From Microgenomates group bacterium (GTDB taxonomy: Bacteria > Patescibacteriota > Microgenomatia > UBA12405), in contig JBAQNJ010000001.1 of the NCBI GenBank assembly GCA_049303675.1, positions 278,994-342,993 on the forward strand: 64,000 nucleotides of DNA, read 5' to 3'. The notes beneath the pieces were generated by a model. That model saw nothing but the letters and a program-made list of their open reading frames with translations. It was not told the origin of the DNA and made no database searches. Of the stretch, positions 1-64,000 are shown piece by piece; positions within the stretch are counted from its first letter, which is position 1; every line of letters starts with the position of its first letter. A program made the translations under genes and the position numbers.

Positions 1-2013
1 TAATTTTGGTGATGGACAAATAATTGTGTTACCTACCCCCTCAATAAAATAATCATTTTTACCACAAATATTTTTTTTATATATTCCTGTTGGGGGTATC
101 AACCATGATTGATTTTCCTGTCCTTTCAACATTTCTCTCATCATATTATTCCAAATTGGCGTCGCTCCCGAAATTCCTGATGCCACCCAACTCATCGGAG
201 TATTATCATTATTGCCTACCCACGAGGCTACTAATATATTTGGTGTCCACCCGATACACCAATTATCCCGTAAATTATTGGTTGTCCCAGTTTTGACTGC
301 AATTGTATAGTTATCAATCTTAAGTTTTGAATTTAATCCAAATATCGGTGAACGTGCCTCATTATCACTTAGGGCACTATCAATTAAAAATGCCAGCTTA
401 GGGTCGACCGTATCCACCAACTCTGGTTTAATTGTAAATATTTCTTCACCCAAAAAATTTTCAATTTTTAATATTGGATTTATTTCAGTTTTTTTACCCA
501 TATTGGCAAATATGCTATATGCATTTGCCAACTCAATCATTTTTACCTCACCACTACCCAGAGCCAACGATAAACCATATCTACTTCTATCCTGCCAAGT
601 ACTTATTCCCATTTGTTGTGCCAAATCTATCATATTGTTTATCCCATTGGCCGCCAACAATTTTACTGAGGGAATATTCAATGACGACGCCAGTGCCGTT
701 CTCAATGTCACTTGCCCCATATATTTACCATTGTAGTTAACTGGTACATATTCTTTTTGCCCAGCAATTTTATAACTAACTTTTTGGTCATCAACCAGTG
801 ATAACAAACTCCAGCCATTTTTCAAAGCCAGCAGATAATTTATAGGTTTAATCGAAGACCCAGGTTGTCGTAGAGCAGTCGTCACATTATATTTTCCATC
901 TATTTCCGTAGAAAAATAATCTTTTGACCCCACCATAGCCAATACCTCCCCAGTATTAGGTTTTATCACCAATGCCGCCCCGTTAGAAATTCTCAATCTA
1001 TTTATATTTTTTAGTTCGTTAGCGACTATTTGTTCAGCTTTTTTTTGAACATTTATATCGAGACTTGTAGTTACTACCATTCCTCTTCTGGCAAAATTAT
1101 CATATCCAAATTTATTTTGTAAATATTCTTTTATGTAAAATACAAAATGAGGAGCCTCGATTTTTGGTTTGACAGTTACGATATTCAGACTTTGACTTCT
1201 TATTTCCGCAGCTTCATTTTCACTGATGAATCCAGCTACTCTCATCTCATTAATAACATGTTTTTGTCGCAAATACCCAAACCTTGGGTTATCTCCAGTT
1301 GGTGAATATGACGATGGTGCTGCTGGCAATCCTGCCAGATAAGCAGCCTCCGCTGTGTTTATATTCCACACATCTTTGCCAAAATATTTTTTTGATGCTT
1401 CTTCCACCCCATATGTTTCCCCGCCATATGCCACTTGGTTAAAATATTTCTCCAATATCTCCTCTTTCGACAATTTCCTCTCTACCATTAGGGCTAGGAT
1501 CATCTCTCGCATTTTTCTCGTCCATGTTTTTTCATTTGAAAAAAAGACACTTTTCACTAACTGTTGGGTTATTGTCGATCCTCCTCGTAGTCCATCACCA
1601 CTGTTTCTCTTTATAAAATTATAAATCACAGCAGTCATCACGCCTCTTAACGATATCCCCTGATGTGACAAGAACTCCTTATCTTCGATCGCCAATGTTG
1701 CTTGAATTAAGGATTTGGGTATTTTTTCATACTTTACCCATGTCCGATCTTCATCTTTATAGAATTTATAGAGCAGGACTCCATTTCTATCCAATATTTG
1801 TGAAGAAAGATTTGGCGGGTTATATATTTCATTTACATTCGGTAGGTTTCTCATTACATTAATATAAAACCACACCAAAATCCCCGTCATCCCCGTCAAC
1901 ATCAGGCCCACAAACAAATACGAAGATATGATTCTCCAAAATATTTTTAAAACATATAGTACTGGCCAGCCCAACGCGATTAATATTTTTTTAAGCCGGA
2001 AGATCAATCGCAT
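1..2013 (-). CDS. Class A penicillin-binding protein (PBP1A-like), second paralogue; 3' end cut by window edge
   Basis: Absent from the ORF track because it runs off position 1. Manual translation from the ATG (complement of 2011-2013) gives MRLIFRLKKIL... It has GT51 motifs EDKEFLSHQGIS and RGGSTITQQLVK and transpeptidase motifs PGSSIKP and KTGTTNN, colinear with the neighbouring 727-aa PBP. Confidence 0.85.
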   Translation of the reverse strand, partial: MRLIFRLKKILIALGWPVLYVLKIFWRIISSYLFVGLMLTGMTGILVWFYINVMRNLPNVNEIYNPPNLSSQILDRNGVLLYKFYKDEDRTWVKYEKIPKSLIQATLAIEDKEFLSHQGISLRGVMTAVIYNFIKRNSGDGLRGGSTITQQLVKSVFFSNEKTWTRKMREMILALMVERKLSKEEILEKYFNQVAYGGETYGVEEASKKYFGKDVWNINTAEAAYLAGLPAAPSSYSPTGDNPRFGYLRQKHVINEMRVAGFISENEAAEIRSQSLNIVTVKPKIEAPHFVFYIKEYLQNKFGYDNFARRGMVVTTSLDINVQKKAEQIVANELKNINRLRISNGAALVIKPNTGEVLAMVGSKDYFSTEIDGKYNVTTALRQPGSSIKPINYLLALKNGWSLLSLVDDQKVSYKIAGQKEYVPVNYNGKYMGQVTLRTALASSLNIPSVKLLAANGINNMIDLAQQMGISTWQDRSRYGLSLALGSGEVKMIELANAYSIFANMGKKTEINPILKIENFLGEEIFTIKPELVDTVDPKLAFLIDSALSDNEARSPIFGLNSKLKIDNYTIAVKTGTTNNLRDNWCIGWTPNILVASWVGNNDNTPMSWVASGISGATPIWNNMMREMLKGQENQSWLIPPTGIYKKNICGKNDYFIEGVGNTIICPSPKL

Positions 2014-2017
2014 TATT

Positions 2018-4201
2018 TTAGTTTATTATTGTCGCTGGTAATTTTACAGGGTTTGTCGTCCCTTGTTCCAAGTTCACTGGACAGTCCAAACACACCCACA
2101 CACCGGTGGCGTCTTTAACAGACAGGTGGTCTTGCCATTCAATGTTCGGACTGGTATCCCCCTCTTTAAGAGTCCTATTAGTGTCTTTGTCAATCAAAAT
2201 ATTATTACGTATAGACAACCTCTCTGTTGGCATAAACTCCTTTTTGAAGTATTCATAGTGTGAATCACAGCCACCATCTGGCGGTAGTTGCCCAGTTAAG
2301 TTGCACACCGATATTTTCTGGACATCTGTTGGCATCACTTGTTTCCTGACTATTTTATCCTTCAGTAGATATGTCATGATCTTATTCCAAATTGGTGCCG
2401 CCCCCGTGGTGCCTGATACCAAATATCCCATTCGACTATTATTATTATTGCCTACCCAAACAGCAGTTACCACATCTGGTGTATAGCCAATCGTCCAGTT
2501 GTCTCTTAGATCATTAGTGGTTCCCGTTTTTACGGCCACCTCACTATGCCCCTTTATATTTAGAAGGGAGCCTCTGCCAAATACCATTCCCCTAGCTCCA
2601 TCATCACTCAATATGTCAGTGATAATAAAACTTGTCTCTCGTGATAGCACTCGTTTTCCCGGAGTTTCTGTATAAGTTTCTAGGACTTTTCCATGGCGAT
2701 CAGTTATGTTTAGAATAGTAGTTAGCTCCTGCCTTACCCCTCCACTTGCCAAAACTCCAAAGGCAGTATTCATCTCTGTCATCATCACTTCGCCTCCTCC
2801 CAGTGTTAAGGACAGTCCATATTTCGATGGATCAGCATAAGTACTAATTCCCATGGCCGATGCCGATGCTACAAAATTTACTAGACCCACCAACTTTAGC
2901 GTTTTTACAGCGGGGATATTCAGCGAATTTCCTAGAGAATTCCTCAAACTTTGGACTCCAGTATATCTTCCTCCATAGTTTGTTGGACAATATAGTTTTT
3001 GTCCCTCGACTCTAAAGCACGTCGGGTCATCATCAAAAACTGTTGCGGCTGTGACCACCCCCATTTCAATTCCGGTGGCATAATTTAGAGGCTTGATTGA
3101 TGATCCCGGCTGTCTTAGAGCAGTGGTGACATTAAAATTTCCTTCAATATCATTGGCAAAATAATCTTTTGAACCGACCATTGCCAGCACCTGTCCATTT
3201 TTCGGATCAGTAATTAGGGCAGCTCCGTTGCTAATTTTCTGTTTTACTAGTTTAGCTGTCTCTGAGGCAATCACTTCTTGGGCATATTGTTGGATATCTC
3301 TATCGAGGGTAGTGGTAATCCTCAGCCCTCCTTCGTTCACCATTTTTGCTCCATATTTTTCAATCAGTTGTTCTTTGACATAAAACACAAAATGAGGTGC
3401 TATTATTTTGTCTTTATTCACATAATAGTTCAAAGGTTCTCTTGCCGCCTTCTCTTTTTCCTCGCCACTAATATATCCCAGTTCCTGCATTCTGGTTAGC
3501 ACCATTAACTGCCTATTTTTTGCCGCTTCAGGGTAAGCAAAAGGAGAGTACCTTGTCGGCGAACCAGGTAGACCAGCCAATAATGCCATCTCTGCCAAGG
3601 TTAAGTCTTTGACCTCCTTGTTAAAGATCCCCTTGGCAGCTGCCTTCACCCCCCAGAGTGTTCCTCCGTATGGTGTTTGGTTAAAATACATCTCCAATAT
3701 CTGGTTCTTACTATATAGTATCTCAGTTACTACCGTCAAAATAGCCTCTTTTATTTTTCTGGTCCATGTCCTTTCTCGGGTCAACAGGGCGTTCTTGACT
3801 AATTGTTGGGTTAGGGTCGATCCTCCTTGAAGCCGTTTTTGAAAGACTGTCCTGTACAGACCTCTCATAATACCTTTTATATCAAAACCGCTGTGGCTAT
3901 AAAAATTAGCATCTTCTATCGCCATTGTTGCTTTTATCAAGTTAATCGGTATTTGGTCAAATCCAATAATATTTCTTTTTTTATCCGTATATATTTCATA
4001 AATTAGTTTTCCATTTCTGTCGTATATTTCCGAATTTTCAGGGTAAGTGTCAGAACTCAACTTTGTCGGATTGGGCATATCCCGCAGCACATAACCTAAT
4101 CCCAACACAATTATTAGCAATATACCCCCCGATACTATTAGTCCTTTATTCCTAATAGTTCCAGGTAAAACGAGTTTTTTCTTGATTTTTGTTCCAATCA
4201 T
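2018..4201 (-). CDS. Class A penicillin-binding protein (transglycosylase + transpeptidase)
   Basis: N-terminal TM segment. GT51 motifs EDANFYSHSGFD and GGSTLTQQLVKN; SxxK motif PGSSIKP; KTG motif KTGTTND. Confidence 0.9.
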   Translation of the reverse strand: MIGTKIKKKLVLPGTIRNKGLIVSGGILLIIVLGLGYVLRDMPNPTKLSSDTYPENSEIYDRNGKLIYEIYTDKKRNIIGFDQIPINLIKATMAIEDANFYSHSGFDIKGIMRGLYRTVFQKRLQGGSTLTQQLVKNALLTRERTWTRKIKEAILTVVTEILYSKNQILEMYFNQTPYGGTLWGVKAAAKGIFNKEVKDLTLAEMALLAGLPGSPTRYSPFAYPEAAKNRQLMVLTRMQELGYISGEEKEKAAREPLNYYVNKDKIIAPHFVFYVKEQLIEKYGAKMVNEGGLRITTTLDRDIQQYAQEVIASETAKLVKQKISNGAALITDPKNGQVLAMVGSKDYFANDIEGNFNVTTALRQPGSSIKPLNYATGIEMGVVTAATVFDDDPTCFRVEGQKLYCPTNYGGRYTGVQSLRNSLGNSLNIPAVKTLKLVGLVNFVASASAMGISTYADPSKYGLSLTLGGGEVMMTEMNTAFGVLASGGVRQELTTILNITDRHGKVLETYTETPGKRVLSRETSFIITDILSDDGARGMVFGRGSLLNIKGHSEVAVKTGTTNDLRDNWTIGYTPDVVTAVWVGNNNNSRMGYLVSGTTGAAPIWNKIMTYLLKDKIVRKQVMPTDVQKISVCNLTGQLPPDGGCDSHYEYFKKEFMPTERLSIRNNILIDKDTNRTLKEGDTSPNIEWQDHLSVKDATGVWVCLDCPVNLEQGTTNPVKLPATIIN

Positions 4202-4781
4202 CTATTCGATTTATTAGTTTTGAATAATTTTCTTGGTCTAATTCATATTCACCCTTATTTCTAGTAAATATTTCGCCATAAGCAAACCCAGCCCACAATA
4301 TTTGCGTTCTAAATTGTCTTAATTGGGCATCAGTTACCTTCAGCTGCTTAATTAAACCGTCCGAATATTCTAGTTTATCCACAGCTTCATTTCCAGACTC
4401 AATTGCCAAATTTCGGTTACCATCTTTGGCCAATTTCTCAAACTCCACTGCTTTTTTGTCGGCGATTAGCAATGCCACCTTCACTTTTTCATTTCCCTGA
4501 CTAAAGGTAATCCACAAAAAATCTCTGACTCTTTTAAAACCATAAAGAATATTACTCGGTAACATCCCCGTTTGTGGTAACTTATATGTTCCTGCCAAAG
4601 TTTCCCCATCGTCGAAATTTTTTAGAAATTTAATTTCATCATTTTTTAGACCAGCATAAGCGCCATCCTCAGCCATTAAATTCAACCCCGCCCTTGTCAT
4701 AGACACAAACAGTATCACCACTCCTAGGCCAACTGCGATAACTCTTAACAATATCTTCATATGTCTATCCAATTTTATCAT
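4152..4781 (-). CDS. Hypothetical membrane-anchored protein
   Basis: 209-aa ORF with one N-terminal hydrophobic helix (LLRVIAVGLGVVILFV). Purine-rich codon style typical of minus-strand genes here. Overlaps the PBP start by 50 nt. Confidence 0.5.
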   Translation of the reverse strand: MIKLDRHMKILLRVIAVGLGVVILFVSMTRAGLNLMAEDGAYAGLKNDEIKFLKNFDDGETLAGTYKLPQTGMLPSNILYGFKRVRDFLWITFSQGNEKVKVALLIADKKAVEFEKLAKDGNRNLAIESGNEAVDKLEYSDGLIKQLKVTDAQLRQFRTQILWAGFAYGEIFTRNKGEYELDQENYSKLINRIDDWNKNQEKTRFTWNY

Positions 4782-5541
4782 CTGGATGGAAAAAAGCCCT
4801 CTTTAGATCCACTTGTCCATTCTTAATTTTATTTTTCATGTACAATTTTTGCGGCCAGTAGACCAGCCAATTTATAAAGTTTAAAAATATTGTCTCATTT
4901 CTTTGTTTTGACTTTTTACTTTTTACTTTTGACTTTCGACTATATGGCGTCGCCACATATCTCCCAATCCACTTATTTTCCCTTATAAATTTCTTATATA
5001 TGCCACTTCTGTCTAGTACCGGTACCATCAATATTGAATCCATGGCATTTTTCAAGTTTTGCCTTTTTTGAGGTATTTCCAGCACGTCCTCTTCTAGCCA
5101 CAAATTAAAACAGAATTCATCACCCTTTTCGTTTTTGCCATACTTTCTATGGGGGATACCTCTTAATACCACAAATATTCTCAGCCACAATCTTGTCACC
5201 CATAGGCGGTTTTGTCTGGTGACAATCATCAAATCTATGTCGTCATCGACTTTTGGGTAGCCCGCCGCTACCGAGCCAGTTATGCCAACCAACAAAATAT
5301 TAGGGAAAAACTTTTCAATTAGTTTTACCACCTCCTTTGTTTTTACTATTTTATTATTCTTATTTTTAATTTTTAATTCGTAATTATTAATTCGTAATTT
5401 TTCCAATGCTCTATTTATGAGTTTTTCATTAAATACTGCCCCAGAAATCAAACGTTCCTTTATCACCCGTTTACTATATTCCACCCCATATTTTCTACCG
5501 TATTCTCTAGTTTTATTAATTGCCTCGTTTAATTGGTCCAC
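4765..5541 (-). CDS. Nucleotidyltransferase-fold protein
   Basis: Minimal NTase signature GITGSVAAGYPKVDDDIDLMIV (G-S ... DxD). GTG start 5 nt after a TAGAAT -10 box. Confidence 0.55.
   Translation of the reverse strand: MDQLNEAINKTREYGRKYGVEYSKRVIKERLISGAVFNEKLINRALEKLRINNYELKIKNKNNKIVKTKEVVKLIEKFFPNILLVGITGSVAAGYPKVDDDIDLMIVTRQNRLWVTRLWLRIFVVLRGIPHRKYGKNEKGDEFCFNLWLEEDVLEIPQKRQNLKNAMDSILMVPVLDRSGIYKKFIRENKWIGRYVATPYSRKSKVKSKKSKQRNETIFLNFINWLVYWPQKLYMKNKIKNGQVDLKRAFFHPDDKIG
4906..4940 (+). repeat. Tandem heptamer array TTTTGAC TTTTTAC TTTTTAC TTTTGAC TTTCGAC
   Basis: Read directly. Translated on the opposite strand as the KSKVKSKKSK tail region of the NTase-fold ORF. Confidence 0.85.
5367..5401 (+). 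repeat. Tandem heptamer array TAATTTT TAATTCG TAATTAT TAATTCG TAATTTT
   Basis: Read directly. Lies in the NTase-fold ORF (peptide LRINNYELKIKNKN). Confidence 0.8.
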
Positions 5542-5577
5542 TCTCTATTCTACCTTGGTATAATAATAGTCGTATCT

Positions 5578-7080
5578 ATGAATAAAAATGGCCGTTTATA
5601 CCGAATTCTTGAGATGGTTCCAGGAGTGTTTGCTTGGACAGCCATCACTTTCCCCATTTGGGGAGCCTTTATTTTTCCCAAGGTGGTTGCCTATTTTGTG
5701 ATTGCTTTTCTAATTTACTGGCTTTTTCAATCATTCAAATCAGCCATTTTTGCCATTATTGGTTATTTCAAAATTCATCGAGCTCAAAACACCTTGTGGT
5801 TTGAGCTATACAAACAACACCAAGATACCTCATGGTTGGAATATTCCAAAATTCACCATGTAATTATCATTTCCTCATACAAAGAACCTGTTGAAGTTAT
5901 CGACATGGCTGTAGGCAGTCTAGCTGCTCAAATTGATATCGACCTGCATCAGCTCCATGTGATTGTCGCCCAAGAGCAACGTGCCGGTATAGAAAATAAT
6001 CAGAGAACAATCAAATATTTTCAATCAAAATACAAAAACATTTTTGGCAACTTAATTTTTACCGAACATCCAGCAAATATCCATGGTGAAACTATTGGCA
6101 AACACAGCAACGAGGCCTACGCCGCCAAATATTTCAAAAAACACTATATCGATAATCACCAGTTTGATATTAATTTTCTAACACTCAGTTCTTGTGACGT
6201 TGATACTATTTTTAATCCCAAATATTTCTCTGCTCTTACTTATAACTTCGCCTCTTCCCCAAATCGTTATTTTAGATTCTGGCAGTCTCCCATCTTTTGG
6301 CATCACAATATTAATAGTGTCCCAGGACCAATTAGAATCATCGGAACTCTAGGCAATGTCATTCACATCGCCAATATTCAGGAGCCAGATGGTTTGTTTT
6401 TTAATTACTCCTGCTATTCATCGTCATATAAACTAATCGATTCAGCCGGTTACTGGGATGTCGACATGATACCTGAAGACTGGCATATTTTTCTCCAAAC
6501 ATTTTTTAGTAGCGGTGGTCGTAGCCAGGTTGAACCTATATTTCTCCCTACCATTGTCGACGCCCCCGATGGCAACAACTATCTTGACGCTCTCAAAAAT
6601 AGATACTCTCAATCCGTTCGTCACGCCTGGGGGGCTATTGATATACCCTATGCTATCCGCCAATCTGTGCTTCACCCCGAAATACCCTTTATCACCCGAG
6701 CCCTCCGTGTTTACAAGTTAGTCGAATCACATTTCATTTGGTCTAGTAATTGGTTCATCCTTACCCTAGGCACTTCACTTCCTGTTGTTCTCAACCCCAA
6801 ATTCTTCCAAACCACTATTGGTTTCAACCTACCTCGTATTTCCAATATCATTCTTACGCTCTGTCTTTTCCCGCTCATCTCCCTAATAATTCTCGACTGG
6901 AAACTCCGGCCAAAATATCAAAAAACTGGATTCAAAAATATCATGAACAATATCCTTCAATGGCCTTTTATGCCTTTGGCTACCTTGACCATGTCTGTCC
7001 TCCCCGGTCTCCATTCTCATACTCGACTCATGTTGGGCCAAAGGCTGGAATACAAGACTACCCAAAAAAAGGCAAAGTAA
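5578..7080 (+). CDS. Family 2 glycosyltransferase-like integral membrane protein
   Basis: VIIISSYKEPVEV, SSCDVD and a QSVRHAWG (Q-x-x-R-W-like) motif, flanked by TM segments. I prefer the ATG at 5578 (MNKNGRLY), 13 nt after TGGTATAAT, over the track start at 5533. Confidence 0.6.
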   Translation: MNKNGRLYRILEMVPGVFAWTAITFPIWGAFIFPKVVAYFVIAFLIYWLFQSFKSAIFAIIGYFKIHRAQNTLWFELYKQHQDTSWLEYSKIHHVIIISSYKEPVEVIDMAVGSLAAQIDIDLHQLHVIVAQEQRAGIENNQRTIKYFQSKYKNIFGNLIFTEHPANIHGETIGKHSNEAYAAKYFKKHYIDNHQFDINFLTLSSCDVDTIFNPKYFSALTYNFASSPNRYFRFWQSPIFWHHNINSVPGPIRIIGTLGNVIHIANIQEPDGLFFNYSCYSSSYKLIDSAGYWDVDMIPEDWHIFLQTFFSSGGRSQVEPIFLPTIVDAPDGNNYLDALKNRYSQSVRHAWGAIDIPYAIRQSVLHPEIPFITRALRVYKLVESHFIWSSNWFILTLGTSLPVVLNPKFFQTTIGFNLPRISNIILTLCLFPLISLIILDWKLRPKYQKTGFKNIMNNILQWPFMPLATLTMSVLPGLHSHTRLMLGQRLEYKTTQKKAK

Positions 7081-7093
7081 GCTAAAATATTTT

Positions 7094-8545
7094 ATGGTCA
7101 AGGTTTTTATACACAAGAACCGTTTTTTTATTATTCTATTTTTAATTTTTGTTTTATTACGTTTACCTTCTCTTTTTGAACCATATTGGTATGGCGATGA
7201 GGGGATTTATCTGGTACTAGGTCAAGCCATCCGTAGAGGTCTTGTTCTCTATACCCAAATTCACGATAACAAACCACCCACTCTCTATTACCTCGCTGCC
7301 CTTGCCCAGACAGTTTTTGGTTTTCGGCTTCTGTTGGCCCTATTCATGGCCGGAGCTTACTATTATTTTTATTTATTATCCAATAAATTATTGTCCTCAA
7401 AACTTTCTCAAGTTTCTTGTTTCTTGTTTCTTGTTTTAACTTCCATTCCCCTAATCGAAGGTAATATCGCCAATGCCGAGGTCTTTATGCTCCTCCCCAC
7501 TATTGCCGGTATATATTATTTTCTCTATTCCCATTCTAGTTTCAAATTTCTAGTTTCAGGCCTTTTACTTGGTTTCGCTTTCACCATCAAAATTCCAGTA
7601 GTAGTCGAATTTGGTTTTCTTGGTCTCTGGCTATTGATAAACAATAAAAATAATATCTACTCTACTCTAAAAAATTTATTCTTCTTCTCTCTTGGTTTCA
7701 TTTTTCCTTTTACCCTATACTTTATTTATTTTTATTTTAAGGGGGCTTTATCAGATTTTGTCTTCGCCTCAATTCTCCAAAATTTTGGCTATCTATCATC
7801 ATGGCAAACAGGCACTCACTCTGGCACGGCCACCAATAGTGGGTTGATAATCAGAGCCGTTACTCTGCTTGTTTTTTGGGGCACCACTTATTATCTGTAT
7901 TTAAAAAAATATCTCACCAAAAACACTTACCTTATTTTATTTTGGTTTTCTGCCACCATTTTTGGTGCACTTTTATCTGCCCGCCCATATCCTCACTATT
8001 TGATTCAGGTCACTCCGCCTCTCTGTCTGTTGATTCTCGCTATTTTTGATTCCAAGTTACATCCAAAAATTCGCTACTTTATTTTATTTTTGTGTTTTGT
8101 GTTTTGTGTTTTGATTTTTAGATTTAAATTCTATGCCTATCCCGTCTTTTCCTATTATAAAAACTATTATTCCCATCTCACCAGTCTAAGCTCACGCAGT
8201 TATCGAAATTATTTTGGATCCCGAGTTGACGATACCTACCAAATTTCCCAATACCTAAAAGACAATACCAGTCCTAACGACAAAATATTTGTTTGGGCCG
8301 ACGAACCCTATATTTATGCTCTCTCTTCTCGACTGCCAGTCGGCCGATTTACGGTTGCCTATCATATAGTCGACTTCAACCAGTACCTGCCCACATACAA
8401 CCAATTAATTGTTGATTTTCCCAAAGTAATTGTTACTTTTCCAATGAATAATCGACCCTATCCCGAACTCGAGAGATTACTAAAACTTTACTATCATCCC
8501 GATGCCAGCATCGGTGACTCAACCATATATTTTCGTACAGATTAA
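7094..8545 (+). CDS. GT39/GT83 (ArnT/PMT-like) polytopic glycosyltransferase
   Basis: About 12 TM segments. N-terminal YWYGDEGIYLVLGQ...HDNKPPTLYYL loop typical of ArnT/PMT-type lipid-linked sugar transferases. Confidence 0.6.
   Translation: MVKVFIHKNRFFIILFLIFVLLRLPSLFEPYWYGDEGIYLVLGQAIRRGLVLYTQIHDNKPPTLYYLAALAQTVFGFRLLLALFMAGAYYYFYLLSNKLLSSKLSQVSCFLFLVLTSIPLIEGNIANAEVFMLLPTIAGIYYFLYSHSSFKFLVSGLLLGFAFTIKIPVVVEFGFLGLWLLINNKNNIYSTLKNLFFFSLGFIFPFTLYFIYFYFKGALSDFVFASILQNFGYLSSWQTGTHSGTATNSGLIIRAVTLLVFWGTTYYLYLKKYLTKNTYLILFWFSATIFGALLSARPYPHYLIQVTPPLCLLILAIFDSKLHPKIRYFILFLCFVFCVLIFRFKFYAYPVFSYYKNYYSHLTSLSSRSYRNYFGSRVDDTYQISQYLKDNTSPNDKIFVWADEPYIYALSSRLPVGRFTVAYHIVDFNQYLPTYNQLIVDFPKVIVTFPMNNRPYPELERLLKLYYHPDASIGDSTIYFRTD
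7413..7433 (+). repeat. Tandem heptamer (TTTCTTG)x3, 21 nt
   Basis: Exact triplication read directly. Translated as CFLFLVL in a TM segment. Confidence 0.9.
8088..8108 (+). repeat. Tandem heptamer (TTTTGTG)x3, 21 nt
   Basis: Exact triplication read directly. Translated as LCFVFCVL in a TM segment. Confidence 0.9.
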
Positions 8546-8547
8546 AC

Positions 8548-8928
8548 ATGTCCATTTTCCACCGAGCCTCGATTTACATCTCTAAAATAGGTCAATTCTG
8601 GCAGGAGGATATCAATGGTACTATCCTGCGCTGGAATCTAGCTATTATCATCCTCCAGCTTATTTTTATTTGGTATTGGTACACGGATCTCCCTCCCGAA
8701 ATACCATTATTTTATTCACGCCCCTGGGGGGCAGAACAGTTGGCCGGCAGTTCTAAAGTCTTTCTCCTGCCCATGTTTTCGTTTTCAACTGTGTTGTTAA
8801 ACAACCTTTTGGCCATCTTTTTCCTCCGTTACAATCTACTGCTATCCAGATTGCTCATAGTTGTGTCACTGCTGTTCTCAATATTTTCATTCGTTGCTGT
8901 TTTTCGGTCAATTAGTCTCATCATTTAA
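8548..8928 (+). CDS. Hypothetical small membrane protein
   Basis: 126 aa with 3-4 hydrophobic helices, tightly packed between glycosyltransferase genes. Confidence 0.45.
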   Translation: MSIFHRASIYISKIGQFWQEDINGTILRWNLAIIILQLIFIWYWYTDLPPEIPLFYSRPWGAEQLAGSSKVFLLPMFSFSTVLLNNLLAIFFLRYNLLLSRLLIVVSLLFSIFSFVAVFRSISLII

Positions 8929-9984
8929 ATGATAAATACTTTTTATTTTTCATTACTTACCTCCTTTATTATTGTACTTATTCTGACACCTGTCATTCGA
9001 AACTATTTTATTTCCAAATCATTTATCGAAGACCCTTTGGAAAAACAGGCTAAAACCAACAATGCTACAGCTACCACCAAGTTACCTCGGGGAGGTGGAC
9101 TATCTATCTTTTTGGGGATTTTTTTATCACTTATTATCTTTCTTCCTCTCGACAAACATTTAATCGGCATTATCCTAGCACTTTGCCTCACTTTGTTAGT
9201 CGGTGTCTGGGACGATATCCACGATGTCAGTCCTAAAATCAGATTGTTTACCAATCTATTGGCAGCCGTAATTGTTGTTTCCTCTGGCGTTGGTATTGCC
9301 TATATTTCCAATCCATTTGGCGGAATAATTGACTTATCGTTTTTACAGTACACGTTCGATTTCTTTGGTACCCATAGTATCTGGATTCTCTCCGACATCC
9401 TCGCTATCATTTGGATAGTCTGGTGCATGAATATCACCGGCTGGTCTGGGGGAGTTGAAGGACAACTCCCAGGGTTTGTCGGTATCTCCGCCTTGTTTAT
9501 TGGTTTTGTCGGACTCAAGTATTCACAGGATATCTCCCAATGGCCGCTAATAATATTTTCTGCCATTGTCACCGGATCATATTTTGGATTTTTGCCCTAC
9601 AACTTTCATCCCCAATCAATCATGATTGGTTATAGTGGTAAAAGTATTGCTGGACTATCTCTGGCCATTCTGTCCATCCTCTCAGGGGCCAAACTAGCCA
9701 CTCTTTTTTTACTAATGGCCATTCCTATGTTGGATGCTATATTTGTAATTGTTCGCCGCTTTATTCAAAGGAAGTCCCTCGTCAGATCAGATGGTCAGCA
9801 TCTCCATCATCAATTACTCAAGTTGGGATGGAGTAGCCAAAAAATAGCTATTTTCTATTGGGCAGTTAGTTTATTTATGGGAATTATTACACTCTATCTC
9901 AATACCCAGCAAAAAATAATTGTTAGTCTTTTTATTTTAATTATCTTCTCTTTTTCACTGGCTACAATATCTCGGCGTATTTAG
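8929..9984 (+). CDS. Glycosyltransferase family 4 (MraY/WecA-type polyprenyl-phosphate sugar-1-phosphate transferase)
   Basis: Polytopic protein with VGVWDDIHDVSPKIRL (DD motif) and NITGWSGGVEG loops characteristic of the MraY/WecA family. Confidence 0.75.
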   Translation: MINTFYFSLLTSFIIVLILTPVIRNYFISKSFIEDPLEKQAKTNNATATTKLPRGGGLSIFLGIFLSLIIFLPLDKHLIGIILALCLTLLVGVWDDIHDVSPKIRLFTNLLAAVIVVSSGVGIAYISNPFGGIIDLSFLQYTFDFFGTHSIWILSDILAIIWIVWCMNITGWSGGVEGQLPGFVGISALFIGFVGLKYSQDISQWPLIIFSAIVTGSYFGFLPYNFHPQSIMIGYSGKSIAGLSLAILSILSGAKLATLFLLMAIPMLDAIFVIVRRFIQRKSLVRSDGQHLHHQLLKLGWSSQKIAIFYWAVSLFMGIITLYLNTQQKIIVSLFILIIFSFSLATISRRI

Positions 9985-10747
9985 ACAAGATCCAACCATT
10001 TTTATTGTTGCCCAAATCAATTTGAGTCCAATCAGTACTTTGTTGCAGTACCTTATACTTTTCCCCAGGTTTAATTTTTGTAACTTCAGTTCCACTACTA
10101 TTTGCGCTACTTCTGACTCTGAGCCACCCAGTTTCTGTCTCCAATATCCTCAGCATTTTTTCACCAGTTACTTCAGTTGGAGTTGGCACAGTCGTTGTCA
10201 CCGCCTGAACTTTTTCTTCAATTAAATCGGCATCAATTACCAACTGATAGCCGTTCACCATTCGAATGTATGAATTTATACTTTTGTGTCCGGGGTAGGA
10301 GATAGTTAACTTTCTGTCTCCCTCACCAATGTCTTCTAGTCGAATTGGCGAAAATCCCTTTACCTCATCATCTATCAGGACGGTCGACCGGTCAGGTCGC
10401 GAGCTCAACATAATTCCTGATTTTTTTGTATCCCCAGTTCCTTCGAAATAGAGCAAGTATCCACCATTTTGGCCATCTTCACTAAATTCACGATTAATAA
10501 CCGTATTTGCCCCGTTTTCCAGATGAACTGTTTTTATCCATTCTTGGCCATTTATCATTAGTTTAACTTTTACTTCCCCTGGCTTGAGTGTATTGCTTTT
10601 ATACGGAGTCATTCCTGCCTCTTTATCGTCTATATATACTTTTGCACTTGGGTAAGAGATTATTTCAATTCCCGATTTAGGAACACTCCAATTACATGCC
10701 GACAGTCCAAATGCCAGTGTCACCAGTATCCACAACTTCAATTTCAT
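9962..10747 (-). CDS. Lipoprotein with two PEGA-like domains and a C-terminal SH3b-like domain
   Basis: Lipobox LAFGLSAC. VYIDDKEAGMTPY and VLIDDEVKGFSPIRL are PEGA-like. WLRVRSSANSSGTEVTKIKPGEKYKV...WTQI is SH3b-like. Confidence 0.6.
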   Translation of the reverse strand: MKLKLWILVTLAFGLSACNWSVPKSGIEIISYPSAKVYIDDKEAGMTPYKSNTLKPGEVKVKLMINGQEWIKTVHLENGANTVINREFSEDGQNGGYLLYFEGTGDTKKSGIMLSSRPDRSTVLIDDEVKGFSPIRLEDIGEGDRKLTISYPGHKSINSYIRMVNGYQLVIDADLIEEKVQAVTTTVPTPTEVTGEKMLRILETETGWLRVRSSANSSGTEVTKIKPGEKYKVLQQSTDWTQIDLGNNKNGWILSKYAEIL

Positions 10748-10754
10748 AACATCA

Positions 10755-10762
10755 AGTATACT
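10755..10762. promoter_or_regulatory. Palindromic -10 element AGTATACT shared by two divergent leaderless genes
   Basis: TATACT reads on both strands. There are exactly 7 nt to the ATG at 10770 (+) and 7 nt to the ATG at 10747 (-). The intergenic region is only 22 bp. Confidence 0.55.
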
Positions 10763-10769
10763 AAATCAA

Positions 10770-11690
10770 ATGCGTCATTGGCTGATTTTTATTATTATTT
10801 CCTGTTCTTGTATTTTTTTGTCTTATTCTTACTTCTTAAATCATAAATCATATATCATATCCCCAACTGTTTATCAAAATTATATCCCGACAATCACTCC
10901 AACCCCCACACTGTCACCAACTGTGACAGTGGGCTTCGTCGGCGACCTTGGACTAGGCCGACACATCACCAGTACTGCTCGCAATAAAAATGATTTCAGT
11001 TGGAGCTTCACTCAAATTAATCCATGGCTATTGCAAAACGATTTTACCCTCGCCAATTTAGAGTCACCCATTATAACCAATTGTCCCTTAGGAAAAACCG
11101 GTACTTTTACTTTTTGTGGCGACCCAAAATTCATTCCCTACCTTACTCCATTTGTTATGAACCTCAACAATAACCATATTCTCAACTATGGTCTCGACGG
11201 TCTAAACCAGACAAAAAAATATTTACCCGACACCAGTTTTTACGACAATTTTTATATTAAAAAAGTGAATGGAATTTCTTTTGGATTTCTAGGATATGAT
11301 TTTATTACCTATCCACTCCAAGACAAACAGAAAATACTCAACGCTATAAGGTTGGCTAAACCACAGGTTGATTTTCTAGTGATATCCATTCACTGGGGTA
11401 ATGAGTATCTACCCCAACCAGAAAAATGGCGAGTAGAGTTGGCTCATCAAATGATCGATGCTGGGGCCGATTTTATTCATGGCCATCATCCTCATGTTTG
11501 GCAGGGGGTCGAGACTTACAAGGATAAATTAATTTTTTATTCTTTTGGCAACTTTATTTTTGACCAGAGTTGGTCCTACGAGACATCCCATTCCCAAATC
11601 GCCCGAGTTACTTTTGGCGACAATAAAATAAATTATGAATTATTTCCCATTGAGATCCGTTTTAACTCCCAACCCCGTCTAATACCTTGA
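10770..11690 (+). CDS. CapA/PGA_cap family metallophosphoesterase-like protein
   Basis: VGDLGLGRH, NLESPI, ISIHWGNEY, GADFIHGHHPHVWQG and YSFGNFIFDQ motifs. Confidence 0.75.
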   Translation: MRHWLIFIIISCSCIFLSYSYFLNHKSYIISPTVYQNYIPTITPTPTLSPTVTVGFVGDLGLGRHITSTARNKNDFSWSFTQINPWLLQNDFTLANLESPIITNCPLGKTGTFTFCGDPKFIPYLTPFVMNLNNNHILNYGLDGLNQTKKYLPDTSFYDNFYIKKVNGISFGFLGYDFITYPLQDKQKILNAIRLAKPQVDFLVISIHWGNEYLPQPEKWRVELAHQMIDAGADFIHGHHPHVWQGVETYKDKLIFYSFGNFIFDQSWSYETSHSQIARVTFGDNKINYELFPIEIRFNSQPRLIP

Positions 11691-12270
11691 GCACCTCAAT
11701 CGGTTTTTTCACTGTGGCCACCACTCTTTTCTCTTTTTCTTCAAAGTGCATTTTAGTTACTAGATCTTTTACAACAGCTTCCCATTCTTTGCCCACAAAA
11801 ATTAATGGCTCATGATGCCCATACTCAAATTTAGCCAGTTCCCACACCAACCCCACCTCCGCCAAAGTACCTGTCCCTCCACGAAAAACTACAAAAGCAT
11901 CGGCAATCTCCACTAGCTTGGTTACTCGCTCTTCAATATTGTTAGTTATAGTAACTTTACTGGCATACTCCATGTTTTTATTGTCATTCCCTTCATAATT
12001 ATTTGGCTCCCTCTTCGGATCTATAATCACCAATTCAACCCTTCCCCCTGCCTCTCTCGCTCCTTCAGTCGCTGCCCCCATAATTCCTGGGCCACCTCCA
12101 TTTACTATGGTATATCCATTTTCTGCCAACAATTTAGCCGTATTTCGCGCCAATTTATAAGTATGATCTTTTTCAGCTATATCAGCATCACCAAAAAATG
12201 CCACTCTCTTTATAATCTTATTTGTTTTTTGTAGCATCTTTTTTGTGAAATAGTTTAATTTTTGTATCAA
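11662..12270 (-). CDS. LOG family protein (TIGR00730 Rossmann-fold nucleotide-binding protein)
   Basis: GGGPGIMGA and PGGTGTLAE-like (RGGTGTLAEV) signatures. The start may be the internal Met at 12237. Confidence 0.8.
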   Translation of the reverse strand: MIQKLNYFTKKMLQKTNKIIKRVAFFGDADIAEKDHTYKLARNTAKLLAENGYTIVNGGGPGIMGAATEGAREAGGRVELVIIDPKREPNNYEGNDNKNMEYASKVTITNNIEERVTKLVEIADAFVVFRGGTGTLAEVGLVWELAKFEYGHHEPLIFVGKEWEAVVKDLVTKMHFEEKEKRVVATVKKPIEVLKVLDGVGS

Positions 12271-12673
12271 AACTCTTAGATTTAAATTGTTTTGGTAATA
12301 GTTCAGATAATTTTTTTATTTCAAAGTTACTATTCATATCACTAGCAATTATTTCAAAGTCACAATCATTTACCTGGCTAAATTGGGTCAAGTATTGCAG
12401 ACATGCTCCGCACGGATAAGTTATATTGTCATCGACAACACAGATTGCCTTAAAATCATAGTTTCCGTGTACTACTGCATGGTCTATTGCTGACATTTCC
12501 GCACATACCCCTAGACTAGAAATCACCCCCTCTGAGTTACACCCACCATAAATCTCATTATCACTAGTTAGTACTGCCGCCCCAAAACTATGTCCAGACT
12601 TAAAAGAGAAGGCCTTATCTCTGGCTATTTTTGCCGTCACAATTAAACTATTTATTTCTTTGGTTGTTAGCAT
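12218..12673 (-). CDS. cdd: Cytidine deaminase
   Basis: Zinc motifs CAEMSAI and PCGACLQ; size about 150 aa. Confidence 0.85.
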   Translation of the reverse strand: MLTTKEINSLIVTAKIARDKAFSFKSGHSFGAAVLTSDNEIYGGCNSEGVISSLGVCAEMSAIDHAVVHGNYDFKAICVVDDNITYPCGACLQYLTQFSQVNDCDFEIIASDMNSNFEIKKLSELLPKQFKSKSFDTKIKLFHKKDATKNK

Positions 12674-13256
12674 CCAGCAGTTTCCAATAATTAACTTCTG
12701 AGTAAATTATATCTGCTCCTGCCTCCACGATTTTTTCATAATTATCTACATCCACCCCACCATCAATTCCCACCCTATAGCCCATATCTTTTACTTTTTT
12801 TATTTTATCCAAGACTTTTCCTTCGAAATCAAAATAGCCAAAACCGGCCCTTCTTCCCATTAGCAATATTATGTCCCAATCTCCCTCAATAGTTTTTACT
12901 TCGGTATCCACATCAAATGCCAGACCTGCCTCCGCCGCCTCATTTTTGACTTTGTCCAAAAACATAGTCTTGTCACTCATCATCTCCGATTGCCCAATTA
13001 TCCTACTGGCGCCCACCTTTACACATTTATTTATCCAATTAATCGGCTCCTTGACCATTAGGTGTACATCCCACAAACTATTTTTTGTCTCAAAATCGAG
13101 CTTGCCGAGCAGTTCTAGTTCAAAAGTTTTCCCCTTTGCAAAGACACTATCGCACACATCTATCTGTATCCAGTTTGAATAATCCCGAATTTGTCTAATT
13201 CTCTCCTCCGCCTCTTCGTATTGTTTTTTTAGTCCAATTGTTGGGATAATCTGCAT
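12648..13256 (-). CDS. Ribulose-phosphate 3-epimerase family protein (divergent)
   Basis: DVHLMV, ILLMGRRAGFGYFDF and GIDGGV match the Rpe barrel. The first metal motif reads IQIDVCDSVF instead of H-x-D-x-M-D-G. Confidence 0.55.
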   Translation of the reverse strand: MQIIPTIGLKKQYEEAEERIRQIRDYSNWIQIDVCDSVFAKGKTFELELLGKLDFETKNSLWDVHLMVKEPINWINKCVKVGASRIIGQSEMMSDKTMFLDKVKNEAAEAGLAFDVDTEVKTIEGDWDIILLMGRRAGFGYFDFEGKVLDKIKKVKDMGYRVGIDGGVDVDNYEKIVEAGADIIYSEVNYWKLLDANNQRNK

Positions 13257-13270
13257 TTTATATTCTGTAG

Positions 13271-13298
13271 ACTGTTAACTGTTCACTGATAACTATTT
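13271..13298 (+). repeat. Tandem heptamer array ACTGTTA ACTGTTC ACTGATA ACTATTT
   Basis: Read directly. Intergenic between the rpe-like gene and gap, overlapping the gap stop codon. Confidence 0.8.
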
Positions 13299-14327
13299 AC
13301 AAATGTACATAGCCATCTCTATCAACCGACATGAATAGCCGTATTCGTTATCGTACCATGCTCCAATACACACCATATCATCGGCCACTACATTGGTCAT
13401 TCGAGCATCGATAATACATGATCCATTGTTACCAATAATATCCGATGACACCAATGGTTCATAAGATACTTTCACTTTTCCCACTAGTTCTGGGCTCACG
13501 CTAGCCTCTTCGAAAATAGCGTTTACTTCTTCTATGGTTGTTTTTCGGACCATCTTAAAAGTTAAATCGGAATACGAGCCACAGACTACAGGAACTCGGA
13601 TGGCCGTCCCTGCAAACCTCCCTTTTGCCTCAGGATAAGCCGCAATTACCGCCTCCGCCGCCCCAGTGGCTGTCGGGACTATATTTATTGCCGCCGCTCT
13701 TGCTCGTCTTGGGTCTTTTCCCCCACCATCAACTATATTTTGATTGGTAGTATAGGCATGAATTGTTGTCAAAGATCCTTCTTGGAACCCAATTTTTTCA
13801 TCAATCAGTTTGACAATTGGTGCCACACAATTTGTGGTACATGAACCATTGGAAATTAATTCTTCCCCTTTATATCTATTTTCATTTACTCCCAGTATGA
13901 ATACTGGAATTTTTGGATCCTTAGCCGGCGCCGATAATACCACTTTCTTTGCTCCACCTCTAATATGCCCCAACGCTTTTGTGTCATTAAATGCCCCAGT
14001 GCACTCCAACACTACTTCAGCCCCATAATCACCCCAACGAATTTTACTCGGATCCGTTTCACCGAGTAAGGGAATTACTGTTTCCCCGACTGCCAATCTT
14101 CCCAATTCTCCGCCTTTTTGTGGATCAGCTGTTTCTACCTTCATCGGCATCCTGCCATATACCGAGTCATATTTAAATTGCATAGCATAGGCCTCCGCCG
14201 GCAAGTCTCCTTTAGTATTTATCGCCACTACTTCCACATTATATTTTTCCAGTAGTATCGCCCGTAGCACCACCGTTCCAATTCTCCCAAAACCATTAAT
14301 TCCAATTTTTATTTTTTTATTTTCCAT
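13293..14327 (-). CDS. gap: Glyceraldehyde-3-phosphate dehydrogenase
   Basis: INGFGRIGT NAD-binding motif and SCTTNC active site; 344 aa. Confidence 0.95.
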   Translation of the reverse strand: MENKKIKIGINGFGRIGTVVLRAILLEKYNVEVVAINTKGDLPAEAYAMQFKYDSVYGRMPMKVETADPQKGGELGRLAVGETVIPLLGETDPSKIRWGDYGAEVVLECTGAFNDTKALGHIRGGAKKVVLSAPAKDPKIPVFILGVNENRYKGEELISNGSCTTNCVAPIVKLIDEKIGFQEGSLTTIHAYTTNQNIVDGGGKDPRRARAAAINIVPTATGAAEAVIAAYPEAKGRFAGTAIRVPVVCGSYSDLTFKMVRKTTIEEVNAIFEEASVSPELVGKVKVSYEPLVSSDIIGNNGSCIIDARMTNVVADDMVCIGAWYDNEYGYSCRLIEMAMYICK

Positions 14328-14375
14328 AATTCAATTTTATACATAATTCTTAATACTTGATACTAAATACTTTTA

Positions 14376-15434
14376 TTATTCCCATGCTACTAATTTTCCT
14401 TTTGTCAACAGTTCCAACATCATTCCACCACCAGAAGCTATCAAATCAATTTTATCCTTCATTCCCAAATTCTCAATCGATGCAGTTGTATCACCACCAG
14501 CAATTATCTTATAAGCATTTGATTCAGCCACAGCGACAGCTATCTCTTCTGTCCCTTTTTTACAATCTTCTTTTTCGAACCATCCCATCGCTCCCGCCCA
14601 GACTATCATCTTTGATTCACTAATTACTTTTTTAAATTCTTCAATATCCTCCTCGCTCAAATCAAACGTGTCCTCCCTCAACTTAGCAATTTTTATTTTT
14701 CCACTATTCACTGTTAACTGTTCACTATTAACTAAAAGCGGTAATTTACCGCCAATAAGTATGTTATCAGCGATCTTGAGGATTTCAGCAATGTGGTCCA
14801 GTTTGTCTTCCTTTGCTCCCCCTAAAATAATGGTCAAGGGACTAGTCTTTTCCTCCACCACTTTCATTATTTTATTTACCTCTTCAATAAACGCCAGTCC
14901 ATAAAATCCAGGCATCTCTTTATACAACATGTTAGACCTTTCTCTTCGGTGGGACACCGCTAGGGCATCATTCACAAAAAATTGACAAATTTCCACCAAG
15001 TTTTTCAAAAAATCACTGTCATTATTTTCTTCACCCTTCCAAAAACGTAAATTTTCCAAAAACACAATCTGATTTTTAGATATCGCCATATCTAATTTTT
15101 CAAAATTACCCACATCTTCCACAAAAATACTCTCAATCATATTTTCGCCATTTGGTTCAAGTAGCGTCATCAACTCCAAGTAGACAGGTCTAAGTGATAA
15201 CTTTGGATCATAGCCATCAGGCTTGCCCGCCGTAGCCTTGGCGTAGGTGGGTCTACCTAGTTTTCCCACAATCACTATCTTACATTTTTTATCCATCAGT
15301 AACCTTATCGTTGGAATTGACTTAGACAACCTAGCATTGTCCCTCACCATCCCCTCCATCATAGGCACGTCCAAGTCTAGTTTTAGAATTACTTTTGTTT
15401 CTGGTAATATTTCCTCAACCGATCTCAGTTTCAT
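14376..15434 (-). CDS. pgk: Phosphoglycerate kinase
   Basis: LDLDVPM...RDNARL...IPTI N-terminal motifs and GGDT..A near the C-terminus. I start at Met33 of the track ORF (MKLRSVEEIL), which removes a 32-codon extension that runs back over the 3' part of rpiB and leaves a 20-nt overlap with the rpiB 3' end. Confidence 0.9.
   Translation of the reverse strand: MKLRSVEEILPETKVILKLDLDVPMMEGMVRDNARLSKSIPTIRLLMDKKCKIVIVGKLGRPTYAKATAGKPDGYDPKLSLRPVYLELMTLLEPNGENMIESIFVEDVGNFEKLDMAISKNQIVFLENLRFWKGEENNDSDFLKNLVEICQFFVNDALAVSHRRERSNMLYKEMPGFYGLAFIEEVNKIMKVVEEKTSPLTIILGGAKEDKLDHIAEILKIADNILIGGKLPLLVNSEQLTVNSGKIKIAKLREDTFDLSEEDIEEFKKVISESKMIVWAGAMGWFEKEDCKKGTEEIAVAVAESNAYKIIAGGDTTASIENLGMKDKIDLIASGGGMMLELLTKGKLVAWE
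14703..14737 (+). repeat. Tandem heptamer array ACTATTC ACTGTTA ACTGTTC ACTATTA ACTAAAA
   Basis: Read directly. Lies inside pgk, translated as LLVNSEQLTVNSG. Confidence 0.8.
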
Positions 15435-15861
15435 ACTTTTTAATTTTATTAATTCTTCTGATATACCTCTCCTCAGATCCAAAAGTAGTTGCCAAAAACA
15501 GCGCCATAATCTTTTCGTTATCTTCCACACTTACCGAATCTGCCGACAAGCAAAGTACATTAATATCATCGTCATTTCGAGCCGCCCGCACTAGCTTCTC
15601 CGAAGTGCACAACCCAGCCCGTATTCCTTTGACCTTATTGGCCGCAATCGATGCACCAGCTCCTGAGCCACATACCAATATTCCCTTAACATTTTCCACC
15701 GCCACTTTTTCTGCCAGCTTTATGGCTATATCCGTATAATCATCATCTTTGTCGTACTCGGATGCTCCCAAATCCCTAAATTCATAATGTTCGGATTCCA
15801 ATATTTTTTTTAGTTCTTCCTTGAGTCTAAAGCCTCTATGATCGGCGCCAATATAAATCAT
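15415..15861 (-). CDS. rpiB: Ribose-5-phosphate isomerase B
   Basis: IGADHRGFRLKE and CGSGAGASIAANK motifs; 148 aa. Confidence 0.9.
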   Translation of the reverse strand: MIYIGADHRGFRLKEELKKILESEHYEFRDLGASEYDKDDDYTDIAIKLAEKVAVENVKGILVCGSGAGASIAANKVKGIRAGLCTSEKLVRAARNDDDINVLCLSADSVSVEDNEKIMALFLATTFGSEERYIRRINKIKKYETEIG

Positions 15862-15881
15862 CTATTATAATATTACCATCA

Positions 15882-16574
15882 ATGTCCACTATTTTTCTCA
15901 AAGGCCAGAAATACACTTACCAAGTATCTCGAAAAGCAATCAGCTCCATTACTCTAAAACTAAAATCCCGCCGTTGTTTTATGATGTCCGTCCCCCTATT
16001 TACTCCACAGTTCATGATCAACAACTTTTTACATGAACATACCGACTGGCTTGTCAATAATTCCTCAAAACTAACACCTCAAAAAACCCTCAGAAGGACA
16101 AAACAACTCCAAATTCTTGATAATAGTTATCAATTAATCATCACAAAAACACTGAGGGACTCCGTAGTAATATTCCATGATGAACACAAAATTTATGCAA
16201 ATACCACCTCACTGTCCAACTCTTATCTCAAAAAACTATTTGATACCAAATTTCGCCCCCTATCCTTATCTCTCATCACCCAAGAGATCTCTGATTTGTC
16301 GACTAAACATAGTTTTACTGTTGGCAAGATATCTGTCAAAAACACCACTTCTCGTTTCGGTTCTTGTTCTAGTACCAACAATCTAAATTTTAATTGGCAA
16401 ATAATATTTTTGCCCCGACCCATTTTTATCCACATTCTTCTTCACGAGTTAACTCATACAATCCATCACAATCACTCCTACAAATTTTGGGATCAATTAT
16501 CCCAGTTTGACCCAGACTGGCATTCTCATCGCCAGTATCTTCGCACCCACGCCAGTCTCCATTTTTTGATCTAA
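15882..16574 (+). CDS. DUF45/YgjP-like zinc metallohydrolase
   Basis: C-terminal HELTHTIHHNHSYKFW (HExxH followed by H) typical of the YgjP/WLM-like family. Confidence 0.7.
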   Translation: MSTIFLKGQKYTYQVSRKAISSITLKLKSRRCFMMSVPLFTPQFMINNFLHEHTDWLVNNSSKLTPQKTLRRTKQLQILDNSYQLIITKTLRDSVVIFHDEHKIYANTTSLSNSYLKKLFDTKFRPLSLSLITQEISDLSTKHSFTVGKISVKNTTSRFGSCSSTNNLNFNWQIIFLPRPIFIHILLHELTHTIHHNHSYKFWDQLSQFDPDWHSHRQYLRTHASLHFLI

Positions 16575-16887
16575 ATTACCGATTTAATCTATTCTTAATT
16601 TGCCCTTGTGTATATTTGGGCTATGATCACCCCACTTCTCCCCAATTCTGTTTTTGATTTTTTTAATCTAATTAGTCATCAATCAGATACAAAAAATCAA
16701 TCAAACAAGATTAACTATTACCGAAAAATAAATTTAGGCATACTCAAATTCGAGTCTTATATTTATCATCATCCCAGTGGTGCCAACTTACCCCGAATTT
16801 CCCTTCATTCCGGCTGGTCTCGCCACCGTCGCCATACTATAATAAAATTCAAGTTAGATCATCTTAGTTATTATTGATAACAAAAAT

Positions 16888-17808
16888 ATGAAGATAGGCT
16901 ATATCGGACTTGGCAAAATGGGTAAAAATATGGTGTTTCGTTTATTAGAACAGAGGATCGACGTTGTCGCTTGGAACAGATCTCCCCAACCAATGGTCGA
17001 AGTTGGTGCCTCTGGAGCCAATACTTCCTCAGATATTATTCATCTTATTTCCCAACTCGAAGCTCCTCGTATTATTTGGCTAATGTTGCCAGCAGGCGAT
17101 GTTACCGACCAAATTATAGATATTTTAATCCCTCTATTAAGCCCCCATGATTTAATCATTGACGGCGCCAATTCTTTTTACAAAGATACACTCAAAAGAG
17201 GTCAGTTATTATCCCAACATTCAATCCGATTTATGGACATTGGTGTTTCCGGTGGTCCGGATGGCGCTCGAAATGGTGCTTGCCTCATGGTCGGAGGAAC
17301 AAGTGAAGACTATCAATATATTTTACCAGTGATTAAGGCCGCCAGTGCCCCGCAAGCCTTTGGCCATTTTGGACCGCTCGGTTCAGGCCACTTTGCCAAA
17401 ATGGTCCACAATGGAATCGAATATGGCATGATGCAGGCCATTGCCGAGGGTGCGGCAGTACTAAAAAATAGCTCATTTGATCTGGATTTAGTTGAAATTT
17501 TTCGAGTCTATGGACTAGGTTCAGTTATTTCCTCTCGCTTAGTTGATTGGACCCGAGAAGCATTGGAAGATGATATAAATTTAGTCAATATATCCGCCAA
17601 AATAAATGCCTCTGGTGAAGGGGAGTGGACAGTTAAAACAGCTCACGAGCTAGGAATCGAAGTGCCAATTATTGAAAAGTCTTTAGATATTCGTACGGCT
17701 TCTCAAACTGAAAGCAGTGATTCACCCAATTCCTTTCGCAACAAGGTTGTTTCCGCCCAAAGAGGCAAATTCGGTCATCATCCAGTCACCAAAAGCGAAG
17801 AGGTGTAA
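16888..17808 (+). CDS. gnd: 6-phosphogluconate dehydrogenase (short, decarboxylating-type family)
   Basis: IGYIGLGKMGKNM, GVSGGPDGARNGACLMVGG and HFAKMVHNGIEYGMMQAIAEG motifs. Confidence 0.85.
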   Translation: MKIGYIGLGKMGKNMVFRLLEQRIDVVAWNRSPQPMVEVGASGANTSSDIIHLISQLEAPRIIWLMLPAGDVTDQIIDILIPLLSPHDLIIDGANSFYKDTLKRGQLLSQHSIRFMDIGVSGGPDGARNGACLMVGGTSEDYQYILPVIKAASAPQAFGHFGPLGSGHFAKMVHNGIEYGMMQAIAEGAAVLKNSSFDLDLVEIFRVYGLGSVISSRLVDWTREALEDDINLVNISAKINASGEGEWTVKTAHELGIEVPIIEKSLDIRTASQTESSDSPNSFRNKVVSAQRGKFGHHPVTKSEEV

Positions 17809-17820
17809 TATAATCTCTGT

Positions 17821-18684
17821 ATGTTCACACCCCAAAAATCAAAAACACTTTTATTTTTATTAATTTTAGTTTGGTTCCCTCTTTCGTGGTTTATTATTCA
17901 GTTACCCATCTCCCAATTTAACTCTGTCTTACAAAACGCCCCCAAGTACATCAATGAAAACTTATTAATCAAATATCCTACCGATTTAATTATCACTCTC
18001 AAGTCCGGACAAGTTTCCCTCAATCAGCCCTCACCTTATTGTCTTGTCCTAGATGATAAGTCCAATAGTGGTGTCGTTTTTGATACTGCCCTGACCGGTG
18101 CCCCAAATCCAGCCGATCTTGGTGCAAACGGTAAATATTCTCAACTTTGCACGCCTATGGGTATAATTGGCCGCCAATTTGTCCTCTATCCTGACAAAGA
18201 AAACTCCTACAAAGTTACCCAAATTAGTCCCGACCTAAATTACACCATCGACAAACCTGCCATCACCAAGTTTGTCGATCAATATTTACCCAATCTCCTC
18301 AGTTTCGCCAAGAGTGGTTACTATTTTGGTCCAATTATTCTGGCACTATTTGCCTATCTCTATTTTTTATTGATCAATACGTGGTATACCCTTGTCACCC
18401 GTTTTTTTACACGAGTTCTCAAAATTTCCACTTCGTATCCAGTCGATCAAATTTTTAACTTAACTTTATTTTTCTATACTTTTGTCTTAGCCTTTGATTG
18501 GATAATCATTGGCTACTTTGTCCACACCTTAGCTGGTTTGACCAACGTCTCCGCCATTTTCTTCCTGCGGAATACTATCGTGATTACACTGTTGTCTTTG
18601 TATTACCAAACTTCCCGTCCACCTATAGTTCCATCTCAATCCCCACTGGACAGTGGTCCGAGCCCATTACCTCCGGCAGTATAA
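17821..18684 (+). CDS. Hypothetical polytopic membrane protein
   Basis: 287 aa with several TM helices. Leaderless-type start (TATAAT + 6 nt + ATG). Confidence 0.45.
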   Translation: MFTPQKSKTLLFLLILVWFPLSWFIIQLPISQFNSVLQNAPKYINENLLIKYPTDLIITLKSGQVSLNQPSPYCLVLDDKSNSGVVFDTALTGAPNPADLGANGKYSQLCTPMGIIGRQFVLYPDKENSYKVTQISPDLNYTIDKPAITKFVDQYLPNLLSFAKSGYYFGPIILALFAYLYFLLINTWYTLVTRFFTRVLKISTSYPVDQIFNLTLFFYTFVLAFDWIIIGYFVHTLAGLTNVSAIFFLRNTIVITLLSLYYQTSRPPIVPSQSPLDSGPSPLPPAV

Positions 18685-19393
18685 AAGCATTTTTTAAATT
18701 GGGGAGTAGTTTATTATCTACAAAAAAATAATCAATTCTCCATCCCACATTTCTCAATCTGGCTTTAGTGATTTGATCCCACCAACTATAATTTTCCGGC
18801 TCTTTATTGAATTCTCTAAATGTATCCACCCAGCCATTTTCTACCAATTTGTCTATCCATCGTCTCTCTATATCCAAAAATCCCGAAGTCTTCGAATTTT
18901 CCTTGGGTCGACTCAGATCAATTTCAGTGTGGGCCGTATTCACATCTCCACAAAAAATTACCCTCTCCCCATTATCTCTCAAATTATTTATATATTTCAA
19001 AAAATATTCATAAAAATCCATTTTATATTGCAGTCGACCCTTATCTCTTTTTCCGTTAGGAAAATAGACATTGAGTAGTGTAAATTCATCATATTTGGCA
19101 ATTATTACCCGCCCCTCTCCATCCCAATCATTATCTCTATCTCCATTAATTATTACTTTTGGCTCCAGTTTGGAAAATATCCCCACTCCAGAATATCCCG
19201 CTTTTTCCGCATCATTTAGGAAGAATCTATATTCTGCCGGTGCTCCCATTGGCACTTGTTCAAATTTCGCCTTGCATTCCTGAAGACAATAAATCTCTGC
19301 CTTGTCCTTGGCTACAAACTCATACAACCCCTTTTTTATCGCTGCCCTTATCCCCGCCACGTTCCATGAGATTATTCGTATTTTTTGACTCAT
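18623..19393 (-). CDS. xth: Exodeoxyribonuclease III
   Basis: IISWNVAGIRA, LQECK, GDVNTAHTEIDL and SDHCPV motifs. Confidence 0.9.
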   Translation of the reverse strand: MSQKIRIISWNVAGIRAAIKKGLYEFVAKDKAEIYCLQECKAKFEQVPMGAPAEYRFFLNDAEKAGYSGVGIFSKLEPKVIINGDRDNDWDGEGRVIIAKYDEFTLLNVYFPNGKRDKGRLQYKMDFYEYFLKYINNLRDNGERVIFCGDVNTAHTEIDLSRPKENSKTSGFLDIERRWIDKLVENGWVDTFREFNKEPENYSWWDQITKARLRNVGWRIDYFFVDNKLLPNLKNAFILPEVMGSDHCPVGIEMEL

Positions 19394-19779
19394 ATTTTTT
19401 CGGAAAACATTAATACATAGCCACTATTGTCCTTCATTGAAAATTCTTTTGATCCGTAAAAGGTTGTATGTTTTTCAGCGACTATCTCAACTTTACCTTT
19501 TACCTTTTCATACAGCTCATCCAATCCTTCAAGCTCAATATATTGAACTACACTTCCACCAATACTTTTTGTCTTAAACTCGACAATTTCTTCTCCCATA
19601 CTTTCGGGAGTCATAAACATAAACCCAACTTCACTTTCTGGCCACATGACATTAGCCCACACTAGGTCGCCTTCCCCGACACTGTTGGTTAATTCAAAAC
19701 CCAATACACTAGTATAAAAGTCGACAGATTCTTTAATGTTCCTAACCACCAACTCTGGAGTTAATCTTTTTATTTTCAT
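19390..19779 (-). CDS. VOC (glyoxalase/bleomycin-resistance) family protein
   Basis: 129 aa with the N-terminal pattern LVVRNIKESVDFYTSVLGFEL typical of the VOC fold. Confidence 0.65.
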   Translation of the reverse strand: MKIKRLTPELVVRNIKESVDFYTSVLGFELTNSVGEGDLVWANVMWPESEVGFMFMTPESMGEEIVEFKTKSIGGSVVQYIELEGLDELYEKVKGKVEIVAEKHTTFYGSKEFSMKDNSGYVLMFSEKI

Positions 19780-19797
19780 AACAAATTATATAGTATG

Positions 19798-20151
19798 CTA
19801 TATTTCACCCCTCAGCCACCTAATTCTTTCTATATATTCATCATAATTTCGCAACTCTCCGTTTTTCTCAAAAGTATATCTCGCTCCCCGAATATCCATC
19901 TTGGCTTGTTCGCTTGCCTCCACCACTTCTACCTCAATTGCTGTTCTCAATCCAATTTCCAATGCTCTGGCAATCCTATGATGACCAAATTTGACATACA
20001 GGTTACCGTCCCCAGTATCCTCCAAAACAACTCCTTCAAAATTAATATCTCCAATTTGTTTAGCCCTAGCCAAATCACGGGCAGAATTGTATCTAGGGTA
20101 ATCAGTGGGGATTATTTTTTCTTTATCGAGAATAACCATTTTTCTGGTCAT
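19798..20151 (-). CDS. Hypothetical protein, possible ParB/sulfiredoxin-like N-terminal domain
   Basis: KFGHHRIARALEIGL resembles the DGHHR...A..LG motif of ParB-like nuclease domains. This is a weak call. Confidence 0.35.
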   Translation of the reverse strand: MTRKMVILDKEKIIPTDYPRYNSARDLARAKQIGDINFEGVVLEDTGDGNLYVKFGHHRIARALEIGLRTAIEVEVVEASEQAKMDIRGARYTFEKNGELRNYDEYIERIRWLRGEI

Positions 20152-20214
20152 GTCCGATTATAGTCCTTCTTACCTAGATTAGCATGATTATTATTGATAT
20201 AATCCCACAGTAAC

Positions 20215-20249
20215 CCGGTGATAGTCCCGCCGCTGCGGGACGGTTATGC
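20215..20249 (+). pseudogene. tRNA-Tyr-like 5' fragment with its D-loop replaced by a GC hairpin
   Basis: CCGGTGATAG-TCCCGCCGCTGCGGGAC-GGTTATGC matches positions 1-10 and GGTTATGC of the intact tRNA at 20532. It has its own TGATATAAT box (20195-20203) and CAGTAAC leader. The GIY-YIG ATG lies in the TTATGC. Confidence 0.6.
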
Positions 20250-20512
20250 AAATAATGTATTATGTCTATATTTTAAAAAGTTTGGTTGACGGAAAAATTT
20301 ATACAGGTTTTACTTCTGACCTAAAGCACCGATATCAACAACATTTAGACGGAATGGTTTTTTCGACCAAAAATCGTCGACCACTTAAACTAATTTATTA
20401 CGAAGCTTTTTTATCAAAAATAGATGCAGCAAAACAAGAAAAGTATCTAAAGTCAGGTGGTAAAGCAAAAATTGATTTAAAAACAAAAATAAAAAATAGC
20501 TTAGAACTTTGA
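20246..20512 (+). CDS. Small stand-alone GIY-YIG nuclease-domain protein
   Basis: YVYILKSLVDGKIYTGFTSDLKHRYQQH is the GIY-YIG signature; 88 aa. Confidence 0.8.
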   Translation: MQIMYYVYILKSLVDGKIYTGFTSDLKHRYQQHLDGMVFSTKNRRPLKLIYYEAFLSKIDAAKQEKYLKSGGKAKIDLKTKIKNSLEL

Positions 20513-20531
20513 TATAATTTGGCTCAGTAAC

Positions 20532-20603
20532 CCGGTGATAGCAAAGCGGTTATGCGTCGGTCTGTAAAACCGATCTAGGTAGGTTCAACTCCTACTCACC
20601 GGA
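20532..20603 (+). tRNA. tRNA-Tyr (anticodon GTA), class I, C1-G72
   Basis: Manual cloverleaf: acceptor CCGGTGA/TCACCGG, anticodon stem TCGGT/ACCGA, loop CTGTAAA, 5-nt variable loop, T arm GTAGG-TTCAACT-CCTAC, discriminator A. No encoded CCA. Promoter TGATATAAT at 20510-20518. Confidence 0.75.
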
Positions 20604-20613
20604 CATAATTTTA

Positions 20614-20661
20614 GCGACGGTCTGTAACCCCGCCGCTGCGGGGCAACTCCTACTCACCGGA
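20614..20661 (+). pseudogene. tRNA-Tyr-like 3' fragment with an internal GC hairpin
   Basis: GCGACGGTCTGTAA-CCCCGCCGCTGCGGGG-CAACTCCTACTCACCGGA matches the intact tRNA from its anticodon arm onward. The same CCCGCCGCTGCGGG hairpin replaces the variable/T-stem part. It overlaps the 3' end of the minus-strand Ham1-like ORF. Confidence 0.6.
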
Positions 20662-21297
20662 CTCATTTTTTAATCTCTCTAATATTTTTGGTGTTATCGG
20701 CCATAAAGTAGCCGCAGTATAATCCGCGTATTCTTCTGGTGTCATTTCTGATAAAGTATTTTTTTTCCCTTCAGGAATAAAAAACCAATCAAAATAATAA
20801 CCAAGTTTTGTAATTCGTAATTCATTTGCCGCTGTACCTCTTGTTCTGACACCTTCCGAAATTACTTCACCATTAGGTATAGCCAAGGCAATTCCATAAC
20901 CAAAATAAATAGTTCGATTTTCAGTACCATTCAATTTGTCTAACAGTTTTTGAGTATTAGTTACGTCCGACTCGTATCGATTGTCTACTCCCAGTATCAT
21001 TTTGTCGTTGCCTGTTAATTCTTTTTTGGATTCTGTCCCTGGCCAGCCACCAAGTGCTTCAAATTCAATTCCTCTGTCAAAAGAAATCGACATCAGACCA
21101 GATGCTCTGCAGTAAGCCCTAGCCTTCAATTCACTATCACCTACAAAGCTACCCGAATTCTCCTCAACTTCAATATCTATCCCCAGTTCTTTAGGGTTTA
21201 CAAATCTATACAGCTTATCAAGTCCCAACTTTCGACAAGAATATAAAAATGGTTCTACCTTTGATCTATTTGTCGTCGCAATTAGTAGGTCTTTCAT
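20650..21297 (-). CDS. Ham1/RdgB-like non-canonical purine NTP pyrophosphatase
   Basis: LLIATTNRSKVEPF N-terminus and FDRGIEFEALGGWPGTES resemble the ATgN.gK and D.GL.v.aL.G.PG motifs. Confidence 0.65.
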   Translation of the reverse strand: MKDLLIATTNRSKVEPFLYSCRKLGLDKLYRFVNPKELGIDIEVEENSGSFVGDSELKARAYCRASGLMSISFDRGIEFEALGGWPGTESKKELTGNDKMILGVDNRYESDVTNTQKLLDKLNGTENRTIYFGYGIALAIPNGEVISEGVRTRGTAANELRITKLGYYFDWFFIPEGKKNTLSEMTPEEYADYTAATLWPITPKILERLKNESGE

Positions 21298-21308
21298 ACA
21301 CGCTTTAA

Positions 21309-21791
21309 CTACCTTATTTTACACGAATATTTTATTAGATCCTTCGTGATTTTATTTACATCGACCTTTTTTCCATCAACTTTGAAAAAAGCCAAATATC
21401 TAAGCCCAGCTCCCGGTGCTTCACTCATCATTATTTTTAAAACTATTTCTCCAATTTCTTTAGTACTAGTTACTTTCTTCTGACTCAGAATCAACTTTTC
21501 TTCAACCTCATCGAATATTTTCTTTGATGTAATTCCTGAATCTCCTCTATCTATTTTCTTTTGTCCGACGACTACATGGTAAATGGATGAGTATAATTTT
21601 GCTCCAACATATTTAACTCTTTTTCCAGATCTTTTAACGACTGTAATATGTCCTAAATCAATCTTCTCGTGAGTTGTAAACAAAAAATCACATTTTAGAC
21701 ACTTCCTTCTTCTCCATATTTGAATTCCTTTATTTGTTGGCCTTGAGTTCGTCACCTCAATTTGTTCACTTCCACAATTCGGACAAAACAT
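21309..21791 (-). CDS. nrdR: Transcriptional repressor NrdR
   Basis: MFCPNCGS...RRRKCLKCDFLFTTHE zinc ribbon plus an ATP-cone-like C-terminus. I use the Met giving MFCPNCG rather than the track start at 21818. Confidence 0.85.
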   Translation of the reverse strand: MFCPNCGSEQIEVTNSRPTNKGIQIWRRRKCLKCDFLFTTHEKIDLGHITVVKRSGKRVKYVGAKLYSSIYHVVVGQKKIDRGDSGITSKKIFDEVEEKLILSQKKVTSTKEIGEIVLKIMMSEAPGAGLRYLAFFKVDGKKVDVNKITKDLIKYSCKIR

Positions 21792-21921
21792 ACCCATATA
21801 TTGACATATAATAGCCATTTTATCAATTTATAATTTACTTTTGAACTAAAATAAGTTGTCATATCTGTCAACAATATGTTCTATCAAATCGATCCTGTTT
21901 GACATTAAATATAAATATCAA

Positions 21922-22296
21922 ATGACAAGGGAAAATATAATCAACATCACAATAAGTGAGCCTTCCCAAATATGTATTATTGTTAGGCAAGCCAACAAAT
22001 TCATCGCTTCAAAACCTTATCTGGGTGTTCATACCATTGGAGCCAGTGCAAATGGTGTAATTTCGTACCCTGTCGGCAACATCGAAGGTTCGTATCTAAA
22101 ACCAACTGTCAAACCAGTCACAATTAGTCCGCCGTTTAGAATTTCCTTATCACAAGATACCAATATTGTTGTTAGTTTTCAGGCGAAAGGCGAATTCTCA
22201 CCAGAACCATCACAAGACTGGATGCTCGACCGACTTAAGAACCAATTTACCAGTGTCATAGCCGACTCACATCCAAAATTAAGACAGTCCACTTAA
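21922..22296 (+). CDS. Hypothetical protein
   Basis: Start chosen at MTRENIINITISEPS (TATAAA + 6 nt + ATG). Weak similarity to the next ORF (ENIINITISEPSQI vs KNIVVDKPSEISQI). Confidence 0.4.
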   Translation: MTRENIINITISEPSQICIIVRQANKFIASKPYLGVHTIGASANGVISYPVGNIEGSYLKPTVKPVTISPPFRISLSQDTNIVVSFQAKGEFSPEPSQDWMLDRLKNQFTSVIADSHPKLRQST

Positions 22297-22315
22297 ATTA
22301 TCAGTTAAATTTAAT

Positions 22316-22618
22316 ATGAAAAATATCGTCGTCGACAAGCCAAGTGAAATAAGTCAAATTGCCTATTTCCTTAATCATTCAGATATCTTTAGCTCCGTTA
22401 ATATCAGTTCAATTAGTGCCAATCAAAATTATCTCAAATGGTCCGCTCCTTCAACAGATTATCCTTGCATTTATAATTCATATTATCTATTTTCACCATT
22501 CAAAATAGTATTGTATCCACATCCTTTTGTTGTTCCAACTGATGAAAGTGGCGAAAGTAAAATTATTCTTGACCAAGTAAAAACAAAATTAATGGAAGCC
22601 ATTCTCAGGATAATCTGA
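22316..22618 (+). CDS. Hypothetical protein, possible paralogue of the preceding ORF
   Basis: 100-aa ORF with pyrimidine-ending codons like other plus-strand genes. Confidence 0.4.
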   Translation: MKNIVVDKPSEISQIAYFLNHSDIFSSVNISSISANQNYLKWSAPSTDYPCIYNSYYLFSPFKIVLYPHPFVVPTDESGESKIILDQVKTKLMEAILRII

Positions 22619-22635
22619 TTTTGCTATAATCATTT

Positions 22636-23685
22636 GTGCAGATTTCTACCTTAATCCTCGAAAATTTTCGCTCTTACACACGACGTGAACTAAAACTTGA
22701 TTCAAAAACTAATTTAATTTTGGGACACAATGGTGCCGGCAAGACTAATATTTTAGAAGCTATTTATTTCCTGTCCTGTGGTAAAAGTTTTCGTAGTAGT
22801 TCCCTATCGCAATTAATCAATTGGAACAGTACTTACACTAGTGTTCAGGGTCAACTTGATGACCATACTCTCGAGGCTCAGCTAATCAAGAATGCTGCCA
22901 AAATGTCCCTTAGTCGTCAGTTCAAACTCGACCAAGTGATCAAAACTCGTCCCAAATATCTCGGCACTATGAAATGTGTTGTTTTTGAGCCAGAGGATAT
23001 TCGACTAGTTAATGGTTCACCCACCCGTCGTCGCGATTATCTCGATAGTGTTTTTGCTACCACCGAGTGGCGTTATGCTGGTGCCCTGTCCCAATTTCAC
23101 CGAGCTCTTAAGCATCGCAATGAATTGCTAGATCAAATCAGGGACGGCAAAAACCAAAAATCAGAGTTATTTTACTGGGATCAGTCTCTTATTAAAAACT
23201 CAGAAATAATTCACGATTTCCGGCAAAAATTTATACAATCAGTCAATCAATTTTTTCAGAACCATTCTTTCACCGAAATAAAAACTTTGTTTTTAACCTA
23301 CCACCCCTCAGTTCTGACTCAAGAAAAATTAGAACTCAATTATTTCCACGACCTCAATTCCGGATTTACCCAAGCAGGAATTCATCGTGACGATTTTACC
23401 TTCAATAATTCAATTTTCTCCACTGAAGACAAGAATTTAGCTTATTGGGGGAGTCGTGGTCAACAGAGACTAGCAGTCCTAGCTCTCAGACTTGCTCAAA
23501 TAAATTATCTAGAGGAAACCTATTCTCAAAAGCCAATTTTACTTCTCGACGATATTTTTTCCGAGCTCGATCCCGAGCATCGCCAGTTAGTTGTCAACAT
23601 CTGTCAAACGTACCAAACCATTTTTACCTCCGCCGAGGACAATATTTCTCACTTTTTACCTCAAGCTAACCAAATTAGTCTCTAA
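22636..23685 (+). CDS. recF: DNA replication and repair protein RecF
   Basis: LENFRSY...GHNGAGKTNILEAIYFL Walker A and LLLDDIFSELD Walker B. GTG start 5 nt after TGCTATAAT. Confidence 0.85.
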   Translation: MQISTLILENFRSYTRRELKLDSKTNLILGHNGAGKTNILEAIYFLSCGKSFRSSSLSQLINWNSTYTSVQGQLDDHTLEAQLIKNAAKMSLSRQFKLDQVIKTRPKYLGTMKCVVFEPEDIRLVNGSPTRRRDYLDSVFATTEWRYAGALSQFHRALKHRNELLDQIRDGKNQKSELFYWDQSLIKNSEIIHDFRQKFIQSVNQFFQNHSFTEIKTLFLTYHPSVLTQEKLELNYFHDLNSGFTQAGIHRDDFTFNNSIFSTEDKNLAYWGSRGQQRLAVLALRLAQINYLEETYSQKPILLLDDIFSELDPEHRQLVVNICQTYQTIFTSAEDNISHFLPQANQISL

Positions 23686-23710
23686 AGATATTGTATAATC
23701 TGACTAAATT

Positions 23711-23929
23711 ATGAAAATATCACCAATTATGGATTCAGATGAAGCCACTGCCCAGCAAAGGCTGAAAGAAATATATCGACGTCAAAGAAATGACCTTTCT
23801 ACTGAAACTAGTCTTGAGGATTTACGAACCGAACTAACAATTACCACCAGATTATTGGAACTAAAATGTCGAATTCAATTGAGCAACATGGAAAATATTG
23901 TTGCCGCTTCGGTCGAGGCACAGATGTAA
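23711..23929 (+). CDS. Hypothetical small protein
   Basis: 72-aa ORF downstream of TTGTATAAT. Confidence 0.35.
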   Translation: MKISPIMDSDEATAQQRLKEIYRRQRNDLSTETSLEDLRTELTITTRLLELKCRIQLSNMENIVAASVEAQM

Positions 23930-24016
23930 AACTATTTACCCCCTCCACAAACGCAATATTTGTTCTATAATACCTACACTGTCTTTATCAAGACAGGTTT
24001 TTATTGTACATTAACA

Positions 24017-24063
24017 TTCAACCACTCTATTTTTTTAAAGCCACGGCTGTTAGTATCAGAGAG
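24017..24063 (+). other. 5' arm of the 16S rRNA processing stem
   Basis: TTCAACCACTCTATTTTTTTAAAGCCA...TGTTAGTATCAGAGAG is complementary to 25668-25715. Confidence 0.7.
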
Positions 24064-24119
24064 ATGACACCGATAATTCGGTATTTCTTTTTTGAAAATC
24101 ATCCCGATCATTCGGGATT

Positions 24120-25618
24120 TGTACTAAGAGTTTGATCGTGGCTCAGGGTAAACGCTGGCGATGTGCCTAAGACATGCAAGTCGAACGGGATTCATTATCT
24201 TCACAAAGTTTCTAATTTTAGTGATTTTGTGAAGATAGTGAGTTTAGTGGCGAACGGGTGAGTAATGAGTACGAACGTACTCTCAAGCGGAACATAGCCC
24301 ACCGAAAGGTGGAGTAATTTTCCATAGTCTCGCAAGAGTAAAGATGCAAATCACTTGAGAAGCGGCGTACTTGCCACCAGCTAGTTGGTAGGGTAACGGC
24401 CTACCAAGGCTATAACGGCTAACGGCTCTTAGCGGAGAGTCCGTCACAATGGGACTGAGACACGGCCCATACTTCTACGGAAGGCAGCAGTTAGGAATCT
24501 TGCGCAATGGACGAAAGTCTGACGCAGCGACATCGCGTGAAGGATGAAGGCCCTCGGGTCGTAAACTTCTTTTATTGTGCCATGAAGGCATTTTGAATCA
24601 ACAGCTACTAACTACGTGCCAGCAGTCGCGGTAATACGTAGGCTGTAAGCGTTACCCGGTTTTATTGGGCGTAAAGCGTCTGTAGGTGGTTTTGTAAGTC
24701 TTGTTTCAAAGACCCCAGCTTAACTGGGGGCAGGGGCAGGATACTGCAAGACTAGAGTGATATCGGGGTTACTGGAATTTTTAGTGTAGGGGTAAAATCC
24801 GTGGATACTAAAAAGAACACCAAGCGCGAAGGCGGGTAACCAGGTATTTACTGACACTCAGAGACGAAAGCTAGGGTAGCCAATCAGATTAGAGACCTGA
24901 GTAGTCCTAGCTGTAAACTATGTATGTTAATTCTCTGTAATTTATTATGGGGGATGTAAGCTAACGCGTTAAACATACCGCCTGGGGAGTATAGCCGCAA
25001 GGCCGAAACTCAAACGAATTGGCGGGGAGGCGCACAACCAGTGGAGCATGTGGTTCAATTCGATACGAAGCGATGAACCTTACCTGGGTTTGAAATGTAT
25101 CTGCAAACCCCCAGAAACGGGGGAATCCTTAGAGGGTGATACACAGCTGTTGCATGGCTGTCGTCAGCTCGTGACGTGAGTTGTTCTCTTAAGTGAGGTA
25201 ACGAGCGCAACCCCCATCCGGTGTTATTGTGTCACCGGAGACTGCCTAGCATTATTTTGTTAGGAGGAAGGAGGGGACGACGTCAAGTCAGCATGATGCT
25301 TATGTCCAGGGCTACACACATCCTACAATGAGGAAGACAATGGGTCGCGAAACCGCGAGGTGGAGCCAATCCCACAAACTTCCTCTCAGTTGGGATTGCA
25401 GGCTGAAACTCGCCTGCATGAACCCGGAATTGGTAGTAATCGCGCATCAGCAGCGCGCGGTGAATACGTTCTCGCCTCTTGCACACACTGCCCGTCAAAT
25501 CAGCAAAGTTGAGGGCACCTGAAGCTTGGCCTTTGGCCGAATCAAGGTGAATTCAGCGATGAGGGTTAAGTCGTAACAAGGTATCTGTACTGGAAGGTGC
25601 AGATGGATCACCTCCTTT
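24120..25618 (+). rRNA. rrs: 16S ribosomal RNA (about 1.5 kb, no large insertion)
   Basis: AGAGTTTGATCGTGGCTCAG at 24127; GTGCCAGCAGTCGCGGTAATAC; AAGTCGTAACAAGGTA; 3' end GGATCACCTCCTTT. Confidence 0.95.
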
Positions 25619-25667
25619 GAGGATTTATCCGTATTCCAATTTATTGGATATCGGATCATGAATCGAA

Positions 25668-25715
25668 CTCTTTCTGGTACTAACATTTTTGGCTTTAAAT
25701 AAAATAGTGGTTGAA
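25668..25715 (+). other. 3' arm of the 16S rRNA processing stem
   Basis: CTCTTTCTGGTACTAACATTTTTGGCTTTAAATAAAATAGTGGTTGAA pairs with 24017-24063. Confidence 0.7.
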
Positions 25716-25721
25716 TAAAAT

Positions 25722-25752
25722 AAAAATCCCCCAGTAATGGGGGATTTTTTTT
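25722..25752 (+). terminator. Intrinsic terminator after 16S
   Basis: ATCCCCC-AGTAAT-GGGGGAT followed by a T8 run. Confidence 0.75.
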
Positions 25753-25762
25753 GCAATAAATA

Positions 25763-25981
25763 TTATTTGGTTTTAGGTTTAAGATACTGAATTGATATTC
25801 CACCTGGAGTCAATTCGTCTTTCTTTTCCACTCTCTGCCATCCCGCACTACTAAATATCAAAGCCACTGCTGGTTCTTCAACTGGAGATACATAAAAAAC
25901 ATCCCTATCCTTTTCACTTAGAGCTAACCTCGCTCTTGAAACTAATGAATCTTCGATCGCTTGTGCTATTTGTTCTGTCAT
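25763..25981 (-). CDS. Hypothetical small protein
   Basis: 72-aa ORF; coding status uncertain. Confidence 0.3.
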   Translation of the reverse strand: MTEQIAQAIEDSLVSRARLALSEKDRDVFYVSPVEEPAVALIFSSAGWQRVEKKDELTPGGISIQYLKPKTK

Positions 25982-26048
25982 ATTGAACTTATTCTCTCCC
26001 TCTCTCTTCTATAAGTCAAATTTTCCGATATTTTTAGTACAATCAACC

Positions 26049-26573
26049 ATGAATCTAATTTTTATCTATGGCCCTCCGGCCACTGGCAAACTTACAGTTG
26101 CTAAAGAATTGTCAATATTGACCAATTATCCTGTCTTTCATAATCACTTAACTTATGATTTAGCATTTTCATTGTTTAAGGGTTATAAGTTTGGAAAATT
26201 AATTGAACAAATTCGGCTTGATGTTTTTCAACACGCCATTAATCAAAAGTTGTCAGGCTTAATTTTTACAGTCGCCTATGGATATGGCTCTGACGATCAA
26301 TTCGTAAAATCAGTTATAAAATTAATCGAAAAATCAGGTAATAAAATTAATTTTGTCCAGCTAAAATGTTCTCGAGAAGAATTACATGATCGTGTCAATC
26401 AGGACTCTCGTCAACAATTTGGCAAGGTCAAAGATGTCCAAAATTTAGACGAATTATTAAACACCAATGACTACTTTACTCCTATTTCATTCGTCAAAAA
26501 TCTAATAATTGACAACACATCTCTCGACCCAAAAACTGTCGCCGAAAAAATTATGAATGAGTTTGCAATATAA
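26049..26573 (+). CDS. P-loop kinase-like ATPase (AAA_33/shikimate-kinase-like)
   Basis: MNLIFIYGPPATGKLTVAKEL Walker A at the N-terminus. Start moved to 26049 (TACAAT + 5 nt + ATG). Confidence 0.6.
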   Translation: MNLIFIYGPPATGKLTVAKELSILTNYPVFHNHLTYDLAFSLFKGYKFGKLIEQIRLDVFQHAINQKLSGLIFTVAYGYGSDDQFVKSVIKLIEKSGNKINFVQLKCSREELHDRVNQDSRQQFGKVKDVQNLDELLNTNDYFTPISFVKNLIIDNTSLDPKTVAEKIMNEFAI

Positions 26574-26588
26574 TCCGACTAACCTTCT

Positions 26589-27311
26589 ATGCCTCCATTT
26601 GTTACCAAACTAAAAATCGAGCCGGACAAACTTCCCCAACACATTGCCATTATTATGGACGGCAACCGTCGTTGGGCCAAACAAAACAATTTTGACCCCA
26701 GCAAAGGCCACGAGGCAGGCGCTGCCAATCTCCAAAAAATTGTCGAATATTGTCGCGATATTGGCGTCAAACATTTGACAGTCTATGCCCTATCTACCGA
26801 AAACTGGCGACTCCGTTCCCCCCTCGAAGTCAGGGGATTATTTAATTTATTGATCAAGGTAGTCAAGACCAAGGCCGAGGAATATCAGCGTTCCGGCATC
26901 AAGTTTTTTGTCCTCGGCAATTTTCAAGCTTTCCCTCACAAGGTCAAAGAAGCAATCAAAAAAATATTATCTCTGGCCATAGTTAAGGAAAAAATACAGT
27001 TCAATATCGCTCTCAATTACGGCGGTCGTGATGAAATCGTTCATGCTCTGAAGAAAATTATTCAGGACAAAGTTCCTGAAAACAAAATAGACGAAAATTT
27101 AATTAGCAGCTATCTCTATACCAAAAATCAGCCCGATCCTGATCTCATTATTCGTCCGGGCGGTGAATTTAGACTTTCCAATTTTCTTATTTGGCAAATG
27201 TCCTATGCCGAACTATTTTTCACCAATATTCTCTGGCCAGATTTTACCCCCCGTGAACTCGAAAAAGCCATCTACTGGTACCAGCAGCGCGACCGCCGCA
27301 TGGGAAAATAA
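26589..27311 (+). CDS. uppS: Undecaprenyl diphosphate synthase
   Basis: HIAIIMDGNRRWA, ALSTENW and RPGGEFRLSNFLIWQ motifs. Confidence 0.9.
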   Translation: MPPFVTKLKIEPDKLPQHIAIIMDGNRRWAKQNNFDPSKGHEAGAANLQKIVEYCRDIGVKHLTVYALSTENWRLRSPLEVRGLFNLLIKVVKTKAEEYQRSGIKFFVLGNFQAFPHKVKEAIKKILSLAIVKEKIQFNIALNYGGRDEIVHALKKIIQDKVPENKIDENLISSYLYTKNQPDPDLIIRPGGEFRLSNFLIWQMSYAELFFTNILWPDFTPRELEKAIYWYQQRDRRMGK

Positions 27312-27313
27312 AT

Positions 27314-28249
27314 CTATATATTTATTTTCCACTTTGGCGGGTAAAAATACTTAATCAAATTGTTTGCTGGTTGATATCTCGTTTTTATTCGTACTCGATT
27401 ACTTACCAACTTTGGAAATTTTACTCGACAGTATTTATCAGTTTCACAAAACCATCCCTGACAATCAATCGCACTCATAGGCCTGCCTCCCAGATTTTTG
27501 AAATCAATTCCTAGTCTCCGAAATTCTTTTTCCTGATTTTCCACCATATATCGTATGATATCCTCATCACTCTTTCCAGATGTATTTACAAAACATTTGG
27601 CAATTCCTCTGAGTGCCCCAGGCCCAGCTACAGTAAAGTCATTTTCATCAAAATCAAATATTTCGGAATAATTAAAATCAATCGCCAACTGATACGCCAT
27701 AAAATTTCCCAGTAGAGGAAAACCTTTCAAACCTTCATACAATTTTTTCAAAGAATTTGCGCTCAAAATTAACTGTGTATTTTTCTTATTTCCAAAAATA
27801 AAATTCAACAAAGCTAGGTGATTTTCGTGTTTTTTATCAAAACCAAATATTTTGTTCGCACACAAAATAAATGCATTGCCGTATATTGGTTTATTTTCTT
27901 TTATCTTTTCTAATATTCTTGCGTATCTATCAGCACTAAAATTTTTTAGGCTAATTTCTCCCAGATCTAACTCTAACTGCTGCCATGTTTCAATTTTATT
28001 GAGTAGTCTAAATAACAAAATTCTAAAAAGAGTATCCTCTGCCGTAAATTTATCAGTGTAGATTACGTTTTTAATCAAAAATTGGGAAACTCTGTCACTT
28101 GCTCGGTAGACATTACAAAATTTATAACTTTGGTAAATTGGATCATCTGTCAAATGAACAGTTTTATTATTTAATTTACGAAAAAATATTTCTTGTCGCT
28201 CAGCTGCTGTTTTCCAATAGGTGTCATAAACTTTTTGCCGAACTCTCAT
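27314..28249 (-). CDS. Hypothetical protein; N-terminus resembles the aGPT-pyrophosphorylase / 5-hmdU-DNA-kinase helical family (DNA base hypermodification)
   Basis: The N-terminal pattern ...ERQEIFFRK......LTDDPIYQSYKFCNVYRASDRVSQFL matches my recollection of the R..I..R....WT.DPIL..YRFxNVxRExDRxT signature. The family assignment is not verified. Confidence 0.4.
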   Translation of the reverse strand: MRVRQKVYDTYWKTAAERQEIFFRKLNNKTVHLTDDPIYQSYKFCNVYRASDRVSQFLIKNVIYTDKFTAEDTLFRILLFRLLNKIETWQQLELDLGEISLKNFSADRYARILEKIKENKPIYGNAFILCANKIFGFDKKHENHLALLNFIFGNKKNTQLILSANSLKKLYEGLKGFPLLGNFMAYQLAIDFNYSEIFDFDENDFTVAGPGALRGIAKCFVNTSGKSDEDIIRYMVENQEKEFRRLGIDFKNLGGRPMSAIDCQGWFCETDKYCRVKFPKLVSNRVRIKTRYQPANNLIKYFYPPKWKINI

Positions 28250-28254
28250 TTTAT

Positions 28255-28545
28255 CTAGTGACTCAAAAAATCAAACCCCTGTGCCGCCAATCTCATTCTC
28301 ATTACCCCCGCAATCAGCTCTTTATCCCATTCTTCCTGTGCCGATTTCACTTCTCTGGCCTTATCCTCAGCCATTCTCGCCTCTGGGCTCATGGCTTCTC
28401 TTCTAGCAACGGATCTCTCTAACAATTTTGTAAATTCTTCTTTTGCTGCCAACGCCCTAGGGGTAAAACTGCTTCCAGCCCCAGAGAGAGTCTCTATCCA
28501 TCTCTGGTCATTCTTACCATCATCCATTTTGCTTCTCATCCCCAA
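28255..28545 (-). CDS. Hypothetical protein
   Basis: 96-aa K/E/R/A-rich ORF. Confidence 0.4.
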   Translation of the reverse strand: MGMRSKMDDGKNDQRWIETLSGAGSSFTPRALAAKEEFTKLLERSVARREAMSPEARMAEDKAREVKSAQEEWDKELIAGVMRMRLAAQGFDFLSH

Positions 28546-28802
28546 TTATATCCTATTTTTTTACCAACCCGATCTATTGCCGAGTATACAACCACCACTT
28601 GTTTCGCCAACGCCTCATCAATTTCTGCCGAAGATGCTCCCATTGGCAGTAGTAGCCCCCGAGGGAATATGGCTCTGCCTGTACCTACTGGTATTGGCAC
28701 TCGGCACTCTATACAAGCTGTATGAGGAAAGCTAGGTATTCCCCCACATGGCTCTTTTTTTTTCCAATCTTCTTGCGGACAATCTCTTGGTACTTTTCCC
28801 AT
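28536..28802 (-). CDS. Hypothetical Cys-containing small protein
   Basis: Start moved to MGKVPRD, 5 nt after TGATATACC. Cys pairs CPQ...PCGG and CIEC. Confidence 0.35.
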   Translation of the reverse strand: MGKVPRDCPQEDWKKKEPCGGIPSFPHTACIECRVPIPVGTGRAIFPRGLLLPMGASSAEIDEALAKQVVVVYSAIDRVGKKIGYNWG

Positions 28803-28824
28803 ACAGAGGTATATCACACTTTCA

Positions 28825-29106
28825 CTACAAAAATTTTACCCCAAACACAACTTGTACAATTTGCGCCACAAAATAGGCCACAAATATAATGATGAATCCA
28901 ATTATCGCCGCCGAAATCTTGCCATAGCCATCTTTTGATTTGGCTTGGTCCCCGCCAGCAGTCATCAGGGTAATTCCTCCCACAATCAACATCACTAGCA
29001 TCGCCAATCCGGCAATGACGTACACATATGGTAAAACTGCACTAATCACCGACCCAATAGTCGGAAACTTAGTACTAATCGCATCAGTTGGAAGTGTTAC
29101 TGCCAT
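28825..29106 (-). CDS. TrbC/VirB2-like (T4SS-pilin-like) two-TM protein
   Basis: VGGITLMTAGGDQAKSKDGYGKISAAIIGFIIIFVAYF matches the ..GG(D/N)p.k....k....a.iGl.i. pattern of CPR T4SS-pilin-like proteins. Confidence 0.6.
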   Translation of the reverse strand: MAVTLPTDAISTKFPTIGSVISAVLPYVYVIAGLAMLVMLIVGGITLMTAGGDQAKSKDGYGKISAAIIGFIIIFVAYFVAQIVQVVFGVKFL

Positions 29107-29107
29107 A

Positions 29108-29500
29108 TTAATTTATTCCGGGAATTTTTAATATTCCTACGGCCAATAGTCGTAGTAAAAAAAGTGCAAAAATAGACACTAGTAGTCCCGTAATCGCCGA
29201 TGTCACCGTTTCTTGCGCCCCTGCCACTTTCTTGGGATCTCCTCCCGAGGTGGTTAGTAGGAAAAATCCGTAACACATTAGTAGAAATGCAATTCCCCCC
29301 GCCACTCCAAACATCGAAGGTAGCAGCCACGCTACAAATTGATCTATTTTTACCGGTACACAGCCAAAGGCAGTATTTACCTTGGGATCATTACCAGTTT
29401 GGCAAAATGCTTTATTGGTCGCTGCCATAATTGGGCTGACTGTATTTATCATCAACACCGTCACAATTACAGCAACCTTCGCCAATTTCCCAAAATTCAT
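29108..29500 (-). CDS. TrbC/VirB2-like (T4SS-pilin-like) protein with signal peptide
   Basis: FFLLTTSGGDPKKVAGAQETVTSAITGLLVSIFALF. Start moved to MNFGKLAKV, 5 nt after TGATATACT. Confidence 0.55.
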   Translation of the reverse strand: MNFGKLAKVAVIVTVLMINTVSPIMAATNKAFCQTGNDPKVNTAFGCVPVKIDQFVAWLLPSMFGVAGGIAFLLMCYGFFLLTTSGGDPKKVAGAQETVTSAITGLLVSIFALFLLRLLAVGILKIPGIN

Positions 29501-29525
29501 ACACAAGTATATCATGCACACCTAA

Positions 29526-31226
29526 ATGATAAACTTACTAGTGATCCAAAAAATGCTTTTCTTTTTTACTTTTTACTTTTTACTTTTTACTTTCGTCCCC
29601 CATGTTTTTGCCGATATAAATGATGATATAGCGCAGCTTAGTAAACAAATTTCCGCCCTAGATGCTGCCATCGCCCCCCTCAAAAAAGAATCTACCGGAC
29701 TCTCCGCCAAAATTTCCTCAGCCAAAGCCACCATTCTCAAAACCGAAAAACAAATTACCGACCTTGGTGTCCGCCTGATTGACAAGGAGGCGGATCTCGA
29801 AGTCCAAAAAACTCTTCTCTCTTCTCGAGTTCGTCGTTATTACATCAACACCAAAAAATACAATCCACTCCTCATCTTTTTTGCCTCTACCGAGAGTACT
29901 TCTCTCCTCCGCCAATATTCTTGGTATCAATCAATTATTAGTACTGATCGCAATACCATTGTTGGCTATGTCAACGATATTAATTCTCTTAATCAAAATA
30001 AAATAAAATTAGAAGCTGAAAAAGTCAAATTGGCCGTCATCAAAAAAAATCTTGAATCCCGTTTTGGCTTTTTAGCCGGTGAAATCCAAAAAGCCGAGGC
30101 CTACAAAAATGAACTTAGCAAAAAACAGCAAGCCTTAATCGCCGAGAAAACCGCTATGTTCAACACCAGCGTTGGTGACGTCTCCTCATCCGACGATCCC
30201 GCCTCTAGATCCGATTATAATCCGGGGTTTTCCCCTGCTTTTGCTGTCTTTTCTTTTGGCGCCCCCCATCGTAAAGGTATGTCCCAATACGGTGCTTTTG
30301 GTCGATCCAAGGCAGGGCAATCCGCCGAAACCATTCTCAAGGCCTACTATGGCGATATTCGTCTCGAGAAAATGGACTCACCAGCTTCAATCCGCACCAC
30401 AGTTGGTATCCTTCCCTTCGAAGATAATTACTTAGTCGGTATCGCCGAAATGCCCGCTAGTTGGGGAGATTTAGGTGGCTATGAAGCACTCAAAGCTCAG
30501 GCCATTGCCGCTCGCACTTATGCCATCAATTCCACCAACAATTTATCCGGCACTATTTGTGTCACCGAGGCTTGTCAGGTCTACAGTCGTTCCCGACTCA
30601 ATTCACCGGGGCGCTGGCGTCAGGCAGTTATTGATACTCGGGGTATAGTTATCAAAAGCAACAAAACTGGCCGAGTTTTCTCCACCATGTATGCTTCGAC
30701 TTCTGGTGGGGCCATCACTTCATATTCCAGTTCCGATCACAGCACTCCTATGGTTTGGGATACCACTTGTGGCAGCCAGTCCTGCTGGCCATCTGGAGCC
30801 TACGAAAAATCAGCAGGTTCTTCGTGGTATTACAAGGGTTGGTACAAGACTCGTAGCAATGTCTCCGCCGGTCGATCTCATCCATGGTTAAATCAAGAGG
30901 AATTTTCCGACATTATCAATGCTATTATTTATTTTTCCAAAAACAAAGACTCTTCTCATTTATCTCAAATCCAAAATTGTCTCGGTTCCTGTGATTCAAA
31001 TGCGTGGTCTAGGGACGAACTTCGTAGGCAAGTAGGCAACGCCGTAAGTTCAGTCAACTCTGTCTCTGTTGACTATTCTACCGCTGGCTATACCCAAACC
31101 GTTCGAGTCAGTACCGACAAAGGTGATTTTAGCTTTAATGGCACAGACTTTAAAGAAATATTTACCCTCCGTGCCCCAGGTGCCCTGACTGCTAAATCCA
31201 GTCTCTTCAATATTGAGAAAAAATAA
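29526..31226 (+). CDS. SpoIID/LytB-domain protein with N-terminal coiled coil
   Basis: GYEALKAQAIAARTYAI and CVTEACQVY are SpoIID motifs. The N-terminal half is heptad-rich. The alternative start at 29553 gives the signal peptide MLFFFTFYFLLFTFVPHVFA. Confidence 0.75.
   Translation: MINLLVIQKMLFFFTFYFLLFTFVPHVFADINDDIAQLSKQISALDAAIAPLKKESTGLSAKISSAKATILKTEKQITDLGVRLIDKEADLEVQKTLLSSRVRRYYINTKKYNPLLIFFASTESTSLLRQYSWYQSIISTDRNTIVGYVNDINSLNQNKIKLEAEKVKLAVIKKNLESRFGFLAGEIQKAEAYKNELSKKQQALIAEKTAMFNTSVGDVSSSDDPASRSDYNPGFSPAFAVFSFGAPHRKGMSQYGAFGRSKAGQSAETILKAYYGDIRLEKMDSPASIRTTVGILPFEDNYLVGIAEMPASWGDLGGYEALKAQAIAARTYAINSTNNLSGTICVTEACQVYSRSRLNSPGRWRQAVIDTRGIVIKSNKTGRVFSTMYASTSGGAITSYSSSDHSTPMVWDTTCGSQSCWPSGAYEKSAGSSWYYKGWYKTRSNVSAGRSHPWLNQEEFSDIINAIIYFSKNKDSSHLSQIQNCLGSCDSNAWSRDELRRQVGNAVSSVNSVSVDYSTAGYTQTVRVSTDKGDFSFNGTDFKEIFTLRAPGALTAKSSLFNIEKK
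29563..29597 (+). repeat. Tandem heptamer array (TTTTTAC)x4 + TTTCGTC
   Basis: Read directly. Encodes the signal/TM peptide FYFLLFTF of the SpoIID-like ORF. Confidence 0.9.
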
Positions 31227-31311
31227 TCCTCTCCAATTTATTAACTCAATCAATTTGATAAAAAACCTATCTTGATGTAAAATCTCACTCAAATTAGCCA
31301 AGCACCTATTT

Positions 31312-31632
31312 ATGAGCATTCATCTAATCGCCATTGCCCTCCATGGCCCAAATCATCCCCCAGTTATTGAAATTAATGATGATCAACAACCAAACTTTTC
31401 ACATAACAGTGGTCTTCCTTATCGTCGGACAGCTGTGCCTATTTTTTCCGGTGATGACATTGTTGCTGCCGATAAGGGCGATATCGGGACGGTTGATCTA
31501 AGGTTCAAAAACAAAGATGGAAATACTGTTTTCAAACCAATACTAGACTTAAAACCAGGTGAGCTCTGTTCCGCTACCACCACTAATCTTCCCAGTGGCC
31601 ACAGATATACATTTATTTTGCAACGTCTCTAA
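31312..31632 (+). CDS. Hypothetical protein
   Basis: 106-aa ORF. Confidence 0.35.
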   Translation: MSIHLIAIALHGPNHPPVIEINDDQQPNFSHNSGLPYRRTAVPIFSGDDIVAADKGDIGTVDLRFKNKDGNTVFKPILDLKPGELCSATTTNLPSGHRYTFILQRL

Positions 31633-31691
31633 AATCTGTACTCATCTATGCTTTTTCTAACCAGTGGGGGACCAACATTTCCCGTCGCACT

Positions 31692-32171
31692 TTGCTGGAA
31701 TTAGAGAAAAAATTGCCAAAAAACAATTTGCTAAATTATCAAATTGTTTATTTTCATCCCAAAACTTTTTTCAATAAATATATAAAAAGTTTTTGCACCC
31801 CTTCCCCCTTGTTAAAGGGGGATCGAGGGGGATTAATCATTGGTCTTGGCGATTTCTTTGGTGACATTACCAAAATCCGTCTCGAAACTATTACCCATAA
31901 TCAATATGCTCAAAACTCAATTTATCCATTTTCACCCATCAATTTAGATATTTCGCTGCCACCACTGGAAGATATTGACGAAAGAATCTTTACCGTTAGT
32001 GAACACATGGGCAAATACAATTGCAACTGGATTGTCTATTCTACCGAATTATATATCCGTCAACATGCCCCAGCCACAAAGCAATTATTTTTTCACCTGC
32101 CCCGTTCCCAAAATGCCACCATTTTAGCCTCTCAAATATACAATTTGCTCAATAATAATCAAATAATTTAG
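31692..32171 (+). CDS. Hypothetical protein (contains a REP-like repeat in frame)
   Basis: 159-aa ORF. The repeat is translated as SPLLKGDRGGL. Confidence 0.35.
   Translation: MLELEKKLPKNNLLNYQIVYFHPKTFFNKYIKSFCTPSPLLKGDRGGLIIGLGDFFGDITKIRLETITHNQYAQNSIYPFSPINLDISLPPLEDIDERIFTVSEHMGKYNCNWIVYSTELYIRQHAPATKQLFFHLPRSQNATILASQIYNLLNNNQII
31803..31834 (+). repeat. REP-like element, short form (copy A)
   Basis: TCCCCCTT-GTTA-AAGGGGGA-TCGA-GGGGGATT. Confidence 0.85.
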
Positions 32172-32175
32172 TGTT

Positions 32176-32218
32176 TTCCCCCTTTTCAAGGGGGAAGCGG
32201 CGTAGCCGAGGGGGTTTT
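32176..32218 (+). repeat. REP-like element, long two-hairpin form (copy B)
   Basis: TTCCCCCTTTTCAAGGGGGAAGCGGCGTAGCCGAGGGGGTTTT. It abuts the TGTTATAAT promoter of 32235. Confidence 0.9.
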
Positions 32219-32234
32219 GATGTTATAATTAACC

Positions 32235-32942
32235 ATGCCTCGAATCAAAGATGTTGATAATGTCGCTCCTGACGATTTAATTACTTCCCCAAAAACTAAT
32301 TTAACTATAAATACAAATCCAATTATAAAATCACCCAACAAGTTGGTCGATACAGAGACTTTAAACGACAAGGTTTACTCAATTTTTGGTCACACCAAGT
32401 CCTCATTTTCCTCTGCCCTAGTTTTCCCTCATGTCTTTAGTTTTGCCGAGCAGGACGACGATGAAAAAATTCTCGTCGCTATGCGTCCCCATTGGTTCAC
32501 CAATGTTTCTTGGATTTTCACCTCTATTTTTTTATTTCTCCTTCCTAGCCTAATCCATTTTGTTCCCCTTATCAACACCCTCCCGTGGAACTACCAGTTT
32601 GTCATTACCCTCTCTTGGTATCTAATCGCCATTGCCTACACTTTCGAGAAATTTATGGGCTGGTATTTCGATGTCTATATTATTACTGACCGTCGGGTCA
32701 TTGACATCGACTTTATCAATCTCCTTACCAAAAAATACGCCGAAGCAGATATATCCAAGATACAAGATGTCTCCTCGAAGGTTTCTGGTGTTAGCCAGAC
32801 ATTCTTCAATTATGGCTCAGTTCTCATCCAGACCGCCTCCGAAGTCAATGAATTGCACTTTGACAAAGTTGCCAATCCCGAAAAAATTGTCAAAATATTA
32901 CAGGAATTAGGCGAGTTAGAAGAATCCAAACACCATGAATAA
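32235..32942 (+). CDS. Membrane protein, possible bacterial PH (YdbT-like) domain
   Basis: Two central TM helices followed by DRRVIDIDF....ADISKIQDVS....SVLIQTA. This is a weak domain call. Confidence 0.4.
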   Translation: MPRIKDVDNVAPDDLITSPKTNLTINTNPIIKSPNKLVDTETLNDKVYSIFGHTKSSFSSALVFPHVFSFAEQDDDEKILVAMRPHWFTNVSWIFTSIFLFLLPSLIHFVPLINTLPWNYQFVITLSWYLIAIAYTFEKFMGWYFDVYIITDRRVIDIDFINLLTKKYAEADISKIQDVSSKVSGVSQTFFNYGSVLIQTASEVNELHFDKVANPEKIVKILQELGELEESKHHE

Positions 32943-33150
32943 TCTCAATCTCTATTTTTTACTGGCCCAAAAATTTTCTTTTGTTCTCGGTTCTATTATT
33001 TATCTTGTTTTTGCCCTAATTGTGGTGAAGCAAACTACTATGATGAGTAAAAACGTTATCGACAAATTCAATCCTGTTCTGATCTCCATTGCCTATCTCC
33101 ACCTCGCCTTTTCCATATTTCTCGTCTTCCTTACTTTAGTAATACTCTAA
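32935..33150 (+). CDS. Hypothetical small membrane protein
   Basis: 71 aa with two hydrophobic helices. Overlaps the upstream stop by 8 nt. Confidence 0.35.
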   Translation: MNNLNLYFLLAQKFSFVLGSIIYLVFALIVVKQTTMMSKNVIDKFNPVLISIAYLHLAFSIFLVFLTLVIL

Positions 33151-33188
33151 CAAAGATTATCCCCCTCTTTCGTCAATATAGTTTGTAC

Positions 33189-33234
33189 TTCTCCCTTTTT
33201 CAAGGGGAGATGCGGCGAAGCCGAGAGGGGTTTT
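33189..33234 (+). repeat. REP-like element, long form (copy C)
   Basis: TTCTCCCTTTTTCAAGGGGAGATGCGGCGAAGCCGAGAGGGGTTTT. It abuts the promoter/ATG of 33250. Confidence 0.9.
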
Positions 33235-33249
33235 GTAGTATCATTAATC

Positions 33250-35052
33250 ATGCACTTTATTTGTCGATCTTTCCTCGGTCAAGCACAGCCCAATTCTTGG
33301 TCTCAGTATTGGGAGAACGAACCAGAGGATCAGGCTCTCGCTGCCAATCGTGGCCATCTTTTTGCCCTGCTCAATCTTGTCGTTGATCAAAATATCCCCA
33401 CTAGCGATATCGGTCATCGGCTTATCAATGAACTCAATCAACAATATTTTTCTTCATCCCTTGATCCAATTCCCGTTTCACTGACGCAGGCTATCCAGAC
33501 AGTTGTCAATCAACCAGCCTACAACTTACTCGACATTTCTCTGACTATCGCCATTATTCACCAGTCCCAGCTCTATCTGGCTATGTACAACTCCGGTTAT
33601 GTTTTTCTCGTTCGCCAGCATCAGTTCTCTCAGCTTCTTAGCGGCACCACCTCGAAGGTCAATCTCGTCTCTGGCCTGATTGCCCCCGATGACATTATCT
33701 TTATTTGCACTCAAAATTTTTATGACAATGCTACCCTAAATGGTATCAAGAGTTACCTGTCATTAGGCAAAACAGAAGACATTGAGGAGAGCATTATGGC
33801 CGACATTTACACTTTTACCGAGCAGGCCACCCTCGCTTCCCTCCTCATCGGAATTCACCCCGATGTCGATACCCCTTCCCCTCTTCCTGACAGCCCCGAG
33901 CCTAGTTCTCCCCCAGTTTCTGAGGTTATTTCTCCTCCCGATGTCTACATTTCCCACCTCGACTCTACCGCCATCAAAAATCGTCGTTATTTCAACATCA
34001 TTATTGCCATCATTTTGATTTTAGCCCTGTCTGTCAGTGTTTTCTTTGGCAATCAGCGTAATCAAAAAAATAATTTACAAACCAAATATCAGACCCTCAA
34101 ATCAGCCTATCAGGCCAAAATGAGTAGTGCTCTAGCCACCAAAAATATCAATCTCGAAGAGGCCCAGAAGATTGCTGCCGAGGCCAAAAGTATCGCCCTC
34201 GAATTGCAGTCTCTCAAGATAAATTCAGCCGAATCATCCCAGTTATTAGCTGATGCCCTCAATATACTGTCCCAAACTGGTTCTGCCGACAGTTACTCAC
34301 CCCAAGACTACTACGACACCACCGATCTCAACTCTGCTGCGAATTATTCTCATCTTATTTCTGCCAAAAACTTTTTATATCTCCTCGATCAGACTTCAGG
34401 TCGTCTCGACCGCCTCGATCTAGCCGCCAAAAGCAAACAAAAAATTATCCAAAATGATCAACTAAAAAATGCCACCGATATCGCCGAAAATAATGGTCAA
34501 CTCTACCTCCTCATCGACAAAAAAATCTATCAAGTTAGTGGCACTTCCCTTAATTCAGTTATTGATATTCCCACCGACATTCCCGACTTCACCTCCGGCA
34601 AAATCCACTTTTGGAACAGTAGTCTCTATCTTCTTGGCACCAACATTTGGAAATTCACCCCCTCAGGCACCTCCTTTTCTCAGGCCCAAGTCTGGCTCAA
34701 GGATGGCAACAATTTACCACCCACTAGTTCCTCATTGGCCATCAATGGCCAAGTTTGGGTCTTAGCCAAGTCAGGGGATCTTTCCTCCTACACTCGGGGT
34801 ACCCGCGATGCCACCCCGCCCCATATTGCCACCAATTTATCAGCCGCCGATCACTTAGTTGTTTCTCTTGACTCAGAAATTATTTCCTTTGTCGATGGCA
34901 GTTCCGTTGTTTATATTTATCACAAATCTACCGCATCCGCCTCCAAATACAATTTTGGCAATCGTCAGATTCTTAGTACCGCTCTCGATTCTACTAACAA
35001 TCGTCTTTTAGTTCTCTGTGCCGACAAAAAAATCTACCAAATTAAATTATAG
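33250..35052 (+). CDS. Hypothetical single-pass membrane protein (globular N-domain, Pro-rich linker, TM, coiled coil, repeat-rich C-domain)
   Basis: 600 aa. PSPLPDSPEPSSPPVSEVISPP linker and TM segment YFNIIIAIILILALSVSVFF. No family recognised. Confidence 0.45.
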   Translation: MHFICRSFLGQAQPNSWSQYWENEPEDQALAANRGHLFALLNLVVDQNIPTSDIGHRLINELNQQYFSSSLDPIPVSLTQAIQTVVNQPAYNLLDISLTIAIIHQSQLYLAMYNSGYVFLVRQHQFSQLLSGTTSKVNLVSGLIAPDDIIFICTQNFYDNATLNGIKSYLSLGKTEDIEESIMADIYTFTEQATLASLLIGIHPDVDTPSPLPDSPEPSSPPVSEVISPPDVYISHLDSTAIKNRRYFNIIIAIILILALSVSVFFGNQRNQKNNLQTKYQTLKSAYQAKMSSALATKNINLEEAQKIAAEAKSIALELQSLKINSAESSQLLADALNILSQTGSADSYSPQDYYDTTDLNSAANYSHLISAKNFLYLLDQTSGRLDRLDLAAKSKQKIIQNDQLKNATDIAENNGQLYLLIDKKIYQVSGTSLNSVIDIPTDIPDFTSGKIHFWNSSLYLLGTNIWKFTPSGTSFSQAQVWLKDGNNLPPTSSSLAINGQVWVLAKSGDLSSYTRGTRDATPPHIATNLSAADHLVVSLDSEIISFVDGSSVVYIYHKSTASASKYNFGNRQILSTALDSTNNRLLVLCADKKIYQIKL

Positions 35053-35071
35053 TAGTTTTTTTGTACAACTT

Positions 35072-35080
35072 TGATATAAT
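35072..35080 (+). promoter_or_regulatory. Extended -10 promoter TGATATAAT of a leaderless gene
   Basis: TGATATAAT-TTGATT-ATG. The identical 18-mer occurs on the minus strand at 40074-40057. Confidence 0.6.
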
Positions 35081-35086
35081 TTGATT

Positions 35087-35575
35087 ATGCCAGTTGATAA
35101 AACCCATCGAGAAATATTAGACCATGCCATCAACATTGCCTATCAAAACGCCACCAAATTCACTGCTCGCCAGCCAAATAGTGACTTCGCTACCACCTCT
35201 GCAGAAATAGATAGTTCTCGGGGTAAAGCCCATTTGTCAATTGGTGTCACTCGAACACAGCAAGGGCTAGATACCGAAGTCAGTCTTCAGCCAGCAGGTA
35301 GTGGTAAAGGCAATGACTGGAGCTATCGACTTGTATCCCAAACCGTCTGGCCAGATATCTACGGTCAACTAGTTGGAACTATGGACCATTACCCAGAAAC
35401 ACAAGGCATGACTGCCTCAGAAGCATTGGAAGTTTTACAGAAGACCTCACCCATAGAAATATCTTTTCCAAGGCGAGAACAACATTCATCTGAGGAAATC
35501 AGCTTTTTTCTACTGAGGGGAGATGGCAGAAGTGTGATTGACGATCTAGCTCGAATGGTCCGACCCCGTCGATAA
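35087..35575 (+). CDS. Hypothetical protein
   Basis: Start moved from TTG 35081 to ATG 35087, 6 nt after the -10 box. Confidence 0.4.
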   Translation: MPVDKTHREILDHAINIAYQNATKFTARQPNSDFATTSAEIDSSRGKAHLSIGVTRTQQGLDTEVSLQPAGSGKGNDWSYRLVSQTVWPDIYGQLVGTMDHYPETQGMTASEALEVLQKTSPIEISFPRREQHSSEEISFFLLRGDGRSVIDDLARMVRPRR

Positions 35576-35577
35576 AA

Positions 35578-36006
35578 TTATCGTTTTTTTCTATCCAATA
35601 TTACGTCAATATATCCCGTTTTCACCCCTTCTGCTTGAGGTCTGCCCACGCCCATCATCAAAAAATACATTTTTTCTTCGCTTGCCGGCATGTCTTTTAT
35701 CCAAGCATCAGTTTTAGACATCGGTTCGATTATTTGCAAGTGGCCCACACACCTACTATCAGGATTTTCTCCTCTAGGTGTCAAATAAGTTATATTTTTT
35801 AGTGCTCGAAGTTGTTCTAGCGTCAAGCCTTCCTCTTCCCCTAACATAGTTTCAAAATTTTTTTGAGTATGTTCGGCAATTTCTTTATGAAAATCACTTG
35901 CCCTAGGTATTAGTATGAGTGCAAAAATATCCTTATTGACTGCATCCATCATTTGGGCTGAAGCTTTCAATTTCTTATAATACTCTCTAAATTTCTCGTC
36001 ATCCAT
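35578..36006 (-). CDS. Hypothetical protein
   Basis: 142 aa. TGATATAAT + 6 nt + ATG. Confidence 0.4.
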   Translation of the reverse strand: MDDEKFREYYKKLKASAQMMDAVNKDIFALILIPRASDFHKEIAEHTQKNFETMLGEEEGLTLEQLRALKNITYLTPRGENPDSRCVGHLQIIEPMSKTDAWIKDMPASEEKMYFLMMGVGRPQAEGVKTGYIDVILDRKKR

Positions 36007-36046
36007 ATCATTATTATATCAATAAAGCCCATAATATACAATGTTT

Positions 36047-36089
36047 TTCTCCCTTGTCATAGGGAGAAGCGGCTGTGCCGAGAGGGATT
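36047..36089 (+). repeat. REP-like element, long form (copy D)
   Basis: TTCTCCCTTGTCATAGGGAGAAGCGGCTGTGCCGAGAGGGATT. Confidence 0.9.
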
Positions 36090-36155
36090 GAAATATGAGA
36101 TAATCACTTAGTTTGTTTTATTCATAAATCATATTTCTTATTTCATACACCAACT

Positions 36156-36566
36156 ATGAGGTACTTCAATCGAGATTCACTCGACTACGAGTTCAAAGAC
36201 AAGTACGAAGCAGGCCTCGTCCTCACTGGTTCTGATGCCAAATCTCTCCGGACTCAGGGAGTCCTCTTCAATGGCTCCAAAATCGAGATAATTGATGGTA
36301 TTCCTACAGTTTTCAATCTGACTATCGAGCCCTACAAGTATTCCCAAAACCAATCGATCGACACCACTCGGGAACGAAAAATCTTATTATCGCAGAGGGA
36401 AATAGCCAAGTTAATTAGTCTCCGCAATCAAAAATATATGATCATCCCCATCAGTATATTTTTGAAGCACAATTGGTTCAAAATGGAAATTGGTGTCGGC
36501 CGCAAGCTCCGCAAATACGAAAAAAGAGAAAAAATCAAAGCCAAGGATTCTCTACGTCACTCCTAA
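36156..36566 (+). CDS. smpB: SsrA-binding protein SmpB
   Basis: EFKDKYEAGLVLTGSDAKSLR...RERKILLSQREIAKL...GRKLRKYEKREKIK matches the SmpB pattern. Confidence 0.85.
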   Translation: MRYFNRDSLDYEFKDKYEAGLVLTGSDAKSLRTQGVLFNGSKIEIIDGIPTVFNLTIEPYKYSQNQSIDTTRERKILLSQREIAKLISLRNQKYMIIPISIFLKHNWFKMEIGVGRKLRKYEKREKIKAKDSLRHS

Positions 36567-36567
36567 A

Positions 36568-36804
36568 CTAGCCAATTTTTCCCTTTTCTGTCTGAACTAG
36601 GGGACCAGTCACTTCCAATTTTTGTCGACCTCTTAGTACCGCAAGTTCTGATTTTTTCACTACCGTCCCAATCCTCACCTGATTATCATCAGTTCCATAG
36701 ACCACTGTATCATCACCCACAGTTTGTATTTCTTTCACCAAAATACGCCCGCTATTTGTCGGCCAGATAAATGGTTTTTCCACTATATTGTTATCATTTG
36801 ACAC
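36568..36804 (-). CDS. Hypothetical small protein
   Basis: 78-aa ORF. Confidence 0.3.
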   Translation of the reverse strand: MSNDNNIVEKPFIWPTNSGRILVKEIQTVGDDTVVYGTDDNQVRIGTVVKKSELAVLRGRQKLEVTGPLVQTEKGKIG

Positions 36805-36882
36805 ATCGCTAATCTATCATATTATTGTCATTTTTTCTCCTTGTTGCTGGCCAATGCCCCTAGTTTGTAGTAACCTATATGT

Positions 36883-38211
36883 ATGTCCAAATACATCATT
36901 GACGGTGGTACACCACTCTCCGGTGAAGTTTTTATCCGTGGCGCCAAAAATGCCAGTTACAAGCAAATCATTGCCTCCCTGCTGACCAGTGATTCCGTCG
37001 AACTGACCAACATTCCTCAAATTTCCGACGTTCACATTACCACTAGTATTGCCCAAAACTTAGGCGTTTCTGTCGAAGAGGTTGGCGAGCATGGCCTGAT
37101 TATCACCGCCAAAAATATCACCCATTCGGTCATTCCCAGTGGTACCGGCGAGAAATCACGCACTTCTTTTATATTTATTGGTCCCTTGCTAGCCCGTACC
37201 GGTAGCATTACCTTTCCTTCTCCGGGAGGCGACAAATTGGGGGAGCGGCCCCTTGATCGTCTTTTTGCCTGTCTGACTCAGATGAATGTCCAGATAGTTG
37301 CCGCCGAGGATTCCTATACTCTCACTACTTCAGGGCTTGTCGGTACTGATTATACTTTCGAAAAGCCTTCACACACCTCCACCGAAGTTGTCATCATGAC
37401 TGCTTGTCTGGCTGCAGGGGAGACAATTATTCGCCATGCCGCCTGCGAGCCCGAAATCGACGACCTCATCCACTTACTCAATCAAATGGGTGCCCAGATC
37501 AAGCGAGATACTACCGAACCTTCCACTATTTATATTACTGGTGTCCAGTCACTCCATGGTGCTACTCATCAGGTTATCTCCGACCGCAATGAGGCAGTCA
37601 CTTTTGCTTGTGCTGCTCTCAGTACCCGTGGTTCCATCAGTATTTTGCGCCTCAACCCTCAGATAATTGCCACATTTTTAGATACCATCGAAAAAATGGG
37701 AGCGCAGGTCAATCGGGGCAAGGATGAAGTTAAGATTAGCTGGCACCAGCCTCTCTCTGCTATCGATATTGCCACCGGACCAGAGCCGGAATTTATGACT
37801 GACTGGCAAGCAGTTTTTAGTCTAGTTCTTACTCAGGCCGTCGGGGTTAGTAGTGTCATCGAGCGGGTTTTCCCTTCTCGTTTCCAACACATCCAATTGC
37901 TCAACCAAATGGGAGCCAAGACCAAATTTTTTCAGCCAGATATAGCCGATCCTGCCGCTTATTACCACTTCAATCCTAGTTCCGATCGCCCTGAATTTTT
38001 TCATGGCGTTACCATCTATGGCCCCACCAAATTACAGCCAGCCGATATGAAAATCTCCGATCTCCGAGCCGGTGCTACCTCCACCCTCGCCGCTCTCACT
38101 GCTCAGGGCACATCTACCATTGAGGGTGTCGAGTTTATCGAGCGCGGCTACGAAAAATTAGCCGATAGATTGGCTTCACTAGGTGCTCGCATCAAGTACA
38201 TCAAGACTTAG
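36883..38211 (+). CDS. murA: UDP-N-acetylglucosamine 1-carboxyvinyltransferase
   Basis: IDGGTPLSGEVFIRGAKNASYKQI N-terminus; PGGDKLGERPLD active-site loop (Asp in place of the usual Cys); DLRAGATS...ERGYEKL. Confidence 0.92.
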   Translation: MSKYIIDGGTPLSGEVFIRGAKNASYKQIIASLLTSDSVELTNIPQISDVHITTSIAQNLGVSVEEVGEHGLIITAKNITHSVIPSGTGEKSRTSFIFIGPLLARTGSITFPSPGGDKLGERPLDRLFACLTQMNVQIVAAEDSYTLTTSGLVGTDYTFEKPSHTSTEVVIMTACLAAGETIIRHAACEPEIDDLIHLLNQMGAQIKRDTTEPSTIYITGVQSLHGATHQVISDRNEAVTFACAALSTRGSISILRLNPQIIATFLDTIEKMGAQVNRGKDEVKISWHQPLSAIDIATGPEPEFMTDWQAVFSLVLTQAVGVSSVIERVFPSRFQHIQLLNQMGAKTKFFQPDIADPAAYYHFNPSSDRPEFFHGVTIYGPTKLQPADMKISDLRAGATSTLAALTAQGTSTIEGVEFIERGYEKLADRLASLGARIKYIKT

Positions 38212-38227
38212 TGCTATAATTTTCCAT

Positions 38228-38455
38228 ATGTCCAAAAAATCAACAGCATCTCTCGAAATTGAATTACCTCAAGACACTATTACTGCGATCAAAGCCTATG
38301 CCTCCGAGAAACACCTATCTTTCAACAAAGCTACCCTCAGGTTTATCAGTATTGGTCAACAATTCGAACAATTGGCCAGTGAATCAGGAGTGACTTTTCA
38401 CACCAAGCTGCCTGCCAGTCGTCATCCTCATCCATTTGGTCGCAAATTTCCCTAA
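38228..38455 (+). CDS. Hypothetical small protein
   Basis: ATG 7 nt after TGCTATAAT. The track ORF start at 38183 overlaps the murA end. Confidence 0.3.
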   Translation: MSKKSTASLEIELPQDTITAIKAYASEKHLSFNKATLRFISIGQQFEQLASESGVTFHTKLPASRHPHPFGRKFP

Positions 38456-38859
38456 CCAATTTTTGTTGTTAGTCCATATATCGGCAATATTATTGCCACC
38501 ACCAACAGTCCCACTACTAGTCCGATCAACAGCATTGCCAACCATTGTAATTCACTAATCATCAAATCCTTCGAGCTAATCATTGAACCTTCCTTGTATT
38601 TTAGTAGTCTCTCATCAAACTTAATATCCATAAAATTTGGTGAGAATATGTATCCCGCAAAAATAATCAATCCTACTACCACATAATTAATGTACTTCTC
38701 TACCAAAATAGTTATTGCCAGTTTATCCACCCCCATTTCAGTATACAGTCCCGTTAGCTTTGGCATTACCACATACGACATTAATCCCAGTACTATCGCC
38801 ATTACTATTGATACTATGGCCACCTGCAACTTTTGCCCTTTCAAAATATCCCTTGCCAC
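38452..38859 (-). CDS. Hypothetical membrane protein, possible single T2SS-F (PilC/GspF)-like domain
   Basis: Three TM helices. MPKLTGLYTEMGVD and the C-terminal ILPIYGL faintly resemble GspF-domain motifs. Confidence 0.3.
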   Translation of the reverse strand: MARDILKGQKLQVAIVSIVMAIVLGLMSYVVMPKLTGLYTEMGVDKLAITILVEKYINYVVVGLIIFAGYIFSPNFMDIKFDERLLKYKEGSMISSKDLMISELQWLAMLLIGLVVGLLVVAIILPIYGLTTKIG

Positions 38860-38892
38860 TTCTTTTTTTATATAAGCTGGTTACATAGACTA

Positions 38893-39132
38893 TTATACAA
38901 AATGTTTCTTGGCAAAAGCTATTCCCGACCCTGTTTTAAGATATTTCTCAAATTTATATGCGATATATTTGTCATTAAATGCAAAATACACCTTTACTTT
39001 CCAGGGTTTATAAAATTGTGTTGCGGGTACTTTTCCTTCATTGTGCATTTTAATCCGCTCTTTTAGGTCTTCAGTACATCCTACATACCTCCGTCCGTAC
39101 TTATTTGTAAGTATGTAAACATAAGAAAACAT
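38893..39132 (-). CDS. Small stand-alone GIY-YIG nuclease-domain protein
   Basis: YVYILTNKYGRRYVGCTEDLKERIKMHNEG signature; 79 aa. Lies immediately downstream of tmRNA. Confidence 0.8.
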   Translation of the reverse strand: MFSYVYILTNKYGRRYVGCTEDLKERIKMHNEGKVPATQFYKPWKVKVYFAFNDKYIAYKFEKYLKTGSGIAFAKKHFV

Positions 39133-39212
39133 TACAAATTTTATTACAAATGGAGGACTTTGTCCTCCGGAGCAGAGAGATTATTTGACAATTTAGACAG
39201 TTGGCGTATACG

Positions 39213-39243
39213 AAAAACGCGCCTTTGTATACACAAAAGCGCG
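39213..39243 (-). terminator. Intrinsic terminator downstream of tmRNA
   Basis: On the minus strand, an interrupted CGCGC/GCGCG + TTTGT/ACAAA hairpin is followed by TTTTT. Confidence 0.6.
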
Positions 39244-39247
39244 CGCA

Positions 39248-39678
39248 GGAGGAGATGCTCGGTATTGAGCCGAGGTCCAAAGTGGACTATAAAAAACGTC
39301 TACAAGCTTAATTTACTTTATCCTACACTTTCAACAACTAAAGTAAACGAAAAGTGTTGAAATGTCGATTATTGAGGGCATTACCCCTCTCTTAAATCCA
39401 CGATCTAATCGAGAAGATCGGGACAGCATTCTAGTTTAATTTACACTAGCTAGTCTTCTCTAGAAAAGGGGACTAACTAATGGATGATTCTGTTTAGGCA
39501 AGAGCCCAAACAGGAGCCTTAGAAGCTAGAGCGCCTTTTACAGCGTTTGCAACTTTGGTTAAATCAACACCAAAAGTATTTTTGGCATGTTTGTTTTTGA
39601 CCCTGTTTAACGACTCAATGGATCAAAGTCGGCTTGCGGTTTTTTAAGGTACTCACCTTGTCGATGCAATACATCTCC
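39248..39678 (-). ncRNA. ssrA: tmRNA (SsrA), one-piece
   Basis: Minus strand. 5' GGAGATGTATTGCATCGACAAGG (compare E. coli GGGGCTGATTCTGGATTCGACGGG). 3' GGAC-CTCGG-CTCAATA-CCGAG-CATCTCC-TCC is a T-arm plus acceptor. Tag ORF GTT-GCAAACGCT... (resume codon 39550-39548, stop 39496-39494) encodes ANAVKGALASKAPVWALA. smpB lies 2.7 kb away. Confidence 0.75.
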
Positions 39679-39720
39679 AAGTTATAGAACTACATATTCT
39701 ACCAATAATCAGCCCAAAAA

Positions 39721-40059
39721 TCAACCTTTTTTGTAAAACCTACTTACAGGTTTTACATTTTTCGGAAGAATTTCTCTGGAGACCACATCCCCAGGTCTAA
39801 AATTATCACCTTCAACTACAACTGATATAACTGGTCTATAACAAGCGAAATCTTCTTTTTTCCATACCAACACTTTTCCGAGAGACAATGTTTGTCTCAC
39901 CGGCCTACCATTTTCAAAAGATGTCCCCGTTCCAATTACTTCTATAGTTTTTTCGAGTGCACGCTCCATAATTCCGTCATCCATTCCTGCCAATTTTCCT
40001 TCTCGTTCCCACTTGTCCCATTGAGCTCTATTTTTAGGATTTGCTTTTGATTCATTCAT
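39721..40059 (-). CDS. Hypothetical protein
   Basis: Start moved to ATG 40059 (TGATATAAT-TTGATT-ATG). Confidence 0.4.
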   Translation of the reverse strand: MNESKANPKNRAQWDKWEREGKLAGMDDGIMERALEKTIEVIGTGTSFENGRPVRQTLSLGKVLVWKKEDFACYRPVISVVVEGDNFRPGDVVSREILPKNVKPVSRFYKKG

Positions 40060-40145
40060 AATCAAATTATATCATATGTTATAGGTTCTTTCAAGTATTC
40101 GTTAGAATTATCCAAGTTGTATAGTCGACTAACTTACGATTAAAA

Positions 40146-40358
40146 TCAACCTTTCAACTCTTTAGCATACAATCTTCTAGCATATCGTTGCATTAGCTCA
40201 CCCATTTCCGGTGCCCGTCTATCGAGCATATTCTCCACTACCTTCTTTCGTTCAGCAGCACTAACTGGTGGAAGAACTCTTCCCCTTATCCCAGGCGCAA
40301 TTTCCTCCAAAACTATTTTTTGAGGTACTTCGTCTAAATTACCTTCCATTGTTTTCAT
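40146..40358 (-). CDS. Hypothetical small protein
   Basis: 70 aa. TGATATAAT + 6 nt + ATG. Confidence 0.35.
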   Translation of the reverse strand: MKTMEGNLDEVPQKIVLEEIAPGIRGRVLPPVSAAERKKVVENMLDRRAPEMGELMQRYARRLYAKELKG

Positions 40359-40397
40359 AACCCGATTATATCACCAAGTTGTTATACTCTTTTCACA

Positions 40398-41018
40398 ATG
40401 CCCATTCCATTTTTAGTCAAATCAGTCAAAAATCTTAGTTACCTAGACGACAAATTTACTCTCAGTTGGCCCAAATTTGTCGAGTGGTACTCTAGCCGCA
40501 AAGCCATCAAAGCCTTTGCTAAAGTCAAGCCATTCATAGTTGGGGAGAATATTCTTGATGTTGGTTTTGGCGCCGGCACCATCGGTAAAATTATCGCCAC
40601 CTCAGGGTATAATCTCACCGGAATCGATGTGGCCGATCTAAGCATTTATTCCGATCTAAAGGCAGTTATCTATGATGGTGTCAAAATGCCTTTTAAGAAT
40701 AAACAGTTCGACACTGCCGTCATTATTCACGTCCTCCATCATTGTTCTGACCCTGTTGCTACTTTAATCGAAGCCAAAAGATGTGCCAAAAGAGTTGTCT
40801 TTATCGAGGATACCTACCGCAATTCGTTTGAAAAGGCCATTGTTTCCTTCAATGACAACCTTGGCAACTGGGAATTTTATCAACATCCATATCAGACCGA
40901 TTTATCTTGGCGCCAAACTATCCAGAAGCTGGGATACAAACTTATTTATCAACAAAGTTGGACAGAGATGTCACCTTCAATCCTTCCCTCCCGATATTGT
41001 CTTTGTGTTATTGAGTAA
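40398..41018 (+). CDS. Class I SAM-dependent methyltransferase
   Basis: ILDVGFGAGTIG motif I and a downstream FDTAVIIHVLHH motif. Confidence 0.75.
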   Translation: MPIPFLVKSVKNLSYLDDKFTLSWPKFVEWYSSRKAIKAFAKVKPFIVGENILDVGFGAGTIGKIIATSGYNLTGIDVADLSIYSDLKAVIYDGVKMPFKNKQFDTAVIIHVLHHCSDPVATLIEAKRCAKRVVFIEDTYRNSFEKAIVSFNDNLGNWEFYQHPYQTDLSWRQTIQKLGYKLIYQQSWTEMSPSILPSRYCLCVIE

Positions 41019-41039
41019 ATTGTGGCAATCTTTACCTAG

Positions 41040-41666
41040 ATGTCTCTTCTATTCGATCTTCTCTTTCCCCGTACCTGCGCCGGCTGTGGTCGAGTCGGCC
41101 ACTATCTTTGTCGGGATTGTCAGTCAAAACTTGTTTATCAAAGTGTTTATCAAAACAATCGTCTCTCTCTGTTTCGTTATCATGGTGCCATCAAGCAATT
41201 AATTACCGATCTCAAATTTAGCTTTGTCAGCGATATTGTCCCTGAAATAGGGGACATTCTGGTTTACGGGCTAGTCAACAAATATCCCCACCTTCTTCGC
41301 TATTGGCAGCAAAATAATTATATTTTAGTCCCTATTCCCCTTTATGAATCTCGCCACAATTGGCGCGGATACAATCAATCAGAATTGTTATGTCAAAAAT
41401 TATCAGCCGAATTAAACCTATCCTACGAACCAAATCTATTGGTCCGCACTCGCAACACCATCCCCCAGACTAGTATTCGCGACCGCCGCCTTCGTAAAAC
41501 CAACATCAATTCTTCATTTTCGTTTCGTTCCGATTTATTAAATTCTGTTAAATTATTAAATTTTATTATTGTAGACGACGTCTACACCACCGGTTCCACC
41601 ATTCATTCTGCTGCTTCCGCTTTTCCTAGAGGCTCAAATCTCTGGGCTCTCACAATAGCTGGATAG
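41040..41666 (+). CDS. comF: ComF family phosphoribosyltransferase-domain protein
   Basis: N-terminal CAGCG....CRDC zinc-finger-like motif and C-terminal IIVDDVYTTGSTI PRTase motif. Confidence 0.75.
   Translation: MSLLFDLLFPRTCAGCGRVGHYLCRDCQSKLVYQSVYQNNRLSLFRYHGAIKQLITDLKFSFVSDIVPEIGDILVYGLVNKYPHLLRYWQQNNYILVPIPLYESRHNWRGYNQSELLCQKLSAELNLSYEPNLLVRTRNTIPQTSIRDRRLRKTNINSSFSFRSDLLNSVKLLNFIIVDDVYTTGSTIHSAASAFPRGSNLWALTIAG
41534..41567 (+). repeat. 34-nt AT-rich repeat, copy 1 (inside comF)
   Basis: TTTATTAAATTCTGTTAAATTATTAAATTTTATT is identical to 43577-43610. Translated as LLNSVKLLNFI just before the PRTase motif. Confidence 0.9.
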
Positions 41667-41696
41667 TTACGTCTTTTAGTGATACAATAGTTCAAT

Positions 41697-42125
41697 ATGT
41701 TTCGTATTATCACCGAGAAATCATTAATACAGGAGCAGAAGCGAGTCGGTCGATCCGGACGCACTCTCGGATTTTCTCCTATTCACGCTCATGAAATAAA
41801 CTTGGTTAGGGATATTGTCGCCGCATCTGAATCTTCTGCACTCGGCAAACATACAGTCGAAGAAGCCACAGTTGTATTTGGACTTCTCCCCCGCAGATGC
41901 GTTATTATCGAGGGTCCTGCACACGGGCTAAGTCCGTTTTGGAACGTTTTCAACGATGTTGCCGATACTTTGGCTCAGGCAAAGTCACTCAAAGCGGAGG
42001 GATATTCTTTTCAGGTCACCCAATCACTTCAAGACCTTGCCACTGGTAAGTTGCAGGAGCGAAAAGAGAAACGCCAGAGAATACTGGAACGTAAAATAAA
42101 GACACAGCTAGATCTTCGTGGTTAG
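41697..42125 (+). CDS. Hypothetical protein
   Basis: 142-aa ORF. TGATACAAT is upstream. Confidence 0.35.
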   Translation: MFRIITEKSLIQEQKRVGRSGRTLGFSPIHAHEINLVRDIVAASESSALGKHTVEEATVVFGLLPRRCVIIEGPAHGLSPFWNVFNDVADTLAQAKSLKAEGYSFQVTQSLQDLATGKLQERKEKRQRILERKIKTQLDLRG

Positions 42126-42155
42126 TTTATTCTGAATACAAACCATTACCCAAAA

Positions 42156-42824
42156 TCATCCCTGGCTAATCACTCTACTTTTTCTTATCTCTTCTTCTGT
42201 CTTCATTTCTCCCATTACTTCTTTTGGCATACTTACCGTCGCTTCATCAATCAACTTTCCATCAATTGGAGTTAGTGAGCTGAGGTAAAAATTCTCTACA
42301 TCCAGTCCGTGGTTCGACAGCGATTCTCTCAATTCTTTCTTAATTTCATCTTCTATTTGGCTTCGGCTAGTCGCTAGCGCCATATTGAGAGTATGGTTAG
42401 TCAGTACTTTTCGTATTCTACTGCGAGTTACCGGTCGGACCACTTTTGACACAAAATTTTCCCCTATATTTTGCCAAATCTCTGGCAATCTCTCGGTATC
42501 TAGTTTGATTAGAGCCGTGGCTTCTACCGCTACAAATTTATTGTCCGCCGTCACTGCATTAATTACTTCATCACCCATAATTTCTTTGTTGTCCTTGACG
42601 GTCACATCCTTTGATATCGTGTATTCAATTAGTTGGGCATTAAACAATTTGACGCGATGAATAATCGGGATTTTAAAATGCATCCCTGGGTACCATACAT
42701 TTTGTAGGACTCCCTGAAATATACTATAGATACAGCCCACATGCCCAGGGGGGACAGTGACGATAAATCCGCCGACTACTTCGTCAACGAATAGGGAGAC
42801 TAATAGATTATCAATTGATGCCAT
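42156..42824 (-). CDS. SPFH/band-7 (prohibitin/HflC-like) domain protein
   Basis: PGMHFKIPIIHRVKLFN and the following beta-rich core are typical of SPFH domains. Confidence 0.75.
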   Translation of the reverse strand: MASIDNLLVSLFVDEVVGGFIVTVPPGHVGCIYSIFQGVLQNVWYPGMHFKIPIIHRVKLFNAQLIEYTISKDVTVKDNKEIMGDEVINAVTADNKFVAVEATALIKLDTERLPEIWQNIGENFVSKVVRPVTRSRIRKVLTNHTLNMALATSRSQIEDEIKKELRESLSNHGLDVENFYLSSLTPIDGKLIDEATVSMPKEVMGEMKTEEEIRKSRVISQG

Positions 42825-42831
42825 ATTCGGT

Positions 42832-43491
42832 CTAAATTATACCATTAAACCCACTTGCCAACTCTCGAAGTTCTTTCTCTGGATCTTTTGCCAATACGAA
42901 ATCACTCGCCGACACCACTCCAACTGCCCCCATCTTTAGGCAAACTTCTACATCAGCTTTGCTTTTGATTCCTGCTCCGGCAATTAGTTTTATTCCCTTG
43001 GCCATCTCCACCGCGTTTTTAATCATTTTTGGCTCTTCCGATGAGATTGACTTATCTTTACTGCCAATTAGACTTGGCGGTTCATACATTATCCAATCAG
43101 GCTTACCACTTGCTCCCCATTTTTCGATTTGGCCCAATGTCCCCATGCACAGGCATATTTCAAACCCATCTGGTTTCCCCTTGATTATTTTAAGCACTGT
43201 CCCTTTAGGTTTTTTGTGTTCCGAGTGGTTGACTAGTGACCCTTTTATCCCCAGCATTCTTGCCTGATCCATACTTGTCCAGCCAGTGGCCTTACCCCCA
43301 TTATATTCATCCACATTTTGTAGCCATACCTCTGCCCCTGTTTCTTGGATTATCCGTACTGCATCCAGTGCCGAGGCTACCACCACCATTCTGATTTTTG
43401 TCTCATCAGCCACTTTTTTGACAATTTTTGCCAACTTTACCGCCCCATCTCCAAAAGTTTCTTTATATATTTTAAAATTAATTAATATCAT
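42832..43491 (-). CDS. tpiA: Triosephosphate isomerase, short archaeal-type
   Basis: MILINFKIYKE, LVNHSEHK, YEPPSLIG and AGAGIKS; 219 aa as in archaeal TIMs. SD-like AAAGGA lies 5-10 nt upstream. Confidence 0.8.
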   Translation of the reverse strand: MILINFKIYKETFGDGAVKLAKIVKKVADETKIRMVVVASALDAVRIIQETGAEVWLQNVDEYNGGKATGWTSMDQARMLGIKGSLVNHSEHKKPKGTVLKIIKGKPDGFEICLCMGTLGQIEKWGASGKPDWIMYEPPSLIGSKDKSISSEEPKMIKNAVEMAKGIKLIAGAGIKSKADVEVCLKMGAVGVVSASDFVLAKDPEKELRELASGFNGII

Positions 43492-43492
43492 T
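43457..43492 (+). repeat. 36-nt direct repeat, copy 1 (covers the tpiA start codon)
   Basis: GTTTCTTTATATATTTTAAAATTAATTAATATCATT is identical to 43538-43573. Confidence 0.9.
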
Positions 43493-43537
43493 GTTTCCTT
43501 TTAACTTTATAAACTTTCAACTTTACAAACTCTTCTT

Positions 43538-43573
43538 GTTTCTTTATATATTTTAAAATTAATTAATATCATT
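43538..43573 (+). repeat. 36-nt direct repeat, copy 2 (creates a 21-codon uORF, 43572-43507 minus)
   Basis: The second copy of the tpiA 5' end gives MILINFKIYKETRRVCKVESL*, ending 15 nt before the tpiA ATG. Confidence 0.85.
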
Positions 43574-43576
43574 AAG

Positions 43577-43610
43577 TTTATTAAATTCTGTTAAATTATT
43601 AAATTTTATT
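43577..43610 (+). repeat. 34-nt AT-rich repeat, copy 2 (intergenic, overlaps the stop of 43606..45105)
   Basis: Identical to 41534-41567. Confidence 0.9.
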
Positions 43611-45105
43611 TTATTCCATACTTCTGCCTCATTTGTTCGATCCCATTTCGGAGTGCTGGCATTACCTCTTCCATGGTCGCATTTTTGACCACAATTCCAT
43701 TAATTGCGTCCCCAAAATATTTACTCATTTCATCATTTAATCCCTCATCAAAAGTCCGCGAGGACAAATACCAGCCACTACTATTATTGGCCACCTTCGC
43801 AAAGGGTCGGGTCAGGGGATTGGACTCCATCTTTGTTGCCATACTTTTACGGGGATATATTTCCCCAAAGCTTCTAATTTGTGAGGCAGCAGTATACATT
43901 TTTTCTAGGCTTTCTTTGGTGGCTAGGAATGCCAAAAATTTCCAAGCTTCTTTTTGATATTTACTCTTGGCACTGACTCCTTCCGCCCAATAAGTCGACC
44001 AGTGAATATTGGTTAGGTTGGCCTCATTATTCACCTGATCCGGTGGCACATCTTTGAGTGTTGGTAGCTGGGGCACGGTGGTTATATCGTATCTTAGGCT
44101 GGGTATTTTCATTTCTTCTATATTAAATACCCGCCAGCTGGGGGCAAAATAAAAGGCCAACTTGCCATTGGCAAACAGTTCGGTCGAGCTCGGCAGTGCC
44201 TCATCCCAGACTTTATCTTTAGTTTTAAACAGAGTGTAATAAGTCAGTACATCTTGCATTTTTTTCTCACTTTCGGCATCCACGGCCAGCGGATCTACTC
44301 CGCCCTGTTTCATCATTAGTCCGACTATATCACTCCAATGATCCACATTATCCACTAGTCCCATGGCTGCTCCCGCCACTGTAATCTTGCCATTGGCATC
44401 TCGGACGGTCAGTTTATTGGCCGATTGTTCTAGGTCCCACCATGATTTGGGCAGGCTCACTCCCCCCGACTCCACCAAATCTTTGTTGTAAAACAGTGAC
44501 AATCCATCATACATTAGTGGTATCCCCAGCCAGCTCCCACTTATTTTTATGGTATTTTTATATCCCTCAAAAAAGTCGCTATCCAATCCCACTGTTGTCG
44601 ATATATCTGTTGGTACCTTGGCCAAGTCACCGGTAAACATCGGCAGCCAGCTACTGTGATATCTAAAAATATCTGGCGCATCAGTCTCTCCACCCTCAAT
44701 TCTAGTTTTTAGTCGAGTTCGGTAATTTACCTTTTGATTACGCACGTAATTAATTTTTATATTTGGGTTTTTCGATTCGTAGTCAGCAATTATTGCCTGT
44801 ATTGTCGCCGGTTCTTCCCATAGTCCCCAATAATTCAAAGTTATCACTGGTGTTTTTCCTCCTAGGTTAGGGATAATTACTTTGAATATCAAAAACAAAA
44901 TTAGTAGTATTAGTGCACCAATTCCCCCATAAATTAGGTATTTTTTAGTATCAATTGGCTTGGCCAGTGGCAGATTATTTGTTACCGTTATTTCCTCTTT
45001 CTGATCACTAATCACTGTTTTCTGTTCACTTATTTCGCTTTCATCCGCTAGGCTACTAAACCTCCGTGGTGGTAATGGTGATTTGATTTCTTCCTCAACA
45101 GGCAT
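43606..45105 (-). CDS. Membrane-anchored extracellular solute-binding protein (ABC family 1-like)
   Basis: N-terminal TM anchor, then an SBP-like body (LNYWGLWEEP..., YHSSWLPMF, FYNKDL). No permease genes are adjacent. Confidence 0.65.
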   Translation of the reverse strand: MPVEEEIKSPLPPRRFSSLADESEISEQKTVISDQKEEITVTNNLPLAKPIDTKKYLIYGGIGALILLILFLIFKVIIPNLGGKTPVITLNYWGLWEEPATIQAIIADYESKNPNIKINYVRNQKVNYRTRLKTRIEGGETDAPDIFRYHSSWLPMFTGDLAKVPTDISTTVGLDSDFFEGYKNTIKISGSWLGIPLMYDGLSLFYNKDLVESGGVSLPKSWWDLEQSANKLTVRDANGKITVAGAAMGLVDNVDHWSDIVGLMMKQGGVDPLAVDAESEKKMQDVLTYYTLFKTKDKVWDEALPSSTELFANGKLAFYFAPSWRVFNIEEMKIPSLRYDITTVPQLPTLKDVPPDQVNNEANLTNIHWSTYWAEGVSAKSKYQKEAWKFLAFLATKESLEKMYTAASQIRSFGEIYPRKSMATKMESNPLTRPFAKVANNSSGWYLSSRTFDEGLNDEMSKYFGDAINGIVVKNATMEEVMPALRNGIEQMRQKYGIK

Positions 45106-45146
45106 ATCTAATCTTAACAGATTTTACTATGTGTTAATATAATCAT

Positions 45147-45719
45147 ATGCAAAAAATAATCATCATCCACTCTGTTGTTTTAGCCATTATTTTGGCCATT
45201 GCTGGTTTTGCTTATGCCAAGTATTGGAACGTTGCCATTGTCAATGGTCGCCCTATTACCCGTCTTTCCTATATCAAATTAATGGAAAAACAGGCCGGCA
45301 AACAAATTCTAAGTCAAATGGTCGATGATGCCATTATCATGGCCGAAGCCGATGCCAAGGGACTCAAAATTGATCAAGCCGCCATCGATGAAGAATTAGC
45401 CAAAATAGAAACCAATCTCAAATCCAAGGGTCAAACTCTTGATGCCGCCCTAGCTAGTGCTGGCATGACCCGCGACGATCTCACTGGTCAAATCAAATTG
45501 AAGAAAATTCAGGATGCCCTCTCTGCCTCCAAAATCGAAGTCACCCAAGCCAAAATCGATGAATTTCTCAAAGCCAACAAAGCTCTGTTGCCTACTGGCA
45601 AAACCCGCGACGAGCTCAACACTCTCGCCAAAAATCAGCTAATTCTCGAGGCTGATCAGGCCTCCGCTACCGCTTGGCTCGATACTCTTCGCGCCTCCGC
45701 CAAAGTCATCTACAAATAA
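45147..45719 (+). CDS. SurA N-terminal-domain-like chaperone protein
   Basis: TM anchor plus a helical domain with the pattern AIVNGRPITRLSYIKLMEKQAGKQILSQMVDDAII. No PPIase domain. Confidence 0.5.
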   Translation: MQKIIIIHSVVLAIILAIAGFAYAKYWNVAIVNGRPITRLSYIKLMEKQAGKQILSQMVDDAIIMAEADAKGLKIDQAAIDEELAKIETNLKSKGQTLDAALASAGMTRDDLTGQIKLKKIQDALSASKIEVTQAKIDEFLKANKALLPTGKTRDELNTLAKNQLILEADQASATAWLDTLRASAKVIYK

Positions 45720-45765
45720 GTTCACTCGCTCTTGACTTTGTAATACAAACACACTACAATGTGTT

Positions 45766-46086
45766 ATGTCTACACTACAAACAGTCAATGCCCGCCAGTC
45801 TGACTTTATCCAAATCAGACTTGATTCTCAGACCAAAAAAATGGCCACCAATATACTCGACAAACTTGGTTTATCTCCATCTCAGGCCATCAAACTATTT
45901 TTAAACAAGGTTATTATGACTCGGTCAATTCCTTTCTCTCTTGAACTGTCACCCGACTATATTGAGCCATTATCACCCACCCAATCTGCCGAGGTTGGAC
46001 TTGCCCTTACCCAAATCCAAAATGGTAAATACGTCAAAATAGATATGTCCGATTCCAAAGCAGTTAAAAAACATTTGGGTGTCTAA
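45766..46086 (+). CDS. RelB/DinJ family antitoxin
   Basis: IQIRLDSQTKKMATNILDKLGLSPSQAIKLFLNKV is a DinJ-type RHH. Confidence 0.75.
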   Translation: MSTLQTVNARQSDFIQIRLDSQTKKMATNILDKLGLSPSQAIKLFLNKVIMTRSIPFSLELSPDYIEPLSPTQSAEVGLALTQIQNGKYVKIDMSDSKAVKKHLGV

Positions 46087-46089
46087 AAA

Positions 46090-46386
46090 GTGGCTCACTG
46101 CAATTTGTTATTTTCAAAGATATTTCTCCAAAAACAGCAAAAGTTAGCCAAAACTGATCATCAGTTAGCCCAAAAAGTCTACCGAGTCTTACAGATACTT
46201 GAGACTGATCCCAAAAACTTGTCTCTTCATTCTCACAAGGTTTCTACCAAAAACTTTGGTACTGCTTGGAGCTCGTCAGTCACTGGGGACATCCGGATTA
46301 TCTGGAATTACGACTCCCAAAATAATCTGGTTATATTTATACCTACTCTCGGTTCACACTCGGGCAAAGATAAAGTCTACAAATAA
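46090..46386 (+). CDS. RelE/YafQ-type mRNA interferase toxin
   Basis: Follows the antitoxin by 3 nt. LETDPKNLSLHSHKV...GDIRIIWNYD...LGSH pattern of RelE/ParE-fold toxins. Confidence 0.6.
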   Translation: MAHCNLLFSKIFLQKQQKLAKTDHQLAQKVYRVLQILETDPKNLSLHSHKVSTKNFGTAWSSSVTGDIRIIWNYDSQNNLVIFIPTLGSHSGKDKVYK

Positions 46387-46417
46387 TAATTTATTTTACT
46401 TTAGACAGTATCAATAC

Positions 46418-46455
46418 TTTCCCCTCTTTGCTCAAAGAGGGGCTAGGGGTGATTT
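46418..46455 (+). repeat. REP-like element, variant short form (copy E)
   Basis: TTTCCCCTCTTTG-CT-CAAAGAGGGG-CTA-GGGGTGATTT. Confidence 0.7.
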
Positions 46456-46461
46456 AAAATC

Positions 46462-46490
46462 TTGCATTCTATTTTTAGTTTCGCTATTAT
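46462..46490 (+). promoter_or_regulatory. Sigma70-type promoter of metK (TTGCAT-N17-TATTAT)
   Basis: -35 TTGCAT at 46462-46467; 17-nt spacer; -10 TATTAT at 46485-46490. Confidence 0.6.
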
Positions 46491-46497
46491 TCTTAGA

Positions 46498-46565
46498 GTG
46501 TTTAGAAGACCCTTAGGGGTTGACAACCGAGTCCGCCAAATGGTCCACGGTGCCCACTAAAACAC
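46498..46565 (+). promoter_or_regulatory. Structured metK 5' leader, candidate SAM-I/IV-like riboswitch
   Basis: Closing helix GTGTTTAG...CTAAAACAC encloses ACCC-TTA-GGGT, GACAACC, CCG...CGG and GGTGCCC (compare the SAM-I/IV core GGCAACC...GGUGCC). Followed by CCTT...AAGG around the SD. Confidence 0.35.
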
Positions 46566-46589
46566 GCCTTATCAATTAAAAGGAAAAAT

Positions 46590-47690
46590 ATGAATTATCC
46601 TCAATTTTCGTCCGAATCTGTCTGTGAAGGTCACCCCGACAAAGTCTGTGACCAAATTAGTGATGCTATCTTAGACGCTGCCTATACCCTCGACCCTATG
46701 GCTCGGGTCGCTATCGAGACTTTGGCTACGGTCAACAAATTAGTTTTAGCCGGAGAAGTTACTATTAATGGTACTCTCGATTATGCCGCTATTGCCCGCC
46801 AAAAGATCGCCGAGCTCGATTTTCTCGATTCAGTTTTAGATTTTACCGACAAATGCGACATCGAAATTGCTGTCCACACACAGTCACCCGATATTGCTCA
46901 GGGCGTCAATGCTGGTGGAGCCGGTGATCAGGGGATGATGTTTGGTTATGCTTGTCGCGAGACACCCGAACTAATGCCCCTTCCCATTTCCATGGCTCAC
47001 AAATTATGCCGTCAAATGGACGAATTACAGCGCATTCATCGTTGGATGCGCCCCGATGGCAAGTCTCAGGTTACCGTTCGTTATGATGGTCAGACTCCGG
47101 TAGCCATCGAGCGAGTTGTCTTGGCCAAGCCCATGAATTACGACCTCGCCCCTGCTGATTATTCTCACTTTTTCTATCAAAATGTCATTGTTCCAGTCTT
47201 AGCTGAATACAAGTTTGAAATCAGTGAAGACAAAATGATTCTCAATGGTACCGGTAAATGGACCATTGGTGGCCCCTCCGCCGATACTGGCGTTACTGGC
47301 CGCAAAATTGTCGTTGATACTTACGGTGGTATGGGTCGTATTGGTGGTGGTTGCTTTTCCGGCAAGGATACTACCAAGGTCGATCGCAGTGCCGCCTACG
47401 CCGCTCGCTATATTGCCAAAAATATTGTGGCTGCAGGTCTCGCCGATCGCTGCGAGGTTCAATTAGCCTATGCTATTGGTCAAGTCCTGCCTGTTGGTCA
47501 ATCTATTGAGACTTTTGGCACTGCCAAGTCAGAATTAAAGGTAATCGAAGATTTTGCATGGAAATTACTCGAATTATCGGTCGCTGGTATCAACAGTGGT
47601 CTCAATCTCCGCGTGCCAATGTATGCCAAAACCGCCCGCTATGGCCACTTTGGCCATCCCGAGTATCCATGGGAGAAGATAAAAGGCTAA
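46590..47690 (+). CDS. metK: S-adenosylmethionine synthetase
   Basis: SESVCEGHPDKVCDQISDAILDA, GAGDQGMMFGYA and DTYGG motifs. Confidence 0.95.
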   Translation: MNYPQFSSESVCEGHPDKVCDQISDAILDAAYTLDPMARVAIETLATVNKLVLAGEVTINGTLDYAAIARQKIAELDFLDSVLDFTDKCDIEIAVHTQSPDIAQGVNAGGAGDQGMMFGYACRETPELMPLPISMAHKLCRQMDELQRIHRWMRPDGKSQVTVRYDGQTPVAIERVVLAKPMNYDLAPADYSHFFYQNVIVPVLAEYKFEISEDKMILNGTGKWTIGGPSADTGVTGRKIVVDTYGGMGRIGGGCFSGKDTTKVDRSAAYAARYIAKNIVAAGLADRCEVQLAYAIGQVLPVGQSIETFGTAKSELKVIEDFAWKLLELSVAGINSGLNLRVPMYAKTARYGHFGHPEYPWEKIKG

Positions 47691-47692
47691 AC

Positions 47693-47725
47693 AAAAACCC
47701 CTCCGAAAACTTTCGGAGGGGTTTT
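47693..47725. terminator. Bidirectional intrinsic terminator
   Basis: AAAAA-CCCCTCCGAAA-AC-TTTCGGAGGGG-TTTT between convergent genes. Confidence 0.8.
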
Positions 47726-47752
47726 AGGTTAAAAAATTGAAACTTAGATTAA

Positions 47753-47944
47753 CTATCTAACAATTAGTGTCGTAGGATCAGTCAGTGGAGGTCCAACTTT
47801 AGTCAATTGATCTACTCTTGGGTTGAGGGGCTGATTAGTGACATCACCTACCGTACCTTTATTTTTTAACAAAGCATCAGTATCAATTATGCTGTCAGTA
47901 TTGGCGGTAACTGATTTTGGTTTTAGCTCTGATTTTTTAATCAT
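47753..47944 (-). CDS. Hypothetical small protein
   Basis: 63-aa ORF. Confidence 0.3.
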   Translation of the reverse strand: MIKKSELKPKSVTANTDSIIDTDALLKNKGTVGDVTNQPLNPRVDQLTKVGPPLTDPTTLIVR

Positions 47945-48019
47945 ATTGAGCTTATAATATCACATAAATCGATATTATCAAGTAGTCAAGTTTAATATCA
48001 TTTTTGTTACAATCTCTCT

Positions 48020-48436
48020 ATGCAAGTTAGTATCTACACCGATGGTGGTAGTCGAGGCAATCCAGGCCCTTCCGGTTTTGGCGTCGTTATTTATGACGAA
48101 CACAAAAAAATCATCGAAAAAATCAGTCAGTTTGTGGGAGTGAAGACCAACAATGAAGCCGAATATCTCGCCCTCAATGAGGCAATTTCTTGGGTCAAGC
48201 ACAATTATCAAAAGTTGGACATCACTCAAATCGAATTTTATTCCGATTCTCAGCTCTTAGTCCGCCAAATGCAAGGCAAATACAAGGTCAAGGCTCCTAC
48301 TATTGTTCCACTTTATCGTCTTGCGGCCTCCACTCTCTTTGAATTAAAATTAAATTATTCTTTTCACGAAATTTTACGTGAATTAAATTCCGTCGCCGAC
48401 TCTCTTGCTAATCAAGCAATGGATAATAAAAAATAA
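48020..48436 (+). CDS. rnhA: Ribonuclease HI
   Basis: IYTDGGSRGNPGPSGFG, NNEAEYLAL and SDSQLLV motifs. TGTTACAAT + 6 nt + ATG. Confidence 0.9.
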   Translation: MQVSIYTDGGSRGNPGPSGFGVVIYDEHKKIIEKISQFVGVKTNNEAEYLALNEAISWVKHNYQKLDITQIEFYSDSQLLVRQMQGKYKVKAPTIVPLYRLAASTLFELKLNYSFHEILRELNSVADSLANQAMDNKK

Positions 48437-50217
48437 TGAATAATAATCTATATAAAAATAGTACTTTCCCCCTTTTTCAAGGGGGGATTAAGGGGGGTTT
48501 TGTATTAAAAACTTTTTTTTACTTTTTACTTTTTACTTTTGTTTTTATTTTAATTTTTACTCTCCCTCTTATTTTCGGTTTTGGCAAAACCGGCAAAAAC
48601 ACTCTTGTTTTAGGCAAAGACTATTCCTTACTCTCCAAATCCCAAATAATTTCTCGCTTATCAGTCGATTTTCCTCTTCCTCCCAGCCTGAATATTCAGA
48701 CCTCAAACCGCAAATTTACTCTCAATTTAGCCGATATCTCCGCCCAATACGACTATCCCTCAATCGCATCCAATCTACTATTCCGTCGACTTCATAGTGG
48801 AGTTTTACCTTATTTTAAGGCATTTTTTCAGCCAAAAAACTTTAGCCTTAGTCTCGATTACAGCTCCGATTCACTCGATAAACAAATTGCCAATATCTCC
48901 CAGCAGGTCGATCATCCCTTTGTTCCCTCCCAATTTAGTCTCGATGAGAAATCCAAAGAAATCATCCTCAAAAACGGTGAACGGGGGCAAAGAGTCAATT
49001 CTGAAGAATTGAAAAACCGTCTCGTCTCTGCTCTTCGTTATTATGAGGCATCTACCCCTATCGACCTTCCCCTCGACCCTATTGGTGAGTTGCCCACTAC
49101 TGATCAAATTAGTAGTGCCACCGCTGTCGCTCAGTCCCTTATCGGCAAGAAGCTCGAATTTTCCGCCCCCGACGAGGTTGTCACCCTCGACGACAAGACC
49201 CTTATTTCTTGGGTCGACTTTGGGACCATTTGTCGCCGCTCCACAGTTGATGATTATGTCGCTGGACTGAAGTCTAGTCTGAAAAAGGATCCTGTCGAAG
49301 CCGTCTTCAAATTTGAAAATGGTCAAGTCCTCGAATTTCAACCATCTAAAAATGGTTATCTATTAGATGACTCCAATTTAAGCCAACAAATTTGTTCAAA
49401 AATAGTTGAACTATCCCAATCCTCGGACAAAATAATTAAGGATAAATTCCCAGTTATCACCCTCGAAACCAAGACTCAAAACTCTGATGTCAACAATTTA
49501 GGCATCAAAGAATTAATTGGCAGTGGCACCTCTACCTTCCGTCACAGTAGTACTATTCGCAATATCAATGTCGAGCGCGGCGCCCAAATAGTCAATCGCA
49601 TTTTAGTCGCCCCAGGCGAAAAGTTTTCCTTTGTCAAAGCTCTTGGCGATGTCACCATCGAAAATGGTTTCAAAATGGCTTATGTCATTCGGGCCGGCAA
49701 GACGGAATTAGACGTTGGTGGTGGTATCTGTCAGGTCTCCACCACTTTTTTCCGCGCCCTTCTCAATTCTGGGCTCGATATAATTGACAGACGCAACCAC
49801 GCCTATCGAGTCCAATACTATGAAGAAGACATGCCCCCAGGTTATGACGCCACTGTTTTTATCCCCAGTCCTGATTTATCTTTTGTCAACGACACTGGCC
49901 ATCATATCCTTATTCAAAGTAAATATGATGGTAAAAATAAACGGCTTACCTACGATCTTTATGGTACCTCCGATGGTCGATCTGTCGATATTAGCAACTA
50001 TCGCCAATGGGGAGCTGCTCCTGCTCCTCCGGCGGTCTATATTGACGATCCTACCTTACCGGCGGGCAAAGTCGTTCAGGACGAGCACGCTATTCCAGGA
50101 CTGAAGACATCTTTTGACTGGAAAGTGACCCGAGCCGGAGAGATAATCCATCAGAAAACCTTTACCAGCAATTTCGTCCCTTGGGCCGCCGTTTTCCGTC
50201 GCGGACCGCAAATTTAA
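48436..50217 (+). CDS. VanW family protein
   Basis: GGGICQVSTTFFRALLNSGL and RNHAYRVQYY VanW core; N-terminal TM anchor. Confidence 0.8.
   Translation: MNNNLYKNSTFPLFQGGIKGGFVLKTFFYFLLFTFVFILIFTLPLIFGFGKTGKNTLVLGKDYSLLSKSQIISRLSVDFPLPPSLNIQTSNRKFTLNLADISAQYDYPSIASNLLFRRLHSGVLPYFKAFFQPKNFSLSLDYSSDSLDKQIANISQQVDHPFVPSQFSLDEKSKEIILKNGERGQRVNSEELKNRLVSALRYYEASTPIDLPLDPIGELPTTDQISSATAVAQSLIGKKLEFSAPDEVVTLDDKTLISWVDFGTICRRSTVDDYVAGLKSSLKKDPVEAVFKFENGQVLEFQPSKNGYLLDDSNLSQQICSKIVELSQSSDKIIKDKFPVITLETKTQNSDVNNLGIKELIGSGTSTFRHSSTIRNINVERGAQIVNRILVAPGEKFSFVKALGDVTIENGFKMAYVIRAGKTELDVGGGICQVSTTFFRALLNSGLDIIDRRNHAYRVQYYEEDMPPGYDATVFIPSPDLSFVNDTGHHILIQSKYDGKNKRLTYDLYGTSDGRSVDISNYRQWGAAPAPPAVYIDDPTLPAGKVVQDEHAIPGLKTSFDWKVTRAGEIIHQKTFTSNFVPWAAVFRRGPQI
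48465..48501 (+). repeat. REP-like element, short form (copy F)
   Basis: TTTCCCCCTTTTTCAAGGGGGGATTAAGGGGGGTTTT. Translated as FPLFQGGIKGGF in the VanW N-terminus. Confidence 0.85.
48516..48536 (+). repeat. Tandem heptamer (TTTTTAC)x3
   Basis: Read directly. Encodes FYFLLFTF, the same peptide as at 29563-29597. Confidence 0.9.
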
Positions 50218-50235
50218 CAATTTAATTAAACGCGA

Positions 50236-50652
50236 ATGCCGCAACACTTTTTTTGTCCTCACGCCTTAATCAGAAAAGATGGTAAGTATTTAGTAATGCA
50301 TCGTTCCGCCAATACCGGCTATAAGCCGGGATTTTGGGATATCCCTGGCGGCCACTTCAACGAAGGTGAAGACAACATTGCCGAAGTGGTTATGAGAGAA
50401 ACGTTGGAAGAGACAGGTTTACATATCGCTGTAGGCAAAGTCGTTCACATTTCTTCAGAGATCCAGAGTCCCCAACGACATCAATTTTGTGGCATATATG
50501 AGTGTGAACCTCTGGCAGGTGAAGAAATCAATTTAGATCCAGTTGAACATGACGAGTATCGCTGGGTCACTCCACAGGAGATGGCCGAGCTTCCAATCAT
50601 GTTTTTTGTTCAAAGTCTTCTCGAGAATTATTTACTGAAATCTCAAATATAG
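50236..50652 (+). CDS. NUDIX hydrolase
   Basis: Nudix box GGHFNEGEDNIAEVVMRETLEETGL. Confidence 0.85.
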   Translation: MPQHFFCPHALIRKDGKYLVMHRSANTGYKPGFWDIPGGHFNEGEDNIAEVVMRETLEETGLHIAVGKVVHISSEIQSPQRHQFCGIYECEPLAGEEINLDPVEHDEYRWVTPQEMAELPIMFFVQSLLENYLLKSQI

Positions 50653-50669
50653 TTTTTGTCTATATTCTC

Positions 50670-51038
50670 TTATTTAATCCAATAGCCAGAAATTCTTGTT
50701 CTTTGAGTCCTACCAATTTCACTCAGGTTCTTTTCTTGACACCAGCATCCTCTGTAAGAATCGTATACCATCTCCACCTCTCCAATTTCGGGAATCACAA
50801 TTTTTTTGGACAACTCGACATGCTGTGTATGACCGGCGCTAAATCTTTCTGCTTGTGGGAGCTGGTGTACGGCTCTCACCGTAAACTCTCCTGTTCCAAA
50901 TCGTTTCTCTAGTCCAGGTTCCAAAGTCACCACTTCTCCTACTGCTATTTTTCTTAATATAGCTGGGTCGCTCAACACTGCTGCAGTCACAAGATCTAAT
51001 CCTAATTCCTTATATTGACCAAAAGAAAGCGTTTTCAT
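50670..51038 (-). CDS. Hypothetical protein
   Basis: 122 aa. TATAAT + 7 nt + ATG. Confidence 0.35.
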   Translation of the reverse strand: MKTLSFGQYKELGLDLVTAAVLSDPAILRKIAVGEVVTLEPGLEKRFGTGEFTVRAVHQLPQAERFSAGHTQHVELSKKIVIPEIGEVEMVYDSYRGCWCQEKNLSEIGRTQRTRISGYWIK

Positions 51039-51089
51039 ACCCTATATTATACGAAACACCAATTATATAGTCAACTATCCATCAAATTT

Positions 51090-51737
51090 CTATATTCTAT
51101 GTTCAGGATTGCTCTGCATTTTTCCTTTCGCCAGCCAGGGGCTGGGTCTCTTTGATCCTTTTTTATAACACTCTTTCAATTCTGTCACCAGTTCAGGTAT
51201 AAATTGCAAGTCAATTTTCTCCACTATATTTAGAGTATTAAACCAAATCATTTCCCAGCCATCATGGGCATATCCTAGGTATTTCCATTCCTGCATTTCC
51301 AGTAGGTACGCCGTCCAATCGGCCGCTTTTATTACTAGCTTTTCTCTTTCATTCAATTCTTCACCATACTTTGATGTGTCCATCTCTTCCGATATCGATG
51401 ACATCATTTCTTTATACGCCTTCTCTCCCGCCTTACTTGCCTCTTCTTTTATATTTATCTCCCAAAAACTGGCATAACTCGGACTTCCTGAGGGTATGTC
51501 TCCAATTACAATTTCCCGCCAATCATGGGTCATTGCATATCTCATCACTTTGTCAAAACTTATTTCTGGTTCGCCTAGTTTATCGACAAATAGCATGGCA
51601 AGGTAGCCCACCATATACGAATGTTCGGCAATCGATATATTCATACTCGTGGGCAGCCCCAAGGCCAAGTTCCCTCCAGTTCTTTTAATCCTATTTAAGT
51701 TTTGTAAATTTTGTACCAGTTCAAATATTTTTTTCAT
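51090..51737 (-). CDS. HD-domain phosphohydrolase (YfbR-like)
   Basis: RIKRTGG......SIAEHSYMVGYLA....HDWREIVIGDIP is the HD signature. Confidence 0.7.
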   Translation of the reverse strand: MKKIFELVQNLQNLNRIKRTGGNLALGLPTSMNISIAEHSYMVGYLAMLFVDKLGEPEISFDKVMRYAMTHDWREIVIGDIPSGSPSYASFWEINIKEEASKAGEKAYKEMMSSISEEMDTSKYGEELNEREKLVIKAADWTAYLLEMQEWKYLGYAHDGWEMIWFNTLNIVEKIDLQFIPELVTELKECYKKGSKRPSPWLAKGKMQSNPEHRI

Positions 51738-51751
51738 GACGAATTATAACT

Positions 51752-51782
51752 TTTTTGTAGGGGCGACGCTAGCCGTCGCCCT
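51752..51782 (+). repeat. GC-palindrome element, copy 1 (TTTTTGTAGGGGCG...GTCGCCCT)
   Basis: GGGCGACG-CTAGC-CGTCGCCC hairpin overlapping the tsaD stop. Shares its ends with 52345-52377. Confidence 0.7.
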
Positions 51783-52884
51783 AAAAGTTTAATCGTGGAT
51801 CACGGTCCAGAGTCTCGGGATCCGACCATTCTTTTCGCTTCGCCAATTCCCAGCCCACTCTTCCAATCATGGCCGCATTATCGGTATTTAGCCATATTTT
51901 CGCTGGCATATAAATTAGCAATTTCTTTTTTCTGGCTAGGGCTCTCAGTTTTTTTCGAAGCATCATATTGGCCAGTACCCCTCCCGAGGCCATTATAGTT
52001 TTTGGCTCATATTTATCAATCGCCAAATCAAATTTTCTAATCAAAGTATTGAATACCGACTCTTGAAATGTTGCCGCCAGACTAGCCAAATTTTTATTTT
52101 TTTCCTCTATTGACCAGTCTTTTATTTTATAATAAAAACTAGTTTTCAGTCCCGAAAAGCTATAGTCCAACACTTTTTTATCGGCGAGCGGTTTGGGTAA
52201 TTCAAACAAATTATTATTGGCGCCAGCTTGCATCGCCAGTCGCTCTATCACCGGCCCCCCAGGGTATCCCAAACCCAGTAATTTTGCCGCCTTATCCAAC
52301 GCTTCTCCCGCCGCATCATCCAACGTTTCCCCCACTACAGTATATTTTTGTAAGGGCGTACCCTTGTGGTCGCCCTTTTCCAAAAGTACAATCTTCGTAT
52401 GTCCTCCACTTACCGTCAGGCAAATAGCTGGCAGCTCTATCTCTCTCTCTGGCAATCCTTTACTATTTTTGACGAGGTTAGACAATATATGTCCCTCCAC
52501 ATGATTCACCGCCACCAATTTTTTATTATATTTTATCGCCAATTCACAGGCAGTTTTCACCCCTACTCCTAGAGCAATCGCCAGCCCCGGCCCTTTCGTC
52601 ACTGCAATTACATCAACAGACTTCATGTAATATTCCAATGTCTTTCTCTCCCTTGTCAAAGGGAGATGCCCCGAAGGGGAGAGGGATTGAGAACGTTTCA
52701 ATGCCGTCATTATCACCGGCAAAATTCTCGCTTGATGTGCTCTTTTCGCAATATCCGGTACCACCCCACCCCAATCTTTATGCAAATCAGTTTGCGAGGA
52801 AATTACATTACTTATCACTCGATCATTTTCCAGCACTGCCGCACAGGTATCATCACAGCTGGTTTCAATCGCCAATATTTTCAT
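51781..52884 (-). CDS. tsaD: tRNA N6-adenosine threonylcarbamoyltransferase TsaD
   Basis: ILAIETSCDDTCAAV, NHVEGH, SGGHT and DDAAGEALDK motifs. Carries two repeat-derived in-frame insertions. Confidence 0.92.
   Translation of the reverse strand: MKILAIETSCDDTCAAVLENDRVISNVISSQTDLHKDWGGVVPDIAKRAHQARILPVIMTALKRSQSLSPSGHLPLTRERKTLEYYMKSVDVIAVTKGPGLAIALGVGVKTACELAIKYNKKLVAVNHVEGHILSNLVKNSKGLPEREIELPAICLTVSGGHTKIVLLEKGDHKGTPLQKYTVVGETLDDAAGEALDKAAKLLGLGYPGGPVIERLAMQAGANNNLFELPKPLADKKVLDYSFSGLKTSFYYKIKDWSIEEKNKNLASLAATFQESVFNTLIRKFDLAIDKYEPKTIMASGGVLANMMLRKKLRALARKKKLLIYMPAKIWLNTDNAAMIGRVGWELAKRKEWSDPETLDRDPRLNF
52345..52377 (+). repeat. GC-palindrome element, copy 2 (inside tsaD)
   Basis: TTTTTGTAAGGGCGTACCCTTGTGGTCGCCCT. 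Translated on the minus strand as KGDHKGTPLQK. Confidence 0.7.
52643..52688 (+). repeat. REP-like element, long form (copy G, inside tsaD)
   Basis: TTTCTCTCCCTTGTCAAAGGGAGATGCCCCGAAGGGGAGAGGGATT. The second hairpin is CCCC-GAA-GGGG instead of CGGC-GTA-GCCG. Translated on the minus strand as QSLSPSGHLPLTRERK. Confidence 0.9.
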
Positions 52885-52905
52885 AATTGGGTATATTATA
52901 AATTA

Positions 52906-53466
52906 ATGAGTCGCCATCTACCCTACATATTATTATCCCTCATTTTTTTAGGGCTATCCCTCTTTGGTGTTAATTACCTCAAAAGCATAGTTGTCGTCCA
53001 GCCGGAACCGCTAGTCAACGATGTTTTTCCCATTCCAACTGCCGCTGCCACGGCAACAGCGGTCCCTACCGATATCTCTGCAACTATGACTCTCGCCCCT
53101 ACAGTGACTCCTGTTACCCAAACTCTAACTAGTGACAAATATCACTTTAGCTTAGTTTACCCATCTTTCCGTACTTTATACGAAGCAGCCGAGAATGGGG
53201 GTACCCGTTTTACCCTTTATTCTGCCTCTGGCAATATCACTCTTCACGCTGGCACCCTCTGGTCATGGACTCATCCCAGCCGTGTTTTTTCCACCGAGTT
53301 ACTCGTTTCCGGACAGCCCACCTTTGTCTACCGTGTTCCCACCCAGACAATTGTCGACTTCCAAAACGGTGGTATCAACTACACTATTCAGTGTGTCCAC
53401 AAAGACATTCCTTCAGCCGTTCTCGAGTGCGACAATATTATCTCCAGCTTCGTTCTAACTTCCTAA
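52906..53466 (+). CDS. Hypothetical secreted/anchored protein
   Basis: Start moved to MSRHLPYILLSLIFLGLSLF (TATTAT + 6 nt + ATG). The track start at 52666 runs antisense through tsaD. Confidence 0.4.
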   Translation: MSRHLPYILLSLIFLGLSLFGVNYLKSIVVVQPEPLVNDVFPIPTAAATATAVPTDISATMTLAPTVTPVTQTLTSDKYHFSLVYPSFRTLYEAAENGGTRFTLYSASGNITLHAGTLWSWTHPSRVFSTELLVSGQPTFVYRVPTQTIVDFQNGGINYTIQCVHKDIPSAVLECDNIISSFVLTS

Positions 53467-54136
53467 TCAACATATTTTTTTTGACGTATTCTCTGGTAAA
53501 TGACACCAAACTCTTTTTTCTATCAATACTCATCTCAAAATCACCAACTCTTATTTTCTCTATTATCTCCTGCCAACTTTTTATCCCTTCACCAAAAACC
53601 ATTTTTCCCTTACCGAGATACATTAGTGCATGAGCATCACTGCCAGTTATGGATATCATGTTCAGTTTTTTTGCCAGACGTACTGCCTTTCTGGTAGCCA
53701 ATTTTGTTTGGGCCACACAATAGCTTTCCATCGCGTCTAGGTCAAGTTTTTTTATTTTGCTATTCAGCGACGAGCCAAACTTGTTAAACGGGTGAGCCGC
53801 GATAGCCAACCCACCTTGTTGATGAATCAGTTCTATTGTCTCCTTAGCACTTAACTTGGCCGGAATTTCTCTCAATATGCCATAAGCTAATATATGTCCA
53901 TCTTTACTGGATATTTCACACGCCGGCACCAGCACTATCGGCAGTTTTTTGTCCCCAATTATTTTTTTTGCCCTCCGATATCCTTCTAGTGAATCATGAT
54001 CGGTAATTGCCAATATTTCAATTCCTAGCTCAATACATCTCTCCATAATTTCCTCCACCGACATCACCGAGTCATAAAACTTTTTGAAGTAGGGGAGTCT
54101 AGTTGTCCGGCTATGGCAATGTAATTCCGCAATCAT
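53438..54136 (-). CDS. PHP-domain metal-dependent phosphoesterase
   Basis: AELHCHS, ITDHDS, AHP and GSDAH motifs. Confidence 0.75.
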   Translation of the reverse strand: MIAELHCHSRTTRLPYFKKFYDSVMSVEEIMERCIELGIEILAITDHDSLEGYRRAKKIIGDKKLPIVLVPACEISSKDGHILAYGILREIPAKLSAKETIELIHQQGGLAIAAHPFNKFGSSLNSKIKKLDLDAMESYCVAQTKLATRKAVRLAKKLNMISITGSDAHALMYLGKGKMVFGEGIKSWQEIIEKIRVGDFEMSIDRKKSLVSFTREYVKKNMLIRKLERSWR

Positions 54137-54159
54137 TATGTATTATATATAATTCGAAG

Positions 54160-54191
54160 TCCCCCTTGTTAAAGGGGGATTTAGGTGGATT
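54160..54191 (+). repeat. REP-like element, short form (copy H)
   Basis: TCCCCCTTGTTAAAGGGGGATTTAGGTGGATT, 18 nt upstream of the lemA ATG. Confidence 0.85.
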
Positions 54192-54208
54192 AGGTGTTAT
54201 TATAAAGT

Positions 54209-54769
54209 ATGAACAAAACACTTATCTCTATTGTTGCCATTCTTGTTTTTCTCGGTCTGGTTCTCGCCGGAGTCTACAACAATCTTATCTCTCTAAATCA
54301 AAAAGTTGACCTTGCTTGGGCTCAGGTTGATACTCAGTATCAGCGTCGTTTTGACCTCATTCCCAATTTAGTCTCATCAGTCCAAGGCGAGATGAAACAG
54401 GAGCAGAAAATATTCTCCGACATTGCTACCGCTCGGACTCAATATTCCGGTGCTGCCTCGGTCAATGACAAAGCCACTGCCGCCACAGCCTTAGAGGGGA
54501 CTTTGGGCAGATTATTAGTTATTATGGAAAATTATCCCGTTCTAAAATCCAACGAAAATGTCACTCGACTTATGGATGAATTGGCTGGTACCGAAAATCG
54601 TATCAGTGTCGAGCGCTCTCGTTTCAACAATCAGGTTACTACCTACAACATGGTAGTAATTCGATTCCCTGGCAATCTTCTCGCTCGACTTTTTGGCTTT
54701 AGTTCACGAGCATTTTTTCAAAGTGCCAGTGGCGCCGATGTTGCCCCACGAGTGGAAATTAATCCCTAA
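54209..54769 (+). CDS. lemA: LemA family protein
   Basis: N-terminal TM plus YNNLISLNQKVDLAWAQVDTQYQRRFDLIPNLV. Confidence 0.9.
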   Translation: MNKTLISIVAILVFLGLVLAGVYNNLISLNQKVDLAWAQVDTQYQRRFDLIPNLVSSVQGEMKQEQKIFSDIATARTQYSGAASVNDKATAATALEGTLGRLLVIMENYPVLKSNENVTRLMDELAGTENRISVERSRFNNQVTTYNMVVIRFPGNLLARLFGFSSRAFFQSASGADVAPRVEINP

Positions 54770-54772
54770 TTC

Positions 54773-55615
54773 ATGAGAACAATTTGGCTTAGCTTTCTTT
54801 TCTTTATTTTTTCACTTTCGCAGGTCTTTGCTCAAAATATTCCCAATCCCACGAGCTATGTTAATGATTACGCCAATGTTTTATCTGATCAGTTTGAAGC
54901 CCAATTAGACCAGCAAATATCCGATTTTCAAAAGAAAACTTCTATTGAAATCGCAGTAGTCACGGTTGCCTCCCTCGATGGCACCACTGTCGATGATTAT
55001 GCGGTCAAGTTGTTTGAGAAATGGGGCATTGGTCAGGCCAAAAAAGATAATGGCTTATTATTTCTAATTGCCCCAAATGAAAAAAAAGTCCGCCTTGAAG
55101 TCGGTTATGGCTTGGAAGGCACTATCACCGATGGTCGTGCTGGAAATATTCTGGACACTCAGGTACTGCCAGAATTCAAAAAAAATGATTATGAAGCCGG
55201 AGTCAAAAACGGTGTCGATGTGCTAATTTCTTACCTCAATGATCCTTCCTCTATCCCCGCCACCACTTCTGATTTACCATCAGAGTCTACCATCACTTGG
55301 CTAATGATAATTTTATTTTCCGGTCTGCCAATTTATTTTCTGTCCTATCTTAGCCGCTCTCGGGAAATCACTACTGGCGCTATTGTCGGAGGTCTTATTG
55401 GTTACTTAATATACGGCTTTATTTTTGCCATTATTTTGGGTATTTTTGGACTAATACTTGACCTAATTCTCTCTCGCAATTACAAAAAATTTACCTCGAT
55501 GGGACTATCGACTAGTTTTTGGAAAAGTCGTGGTGGTTTTGGCGGTGGGGGAGGTGGATTTGGAGGTTTTGGTGGAGGGGGTAGTGGCGGCGGCGGCTCG
55601 TCGAGAGGTTGGTAG
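54773..55615 (+). CDS. TPM-domain (YgcG-like) protein with Gly-rich C-terminal tail
   Basis: YVNDYANVLS...IAVVTV...GLLFLIA...VRLEVGYGLEG is a TPM domain. It is followed by TM helices and a GGFGGGGGGFGGFGGGGSGGGG tail. The LemA-TPM pairing is typical. Confidence 0.8.
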   Translation: MRTIWLSFLFFIFSLSQVFAQNIPNPTSYVNDYANVLSDQFEAQLDQQISDFQKKTSIEIAVVTVASLDGTTVDDYAVKLFEKWGIGQAKKDNGLLFLIAPNEKKVRLEVGYGLEGTITDGRAGNILDTQVLPEFKKNDYEAGVKNGVDVLISYLNDPSSIPATTSDLPSESTITWLMIILFSGLPIYFLSYLSRSREITTGAIVGGLIGYLIYGFIFAIILGIFGLILDLILSRNYKKFTSMGLSTSFWKSRGGFGGGGGGFGGFGGGGSGGGGSSRGW

Positions 55616-55727
55616 CGCTAGTGTCATTCCCGCGCCGTGTCAGTCTGTAGCTTTAGCGTAGGATGATAGGTGGGAATCTATTAAATTTATTTGTCCTATT
55701 CATAAATCTTAAATCGTATATCTTAAA

Positions 55728-56816
55728 TCAAAAATTTATCTCCCGTGTCGTCTCATCCACATAGCTAAAATTAATCGGTATATAGTTAGTTATTTTTTTT
55801 AATTTATTTAGGTATTCTTCACCCATATTTTCCGGCCACTCAATACAGGCAACTAGCTCTGAGCTTGTCGAAGGGAATTGTTCCAAAAATTTTATTTCCT
55901 CAAATTCATATTTATTTCCCAATCTATACAAATCAAAATGTAAAAATTTCTTGCACTGATAACTGTTCACTGATAACTGTTCACTGATTAAATATTCATT
56001 ATAAATTACAAACGTCGGGCTAGTTATTTTTTCCTTTACCCCGAGTAGTTGTCCTATCTTTCGGGAAAATACAGTCTTTCCACAACCTAGGTCTCCGCTC
56101 AATCCAAACACTAGAGGTTTTCTCTCCCTTGTTAAAGGGAGAAGCGGCGTAGCCGAGAGGGATTTGTTCAACAAAAATTCAGCAATTTTCTCCGTTTCCT
56201 TTTCCGATTTAGAAATTAGTGTTTGGGATTTCCCCACTATCAAGTCTCCCCGTCTGAGGATTTTTATCTCCGGTTCAGTGGCGTCAATTACTGTCGATGG
56301 TTTGTTCCGTGGTAATTTACCACTGTCCACCATCATATCGATCATCATCAATTTTTTCTGGGACAGAGTTTTTACAAAGCTTGCCAGTGAATAGTGGGGA
56401 GTCCGTCCCGACAGATTCGCTGACGTCGCCGTCACTGGCCCTCCCACCGCCTTCACCAGATCCATTATCCATTGGTTATCCGGTATTCGTATTCCCAATG
56501 TCCCATTTTCCGCCTCTATACCCTTGGCCACCTTATGTTTGCCCTCCGACACAATCGTAAAAGGTCCGGGTAGCAAGTTTGCATAAATATTTTCTGCATT
56601 TTCACTCAGTTTTACAAAATCTTGTGCCATTTTTTTATCTGCTACAGCTATCGATATCGCCTTCCCCGTCCATCTGTTTTTAAATGCGAGAAGTTTATCT
56701 GTTGCGCTCTGGCTTCTCGGATCTACCGCCAAAATGTACACCGTATCACTCGGGAATATTACTAGCCCACCATCTTTTATTATTCTGGCCGCCTTTTCAA
56801 TATCCTCGACTTTCAT
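55728..56816 (-). CDS. Fusion of a Sua5/YrdC (TsaC) domain and TsaE
   Basis: N-terminal half: FPSDTVYILAVD, LPGPFT, TATSANLSG, STVID, ILRRG (YrdC fold). C-terminal half: GDLGCGKTVFSRKIG, SPTF, HFDLYRL, IEWPE (TsaE). Confidence 0.8.
   Translation of the reverse strand: MKVEDIEKAARIIKDGGLVIFPSDTVYILAVDPRSQSATDKLLAFKNRWTGKAISIAVADKKMAQDFVKLSENAENIYANLLPGPFTIVSEGKHKVAKGIEAENGTLGIRIPDNQWIMDLVKAVGGPVTATSANLSGRTPHYSLASFVKTLSQKKLMMIDMMVDSGKLPRNKPSTVIDATEPEIKILRRGDLIVGKSQTLISKSEKETEKIAEFLLNKSLSATPLLPLTRERKPLVFGLSGDLGCGKTVFSRKIGQLLGVKEKITSPTFVIYNEYLISEQLSVNSYQCKKFLHFDLYRLGNKYEFEEIKFLEQFPSTSSELVACIEWPENMGEEYLNKLKKITNYIPINFSYVDETTREINF
55955..55989 (+). repeat. Tandem heptamer array ACTGATA ACTGTTC ACTGATA ACTGTTC ACTGATT
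   Basis: Read directly. Lies inside the TsaE module, translated as ISEQLSVNSYQ. Confidence 0.85.
56118..56165 (+). repeat. REP-like element, long form (copy I, inside the TsaE module)
   Basis: TTTCTCTCCCTTGTTAAAGGGAGAAGCGGCGTAGCCGAGAGGGATTT. Translated on the minus strand as SLSATPLLPLTRERKP just before the P-loop strand. Confidence 0.9.
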
Positions 56817-56832
56817 GGGGATATTCTATCAC

Positions 56833-57246
56833 TTAAGGGTTAGATTTTTGAGCTTCTTCCAATAACACCTTCGACACCCTCTCAAGTCCCCACATCTGAA
56901 TTTGATAAAGACTTACATCTGTTGTTACCGCGCCTGTTAAAAACCCTCTGTCAAATTCTTCCTTTGCTACTTCTGAGCAATGAAGGGCAAAACCAGCTAG
57001 AGCCAAATCGGGATTTAATTTATTTACTTGATCATAAATTGTCAGCGCTACTAGATCATCGTTTCCACTTTGATATTCGAGTTTCATACCAGTTTCTTGT
57101 ACTCTCAGGCTATTCACCAGATCTAAAGTAATTTCTCTAGCTGTCTCCAAACCAATTTTTTCTGGAGTAGCTTTTTCAAATTTTTCTCTCAAACCATCAT
57201 CTGTTAAAAGCCTTTGATTTAACTTGCTACTTCCTTCGTTAAACAT
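56833..57246 (-). CDS. Hypothetical protein
   Basis: 137-aa ORF. TAATAT + 7 nt + ATG. Confidence 0.35.
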   Translation of the reverse strand: MFNEGSSKLNQRLLTDDGLREKFEKATPEKIGLETAREITLDLVNSLRVQETGMKLEYQSGNDDLVALTIYDQVNKLNPDLALAGFALHCSEVAKEEFDRGFLTGAVTTDVSLYQIQMWGLERVSKVLLEEAQKSNP

Positions 57247-57305
57247 TTTTTTATATTAAATTTTTAATCTGCCCTCATTATATTTCATTTCTCTCCCATG
57301 TCAAA

Positions 57306-57725
57306 ATGTTAAACTCTCTTATGTCCAAGTATGCAATACCACTTTTCATTTGTCTTATTCTTACAAGTCTTATCTATAGTCAGAAAAATAATTTTTCCTC
57401 GGGCAACCGCTATTACTCGACTTTGCAACAGTGGTATTCGTTTGCCCAAACAGGGGACTGGGTAAGTGCTGATCGTCTCGCCACTCGTCTTGATCCAGCC
57501 GACATTGCTCACTATCGTTCACTTTATCATCCCGACGAATTAAAAAAAGATATAAATACCCTGATGTTGGCGCCCCAAAAATCCGTCGAGGATTGGATAG
57601 AATTAGCCCGTATTCAGGCAATCTTAGGCAAAGGCAGTGAGTCACTCGAATCTTTGTCCCGGGCTCATTCTCTCGACCTCCTGCGCGACGACATTAGTCG
57701 TCTCTATTACCAGACCAAAAAATAA
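57306..57725 (+). CDS. Hypothetical protein with N-terminal anchor
   Basis: 139-aa ORF, helical, possibly TPR-like. Confidence 0.35.
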   Translation: MLNSLMSKYAIPLFICLILTSLIYSQKNNFSSGNRYYSTLQQWYSFAQTGDWVSADRLATRLDPADIAHYRSLYHPDELKKDINTLMLAPQKSVEDWIELARIQAILGKGSESLESLSRAHSLDLLRDDISRLYYQTKK

Positions 57726-57771
57726 CTCCCAAAAGTTTTTACTTTTGTCTTTTGTTTTTAGGATTTAGAAT

Positions 57772-58488
57772 TTATTTATCTTTCTCTTCTTTCTTTTTCT
57801 CCTCCGCCTTCTTGGCATCATCTGCCGCCTTTTCTTCTTCTGTCTTTTGGTTCATAGCTGGGGCGACCACTACTTCAGTCGTCTCTTCTACTACTGGTTC
57901 GACTTCTACCTTAGGTTCTTCGACTTTGACCACTACTTGTTCTGGATCATTTTTAATTTCGATTTTACTTCGATCAACAATTAGGTCAGCTACCGTAATT
58001 TCTGAATCTAGGGTCACTAGTTTTGCCAAATCAACCTCAATTTTTTCTGGTAAATCAGTTGGTAGTGCTTCGACCTCAATTTCGTTCACTGCTTCCACCA
58101 GTACATTTCCTAGTTTTACTGCCTCCGATTCGCCCACAAATTCAATCGGGACGAAGGTGGTAATCTTTTCTTTCAGGTTCACTTTATAACAGTCAATATG
58201 AGTCATTAGTCCGGTGACAGGGTGATATTGGGGGTTACGGAACAATATTGGCAATGCTTTTCCATCTAGTTCTAGTTCTACTAGTCCTGATTCTCCCGCA
58301 TGGGCAAAAATTGCGGCCATTTCTTTTTCATTTATTTGAATTGAAACAGGTTCAAATCCGTGTCCATAGACACTTGAGGGCATTAATCCCTGTTTGCGTA
58401 GTTGGCGGACTTTTTTACCAGTAATTGTTCGGACACTAGCGGACAGTTTTGATTTTTCTTTGGTCATATTATTCTTGGAAGCCTTCAC
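57772..58488 (-). CDS. rplY: Ribosomal protein bL25 (Ctc form) with K/E-rich C-terminal extension
   Basis: LSASVRTITGKKVRQLRKQGLMPSSVYGHG N-terminus and a two-domain Ctc-like length. Confidence 0.85.
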   Translation of the reverse strand: MKASKNNMTKEKSKLSASVRTITGKKVRQLRKQGLMPSSVYGHGFEPVSIQINEKEMAAIFAHAGESGLVELELDGKALPILFRNPQYHPVTGLMTHIDCYKVNLKEKITTFVPIEFVGESEAVKLGNVLVEAVNEIEVEALPTDLPEKIEVDLAKLVTLDSEITVADLIVDRSKIEIKNDPEQVVVKVEEPKVEVEPVVEETTEVVVAPAMNQKTEEEKAADDAKKAEEKKKEEKDK

Positions 58489-58579
58489 CCACTAACTCGG
58501 GGCTAACTCAACCATAGCAAGGACTGTGTCACGCCATAGCTTTGCGTCGGCGGACTGAGGCTATTCTAGCACAAATTAT

Positions 58580-58780
58580 TTATATTGTTATAGTAAAGAT
58601 TCCCCGTCCATATGTTTTTCTTGTATCTGTTTCTTCTTCTTTTTGAGGAGGAGTTACGTATCCCTCAGGCATTTCAACTCTTGCAGTTACTTGTGTTGAT
58701 ACAGGTGTAAAACCATCTTTCTTCACGATAGCTTTCCTCTCAGCAACTTTATTTGAAAATTCTTTCCATAATATCTTCAT
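58580..58780 (-). CDS. Hypothetical small protein
   Basis: 66 aa. TGATATAAT + 7 nt + ATG. Confidence 0.3.
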   Translation of the reverse strand: MKILWKEFSNKVAERKAIVKKDGFTPVSTQVTARVEMPEGYVTPPQKEEETDTRKTYGRGIFTITI

Positions 58781-58805
58781 GTCCTATATTATATCATTTA
58801 TTTTT

Positions 58806-59426
58806 TTAATTACAATTCAGTGCCTTCTTGTATCCCGCCGCTATTGCCTCAGCTTCAGTGCAAAACCATTGATCTCCCAAGTCAGTTTCAATATCGGTAT
58901 TGGTATAACCCTTGCATTTTGGTAGCACAAATATTTTTTCATTTTCTCGATTATTACCCTTAATTAGGCACTTGGGATTATTCAGATTAGTCGTCTCTAC
59001 GCACTTTCCATAAATCCCTAACTTATTTTTTTCTGCCACATTATCAATTTCACTTATTTGCTTATTGTCACCCTGACTAACATATCTTACCCAGCCACTT
59101 CTGGCCATTTCTTCGTTGAGCATTTTATTGTCAATCCAAGCAGTTGTCAGTAGTCGTCCAAACTTATCATTTGTTTTCCCAACTATCTTTATCTTTTTAT
59201 TTAGAGTCAGCTTCTCCATTTCATTTTTTGCTTCTTCGAATCCACACAATCCTTTCTCTGGCGCGTCAATATTTGCGAGGCGTATTTCTTGGTTATTATC
59301 AACCACCAGTGTGTCTCCATCGATAACTCTTTGGACTGTATACAGCTTTTCCTTATTTATATTTTTTCCAATTCCTACTCCCACACCAATACATACCAAT
59401 ATTGCCAACACAACTTTCCAATTCAT
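58806..59426 (-). CDS. Thermonuclease (SNase) family protein, membrane-anchored
   Basis: VIDGDTLVV....IRLANIDAPE and the RYV..G pattern of staphylococcal nuclease homologues. Confidence 0.8.
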   Translation of the reverse strand: MNWKVVLAILVCIGVGVGIGKNINKEKLYTVQRVIDGDTLVVDNNQEIRLANIDAPEKGLCGFEEAKNEMEKLTLNKKIKIVGKTNDKFGRLLTTAWIDNKMLNEEMARSGWVRYVSQGDNKQISEIDNVAEKNKLGIYGKCVETTNLNNPKCLIKGNNRENEKIFVLPKCKGYTNTDIETDLGDQWFCTEAEAIAAGYKKALNCN

Positions 59427-59429
59427 ACT

Positions 59430-59693
59430 CTAGTACACCTCCTCATGTTTGCCAATTTTTAATAAATATATAGTACCTTTTTCAATTGACAACAAAATTC
59501 TGATTGATTTATTAACTGAAATTGAATACCATTTTGTTCCTGACAACTTATGCAGCCTGAGGCTTGGATGATCTACATCATGTTCGAGAAGATCTACTAT
59601 TTTTCTAATTTTAACTACATACTTTCGATTGTGTCGAGTTAAATTTCGAAGCTGCTGATCAAATTTGTTTCCGAATACAATTTTGTACACCAA
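59430..59693 (-). CDS. RelE/ParE-fold toxin
   Basis: HPSLRLHKLSGTKWYSISVNKSIRILLSIEKGTIYLLKIGKHEEVY pattern. Lies 6 nt after the antitoxin ORF. Confidence 0.7.
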   Translation of the reverse strand: MVYKIVFGNKFDQQLRNLTRHNRKYVVKIRKIVDLLEHDVDHPSLRLHKLSGTKWYSISVNKSIRILLSIEKGTIYLLKIGKHEEVY

Positions 59694-59699
59694 CTAACA

Positions 59700-59936
59700 C
59701 TATAGACTCTTGAAATAGTTGTCAATATCTTTCTTGTTTTTTAATACAAAGCCCTTACCAGCCTTCCTCTCAGCTTTTGCTTCTGACAATAATTGATCAA
59801 GCTCTGACTCCATCAAAGTTTTTCGTAGTGATGATCTAACCAGATCACTAAACGAGGCATAATAGCCCTTTTCTATTTCTTTTTCAGCCAAAGTCTTTAA
59901 TGCCTTCGGTAGCGATATATTAATTGTACTAATCAT
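59700..59936 (-). CDS. Ribbon-helix-helix (ParD/CopG-like) antitoxin
   Basis: INISLPKALKTLAEKEIEKGYYASFSDLVRSSLRKTL is RHH-like. TGCTAATAT + 6 nt + ATG. Confidence 0.65.
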   Translation of the reverse strand: MISTINISLPKALKTLAEKEIEKGYYASFSDLVRSSLRKTLMESELDQLLSEAKAERKAGKGFVLKNKKDIDNYFKSL

Positions 59937-59973
59937 GTATGAATATTAGCATAATTGACACATGAAGACAATG

Positions 59974-59982
59974 TGTTACAAT
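59974..59982 (+). promoter_or_regulatory. Extended -10 promoter (TGTTACAAT) of the Trp leader transcript
   Basis: 6 nt upstream of the leader ATG at 59989, the same geometry as other leaderless genes here. Confidence 0.6.
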
Positions 59983-59988
59983 ATCCCA

Positions 59989-60060
59989 ATGAAATTAAAC
60001 ATCTCTACAATCTGGTGGCGAGAATCTAGCCCAAGTGCGGGAGATATTAATTTGTCATAA
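59989..60060 (+). CDS. Trp-rich leader peptide MKLNISTIWWRESSPSAGDINLS
   Basis: Tandem TGG TGG at 60013-60018 in the context WWRES (E. coli TrpL: [14 protein letters not shown]). Followed by alternative antiterminator/terminator helices. Confidence 0.65.
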   Translation: MKLNISTIWWRESSPSAGDINLS

Positions 60061-60092
60061 GTTCTAGTTTTTCCAAAAATATCAATCCCGCA
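60036..60092 (+). promoter_or_regulatory. Antiterminator helix of the Trp attenuator
   Basis: TGCGGGA-GATATT (60036-60048) pairs with AATATC-AA-TCCCGCA (60078-60092): 7 + 6 bp with a 2-nt bulge. It competes for the terminator 5' arm. Confidence 0.6.
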
Positions 60093-60109
60093 ACTGCGGG
60101 ATTTTTTTT
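60084..60109 (+). terminator. Intrinsic terminator (attenuator) upstream of tRNA-Trp
   Basis: AATCCCGC-AACT-GCGGGATT followed by a T8 run. Confidence 0.8.
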
Positions 60110-60184
60110 CGTTTAAATAGGTCTAAATTTCAAACGAAGTGAAAAAATTTTGCCTATTTACACAATCCGCCTCTGGCGGAGTTT

Positions 60185-60257
60185 GGGTGGATAGTTCAGT
60201 TGGTTAGAATGCTGGTCCCCAAAACCGGCGACAATGGTTCAAGTCCATTTCCACCCA
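60185..60257 (+). tRNA. tRNA-Trp (anticodon CCA), G1-C72, A73
   Basis: Manual cloverleaf: acceptor GGGTGGA/TCCACCC, D arm GTTC-AGTTGGTTA-GAAT, anticodon stem CTGGT/ACCGG, loop CCCCAAA, T arm AATGG-TTCAAGT-CCATT, discriminator A. No encoded CCA. Confidence 0.85.
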
Positions 60258-60259
60258 CT

Positions 60260-61222
60260 ATGATTAATTATAATCTGACAGTAGATAGGATAAAAAACAG
60301 CCTGCAAAACGGGAGATGTTTCTATGGTGAAACCTATGATTCTCATGGCATGACAATTGACTCTCTAAAGTACTATTTTTTCTTATCTCTACTACATCTG
60401 ATATTAGCTAAATCAAATATCAAAACTGAGTCGACGGTGATAATCGCCGATATTGCCTCGGGTATCAACAAATCTAGTCAAAAAATAAATTGCGATATAG
60501 ATGAGGTGGGGAAAAATCGTCTAGATTATTGTGAAAAAATAAAAAAATATTTTAATTTACCTATCAAGTTTGTTTTAATGAGCAACTTTTTTGCCACCAA
60601 TCCCATTGCAAAACTAGTTGAACAATTCGAAAATGTTGGTCATAGCAACCCCAAAGTGACTGAACTTTTAGCAAAAACAGTACTCCAAAATAAAATTAAA
60701 CAAGAAAATGATTCGGGCTTTCGTTATGGTTATGAAGAAATTGCTACCGGATCATTTTTTAATATCAAAATTGGCCCACCGCGAGAAAAATATTACGACC
60801 AAGCCGCCAAAATTATTTGCAAAAAATTAAAACTGAATCAATTAAAAAGTATTTATCTGACACCCACGTTTCCTTTGGGTCAAGATTTTTCCTATTTCCT
60901 AACTCACCCCGAAATAGAAGAATTTGGACTTACACCATACAAAGCCGGTAGTAACCAAATGCAGGATTTCAGAATAACTATAAATACAACCACGATAGAA
61001 AAAGTTGAGCAACTAATCAACGATACTTACATCACTACTAATCCAAATTTACCAAATCCAATATTTGATTTACTGTTTATTGCCAATATGGCAGAAAAGT
61101 TAAAAAACAAAGAATATGAGTTTCCAGTTTACAAAAATAATATTTATATAAATCCAAAAAAACTAAAGAGTTTTGCTTTCCAGAAAATAACTAGGTTATT
61201 GATTGATCTAAAAAATCTATGA
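60260..61222 (+). CDS. Degenerate class Ic aminoacyl-tRNA-synthetase-like protein (TyrRS/TrpRS fold, HIGH and KMSKS lost)
   Basis: By-eye alignment to trpS and archaeal TyrRS: FYGETYDSHGMTIDS (HIGH region), TVIIADIASGIN, IKFVLMSNF, IKIGPPREKYYDQAAKII (compare PVGIDQHPYILLARDVAKKI), IYLTPTFPLG. ATG 2 nt after the tRNA; the track start at 60200 lies inside the tRNA. Confidence 0.45.
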   Translation: MINYNLTVDRIKNSLQNGRCFYGETYDSHGMTIDSLKYYFFLSLLHLILAKSNIKTESTVIIADIASGINKSSQKINCDIDEVGKNRLDYCEKIKKYFNLPIKFVLMSNFFATNPIAKLVEQFENVGHSNPKVTELLAKTVLQNKIKQENDSGFRYGYEEIATGSFFNIKIGPPREKYYDQAAKIICKKLKLNQLKSIYLTPTFPLGQDFSYFLTHPEIEEFGLTPYKAGSNQMQDFRITINTTTIEKVEQLINDTYITTNPNLPNPIFDLLFIANMAEKLKNKEYEFPVYKNNIYINPKKLKSFAFQKITRLLIDLKNL

Positions 61223-62385
61223 ATAGCCCACAGGCAATTGCCCAATCACATCAAGAATATCAATCTAAATTAACTATCAAGAAAAAAATTGGGGATTATT
61301 ACTTGGATCAAACCACCAAAAATGGTCTCTCTAGCCTTGATAAAATTAAGGCCTATTTACCTCTTGATCTACAGCCACTTCATTTTCGACGCAGCATCGC
61401 TATCGCCCATCTTGATCTTGAACCAATCATCGAAAAAATTGCCAAGAATCAGGAGTTTGTTATTGTTTCCGGTCTCAATCCGTCTTCTCCCTTACACCTC
61501 GGTCATAAGGCCCTGTTTGATTTACTCCTAAGTTTACAAGGACTAGGAGCCAGAGTATTTATTCCTCTGACCAACGACGAGTCGCTAGTTGATGGTAAGG
61601 TTAGTTCTTTGGCTCAGAGTCTAAACATTGCCAAAACCTCAATTCTCCCCGACATTATCAATTTTGGATTTGATCCGGACAAAACCCATATTTTTATTGA
61701 CTCCGAATATCCCCAGCTCTACAACTTCGCTATGTATCTCAGCCAACATATTTCCTTTGGACAACTTCGTCAAGTCTTTGGTGACGATTCACTGACTACT
61801 CCTGGCCAAATTTTTTATCGTGGAGTCGTTCAAATGGCGCAGATCCTGTTACCCCAACTCCCTGAATTTGGTGGTCCAAAAGTGACTTTGATTCCAGTTG
61901 GTATTGACCAGCACCCATATATATTATTGGCTCGTGATGTTGCCAAAAAAATTGGTATGATTCCACCGTCTGAGTTGGTTATTAGATTCTTGCCTAGCTT
62001 ACTAGGGCCAGAAGATAAAATGTCGGCATCAAAACCAAACACTGCTATTTACCTTAGTGACACTCCAGAGGCAATTCACAAAAAAATTAGTCGAGCCTAT
62101 ACCGGTGCTGTTTCAGCCCTTGATGTATATCAAGAACGGGGTGGTATTCCCGAAATATGCTCAGTTTTTACTCTTCTAAATTTTCATCATCCCGACGGTG
62201 TATTTGTCGAAAATATTAAACAAAGTTATTTGCATGGTCTTATTACCATGTCTGAGTTGAAAGAACTTACAACAGCTTTTATTACCGAATTAGTCACCCG
62301 CCACCAGCAAAAAAGCCCGCCTACCTCTGATCAAATCAATAAGTACATTTTAACTACACCATTAAAATCACTTTTAACCCTATGA
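61219..62385 (+). CDS. trpS: Tryptophanyl-tRNA synthetase, archaeal/eukaryal type
   Basis: PSSPLHLGH (HIGH), IPVGIDQHPY, KMSAS (KMSKS) and GGIPEIC. ATGA overlap with the upstream ORF. Confidence 0.9.
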   Translation: MNSPQAIAQSHQEYQSKLTIKKKIGDYYLDQTTKNGLSSLDKIKAYLPLDLQPLHFRRSIAIAHLDLEPIIEKIAKNQEFVIVSGLNPSSPLHLGHKALFDLLLSLQGLGARVFIPLTNDESLVDGKVSSLAQSLNIAKTSILPDIINFGFDPDKTHIFIDSEYPQLYNFAMYLSQHISFGQLRQVFGDDSLTTPGQIFYRGVVQMAQILLPQLPEFGGPKVTLIPVGIDQHPYILLARDVAKKIGMIPPSELVIRFLPSLLGPEDKMSASKPNTAIYLSDTPEAIHKKISRAYTGAVSALDVYQERGGIPEICSVFTLLNFHHPDGVFVENIKQSYLHGLITMSELKELTTAFITELVTRHQQKSPPTSDQINKYILTTPLKSLLTL

Positions 62386-62610
62386 ACCAGATACCCGAAT
62401 CTTTAAACAATAATTCAGACCAAAGGAGGCCTCTAGGTGAACTTCCTCACCAGAGGTTAGTTTGGTGAAACTCCATCACAAAGAAGGTTTATCACTTGCT
62501 TATCCCAATCGCCACTCCAAGTTCTTGACCAAGGTGCTGGCGATCAGCGAATTATCAAACATTTAGATAGAGTCGTCCCTCCTGCCGAGTTTCCCAAAAA
62601 AGAGGCTGAG

Positions 62611-63510
62611 GTGTTGGGCAAGTTTTTAAGTCAAAATCAAACGCATCTTTCTGCTATCGATTTAGGTGGAGTATCTCAAGCAGTAGATATCACCAAAAAA
62701 CTAGTCGCTACACCGTCGCTAGTAAAAAATACAAAAATAATTACTGTCTTTGGCGCTACCGAAGCCACACCTCTTCGGGCTCTAGCTTACCCAATCCCTG
62801 CCCTTAAGTTGGCCACGGAAATTGGAGCAGTAAATCATCAGCTTCTTCCTCAGGTTGAATTTATTTTTATGTCAGAGGCAGGAGTTTTAGCCAATGGACT
62901 CGATAGATCCAAAGTTCATCAAGAAAGGGATCTTCTGCAGAAACTAATCAAAGGCTACGTCGACGAATTTCATCCCTTACTTTCTAGTCATGTCAATTTT
63001 TCCAATGACGACAGTTTCACCCCTCAAGTCATTGCCTCATCTAGTTTCAAGAACTTAACTGATGTTCTCCAAAGTTCAAATGCTGTTAATGATTTATCCA
63101 GAATGGGCACTAGTCATGGCGGTACCAATAACTCCCTAAAATACGGTGTTCTTCACTCTTACGTCCACGACCTTGTCTTGGACGATTCAAATGTCGATCT
63201 ACTCATATCTCTCGGTGCCCAGCCCGAAAGACATTTTTACAAGACAAGACAAGTCCTCAAGCCACATCTTCCATCAGTTGATGGCTTTCGACCTGTAAAG
63301 ACAATTCAATATCTGAGTTCATTTAATGTTCCCCCTTACCAGCCATTGGCAAGTGGCGACCCTACGTTACGTCAAGTTATCAATGACTTTAATAATGTCG
63401 ATTTTGATGATCTTCAAACTCCGGTCCGACAAGCCATAAATTTATTGGCCAAGGATACATCAGGATATTCTACTCTCGCTAACTTTCTCAAAGAAAATCA
63501 AAATATTTAA
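62611..63510 (+). CDS. Second degenerate class Ic synthetase-like protein
   Basis: ITVFGATEATPLRALAYPI (HIGH region without His), VEFIFMSEAGVLANGLD, VNFSNDDSF, LKYGVLHSYVHDLVL....LLISLGAQPERHFYKTRQVL (compare GIDQHPYILLARDVA). GTG start; the frame is open for 150 nt upstream without a start codon. Confidence 0.4.
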   Translation: MLGKFLSQNQTHLSAIDLGGVSQAVDITKKLVATPSLVKNTKIITVFGATEATPLRALAYPIPALKLATEIGAVNHQLLPQVEFIFMSEAGVLANGLDRSKVHQERDLLQKLIKGYVDEFHPLLSSHVNFSNDDSFTPQVIASSSFKNLTDVLQSSNAVNDLSRMGTSHGGTNNSLKYGVLHSYVHDLVLDDSNVDLLISLGAQPERHFYKTRQVLKPHLPSVDGFRPVKTIQYLSSFNVPPYQPLASGDPTLRQVINDFNNVDFDDLQTPVRQAINLLAKDTSGYSTLANFLKENQNI

Positions 63511-63527
63511 ATGTTAAACTTCATCAT

Positions 63528-64000
63528 ATGATCGAACCAATTGTTCTTCAAAATAATCAAACACTCGCAAAACTTGGCATTGAATATACCAACCTCGAGC
63601 ATCCACCCATCAAAGAAATCTTTGATTGTATGCGTTTTCTTGGTCTGCCCATTTCCGAAGGTTTTTCCACCCTTATCATGAAGGCTGATGATCGCTATGT
63701 GGCCATCATCCGTCGCGATGATTGTAAATTAGACTTAAACAAAGCCTGTAAGGTAATTGGCTGCTCCAAATTAAATTTAGCATCCCCCGACGAGTTTGAA
63801 GCCTTAACCCACTTACCTTCCGGAGCCGCTTTCGTCGTTAATTCAGGAATAAAAACATATCTCGACCAAAAGCTATTCGATAAAGAATACCTAATTGGTG
63901 GATCAGGCAGTTTGTCAGTCAGTAACAAATACCGTTCCGTTGACCTCAAAAAAATACCCGACAGCATCATTGTCGATATTGCTGATATTAAGGCAAAACA
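63528..64000 (+). CDS. YbaK/ProX-like aminoacyl-tRNA deacylase domain protein; 3' end beyond window
   Basis: Not in the ORF track because it runs off the end. Manual translation MIEPIVLQNNQTLAKLGIEYTNLEHPPIKEIFDC...STLIMKADDRYVAIIRRDDCKLDLNKA...LPSGAAFVVNSG...LIGGSGSL fits the YbaK/EbsC editing-domain pattern. Confidence 0.6.
   Translation, partial: MIEPIVLQNNQTLAKLGIEYTNLEHPPIKEIFDCMRFLGLPISEGFSTLIMKADDRYVAIIRRDDCKLDLNKACKVIGCSKLNLASPDEFEALTHLPSGAAFVVNSGIKTYLDQKLFDKEYLIGGSGSLSVSNKYRSVDLKKIPDSIIVDIADIKAK

What the first reader, a model, noticed from the sequence alone, without database searches (positions are those of the whole stretch)
5539..59991. Pervasive leaderless gene starts: extended -10 box 5-8 nt upstream of the start codon, no Shine-Dalgarno
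More than twenty starts that I checked by eye have TGnTAnAAT-like boxes ending 5-8 nt before the start codon.
- On the + strand: 7094, 10770, 17821, 21922, 22636 (GTG), 26049, 32235, 35087, 38228, 45147, 45766, 48020, 52906, 59989.
- On the - strand: 5541 (GTG), 10747, 28802, 29500, 36006, 40059, 40358, 51038, 51737, 56816, 57246, 58780, 59936.
- An identical 18-mer, TGATATAATTTGATTATG, starts unrelated genes at 35072-35089 (+) and 40074-40057 (-).
- The same CTTTGATATAATTTG core drives the tRNA-Tyr gene (20507-20521).
- In several cases the ORF-track start (TTG or an upstream Met) is better replaced by the ATG at this fixed distance.
- By contrast, metK and tpiA have AAAGGA SD-like sequences and real leaders, and the 16S 3' end keeps CCTCC.

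The genome therefore appears to mix a dominant leaderless mode with a few SD-led, probably regulated, genes.
Basis: seen in the sequence. Interest (0 to 1): 0.5.

Follow-up and report, generated by a model that had tools for sequence, protein, structure and literature searches.

The report
Leaderless gene starts in a Microgenomates bacterium
In this small-genome uncultured bacterium (Microgenomates, candidate phyla radiation) about half of all genes have a promoter -10 box 5-7 bases before the start codon and almost none has a ribosome-binding site, so most messages probably start at the start codon; the mechanism is known elsewhere but I found no report of it for this group.

Summary
Of 85 independently called genes, 30 (35%) have a TAnnnT box (at least 5/6 match to TATAAT) ending 5-7 nt before the start codon. 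The rate at internal in-frame ATGs is 1.3% (p=4e-18). A weight matrix adds 11 weaker cases, giving 46/85 overall and 24/31 divergently transcribed first genes.

The box looks like a promoter. A TGn extension is present in 43% against 6% background. A pyrimidine sits at -1 in 77%. The same motif precedes tRNA-Tyr, tmRNA, the 16S gene and the metK riboswitch.

Shine-Dalgarno complementarity upstream of starts is weaker than at internal ATGs, although the 16S rRNA keeps CCUCC. Only about 7 genes look SD-led.

The trait is shared by relatives. In 308 ORFs from 27 loci, 44.5% carry the box against 2.5% in controls.

A conserved Trp-codon leader peptide in front of tRNA-Trp/trpS also starts 6-9 nt after a -10 box.

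No transcription start site has been mapped.

This is the known "leaderless" architecture in a new, low-GC lineage.

The parts
5539..5552 (-). -10 box + start codon, hyp258: TAGAAT-5-GTG (divergent)
7083..7096 (+). TAAAAT-5-ATG, hyp483 (13 nt behind upstream gene)
10745..10760 (-). TATACT-7-ATG, PEGA/SH3 protein (divergent)
10754..10772 (+). TATACT-7-ATG at 10770, alternative start of PGA_cap gene (one public call uses 10923 instead)
14325..14339 (-). TAAAAT-6-ATG, GAPDH
15432..15448 (-). TAAAAT-8-ATG, PGK (box inside rpiB coding end)
15859..15872 (-). TATTAT-5-ATG, RpiB (20-nt divergent intergenic region)
15868..15884 (+). weak TAATAT-8-ATG (also TATAAT at 10 nt), YgjP-like
16611..16625 (+). 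TATATT-6-ATG, hyp84
17809..17823 (+). TATAAT-6-ATG, hyp287 (12 nt behind 6PGD gene)
19777..19790 (-). TATAAT-5-ATG, glyoxalase
20149..20162 (-). TATAAT-5-ATG, hyp117
21816..21830 (-). weak TAAATT-6-ATG, NrdR
21910..21924 (+). weak TATAAA-6-ATG, hyp124
22622..22638 (+). TGcTATAAT-5-GTG, RecF-like
26038..26051 (+). TACAAT-5-ATG, AAA_18 kinase-like
28537..28550 (-). TATAAT-5-ATG, hyp94 (overlaps upstream gene by 4 nt)
28800..28816 (-). weak TGaTATACC-5-ATG, hyp88
29498..29514 (-). TGaTATACT-5-ATG, hyp130
29527..29543 (+). weak TGaTAAACT-5-GTG, SpoIID-domain protein
32221..32237 (+). TGtTATAAT-5-ATG, hyp235
33239..33252 (+). TATCAT-5-ATG, hyp600; a TAnnnT box at 5-8 nt precedes the orthologous start in 67/73 related loci (68 counting one that scored better in another register)
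35072..35089 (+). TGaTATAAT-6-ATG, hyp162 (18-mer copy 1)
36004..36021 (-). TGaTATAAT-6-ATG, hyp142
36802..36819 (-). weak TGaTAGATT-6-GTG, hyp78
38212..38230 (+). TGcTATAAT-7-ATG, hyp75 (box inside murA 3' end)
39130..39143 (-). TAAAAT-5-ATG, GIY-YIG protein
40057..40074 (-). TGaTATAAT-6-ATG, hyp112 (18-mer copy 2)
40356..40373 (-). TGaTATAAT-6-ATG, hyp70
40380..40400 (+). TGtTATACT-9-ATG, methyltransferase
41680..41699 (+). TGaTACAAT-8-ATG, hyp142b
45132..45149 (+). weak TGtTAATAT-6-ATG, SurA_N protein (41-nt divergent region)
45755..45768 (+). TTGACT-17-TACAAT-5-ATG, RelB antitoxin
47942..47962 (-). TGaTATTAT-9-ATG, hyp63
48005..48022 (+). TGtTACAAT-6-ATG, RNase H
51036..51051 (-). TTGACT-17-TATAAT-7-ATG, hyp122
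51735..51748 (-). TATAAT-5-ATG, YfbR-like HD protein
52882..52898 (-). weak TAATAT-8-ATG (TATAAT at 10 nt), TsaD (21-nt divergent region)
52894..52908 (+). TATTAT-6-ATG, hyp186
54134..54147 (-). TATAAT-5-ATG, PHP-domain protein
54195..54211 (+). TGtTATTAT-5-ATG, LemA
56814..56831 (-). TGaTAGAAT-6-ATG, Sua5/TsaE
57244..57260 (-). weak box (TAATAT at 6 nt / TTTAAT at 8 nt)-ATG, hyp137
57307..57323 (+). weak TGtTAAACT-5-ATG, hyp134
58778..58796 (-). TGaTATAAT-7-ATG, hyp66
59688..59704 (-). TATAGT-8-GTG, ParE-like toxin
59934..59951 (-). weak TGcTAATAT-6-ATG, hyp78b
59955..60060 (+). TTGACA-16-TACAAT-6-ATG, then a 23-codon leader peptide MKLNISTIWWRESSPSAGDINLS* (Trp codons at 60013-60018)
60084..60109 (+). 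Terminator hairpin plus T-run of the Trp attenuator; its 5' arm can instead pair with 60035-60045 inside the sORF
60185..60258 (+). tRNA-Trp, followed by hyp320 (60260) and trpS (61219-62385)
20510..20518 (+). TGaTATAAT promoter box 13 nt before tRNA-Tyr (20532)
39696..39724 (-). TTGATT-17-(TG)TAGAAT promoter 17 nt before tmRNA 5' end (39678)
46462..46490 (+). TTGCAT-17-TATTAT promoter of the SAM-I/IV riboswitch / metK leader
23963..23971 (+). TATAAT box about 150 nt upstream of the 16S rRNA gene
46578..46592 (+). SD-like AAAAGGAAAAAT + ATG of metK (leadered, riboswitch 46493-46599)
43489..43502 (-). SD-like AAAAGGAAACA + ATG of tpiA
59436..59444 (-). GAGGAGGTG, the strongest SD match in the window (-15.3 kcal/mol), 9 nt before the SNase start at 59426
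62600..62613 (+). SD-like AAGAGG-5-GTG of hyp299
25606..25618 (+). 16S rRNA 3' end GATCACCTCCTTT (anti-SD intact)

Best explanation
**What it is.** The window comes from a roughly 1-Mb Microgenomates (OP11, Shapirobacteria-like) genome.

**Proposed mechanism (inferred).**
- The housekeeping sigma factor recognises extended -10 promoters (TnTGnTAtAAT) with little or no -35 element.
- For about half of all genes, and about three quarters of first genes of transcription units, this box ends 5-7 nt before the start codon.
- RNA polymerase then initiates on the A (or G) of the ATG/GTG. With the preceding pyrimidine this forms a Y-R-Y start element.
- The mRNA therefore has no 5' UTR, or one of at most 3 nt, and is translated without Shine-Dalgarno pairing.
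- Many boxes lie in the last codons of the upstream gene, so tightly packed genes would carry their own nested promoters.
- A minority of genes keep real leaders with an SD. metK behind its SAM riboswitch is an example.
- Operon-internal genes with neither signal are presumably started by re-initiation or on A-rich unstructured spacers.

**Shown:** motif, spacing, enrichment, promoter-type features, SD depletion, conservation in relatives.

**Inferred:** the transcription start position and the mode of ribosome recruitment.
For: **Enrichment and spacing**
- Strict -10 box at 5-7 nt: 30/85 called starts against 4/301 internal ATGs, p=4e-18. The peak is sharp at 5-6 nt, and box density is flat from 12 to 120 nt upstream, so no other promoter signal is enriched.

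**Promoter-specific features**
- TGn extension: 15/35 against 5.8% of all such hexamers in the window. In relatives it is 61/137 against 5.0%, p=2e-38, with an extra T two positions upstream of the TG.
- Pyrimidine at -1: 77% against 40% at internal ATGs, p=4e-5. PMC12641261 reports start sites centred 7 bp after the -10 element and a Y-R-Y start element across 49 bacteria.
- The same box drives untranslated genes: tRNA-Tyr, tmRNA, the riboswitch and 16S.
- First genes are enriched. 24/31 divergent genes carry a strict or weak box, against 12/36 genes 30 nt or less behind a co-directional gene.
- Six divergent pairs have only 20-41 nt between their start codons.

**Starts are sound**
- 25/35 are the first possible start codon in the ORF, with a median of 62 codons to the next ATG.
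- N-termini of GAPDH, RpiB, RNase H, RecF and TsaD begin as these families usually do (the comparison is from my own knowledge of the families).
- Box-proximal start codons are ATG 32, GTG 3, TTG 0 in the window, and 110/24/3 in relatives.

**No SD**
- Mean anti-SD duplex energy upstream of starts is -1.37 kcal/mol, against -2.96 at internal ATGs.
- With the same crude ORF method, loci from unrelated phyla, including many Bacillota, mostly show 40-80% SD-like motifs and 0-15% boxes.

**Conservation**
- The orthologous hyp600 start has TAnnnT at 5-8 nt in 67/73 loci sharing only 28-51% protein identity (68 counting one more that scored better in another register). Two of the remaining five have a GGGGAG/GAGGGG run instead.
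- In 27 non-duplicate related loci, 44.5% of 308 ORFs carry the box against 2.5% in controls.

**Function-linked case**
- A Trp-codon leader peptide with terminator and antiterminator, upstream of tRNA-Trp/trpS, is conserved in four genomes. It always starts 6-9 nt after a -10 box and never has an SD.
Against: - No transcription start site data exist for this organism.
- In the window the commonest spacing is 5 nt. That puts the A of ATG 6 bp after the box, one less than the cross-species mode of 7. Relatives peak at 6 nt.
- There is no -35 enrichment: in the window 4/35 against 3% at 5/6 match or better (p=0.02), and none in relatives. Promoter identity therefore rests on the -10/TGn element alone.
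- About one third of boxes sit in front of genes 30 nt or less behind a co-directional gene, where a promoter is not required.
- The public gene calls may use upstream motifs when choosing starts. This is mitigated.
- The sample is 64 kb of a 998-kb genome.
Confidence: 0.75

Rival explanations
1. The TAtAAT-like box acts on the RNA, not the DNA. It would be an A/U-rich, non-SD ribosome-binding or S1-binding element inside a longer 5' UTR, as proposed for the 'group B' genomes of Bacteroidota. Transcription would start farther upstream.
For: - The box also precedes 11-12 of the 36 genes that lie 30 nt or less behind a co-directional gene.
- Genes without a box still have A-rich, G-poor sequence from -8 to -2.
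- The 18 nt before hyp600 are conserved well beyond the hexamer.
- No start site data are available.
Against: - The TGn extension is enriched 8-9 fold. It is a contact for RNA polymerase and has no known role in translation.
- The identical motif precedes tRNA, tmRNA and riboswitch genes.
- Frequency is 77% at divergent first genes against about 33% at internal genes.
- No other promoter-like signal is enriched up to 120 nt upstream.
- Divergent pairs with 20-41 nt between starts would need promoters inside the opposite coding region.
- TTG starts are avoided.
Confidence: 0.1
2. The boxes are promoters, but the mRNAs mostly carry very short leaders (about 3-10 nt) rather than none. Ribosomes would then load by a 5'-end-dependent but not strictly leaderless route.
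For: - 8 genes have a strict box 10-16 nt upstream, and the spacing histogram has a tail at 8-13 nt in the window and in relatives.
- The Trp leader peptide in L164 has 9 nt of spacing.
Against: - The main peak is at 5-6 nt, where initiation 6-8 bp after the box falls on the start codon itself.
- A pyrimidine at -1 and a purine at +1 favour the A of ATG as the start site.
Confidence: 0.12
3. The pattern is an artefact of A+T-rich intergenic DNA or of start-codon choice by gene callers.
For: Upstream regions are A+T-rich, and gene finders can learn upstream motifs.
Against: - Enrichment is positional: a peak at 5-6 nt and a flat profile elsewhere in the same upstream regions.
- It appears with longest-ORF starts as well.
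- 25/35 starts have no alternative upstream start codon.
- 44 of 78 '-10 box + 4-9 nt + ATG' composites anywhere in the window are followed by an ORF of 60 aa or more.
- Low-GC Bacillota control loci do not show the pattern.
Confidence: 0.02

Closest known systems
Leaderless genes of Actinobacteria and Deinococcus-Thermus (GeneMarkS-2 'group C'; M. tuberculosis, D. deserti)
   Same: A Pribnow-type -10 box (TANNNT) sits 6-8 nt before the start codon of first genes, with no SD and AUG/GUG starts. The predicted share of 25-50% of operons, and about 60% measured in D. deserti (PMC6028130), is comparable with 41-54% of genes here.
   Different: - Those genomes are high-GC. Code-11 group C genomes are reported to be almost all high-GC (MetaGeneMark-2 preprint). 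This one is 40% GC.
- In group C the remaining genes use SD sites. Here only about 7 of the 50 genes without a strict proximal box do.
- The box here is a near-consensus extended -10 (TGnTATAAT) rather than a loose TANNNT.
Mycoplasma / Mollicutes group C genomes
   Same: Low GC, reduced genome, and 30-60% of genes predicted leaderless. From my own knowledge, not tested here: Mycoplasma promoters are dominated by the -10 element with a weak -35.
   Different: Mollicutes use genetic code 4 and belong to Bacillota-related lineages. This genome uses the standard code (long ORFs under table 11) and belongs to the candidate phyla radiation.
Haloarchaea such as Haloferax volcanii and Halobacterium salinarum (group D)
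   Same: Most transcripts are leaderless, and (from my own knowledge) SD pairing is largely dispensable even for internal genes although the anti-SD is retained. A three-way mix of leaderless, SD-led and 'neither' genes is seen.
   Different: The archaeal promoter (TATA box about 22-26 nt upstream) and the archaeal initiation factors differ. The resemblance is functional, not family membership.
E. coli trpL-type leader-peptide attenuators
   Same: The sORF at 59989 has tandem Trp codons. It shows 1:2, 2:3 and 3:4 alternative pairings and a terminator with a T-run, and it lies upstream of Trp-related genes.
   Different: - It controls tRNA-Trp and trpS rather than a biosynthetic operon.
- The leader peptide has no SD and starts 6 nt after the -10 box.
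- No Rfam family, Trp_leader included, reached its gathering score there.

Membership tests
Bacterial leaderless-gene architecture (GeneMarkS-2 group C) | Pribnow -10 box at a fixed distance of about 6-8 nt from the start codon in a large share of first genes | tested here: met
   30/85 starts at 5-7 nt against 1.3% in controls. 24/31 divergent genes when weaker boxes are included.
Bacterial leaderless-gene architecture (GeneMarkS-2 group C) | Transcription start site coincides with the start codon (5' UTR 0-5 nt) | not testable with these tools
   No RNA 5'-end data. There is only indirect support from spacing and the Y(-1)R(+1) context.
Bacterial leaderless-gene architecture (GeneMarkS-2 group C) | No Shine-Dalgarno sequence upstream of these starts | tested here: met
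   Anti-SD duplex energy of -1.37 kcal/mol, weaker than at internal ATGs (-2.96).
Bacterial leaderless-gene architecture (GeneMarkS-2 group C) | Start codon AUG or GUG at the 5' end | tested here: met
   ATG 32, GTG 3, TTG 0 in the window. ATG 110, GTG 24, TTG 3 in relatives.
Bacterial leaderless-gene architecture (GeneMarkS-2 group C) | Remaining genes (internal or leadered) use SD-type ribosome-binding sites (dual model) | tested here: not met
   Only about 7 of the 50 genes without a strict proximal box show SD-like complementarity. 24 genes have neither signal.
Non-SD RBS genomes (GeneMarkS-2 group B, Bacteroidota type) | The same upstream motif occurs before first and internal genes alike, so it cannot be a promoter | tested here: not met
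   The motif occurs at 77% of divergent first genes against about 33% of internal genes. It carries a TGn extension and also precedes RNA genes.
Mollicutes-type low-GC group C | Low GC, with promoters dominated by the -10 element | tested here: met
   GC about 40%. No -35 enrichment in relatives and only a weak one in the window.
Mollicutes-type low-GC group C | Genetic code 4 (TGA = Trp) | tested here: not met
   Genes are complete under table 11 and match public calls.
Leader-peptide transcription attenuator (trp type) | Short ORF with tandem codons of the regulating amino acid | tested here: met
   WW or WWW is present in all four orthologous sORFs.
Leader-peptide transcription attenuator (trp type) | Intrinsic terminator with mutually exclusive antiterminator and anti-antiterminator pairings | tested here: met
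   The terminator is conserved with a compensatory change. In all four sequences the 1:2, 2:3 and 3:4 duplexes are -7 to -16 kcal/mol. This is computational only.
Leader-peptide transcription attenuator (trp type) | Read-through responds to charged tRNA-Trp supply | not testable with these tools
   Needs in vivo or in vitro transcription-translation assays.

The most novel reading that the evidence does not exclude
In Shapirobacteria-like Microgenomates, leaderless initiation would be the default way to express a gene.
- Nearly every transcription unit, and many genes inside tight clusters, would carry its own extended -10 promoter abutting the start codon.
- Shine-Dalgarno pairing would be kept only for a handful of regulated genes, despite an intact anti-SD.
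- Internal genes would be started by re-initiation.

That would make this the first low-GC, standard-code bacterial lineage with a haloarchaeon-like initiation regime. It would link the reduced ribosomes of the candidate phyla radiation to 70S-type, 5'-end-dependent initiation.
Probability: 0.4. Interest if true: 0.6.

Novelty: new member of a known kind. Interest (0 to 1): 0.5.

Why it matters
- Translation initiation in the candidate phyla radiation is essentially unstudied. Published work notes smaller ribosomes, short bS1 and loss of the anti-SD in some Parcubacteria (PMC9297842). None of my six full-text searches pairing 'leaderless' or 'Shine-Dalgarno' with names of this group returned a paper describing leaderless mRNAs in it.
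- If confirmed, the pattern matters for gene-start annotation of thousands of such genomes.
- It would also guide the design of expression cassettes for the few cultivable members: a TGnTATAAT box 6 nt before the ATG, with no ribosome-binding site.
- It bears on the debate whether leaderless initiation is ancestral or repeatedly derived in reduced genomes.
- The conserved Trp leader peptide offers a compact natural test case, because its regulatory logic requires translation of a message without a leader.

Tried and rejected
- **-35 element.** Not enriched in relatives and only marginally in the window. The generic sigma-70 scan, which requires both hexamers, was uninformative: 72 found against 47 +/- 8 expected.
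- **tRNA promoters in relatives.** Only 2 tRNAs were found in the 32 loci scanned, too few for statistics.
- **Rfam.** No T-box, Trp_leader or any other family beyond tRNAs and group I introns reached gathering score in the six trpS loci from relatives. In the window itself the only family hits are the 16S rRNA, tmRNA, two tRNAs and the SAM-I/IV riboswitch, so nothing was found at the tRNA-Trp leader.
- **Literature.** Searches for the accession or run numbers found nothing. The TM7x transcription-start paper (PubMed 35975994) is not held. The GeneMarkS-2 supplementary tables are not held.
- **The 18-mer as a mobile or duplicated element: rejected.** Identity does not extend beyond the 18 nt. 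Nine of them are the promoter consensus, so a chance match of the 6-nt spacer among about 35 promoters is not unlikely. This is my own estimate, about 0.15.
- **Breadth across Microgenomates.** The trait is not universal. By the crude ORF method the Beckwithbacteria and Gottesmanbacteria loci show 8% and 0% boxes (13 and 16 ORFs), and a Pacebacteria locus shows 30%.

Full report
**Source and context**

The window is part of contig JBAQFH010000001.1 (998,417 bp) of assembly GCA_049287145.1. NCBI labels the TrpRS of this assembly 'Microgenomates group bacterium'. Its nearest relatives are Candidatus Shapirobacteria (83% and 76% identity), followed by Beckwith-, Gottesman- and Pacebacteria.

The DNA is about 40% G+C with strong strand skew. 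The window carries:
- an isolated 16S gene (24120-25618) with an intact ...GATCACCUCCUUU 3' end;
- a tmRNA, tRNA-Tyr and tRNA-Trp;
- a SAM-I/IV riboswitch in front of metK.

Public gene calls for the whole window were recovered from four look-ups. They give 85 protein genes, tabulated.

**Checking the observation**

I defined a strict box as TAnnnT with at least 5/6 match to TATAAT.
- 22 of the 27 have a strict box ending 5-8 nt before the start codon.
- Five are weaker: 21922, 28802, 45147, 57246 and 59936.

The other items check out as well.
- 10770 is used by one of two public calls.
- 59989 is an uncalled 23-codon ORF.

**Is it more than chance?**

- Among the 85 called starts, 30 (35%) have a strict box ending 5-7 nt upstream. 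The figure for internal in-frame ATGs is 4 of 301 (1.3%), giving an odds ratio of 40 and p=4e-18.
- Within the same upstream regions the spacing histogram reads 16, 10, 4 and 4 at 5, 6, 7 and 8 nt. Beyond 12 nt and out to 120 nt it is flat at about one per position. A+T-richness of intergenic DNA therefore does not explain the peak.
- The signal is already visible with naive longest-ORF starts.
- Of 78 '-10 box, 4-9 nt, ATG' composites anywhere in the window, 44 are followed by an ORF of at least 60 codons.
- 25 of the 35 box-proximal starts (spacing 4-9 nt) are the first possible start codon of their ORF. The next in-frame ATG lies a median of 62 codons downstream. Gene-caller bias is therefore not the cause.
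- The N-termini of GAPDH, RpiB, RNase H, RecF, TsaD, 6PGD and MurA begin as these families normally do (the comparison is from my own knowledge of the families).

**Promoter or RNA signal?**

Aligned on the hexamer, the consensus is T-G-n-T-A-t-A-A-T.
- The TGn extension is present in 15/35 cases, against 5.8% of all such hexamers in the window.
- In relatives it is present in 61/137 cases against 5.0% (p=2e-38). There is also a T two positions farther upstream. From my own knowledge, this resembles the '-16 region' of Gram-positive promoters.
- No -35 element is enriched in relatives, and only marginally in the window.
- The same extended -10 motif lies 13 nt before tRNA-Tyr and 17 nt before the tmRNA. 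It also sits at the promoter of the metK riboswitch and upstream of the 16S gene.
- The base before the start codon is a pyrimidine in 77% of box-proximal starts, against 40% at internal ATGs (p=4e-5). Y-A-T is the Y-R-Y 'start element'. That element, together with a modal distance of 7 bp from the -10 element, sets the transcription start site across 49 bacteria (PMC12641261).
- A spacing of 6 nt puts the A of ATG at that 7th position.
- TTG starts are absent among box-proximal starts in the window, and number 3/137 in relatives.

**Distribution over gene contexts**

A weight matrix trained on the strict set was applied to the other 50 genes.
- 24% of them exceed the 95th percentile of the control, and these are almost all divergently transcribed genes.

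The overall classification of the 85 genes is:

| Class | Genes |
|---|---|
| Strict box at 4-9 nt | 35 |
| Weaker box | 11 |
| Strict box 10-16 nt upstream (short leader) | 8 |
| SD-like | 7 |
| Neither signal | 24 |

- Among the 31 divergently transcribed genes, 24 (77%) have a strict or weak proximal box.
- Among the 36 genes 30 nt or less behind a co-directional gene, 12 do, and 16 have neither signal.
- Six divergent pairs have only 20-41 nt between their two start codons. That leaves no room for 5' UTRs unless the promoters lie inside the opposite gene.

**Shine-Dalgarno usage**

- Predicted pairing of the 18 nt upstream of starts with the 16S 3' end averages -1.37 kcal/mol. This holds for genes with and without a box. 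It is weaker than at internal ATGs, which average -2.96.
- SD-like cases are few: the SNase gene (GAGGAGGTG), metK and tpiA (AAAAGGAAA), hyp299, hyp72b, hyp98 and a GIY-YIG gene.
- Genes without a box have A-rich, G-poor sequence from -8 to -2.
- Nine of the 16 operon-internal 'neither' genes lie within 5 nt of, or overlap, the upstream stop codon. That arrangement fits termination-reinitiation, which is an inference.
- With the same crude ORF method, control loci from unrelated phyla, many of them Bacillota, mostly show 40-80% SD-like motifs and 0-15% boxes. The window shows 10% and 30%.

**Relatives**

A metagenome scan with the lineage-specific 600-aa protein at 33250 returned 73 loci with 28-51% identity, nearly all aligned from residue 1.
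- The orthologous ATG is preceded by TAnnnT at 5-8 nt in 67 of the 73 loci, or 68 counting one more that scored better in another register. 52 of the 67 are strict, mostly GTAGTATCATTAATTA|ATG.
- Of the other five loci, two carry a G-rich SD-like run instead (GGGGAG in L092, GAGGGG in L155). Two have the box only 3 nt from the ATG, and one has no box.
- In the flanks of 27 non-duplicate loci, 44.5% of 308 ORFs have a strict box at 5-7 nt, against 2.5% in controls. SD-like motifs stand at 10.7% against 26.4% in controls. Spacing peaks at 6 nt (65 ORFs) and 5 nt (33).
- Three loci around trpS from Shapirobacteria-like genomes give 20/57 called starts with a box.
- Beckwith- and Gottesmanbacteria loci show little of the pattern, and a Pacebacteria locus shows 30%. 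The trait is therefore clade-restricted within Microgenomates, although these samples are small.

**A function-linked example**

It lies 6 nt after TTGACA-16-TACAAT, close to the sigma-70 consensus in both hexamers. A hairpin with a T-run follows, then tRNA-Trp, a 320-aa gene and trpS (TIGR00233, 211 bits, above the cutoff).

The same arrangement occurs in three relatives whose trpS is 71-83% identical to the window's.
- The leader peptides contain WW or WWW and share a conserved A-G-D/G segment.
- The terminator shows a compensatory change.
- Three alternative pairings (1:2, 2:3, 3:4) of -7 to -16 kcal/mol are present in every sequence.
- None of the four sORFs has an SD. Their ATGs lie 6, 7, 9 and 7 nt after a -10 box.

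An attenuator of this kind works only if the leader peptide is translated. This is therefore comparative evidence that messages starting at or next to the AUG are translated in this lineage.

**Comparison with what is known**

- A -10 box 6-8 nt before the start codon is the defining feature of GeneMarkS-2 'group C' genomes. These are mostly Actinobacteria and Deinococcus-Thermus, with 25-50% of operons predicted leaderless (PMC6028130).
- Standard-code group C genomes are reported to be almost all high-GC. The low-GC examples are code-4 Mycoplasma, with 30-60% of genes leaderless.
- For the candidate phyla radiation, the literature I could search notes smaller ribosomes, short bS1 and loss of the anti-SD in part of the Parcubacteria (PMC9297842). 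I found no report of leaderless mRNAs in this group.
- The present case meets the group C features that can be tested from sequence, except that the non-leaderless genes do not use SD sites.
- I file it as a new member of a known kind: a low-GC, standard-code, reduced-genome lineage near the upper end of the bacterial range.

**Limits**

- No RNA 5'-end data exist for this organism.
- The window's modal spacing (5 nt) is one base shorter than the canonical distance.
- Only 6% of the genome was examined.
- Whether boxes in front of tightly packed internal genes fire as promoters is unknown.

Noticed in passing
window 59955-60258 (with L163 5148-5345, L164 8830-9040, L165 8830-9045): A conserved trp-type leader-peptide attenuator precedes tRNA-Trp, hyp320 and trpS. 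It consists of a WW/WWW sORF, 1:2/2:3/3:4 alternative pairings, and a terminator with a compensatory change. No Rfam family reached gathering score there in the window or in the relatives' loci.
   Followed up: yes
L168 8063-8210; L166 8512-8960: Other Microgenomates appear to regulate the same tRNA-Trp/trpS cluster differently. The Pacebacteria locus has a 10-codon GTG-TGG-TGG mini-ORF plus a terminator, with a Trp-repressor-like gene next door. The Beckwithbacteria locus has a structured leader of about 370 nt and no WW ORF. Neither gave an Rfam hit.
   Followed up: partly
window 46421-46442; L164 about 5551-5599; L092 upstream of match start 66: A perfect 10-bp-arm palindrome, CCCCTCTTTG-nn-CAAAGAGGGG, followed by CTAGGGG(T/A)GAT recurs next to promoters or starts. 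It is seen before the metK riboswitch promoter here, between divergent genes in L164, and directly before hyp600 in L092. It could be an operator, a terminator or a mobile element.
   Followed up: partly
window 32190-32234 and 33205-33249: The roughly 45 nt upstream of hyp235 and hyp600 are about 80% identical (GGGrAGnGCGGCGwAGCCGAGrGGGGTTTTGwwGT + box). This is a repeated hairpin-like element just upstream of two leaderless-type promoters.
   Followed up: no
L090-L162, 18 nt before the hyp600 orthologue: GTAGTATCATTAATTA|ATGCAYTT is nearly invariant in dozens of loci whose proteins share only 32-40% identity with the window's hyp600. That is far more conservation than a -10 hexamer needs. In relatives it directly abuts the stop codon of the upstream DUF5657 gene.
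   Followed up: partly
window 15861/15882, 52884/52906, 5541/5578, 40358/40398, 29500/29541, 45105/45147: Divergent gene pairs are separated by only 20-41 nt. In the 20-21 nt cases the two -10 boxes overlap on opposite strands (TATATTATAAAT-type sequences).
   Followed up: partly
window 1-60000: There is strong, sustained strand asymmetry (GC skew about -0.2, AT skew about -0.15), although genes lie on both strands.
   Followed up: no
L164 about 11300-11330; L165 about 11385-11407: A small gene downstream of trpS in two relatives carries a perfect AAAGGAGGTGA Shine-Dalgarno sequence. The anti-SD is therefore evidently still used for selected genes in this lineage.
   Followed up: no
window 10770 vs 10923: Two public gene calls disagree on the start of the PGA_cap-domain gene (306 aa against 255 aa). 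The longer form starts 7 nt after a TATACT box, back-to-back with the divergent box of the gene starting at 10747.
   Followed up: no
L165 16713-16877; L167 5593-5821: Group I intron matches occur in intergenic parts of two related loci (Rfam, 58 bits).
   Followed up: no

Follow-up and report, generated by a model that had tools for sequence, protein, structure and literature searches.

How does a complete tRNA-Tyr gene come to lie, together with a small nuclease gene, between two pieces of what looks like a second tRNA-Tyr gene? This arrangement is found on a contig of a Microgenomates group bacterium, within a 64-kb stretch that we refer to as the window in the following. A preliminary description had read it as a nuclease-gene cassette that was inserted into, or duplicated with, a tRNA gene and brought along a working substitute for it, or alternatively as a structured, tRNA-mimicking leader and trailer. 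The first of these readings is supported by empty sites in related genomes, by the ancestral position of the two pieces, by the recurrence of the design elsewhere and by the acceptor stems of one related locus (L207). Judging from the sequences, the resident tRNA-Tyr gene was probably invaded by a mobile cassette that is selfish and homing-like. Within this explanation, the insertion into a tRNA gene and the presence of element-borne palindromes are well supported, and we infer the activity of the nuclease, its target and the mechanism of copying.

Architecture of the tRNA-Tyr locus

All seven features of the preliminary description were found at their coordinates, and only the start of the GIY-YIG gene had to be corrected. 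On the forward strand, the locus opens with an outer promoter-like extended -10 box (TTGATATAAT) and the leader CAGTAAC (20194..20214). These are followed by a 5' pseudo-tRNA-Tyr fragment (20215..20249), recognized by exact matches to the intact tRNA, which harbors the first copy of a GC-rich hairpin or palindrome, GTCCCGCCGCTGCGGGAC (20224..20241), of the CCGC-N4-GCGG motif class. The GIY-YIG nuclease gene (20255..20512) encodes an 85-aa protein of the minimal Slx1-like/UPF0213 type, as judged from Pfam, its homologs and an AlphaFold model. Its stop codon, TGA, falls within an inner TTGATATAAT, which together with a second CAGTAAC forms a promoter-like box and leader (20509..20531) immediately 5' of the functional tRNA. 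This intact tRNA-Tyr (GTA; 20532..20603, with the 3' end at 20603/4) is called by ARAGORN and matches Rfam RF00005 with 59.9 bits. A 10-nt spacer, CATAATTTTA (20604..20613), resembles the native 3' flank of tRNA-Tyr, CATTATTTTT, in a relative with an empty site. It leads to a 3' pseudo-tRNA-Tyr fragment (20614..20661), identified through repeats D1 and D3, mapping and the empty-site comparison; repeat and palindrome analysis places the second palindrome copy, CCCCGCCGCTGCGGGG, within it (20628..20643). The gene for a Ham1-like NTP pyrophosphatase, assigned by its ORF, domain and homologs, runs on the reverse strand (20650..21297) and is a flanking host gene outside the element, with its stop codon (20650-20652) inside the 3' pseudo-fragment. 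The two promoter-like regions are direct repeats (D4, D15): TTGATATAAT occurs twice (20194-20203 and 20509-20518), as does CAGTAACCCGGTGATAG (20208-20224 and 20525-20541; 17/17 identical).

Mapped onto the intact tRNA-Tyr, the 5' fragment consists of tRNA positions 1-10, the hairpin GTCCCGCCGCTGCGGGAC and positions 16-24, such that the GC palindrome stands in for the 5' part of the D arm. Likewise, the 3' fragment consists of positions 24-37 (13/14 identical), the hairpin CCCCGCCGCTGCGGGG and positions 55-73 (19/19 identical), with the palindrome standing in for positions 38-54. Neither fragment yields an Rfam match as a tRNA at E<=10. As tRNA models score neither of them, their tRNA origin rests on the exact repeats of the neighboring tRNA; these repeats, 17-19 nt in length, and shuffled sequences exclude a chance resemblance. 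The earlier proposal that the fragments represent a second tRNA-Tyr copy with hairpin replacements agrees with the mapping. ARAGORN calls no tRNA in the joined outer fragments, in which D-loop positions 11-15 and positions 38-54 are missing, and the hairpins are a clade-specific part of the element, beyond a simple local replacement. An archaeal-type split or permuted tRNA gene is rejected on the same grounds, the joined halves giving no ARAGORN tRNA and neither half an Rfam score. A group I intron with an endonuclease ORF can also be discarded: intron families gave no match, either for the region (E<=10) or, at the gathering score, for the window as a whole, the functional tRNA is contiguous, and the joined outer fragments make no tRNA. 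The tRNA-Tyr at 20532-20603 is instead a functional replacement copy inside a split gene. The inner tRNA of the window differs from the outer sequences by one mismatch, at which level a local duplication and an import from a close relative look alike.

Relatives with empty sites have a comparable -10 box 11-13 nt 5' of their tRNA-Tyr, and we infer that the outer box is the promoter of the resident tRNA-Tyr, now driving the 5' fragment and the GIY-YIG gene. It was not listed in a simple sigma-70 scan because it has no -35 match.

The GIY-YIG ORF had been proposed to start at the ATG of the 5' fragment. An ORF with the ATG in GGTTATGC (20246, 88 aa) does exist, but the start is more likely 9 nt downstream, at 20255 (85 aa), since a database protein that is 100% identical to the product has 85 aa and MYYVYIL at its N-terminus, as do most homologs. 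The ORF matches Pfam PF01541 (E=8.1e-15; residues 4-74 of the 88-aa ORF). Across 30 homologs, Y5, Y16, G18, R26, H30 and E62 are invariant, and no Asn is found among the invariant or nearly invariant columns. In the AlphaFold model (pLDDT 93), the protein has three strands and three helices, and its best structural matches in Foldseek are 1zg2 and the Slx1 nuclease domain 7cq3 (TM 0.71, rmsd 1.6 A), with I-TevI matching more weakly; profile searches of the PDB returned 1zg2 at 5.7e-14 and 1ywl at 1.7e-9. Its motifs, conserved residues and alpha/beta fold with a three-stranded sheet are those of the GIY-YIG superfamily, and its single domain, a length within the range of about 80-110 aa, the absence of a conserved C-terminal Asn and the homology to 1zg2 and 1ywl are those of the minimal Slx1-like/UPF0213 subfamily. 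Past the GIY-YIG domain, the model of the 85-aa protein shows one short C-terminal helix and no separate DNA-binding domain as in I-TevI or Seg. With its invariant catalytic residues and a confident model that is nearest to UPF0213 and the Slx1 nuclease domain, the protein looks active.

Empty, occupied and relic sites

Plain tRNA-Tyr sites in the same gene order as in the window were found in related genomes. In two relatives, whose Ham1-like neighbor is 82% and 66% identical, a single intact tRNA-Tyr adjoins the Ham1 stop codon, and no GIY-YIG gene, tRNA fragment or hairpin was found at the tRNA-Tyr site of the empty-site relatives (L086-L088, L091/L092). The site is occupied in the window and in one further contig (P0002, known from its gene list), whose GIY-YIG protein is 86% identical. 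As the piece adjoining Ham1 in the window is the 3' pseudo-fragment, it follows that the fragments hold the ancestral tRNA position and enclose the GIY-YIG gene, the promoter, the tRNA and 10 nt. A tRNA-Ala/tRNA-Trp/kinase locus is similarly occupied in L001, L006, L013 and L177, and in L127 and L154 it has no GIY-YIG gene and only a decaying 3' relic. Polymorphic presence at one and the same site, which is expected of free-standing homing genes, is hence seen at both loci, as empty and occupied sites for tRNA-Tyr and as occupied and relic-only sites for tRNA-Trp.

The design recurs at other tRNA genes, where further hairpins and tRNA fragments lie beside GIY-YIG genes. Relatives of the nuclease are encoded in at least 567 stretches, counted among the 600 that a genome scan listed. 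Of 85 non-redundant homologous loci, mostly from CPR bacteria, at least 38 have a tRNA near the GIY-YIG gene (same strand, within 60 nt downstream or 260 nt upstream); the background far from the nuclease gene, 0.12 tRNA per kb on both strands, predicts about two. In the tRNA-linked clades, this linkage is accompanied by hairpin-patched tRNA fragments, and the identity of the tRNA varies by locus, including Tyr, Trp, Cys, His, Glu, Lys and others. In six loci (L009, L010, L011, L141, L207 and L210), the inner tRNA is of another allele than the relics outside it. This is evident in L207: there, the two outer pieces pair with each other, and not with the inner tRNA, in an acceptor stem GGGAGTT/AACTCCC, whereas the stem of the inner functional tRNA is GGGGGCT/AGCCCCC. 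Relics also occur without the nuclease gene (L145, L158, L127/L154 and L124) or in tandem arrays (L001, L158 and L177), and such sequences fit a cycle of invasion, decay and loss. In databases, these proteins fall into small clusters, each confined to its lineage, and movement is therefore at most occasional.

Some loci have peculiarities of their own: the relic in L012 is inverted, and L039 contains a mis-called long 'tRNA'. A phage origin was rejected, given that only two relatives were found among 2.9 million viral contigs.

Palindromes, a possible mechanism and its rivals

The 14-nt palindrome core, CCCGCCGCTGCGGG, has exactly two copies in the 64 kb. Allowing up to two mismatches, there are six matches in the window against 0.09 expected, a number reached in none of 100 shuffles. 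The sole other site, at 60087, is an ordinary terminator with the stem CCCGC-N4-GCGGG and a subsequent T-run, without a tie to tRNA fragments. Both hairpins at the locus lack T-runs, which excludes them as ordinary terminators. A dispersed family of palindromic repeats is likewise rejected, as the 64 kb contain the exact core only twice and, across 349 kb of related loci, the motifs are concentrated around the nuclease gene; 51 of 62 and 29 of 36 palindromes lie within 300 nt of it. A metagenome scan for GTCTNNAANCCCGCNNNNGCGGG gave 126 matches, mostly by chance in high-GC DNA, and only the low-GC ones beside tRNAs are informative.

The motifs differ between groups of nucleases. In cluster 10, which comprises 12 loci including the window, a tRNA for Trp, Cys or Tyr lies directly downstream and CCGC-N4-GCGG is present in 12/12. 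The three loci of cluster 12 have tRNA-His and CGAWTCG (3/3), cluster 11 has GCTNAGC in 21/21 loci and an upstream tRNA in 18/21, and the approximately 30 loci of cluster 15 have neither tRNA nor such palindromes. Nuclease clade, palindrome motif and layout hence go together, although common descent of the whole unit, instead of recognition, could explain the link. In L009 and L016, the hairpin and the next 13 nt (CGAGTCCTGGAAG) are identical despite different resident tRNAs, and this part therefore travels with the nuclease gene.

In the homing-like explanation that we favor, the cassette would carry the 85-aa minimal Slx1-like GIY-YIG gene, a complete functional tRNA-Tyr gene and the clade-specific GC palindrome, and the original tRNA-Tyr gene would remain only as the two outer fragments. 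With palindromes in place of two internal segments that run from loop to loop, the D-arm region and positions 38-54, both fragments are unable to fold into a tRNA or to work as one. The nuclease gene would be read from the resident tRNA promoter via a short leader that opens with a stable hairpin, and the carried tRNA would be transcribed from its own, duplicated promoter. The nuclease would break a tRNA gene that is free of the cassette and of like or similar type. Repair would then copy the occupied allele, with portable homology provided by the tRNA-derived arms, namely a conserved one at the anticodon loop (GGTCTNNAA) and one at the T loop (CGAATCC/CAACTCC). The carried tRNA would keep the host viable and make loss of the cassette costly. 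The palindromes would mark the ends of the element and break up repeat homology that would otherwise delete it, and they may be binding or cleavage sites of the nuclease itself. Among the points that count against homing, the 85-aa protein is without a separate DNA-binding domain, unlike characterized GIY-YIG homing endonucleases, and the carried intact tRNA would itself be cleavable if the tRNA gene were the target, barring some protection.

Tentatively, we also put forward a new class of mobile element, in which a minimal Slx1-like GIY-YIG nuclease, together with the palindrome of its own clade as a DNA structure or dimer site, might cut and rebuild tRNA genes at loop-coding positions. It might thus install itself with a replacement tRNA and leave the host dependent on the element's copy, with target choice arising from DNA structure and the tRNA-derived arms and requiring no protein DNA-binding domain.

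The main rival, which we regard as rather unlikely, is a hairpin-defined, transposon-like element. Here, the nuclease, probably as a dimer, would recognize or cut the end palindromes or their extruded cruciforms and not the tRNA gene, the segment between the palindromes with the sole working tRNA would be the mobile or excisable unit, and palindrome-bearing relics would be landing sites. Each of the three motifs is, as DNA, a nearly perfect palindrome right through its center (AGCT, GCTNAGC and CGAWTCG), as is typical of sites of dimeric enzymes, the motif switches with the nuclease clade, and the fold is nearest to structure-selective Slx1. GIY-YIG restriction enzymes that read short palindromes do exist, such as Hpy188I (PMC3045582). 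In cluster 11, the first palindrome continues for 4-6 nt into the 3' end of the respective tRNA, and an inverted copy matches this extension, as if the DNA had been rebuilt from a template. L008 and L210 have short tandem duplications of the hairpin plus 4-10 nt. However, an element that retains full palindromes at both ends after insertion would still be cleavable, and no free ends, circles or fixed-length target duplications were seen at the loci. The palindromes also fold as RNA hairpins in transcripts, so that an RNA role is equally possible. G.U and A.C mismatches, compared as a sign of selection at the RNA level, numbered 10 and 5 in a noisy and partly redundant set, which favors neither view.

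Such an RNA role is central to a second and less probable rival, a host-serving or neutral operon. The tRNA fragments and hairpins would then be a processed leader and trailer that stabilize or regulate the nuclease mRNA and separate the co-transcribed tRNA, all inherited vertically. Clusters 10 and 12 always have a hairpin 11-42 nt upstream of the start codon, the nuclease stop codon adjoins or overlaps the tRNA 5' end in many loci, implying co-transcription, stable hairpins fold in the predicted leader and trailer, and stems vary among loci with pairing kept. Yet, this would leave unexplained the empty orthologous sites, the foreign alleles in outer relics, the gene-less relics and the inverted one (L012), and why the loops are palindromes in their own right and come in two versions that are reverse complements of each other (AGCG and CGCT). 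The originally proposed tRNA-mimic leader and trailer is conceivable as an added RNA-level role, but it does not account for the pattern of presence and absence or for the allele differences.

Lastly, a coincidence, in which a tandem tRNA-Tyr duplication decayed and its dead copy was colonized by independent GC palindromic repeats or terminator remnants beside an unrelated passenger nuclease gene, would suit the single difference between inner and outer tRNA, the duplicated promoter and the same stem, CCCGC-N4-GCGGG, in an ordinary terminator of the window, but we consider it very improbable and for the most part refuted by the recurrence and by the pairing of motifs with clades. Dozens of genomes show the composite design, with tRNAs of different kinds, the palindromes are rare far from the nuclease gene, their motif tracks the nuclease clade, and a core with only two exact copies in the 64 kb is no dispersed repeat of this genome.

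Relation to known elements and implications

Phage T4 segB is a free-standing GIY-YIG homing endonuclease gene in a tRNA gene cluster (PMC2330249). Like the cassette, free-standing GIY-YIG homing genes place a nuclease gene among or beside tRNA genes, are polymorphic in their presence among relatives, and are expected to spread when a break induces the copying of the gene along with flanking DNA. Enzymes of the Seg and I-TevI type have approximately 200 aa or more and a separate DNA-binding domain, whereas the cassette protein is an 85-aa catalytic domain only, structurally nearer to Slx1/UPF0213. We know of no free-standing homing element with a split target gene, a full replacement tRNA or palindrome-patched relics. 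Replacement itself has a parallel in mobile endonuclease ORFs of fungal mitochondria, such as the Allomyces atp6 insertion, which supply a gene with a new end, the former end persisting as a pseudogene. There, too, an essential gene is invaded, a functional substitute supplied and a non-functional remnant left. However, the target is protein-coding and the in-frame replacement is limited to its 3' part, whereas the cassette targets a tRNA gene, carries a whole copy and leaves remnants with conserved GC palindromes on both sides.

Integrase-driven islands insert into tRNA or tmRNA genes and restore their 3' end. With the cassette they share the insertion site, a partial tRNA copy at the other end, a working gene and tandem relic arrays. 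In contrast, the breakpoints of the cassette vary between loci, falling within the D, anticodon and T loops or close to them, without a fixed att core, and its only cargo is the nuclease gene; with no tyrosine or serine recombinase beside the GIY-YIG ORF and the tRNA, an integrase-type island is rejected. Elements of the IS200/IS605 and REP/RAYT types have HUH Y1 transposases that act on single-stranded DNA. They resemble the cassette in the short conserved hairpins around a small nuclease gene and in their apparent co-evolution, but its palindromes sit within tRNA-derived sequence, and an assignment to these types is excluded because GIY-YIG is the only protein in the unit, which has no HUH (Y1) transposase.

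Closer by host, CPR rRNA genes contain insertions that encode GIY-YIG proteins and belong to neither group I nor group II introns, reported in a paper in which the word tRNA does not occur (PMC11270868). Going by their description, they are like the cassette in bacterial group and in having a GIY-YIG ORF inside a structural RNA gene. The UPF0213/prokaryotic Slx1-like family has been described as largely vertically inherited, with a function that is not known, possibly in repair; a fusion to a TrmH-like tRNA methyltransferase is mentioned, a linkage to tRNA genes is not (PMC1564403). Its members (PDB 1zg2, 1ywl) match the cassette nuclease in profile, fold, minimal single-domain size and the absence of a conserved C-terminal Asn, but the tRNA-linked, palindrome-bearing clades behave like mobile elements, in contrast to the family as described. 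Full-text literature searches gave no description of tRNA-linked minimal GIY-YIG cassettes, which is in itself no proof of novelty.

Few sequences of a genome are as conserved and as essential as its tRNA genes, and an element that invades them with a spare copy would be portable across species and hard to lose. The presence of the same design at many tRNA genes in ultra-small CPR bacteria points to a selfish DNA element that may be widespread. Its confirmation would assign a biological role to some members of the large, uncharacterized UPF0213/Slx1-like family of bacterial nucleases, and would explain odd tRNA fragments, mis-called long 'tRNAs' as in L039 and probably assembly breaks beside CPR tRNA genes. 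It would also show a route for the horizontal exchange of tRNA alleles in bacteria with minimal genomes, and reveal a very small nuclease of 85 aa that may owe its specificity to a short palindrome or to DNA structure.

Architecture of the tRNA-Tyr locus and its empty counterparts

The seven-part order proposed in the preliminary description was recovered at positions 20194-20661 of the forward strand by direct sequence reading, repeat comparison, ARAGORN and Rfam. The locus begins with a promoter-like TTGATATAAT and CAGTAAC, followed by a 35-nt 5' fragment, in which tRNA-Tyr positions 1-10 and 16-24 enclose the hairpin GTCCCGCCGCTGCGGGAC, and by the GIY-YIG ORF. A second TTGATATAAT/CAGTAAC overlaps the stop codon of this ORF and precedes an intact 72-nt tRNA-Tyr(GTA) (20532-20603; Rfam 59.9 bits), a 10-nt spacer and a 48-nt 3' fragment, which consists of tRNA positions 24-37 (13 of 14 identical to the intact tRNA), the hairpin CCCCGCCGCTGCGGGG and tRNA positions 55-73 (19 of 19). 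The presence of the same hairpin in both fragments is beyond chance: its 14-nt core occurs in just two exact copies in 64 kb, and six sites with at most two mismatches compare with 0.09 in shuffled sequences. Only one further site resembles it, and this one, at 60087, belongs to a normal terminator that has a T-run. The observation is thus confirmed.

Two details need revision. The ORF start had been placed at the ATG at 20246 inside GGTTATGC, but 20255 is more likely, since the identical database protein and most homologs have 85 aa and begin with MYYVYIL. Moreover, the fragments, described as parts of a second tRNA-Tyr, are recognized by tRNA models neither singly nor joined; it is as exact repeats of the adjoining tRNA-Tyr gene that they reveal their tRNA origin.

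Homologs of the flanking Ham1-like gene were used to find related genomes, which share the gene order SMC, Ham1, tRNA-Tyr, exonuclease III, YgjP, RpiB and PGK. In the loci L086-L088 (Ham1 82% identical) and L091/L092 (66%), one intact tRNA-Tyr adjoins the Ham1 stop codon, and the site contains no GIY-YIG gene, fragment or GC hairpin. In the window, it is the 3' fragment that adjoins Ham1, whose ORF terminates within it, so that the two fragments occupy the former tRNA position, with the nuclease gene, promoter, tRNA and 10 nt between them. At the level of genome comparison, this demonstrates the suspected insertion of a nuclease cassette into a resident tRNA gene together with a replacement copy. 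On another contig, the nuclease gene is 86% identical and both neighborhood and spacing agree with the window, so that this site is also occupied. The Ham1-like ORF extends 12 nt into the 3' fragment (20650-20661) and encodes 215 aa, compared with 211-213 aa in orthologs whose stop codons adjoin the tRNA, which suggests that the insertion may have altered the C-terminus of this neighbor.

The source genome belongs to a Microgenomates (CPR) bacterium. In this Microgenomates/Shapirobacteria group (the window, L088 1713-1785, L091 3641-3713 and L145), tRNA-Tyr has 72-75 nt, its variable loop is short and its first pair is C1-G72; these are features of archaeal and eukaryotic tRNA-Tyr. In the other CPR loci L010 and L011, it is of the usual bacterial long-arm type (86-87 nt). 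GC skew is negative in all 2-kb windows of positions 1-64000 but one (about -0.04 to -0.40), giving a near-steady cumulative fall; a strand composition biased to one side in this way has been described in UBA1400, an order of Microgenomates, from complete genomes (PMC7143001). The 1,499-nt 16S rRNA gene (24120-25618) matches the bacterial SSU model over its full length, with no large insertion in this comparison, and a SAM-I/IV riboswitch match (46493-46599; 41.1 bits) lies exactly at the gathering score.

Recurrence, allelic differences and decay at other tRNA genes

In a scan of one genome per species, at least 567 stretches encode a relative of the nuclease (567 among the 600 listed), and 80 loci were fetched. 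In at least 38 of 85 non-redundant loci, a tRNA on the same strand lies no more than 60 nt downstream or 260 nt upstream from the nuclease gene, where the background density of 0.12 tRNAs per kb (both strands, more than 600 nt from the gene) predicts about two. The L001 locus, which encodes a 72% identical protein, repeats the design on tRNA-Trp. A pseudo-tRNA-Trp containing two GC hairpins lies upstream of the nuclease gene; an intact tRNA-Trp begins 3 nt past the stop codon of this gene, and at least three tandem 52-nt relics follow, in each of which a hairpin joins the anticodon-loop side to the T-loop-to-3'-end side. Other loci show this pattern with tRNAs for Cys, His, Pro, Ser and further amino acids. 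Many contigs terminate right past the nuclease gene or tRNA, as expected at repeats.

The nuclease ORF frequently terminates inside the tRNA (L021 2246-2333, L009, L013, L015, L016). The last 36 nt of the L021 ORF consist of tRNA-Ser sequence, and its TGA stop is the tRNA's own anticodon; at several Trp loci, a TAG stop shares tRNA positions 1-2. Processing by RNase P would hence strip the stop codon from the mRNA. In L020 (2001-2676), two GIY-YIG genes from different clades are nested in tandem at a single tRNA-Gly. A 13-nt direct repeat of the tRNA 3' end flanks the first gene, and GCTNAGC palindromes precede the second, an arrangement that suggests successive invasions of one tRNA.

In six loci (L009, L010, L011, L141, L207 and L210), the inner working tRNA and the outer relics are different alleles. 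In L207, the upstream relic start GGGAGTT pairs with the downstream relic end AACTCCC, unlike the inner acceptor GGGGGCT/AGCCCCC. The simplest account is that the resident gene was split by an insertion that brought in both a foreign tRNA and the nuclease gene. The window's inner and outer sequences, with their single difference, fit import from a close relative as well as local duplication or gene conversion.

A metagenome pattern scan returned mostly noise from high-GC DNA, but also more Trp-type elements and relics without a nuclease gene. L127 and L154 share the gene order of the occupied L006 and L013 and have tRNA-Ala and tRNA-Trp with a decaying relic; L145 retains a hairpin-patched pseudo-tRNA-Tyr 29 nt upstream of tRNA-Tyr, the ORF being gone; in L158, two 81-nt relic units come after tRNA-Phe; and L124 has relics of the Tyr type. 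In L012, the 3' relic lies upstream in inverted orientation. Compared across genomes, the cassette is polymorphic for gain and loss. In L039 (2334-2426), a full-length hairpin-patched pseudo-tRNA-His directly follows the real one and is called a 93-nt 'tRNA-Arg(tcg)' by ARAGORN, so relics can be misannotated as odd tRNAs.

The window contains a second, more distant GIY-YIG ORF (79 aa, 38893-39132; Pfam E=5.5e-14), 115 nt downstream of a tmRNA gene (39247-39678; Rfam 82.5 bits), both on the reverse strand. The interval contains a terminator and, 18 nt ahead of the start codon, the hairpin GGAGGAC-AAA-GTCCTCC. Since one end of tmRNA resembles a tRNA, the ORF may be a further instance of such targeting; by eye, the sequence past the ORF shows no obvious relic of the 3' end of tmRNA.

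Palindromes and nuclease clades

The homologous proteins cluster into four main groups, in which nuclease clade, palindrome motif and layout go together. Cluster 10 (12 loci, including the window) has tRNA-Trp, Cys or Tyr directly downstream and CCGC-N4-GCGG palindromes in 12/12; the relic adjoining tRNA-Phe in L158 has the same hairpin type, and these four tRNAs have GGTCT-NN-AAAACC in the anticodon stem-loop in common. Cluster 12 combines tRNA-His with CGAWTCG palindromes (3/3), while cluster 11 (90-aa proteins) combines GCTNAGC (21/21) with an upstream tRNA for Glu, Lys, Arg, His, Met, Gly or Gln (18/21). Cluster 15, about 30 loci largely from Bacteroidota and others, has neither tRNA nor such palindromes. 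In 349 kb of related loci, 51/62 and 29/36 palindromes lie within 300 nt of a nuclease gene.

At 12 of the 15 loci examined in cluster 11, the final 4-6 nt of the tRNA form part of the first palindrome, a perfect inverted repeat of 19-21 nt whose far arm varies to match each tRNA end (TCACC/GGTGA, ACCCCA/TGGGGT, AACCA/TGGTT, AGCCA/TGGCT), indicating that the hairpins are part of the element and re-fitted to each new tRNA. In clusters 10 and 12, the hairpin stands in for a stretch between two loop-coding regions: from after position 10/11 to the D loop or D-stem end, from the 3' D stem up to where the anticodon loop begins or, most commonly, from position 38 to 54/55. The parts retained beside it, the anticodon loop (GGTCTNNAA) and the T-loop side (CGAATCC or CAACTCC), are the regions most alike among different tRNAs. 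In L009 and L016, the hairpin and the next 13 nt are identical despite different tRNAs, so this segment travels with the nuclease gene. These comparisons establish the palindromes as element-borne and clade-specific.

The nuclease and its possible mode of spread

The window protein matches Pfam GIY-YIG (E=8e-15), and Y5, Y16, G18, R26, H30 and E62 are invariant across 30 aligned homologs. Profile searches match the UPF0213 structures 1zg2 (5.7e-14) and 1ywl, and more weakly an SLX1 homolog. A confident AlphaFold model (pLDDT 93) superimposes best with 1zg2 and Slx1 nuclease domains (7cq3: TM 0.71, rmsd 1.6 A), ahead of the I-TevI catalytic domain. [quoted passage not shown]

We consider it fairly likely that the locus is a selfish, homing-like cassette. 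The nuclease would break an unoccupied tRNA gene, and repair would copy the cassette with the tRNA-derived arms as homology; the palindromes would break up the direct repeats and deprive the relics of the target, and may also be binding or cutting sites of the enzyme. The main difficulty of this reading lies in target choice, as an enzyme of 85 aa would have to find its site and yet spare the carried tRNA. The chief rival, a transposon-like mechanism defined by the hairpins, draws on the palindromic centers, the Slx1-like fold and the templated extension of the palindrome into the tRNA 3' end, yet seems improbable to us. Alongside either mechanism, the hairpins may act in RNA, as mRNA leader stabilizers or in processing; a test for RNA-type wobble bias gave 10 G.U against 5 A.C mismatches in a noisy, partly redundant set.

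Phage T4 SegB is similar to the homing-like cassette in that its GIY-YIG gene lies among tRNA genes, but it belongs to the larger, two-domain type. It is a homing endonuclease in a tRNA gene cluster (PMC2330249). In a 2006 superfamily survey (PMC1564403), the Slx1-like proteins of prokaryotes appear as a minimal type of unknown role that is mostly inherited vertically; a tRNA methyltransferase is named there as a fusion partner, but linkage to tRNA genes is not mentioned. GIY-YIG ORFs in non-intron insertions of CPR rRNA genes were reported without mention of tRNA (PMC11270868), and a 2026 survey of Patescibacteria tRNA-gene introns does not mention GIY-YIG (PMC13011429). The full-text literature searched contained no description of the tRNA-linked cassette architecture, which is not proof of novelty. 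That these nuclease cassettes constitute a distinct class of element is a tentative suggestion, and one we would sooner doubt than assert.

Follow-up and report, generated by a model that had tools for sequence, protein, structure and literature searches.

The window analyzed herein, a stretch of 64,000 nucleotides from a Microgenomates group bacterium, carries on its plus strand at 20532..20603 a gene of 72 nt for tRNA-Tyr(GUA) with a class I body, a C1-G72 first pair and the discriminator base A73, as determined by ARAGORN, by Rfam and by covariation in 20 CPR homologues. ARAGORN places a tRNA-Tyr with the anticodon GTA at 20532-20604, and the Rfam model RF00005 aligns along its full length (1-71) to 20532-20603 with 59.9 bits, its gathering score being 29 and the E value for the whole window 1.9e-10. 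From the sequence and the cmscan alignment, the acceptor stem is CCGGTGA/TCACCGG, in which C1 (20532) pairs with G72 (20602) and is completed by A73 at 20603, the D-arm is GCAA-AGCGGUU-AUGC, the anticodon arm is UCGGU-CUGUAAA-ACCGA and the T-arm is GTAGG-TTCAACT-CCTAC. The GTA anticodon (20564-20566) lies inside the 7-nt loop CTGTAAA (20562-20568) with U33 and a purine at position 37, as expected of tRNA-Tyr(GUA), and the variable loop is the 5-nt TCTAG (20574-20578), so that there is no V-arm. The terminal CCA is not encoded, the next bases being CATAAT. Folded as a single sequence the gene gives -25.2 kcal/mol (z=-3.4), a value equalled by 0 of 200 shuffles. It is one of two tRNA genes in the window by both ARAGORN and Rfam, the other being a tRNA-Trp. 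The earlier note, which had placed a GTA anticodon, C1-G72, a 5-nt variable loop and A73 at this position, is correct in all of these particulars, and model-based folding, which could have assigned another anticodon or isotype, still gives a tRNA-Tyr with GTA (ARAGORN, and the RF00005 cloverleaf).

The long variable arm of bacterial tRNA-Tyr is read by the S4-like domain of the bacterial TyrRS. A canonical bacterial tRNA-Tyr has G1-C72 and a class II long variable arm, whereas the gene described here has C1-G72 and is armless. The tyrosine identity set of Archaea and Eukarya consists of A73, C1-G72 and the anticodon bases G34, U35 and A36 (Giege & Eriani 2023, PMC9976931), and on the tRNA side all of these marks, together with the class I body, are present at this locus, in agreement with what the earlier note had proposed; for Bacteria the table in the same review gives A73 and the anticodon, and its text adds the G1-C72 pair. 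The stretch 20532-20603 is a real tyrosine tRNA gene of an ultrasmall (CPR/Microgenomates) bacterium, with archaeal/eukaryotic recognition marks in place of the bacterial ones.

An extended -10 promoter-like box, TGATATAAT, is found in the sequence at 20510..20518 on the plus strand, 13-21 nt upstream of the 5' end of the tRNA-Tyr, where it overlaps the stop codon of a small GIY-YIG nuclease ORF. A promoter scan for two hexamers made no call at TGATATAAT because there is no good -35 element. In 11 of the 12 relatives described below a TGnTATAAT or TGATAAAAT box occurs at the same distance, ending ~11-14 nt before the tRNA, the exception (L014) having a weaker TATAAT only, further upstream. We suggest that the tRNA-Tyr is transcribed from its own promoter, for which this conserved box is the best available hint.

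Genomic setting and relatives

The neighbours of the tRNA-Tyr are ordinary bacterial genes for an exonuclease III-like protein (xth), a glyoxalase, Ham1, NrdR and RecF (Pfam), and the window also carries, by Rfam, a bacterial 16S rRNA at 24120-25618, 3.5 kb from the tRNA-Tyr, and a tmRNA at 39247-39678 on the minus strand, 19 kb from it. The TrpRS of the window is encoded on the contig JBAQFH010000001.1 of 998,417 bp (GCA_049287145.1, a 2025 Microgenomates MAG), the proteins of which are labelled 'Microgenomates group bacterium' by NCBI and for which a near-identical sister genome exists. Archaeal DNA, from DPANN for example, could in principle have been mis-binned or mis-assembled into a bacterial MAG, and bins of CPR and DPANN are known to cross-contaminate, according to the text of Mukai et al. 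(2017, PMC5370408). Here the 998-kb contig has the tRNA among bacterial genes (xth, NrdR and recF), at least 12 independent MAGs show this arrangement too, and the body of the tRNA is nearer to that of bacterial tRNAs than to that of the archaeal tRNA-Tyr compared. Given the bacterial neighbours, the 16S rRNA and the tmRNA on a Microgenomates contig, archaeal contamination is not a serious option and we regard it as effectively refuted.

Rfam found no group I intron or other known RNA in the interval 20400-20800 at E values up to 10, and a preprint on tRNA introns in Patescibacteria deals with tRNA-Asn/Asp and HNH genes, a case different from the tRNA-Tyr here. Elsewhere in the window a SAM-I/IV riboswitch match at 46493-46599 on the plus strand, exactly at the gathering score of 41.1 bits, lies directly 5' of an ORF of 366 aa (46590-47690).

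Two further features of archaeal type accompany the tRNA-Tyr. The first is an operon that begins with a tRNA-Trp(CCA) at 60185..60257 on the plus strand (ARAGORN; Rfam 63.1 bits), in which G1-C72 and A73 are archaeal/eukaryal marks, and continues on the same strand with ORF1 (60260..61222, 320 aa, from the gene call in L001), which has no match in Pfam or NCBIfam, and with TrpRS-A (61219..62385, 388 aa), an archaeal/eukaryal-like enzyme (PF00579 at 117.8 bits) whose best NCBIfam matches are NF008927/NF008925 (PRK12285-type), with TIGR00233 also above its cut-off. An ORF of 299 aa that matches no family separates TrpRS-A from a fusion of a YbaK-like domain to a bacterial-type TrpRS (487 aa; PF04073 and PF00579, with TIGR00233 trpS at 269 bits), which starts at 63528 on the plus strand, runs off the window at 64000 and is complete in L001 (5310-6773). 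ORF1, TrpRS-A and the fusion each contain no tryptophan, and the four operon proteins together have none in 1,494 residues, compared with 1.4% in the long ORFs of the window. The text of Mukai et al. (PMC5370408) describes a rare Microgenomates operon in which tRNA-Trp(A73) is joined by an unknown ORF1 and by a TrpRS of a new clade, TrpRS-A1. In that account a bacterial TrpRS, which may carry a fused small protein, often comes next, and all of the proteins are free of tryptophan. The window, with its continuation in L001 and L136, carries this CPR TrpRS-A1 operon complete (60185-64000), and the archaeal-type TrpRS/tRNA-Trp pair of the earlier note proves to be the G1-C72, A73 tRNA-Trp and the PRK12285-type TrpRS of that operon. 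The second feature is the triosephosphate isomerase (TIM) encoded at 42832-43491 on the minus strand (219 aa), which was likewise rightly called archaeal-type: it passes the subfamily model NF003302/PRK04302 with 178.5 bits against a cut-off of 132 and fails the general (bacterial/eukaryotic) model TIGR00419 with 90.5 against 130.6. We take PRK04302 to be the archaeal-type TIM family. Just downstream of the Trp operon, ~6.9 kb past the right end of the window, L136 encodes a tyrosine recombinase (Phage_integrase, 16902-17768), near which lie small toxin-antitoxin-like ORFs and a 23S_rRNA_IVP gene; this region may be mobile.

A collection of species-representative genomes gave 0 matches to a strict tRNA pattern, so that this genome is apparently outside the collection, and 26 loci with a relaxed one. 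At 12 of the 26 the tRNA-Tyr is 74-93% identical to that of the window overall and 78-95% identical over the body (positions 8-65), and all 12 have C1-G72, A73 and a 5-nt variable loop. They come from four Shapirobacteria MAGs, three MAGs of the 'Patescibacteria group' and five co-assembly bins of 'uncultured Gammaproteobacteria', the closest relatives found being Shapirobacteria and allied MAGs, for which the identity of the tRNA-Tyr is 81-93% overall and 86-95% over the body. The contigs named 'uncultured Gammaproteobacteria bacterium' that carry this Microgenomates tRNA-Tyr (L009, L010, L017, L026 and L028) are almost certainly mislabelled, since the proteins encoded around it reach 78% identity with those of the window. 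In at least 12 related MAGs the tRNA-Tyr sits in the same xth…recF neighbourhood, with amino acid identities to the window of 61-78% for xth and 45-73% for recF, and from these shared exonuclease III and RecF flanks we consider the tRNA-Tyr genes to be orthologues retained by vertical descent.

[quoted passage not shown] Their hosts include Dojkabacteria, MAGs labelled Saccharibacteria or BroJett019, and others; Saccharibacteria do not appear in the lineage list given in the text of the 2017 study (PMC5370408), and the MAG labels may be unreliable. A Woesebacteria contig (MGGJ01000013.1; L019, 2486-2556) has a class I tRNA of 71 nt with GUA, G1-C72, A73 and a 4-nt variable loop, a tRNA-Cys-like architecture that lacks both the V-arm of bacteria and the C1-G72 of archaea; it may be an intermediate or a third tyrosine solution within Microgenomates.

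A bacterial-looking body under archaeal identity marks

In the tRNA-Tyr only the identity marks appear to be archaeal, and the body looks bacterial. Its identity over positions 8-65 amounts to 61-64% for the tRNA-Tyr of Methanocaldococcus jannaschii, of a Promethearchaeota MAG and of yeast, compared with 78% for the tRNA-Cys of the relative L016, 71% for E. coli tRNA-Cys and ~77% for tRNA-Gln genes of T5-like phages. The body is thus not nearer to archaeal tRNA-Tyr than to bacterial tRNAs, as archaeal descent would lead one to expect, with the archaeal side of the comparison made up of M. jannaschii and Promethearchaeota. With the M. jannaschii tRNA-Tyr the gene shares C1-G72, A73, GUA, a 5-nt variable loop, the CCGG start and the CCGGA end, whereas the body is 64% identical, the archaeal D-loop is AGCCUGGUA in place of AGCGGUU, and where the archaeal molecule forms an ordinary G15-C48 pair, this one has G15·G48 together with A13·A22. 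With E. coli tyrT it shares GUA and A73, and the bodies are 57% identical.

The core of the molecule, with its A13·A22 mismatch, its G15·G48 Levitt pair and its D-loop AGCGGUU, is found in 13 of 13 members of the family and in the L016 tRNA-Cys, and these three features are hallmarks of tRNA-Cys of the E. coli type (PMC9976931). This tRNA-Cys-like core was noted both at 20532-20603 in the window and at 1138-1209 in L016. The likeness to bacterial tRNA-Cys extends to a near-identical D-arm and core, a variable loop ending in CUAG and anticodons that are one base apart (GCA and GUA), whereas the tRNA-Tyr differs in having A73, C1-G72 and a 5-nt variable loop where tRNA-Cys has U73, G1-C72 and a 4-nt loop. 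In L016 a gap of 6 nt separates the orthologous tRNA-Tyr from the tRNA-Cys downstream of it, and the two share the anticodon stem. A BLAST search against 5,426 E. coli genomes gave cysT as the sole match, a weak one (E=0.5), confined to a strain in which one SNP improves the match. The overall similarity is not specific to tRNA-Cys, since tRNA-Gln genes of T5-like phages reach an equal identity (77%), and an origin from tRNA-Cys is accordingly put forward as a hypothesis: the tRNA-Tyr may have arisen from a tRNA-Cys by an anticodon shift. The text of Mukai et al. (2017, PMC5370408), figures aside, makes no mention of a tRNA-Cys-like core.

The GIY-YIG gene and the split tRNA pieces

The ORF upstream of the tRNA-Tyr, at 20246..20512 on the plus strand, encodes a small GIY-YIG nuclease (Pfam PF01541, 55.3 bits, E=8e-15). 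Read from the ATG at 20246 it has 88 aa, and from the ATG at 20255, the more likely start, 85 aa (MYYVYILKS); the 85-aa version occurs in the sister genome, where NCBI names it 'GIY-YIG nuclease family protein'. By Pfam the GIY-YIG catalytic domain is present and the 88 aa contain no second domain. The ORF is preceded, at 20194..20249 on the plus strand, by a duplicate of the promoter box together with a broken tRNA-Tyr 5' piece (sequence, hairpin search and alignment), which run in the order TTGATATAAT, CAGTAAC, tRNA positions 1-10 (CCGGTGATAG), a GC hairpin TCCCGCCGCTGCGGGA (20225-20240) and CGGTTATGC, the last of these being the end of the D-arm; aligned with the intact gene, the piece gives exact blocks of 10 and 17 nt. 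A broken 3' piece follows 10 nt after the intact gene, at 20614..20662 on the plus strand, where it was found through direct repeats and an exact 18-mer. It consists of GCGaCGGTCTGTAA (positions 24-37), a GC hairpin CCCCGCCGCTGCGGGG (20628-20643) and CAACTCCTACTCACCGGAC (positions 57-73), which is identical to the intact tRNA-Tyr, and part of it coincides with the final codons and stop of the Ham1 ORF (20650-21297, minus strand). The direct repeats, D1 and D3, have a spacing of 58-60, and the exact 18-mer is present twice in the window where 0.03 occurrences are expected. The cassette as a whole therefore reads promoter box, 5' piece and hairpin, GIY-YIG ORF, second promoter box and intact tRNA-Tyr, and 3' piece with the same hairpin; the hairpins of the two pieces are near-identical (CCCGCCGCTGCGGG). 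Three other readings of these elements were rejected. The 3' piece is not a second tRNA, having neither anticodon nor T stem and folding no better than shuffles; it is not an intrinsic terminator, as no T-run follows the hairpin; and the copies do not form an attL/attR pair around an island, as they are only 10 nt apart (12 nt from the ARAGORN end of the tRNA at 20604).

The same layout recurs in one relative. At 930-1640 on the minus strand of L016, a GIY-YIG gene 66% identical to that of the window is directly upstream of the tRNA-Tyr, and the order is a hairpin-bearing partial tRNA-Tyr with promoter, the nuclease, a promoter, the tRNA-Tyr and the tRNA-Cys, after which come 2.5 tandem units of 52 nt, each made of tRNA-Cys positions 27-37, a hairpin and positions 57-73, and, as the last element, the tRNA-Tyr 3' end behind a longer hairpin. 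Two of the other relatives have remnants, L017 (2440-2505) retaining the final tRNA-Tyr 3' piece of the L016 type and L028 (~3982-4150) a remnant of the GIY-YIG nuclease, and the rest of the 12 loci have neither nuclease nor split tRNA-Tyr piece. From their sequences, the two pieces seem to have belonged to a single, older tRNA-Tyr gene into which, near position 25, the nuclease and a fresh copy of the tRNA were inserted. Together with the patchy distribution, this split target suggests a putative homing-type element.

Free-standing GIY-YIG homing endonucleases occur in tRNA gene clusters, an example being SegB of phage T4. The element described here resembles them in that a small GIY-YIG gene, patchy among relatives, lies beside tRNA genes, and it differs in that the predicted nuclease has 85-88 aa and consists of the catalytic domain only, with no recognisable DNA-binding domain. 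The split tRNA pieces and their GC hairpins are not known to have a counterpart. Neither the GIY-YIG neighbour nor the split pieces are mentioned in the text of Mukai et al. (2017, PMC5370408), leaving its figures aside. The window encodes a second small GIY-YIG paralogue at 38929-39123 on the minus strand, ~120 nt downstream of the tmRNA; its identity with that at 20.2 kb is 47%, and no comparable hairpins or pieces of tmRNA were found at that site.

We tentatively put forward, as a possibility rather than as the expected outcome, that the V-arm-less tRNA-Tyr of this Microgenomates clade derives from a class I scaffold of bacterial origin, most likely a duplicated tRNA-Cys, and is now carried by the GIY-YIG cassette. 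In this scheme the anticodon of the tRNA-Cys would have changed from GCA to GUA, U73 would have become A73 and the first pair would have been flipped, with no import from archaea, and the cassette would insert into a resident tRNA-Tyr and bring an intact copy with it, leaving the old promoter to drive the nuclease.

One might argue from the same elements that the tRNA-Tyr is an extra copy, a passenger of a mobile GIY-YIG cassette, and that the main, canonical tRNA-Tyr of the organism lies elsewhere. The gene is indeed flanked by the GIY-YIG ORF and the split tRNA-Tyr pieces, and the layout of the cassette is the same in L016. However, in the relatives that lack the nuclease this tRNA likewise lies between xth and recF, at an unchanged chromosomal position, and the split copy shares its C1...G72 ends with the intact gene, which means that no canonical gene was replaced. 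Moreover, CPR genomes of ~1 Mb usually have one gene per anticodon. We consider a mere passenger very improbable.

Charging of the tRNA-Tyr and its implications

We propose that this CPR (Microgenomates) bacterium follows the archaeal/eukaryotic rules of tyrosine recognition and that the gene encodes its working, housekeeping tRNA-Tyr, and we put the probability of this reading at about 0.85. In the proposed pathway, the gene would be transcribed from its extended -10 promoter, the ends of the transcript would be trimmed, and CCA, which has to be added post-transcriptionally as it is not encoded, would then be attached; a TyrRS of the archaeal/eukaryal type would charge the product, reading C1-G72, A73 and the GUA anticodon. 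Such an enzyme lacks the S4-like domain of the bacterial TyrRS and so needs no long variable arm. We infer the type of the TyrRS from the literature on the closest relatives and from the strict conservation of C1-G72 and A73 amid neighbouring pairs that vary. According to the text of Mukai, Reynolds, Crnkovic & Soll (2017, Life 7:8, PMC5370408), Microgenomates have C1-G72 tRNA-Tyr together with TyrRS of the archaea/eukarya type; many of these tRNAs keep the V-arm and some are without it, the chief TyrRS groups include Roizman-, Davies- and Shapirobacteria, and an archaeal/eukaryal-type TyrRS was present wherever such a tRNA-Tyr was found in Microgenomates. The archaeal-like aminoacylation systems that the earlier note saw in this lineage are thus supported, the same conclusion having been reached for Microgenomates in that text. 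The present gene belongs to the same Microgenomates group as the published cases and has C1-G72 and A73 in the V-arm-lacking form, and it differs from them in coming from a 2025 MAG outside their set and in that its TyrRS is assigned by inference. The archaeal-identity tRNA-Tyr of Microgenomates is thus already published, by the text of 2017, and this locus is a further example.

The search for the enzyme itself covered the window, its surroundings and public sequence collections. In the window, tblastn with the TyrRS of M. jannaschii and of B. stearothermophilus matched only the two TrpRS genes; the same queries found no TyrRS in the relatives' loci (L001-L028), and gene tables and Pfam revealed none in the 8-10 kb beyond both ends of the window. 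The M. jannaschii, human and yeast TyrRS sequences were checked with the PDB. A protein search with human mini-TyrRS gave only vertebrates among the matches listed, and one with a second query (P0239) gave eukaryotes, giant viruses and Micrarchaeia among the matches listed. A profile of the M. jannaschii, human and yeast enzymes found only methanogen-like matches in metagenome contigs and giant viruses in viral contigs. In an exhaustive search of representatives the best 150 clusters included no CPR TyrRS; of 10 candidates whose size and composition are prokaryote-like, a single member of a single cluster bears a name, the generic 'tyrosyl-tRNA synthetase' with no organism. The six contigs with TyrRS candidates have giant-virus or archaeal neighbours. 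Among the best 120-150 matches listed per search, seeds of archaeal, human and DPANN-like TyrRS thus yielded eukaryotes, giant viruses and archaea, DPANN included.

Conservation among homologues bears directly on the type of enzyme. A gapless alignment of 20 CPR tRNA-Tyr genes (19 public genes and that of the window, 15 distinct sequences) has standard pairs in 96.5% of cells, compared with 32-46% when the partners are slid, and changes on both sides in 11 of 21 pairs. C1-G72, C2-G71 and A73 are invariant in all 20. Any explanation in which the enzyme is a bacterial-type TyrRS that has become relaxed at the 1-72 pair and independent of the V-arm, with the 'archaeal' marks as drift in a reduced genome, must accommodate this invariance of C1-G72 and A73 in 20 of 20 CPR sequences while neighbouring pairs vary freely, a pattern that argues for selection on C1-G72 rather than drift. 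It must also accommodate the archaeal/eukaryal-type TyrRS that Mukai et al. found with such tRNAs, as stated in their text (PMC5370408). There is a precedent in its favour, as human mitochondrial TyrRS charges tRNA with G1-C72 and with C1-G72 equally well and its tRNA has no V-arm (PMC9976931 and the text of PMC5370408); the tRNA body looks bacterial; and no TyrRS was recovered from the window, its 8-10 kb flanks or the relatives' loci. On balance we judge a relaxed bacterial enzyme unlikely, and return to a TyrRS of the archaeal/eukaryal type as the preferred explanation.

It was long held that two amino acids, tyrosine and tryptophan, have rules of tRNA recognition that draw a clean line between bacteria on one side and archaea and eukaryotes on the other. 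That CPR bacteria break this rule, a point made in 2017, bears on the fixity of tRNA identity and on the possibility that the archaeal rules are ancestral, and the locus described here adds another nearly complete genome with both the tyrosine and the tryptophan exception. The bacterial, tRNA-Cys-like body hints that the host remodelled a tRNA of its own for a foreign enzyme rather than importing the tRNA, and the gene is tied to a nuclease cassette that is possibly mobile. Pairs of this kind are also candidate orthogonal TyrRS/tRNA pairs for genetic code expansion. If the tRNA-Cys scaffold and the cassette were both borne out, they would provide a concrete route by which tRNA identity can be rewired after a foreign synthetase has been acquired, and the GIY-YIG cassette would be the vehicle that spreads the rewired tRNA.
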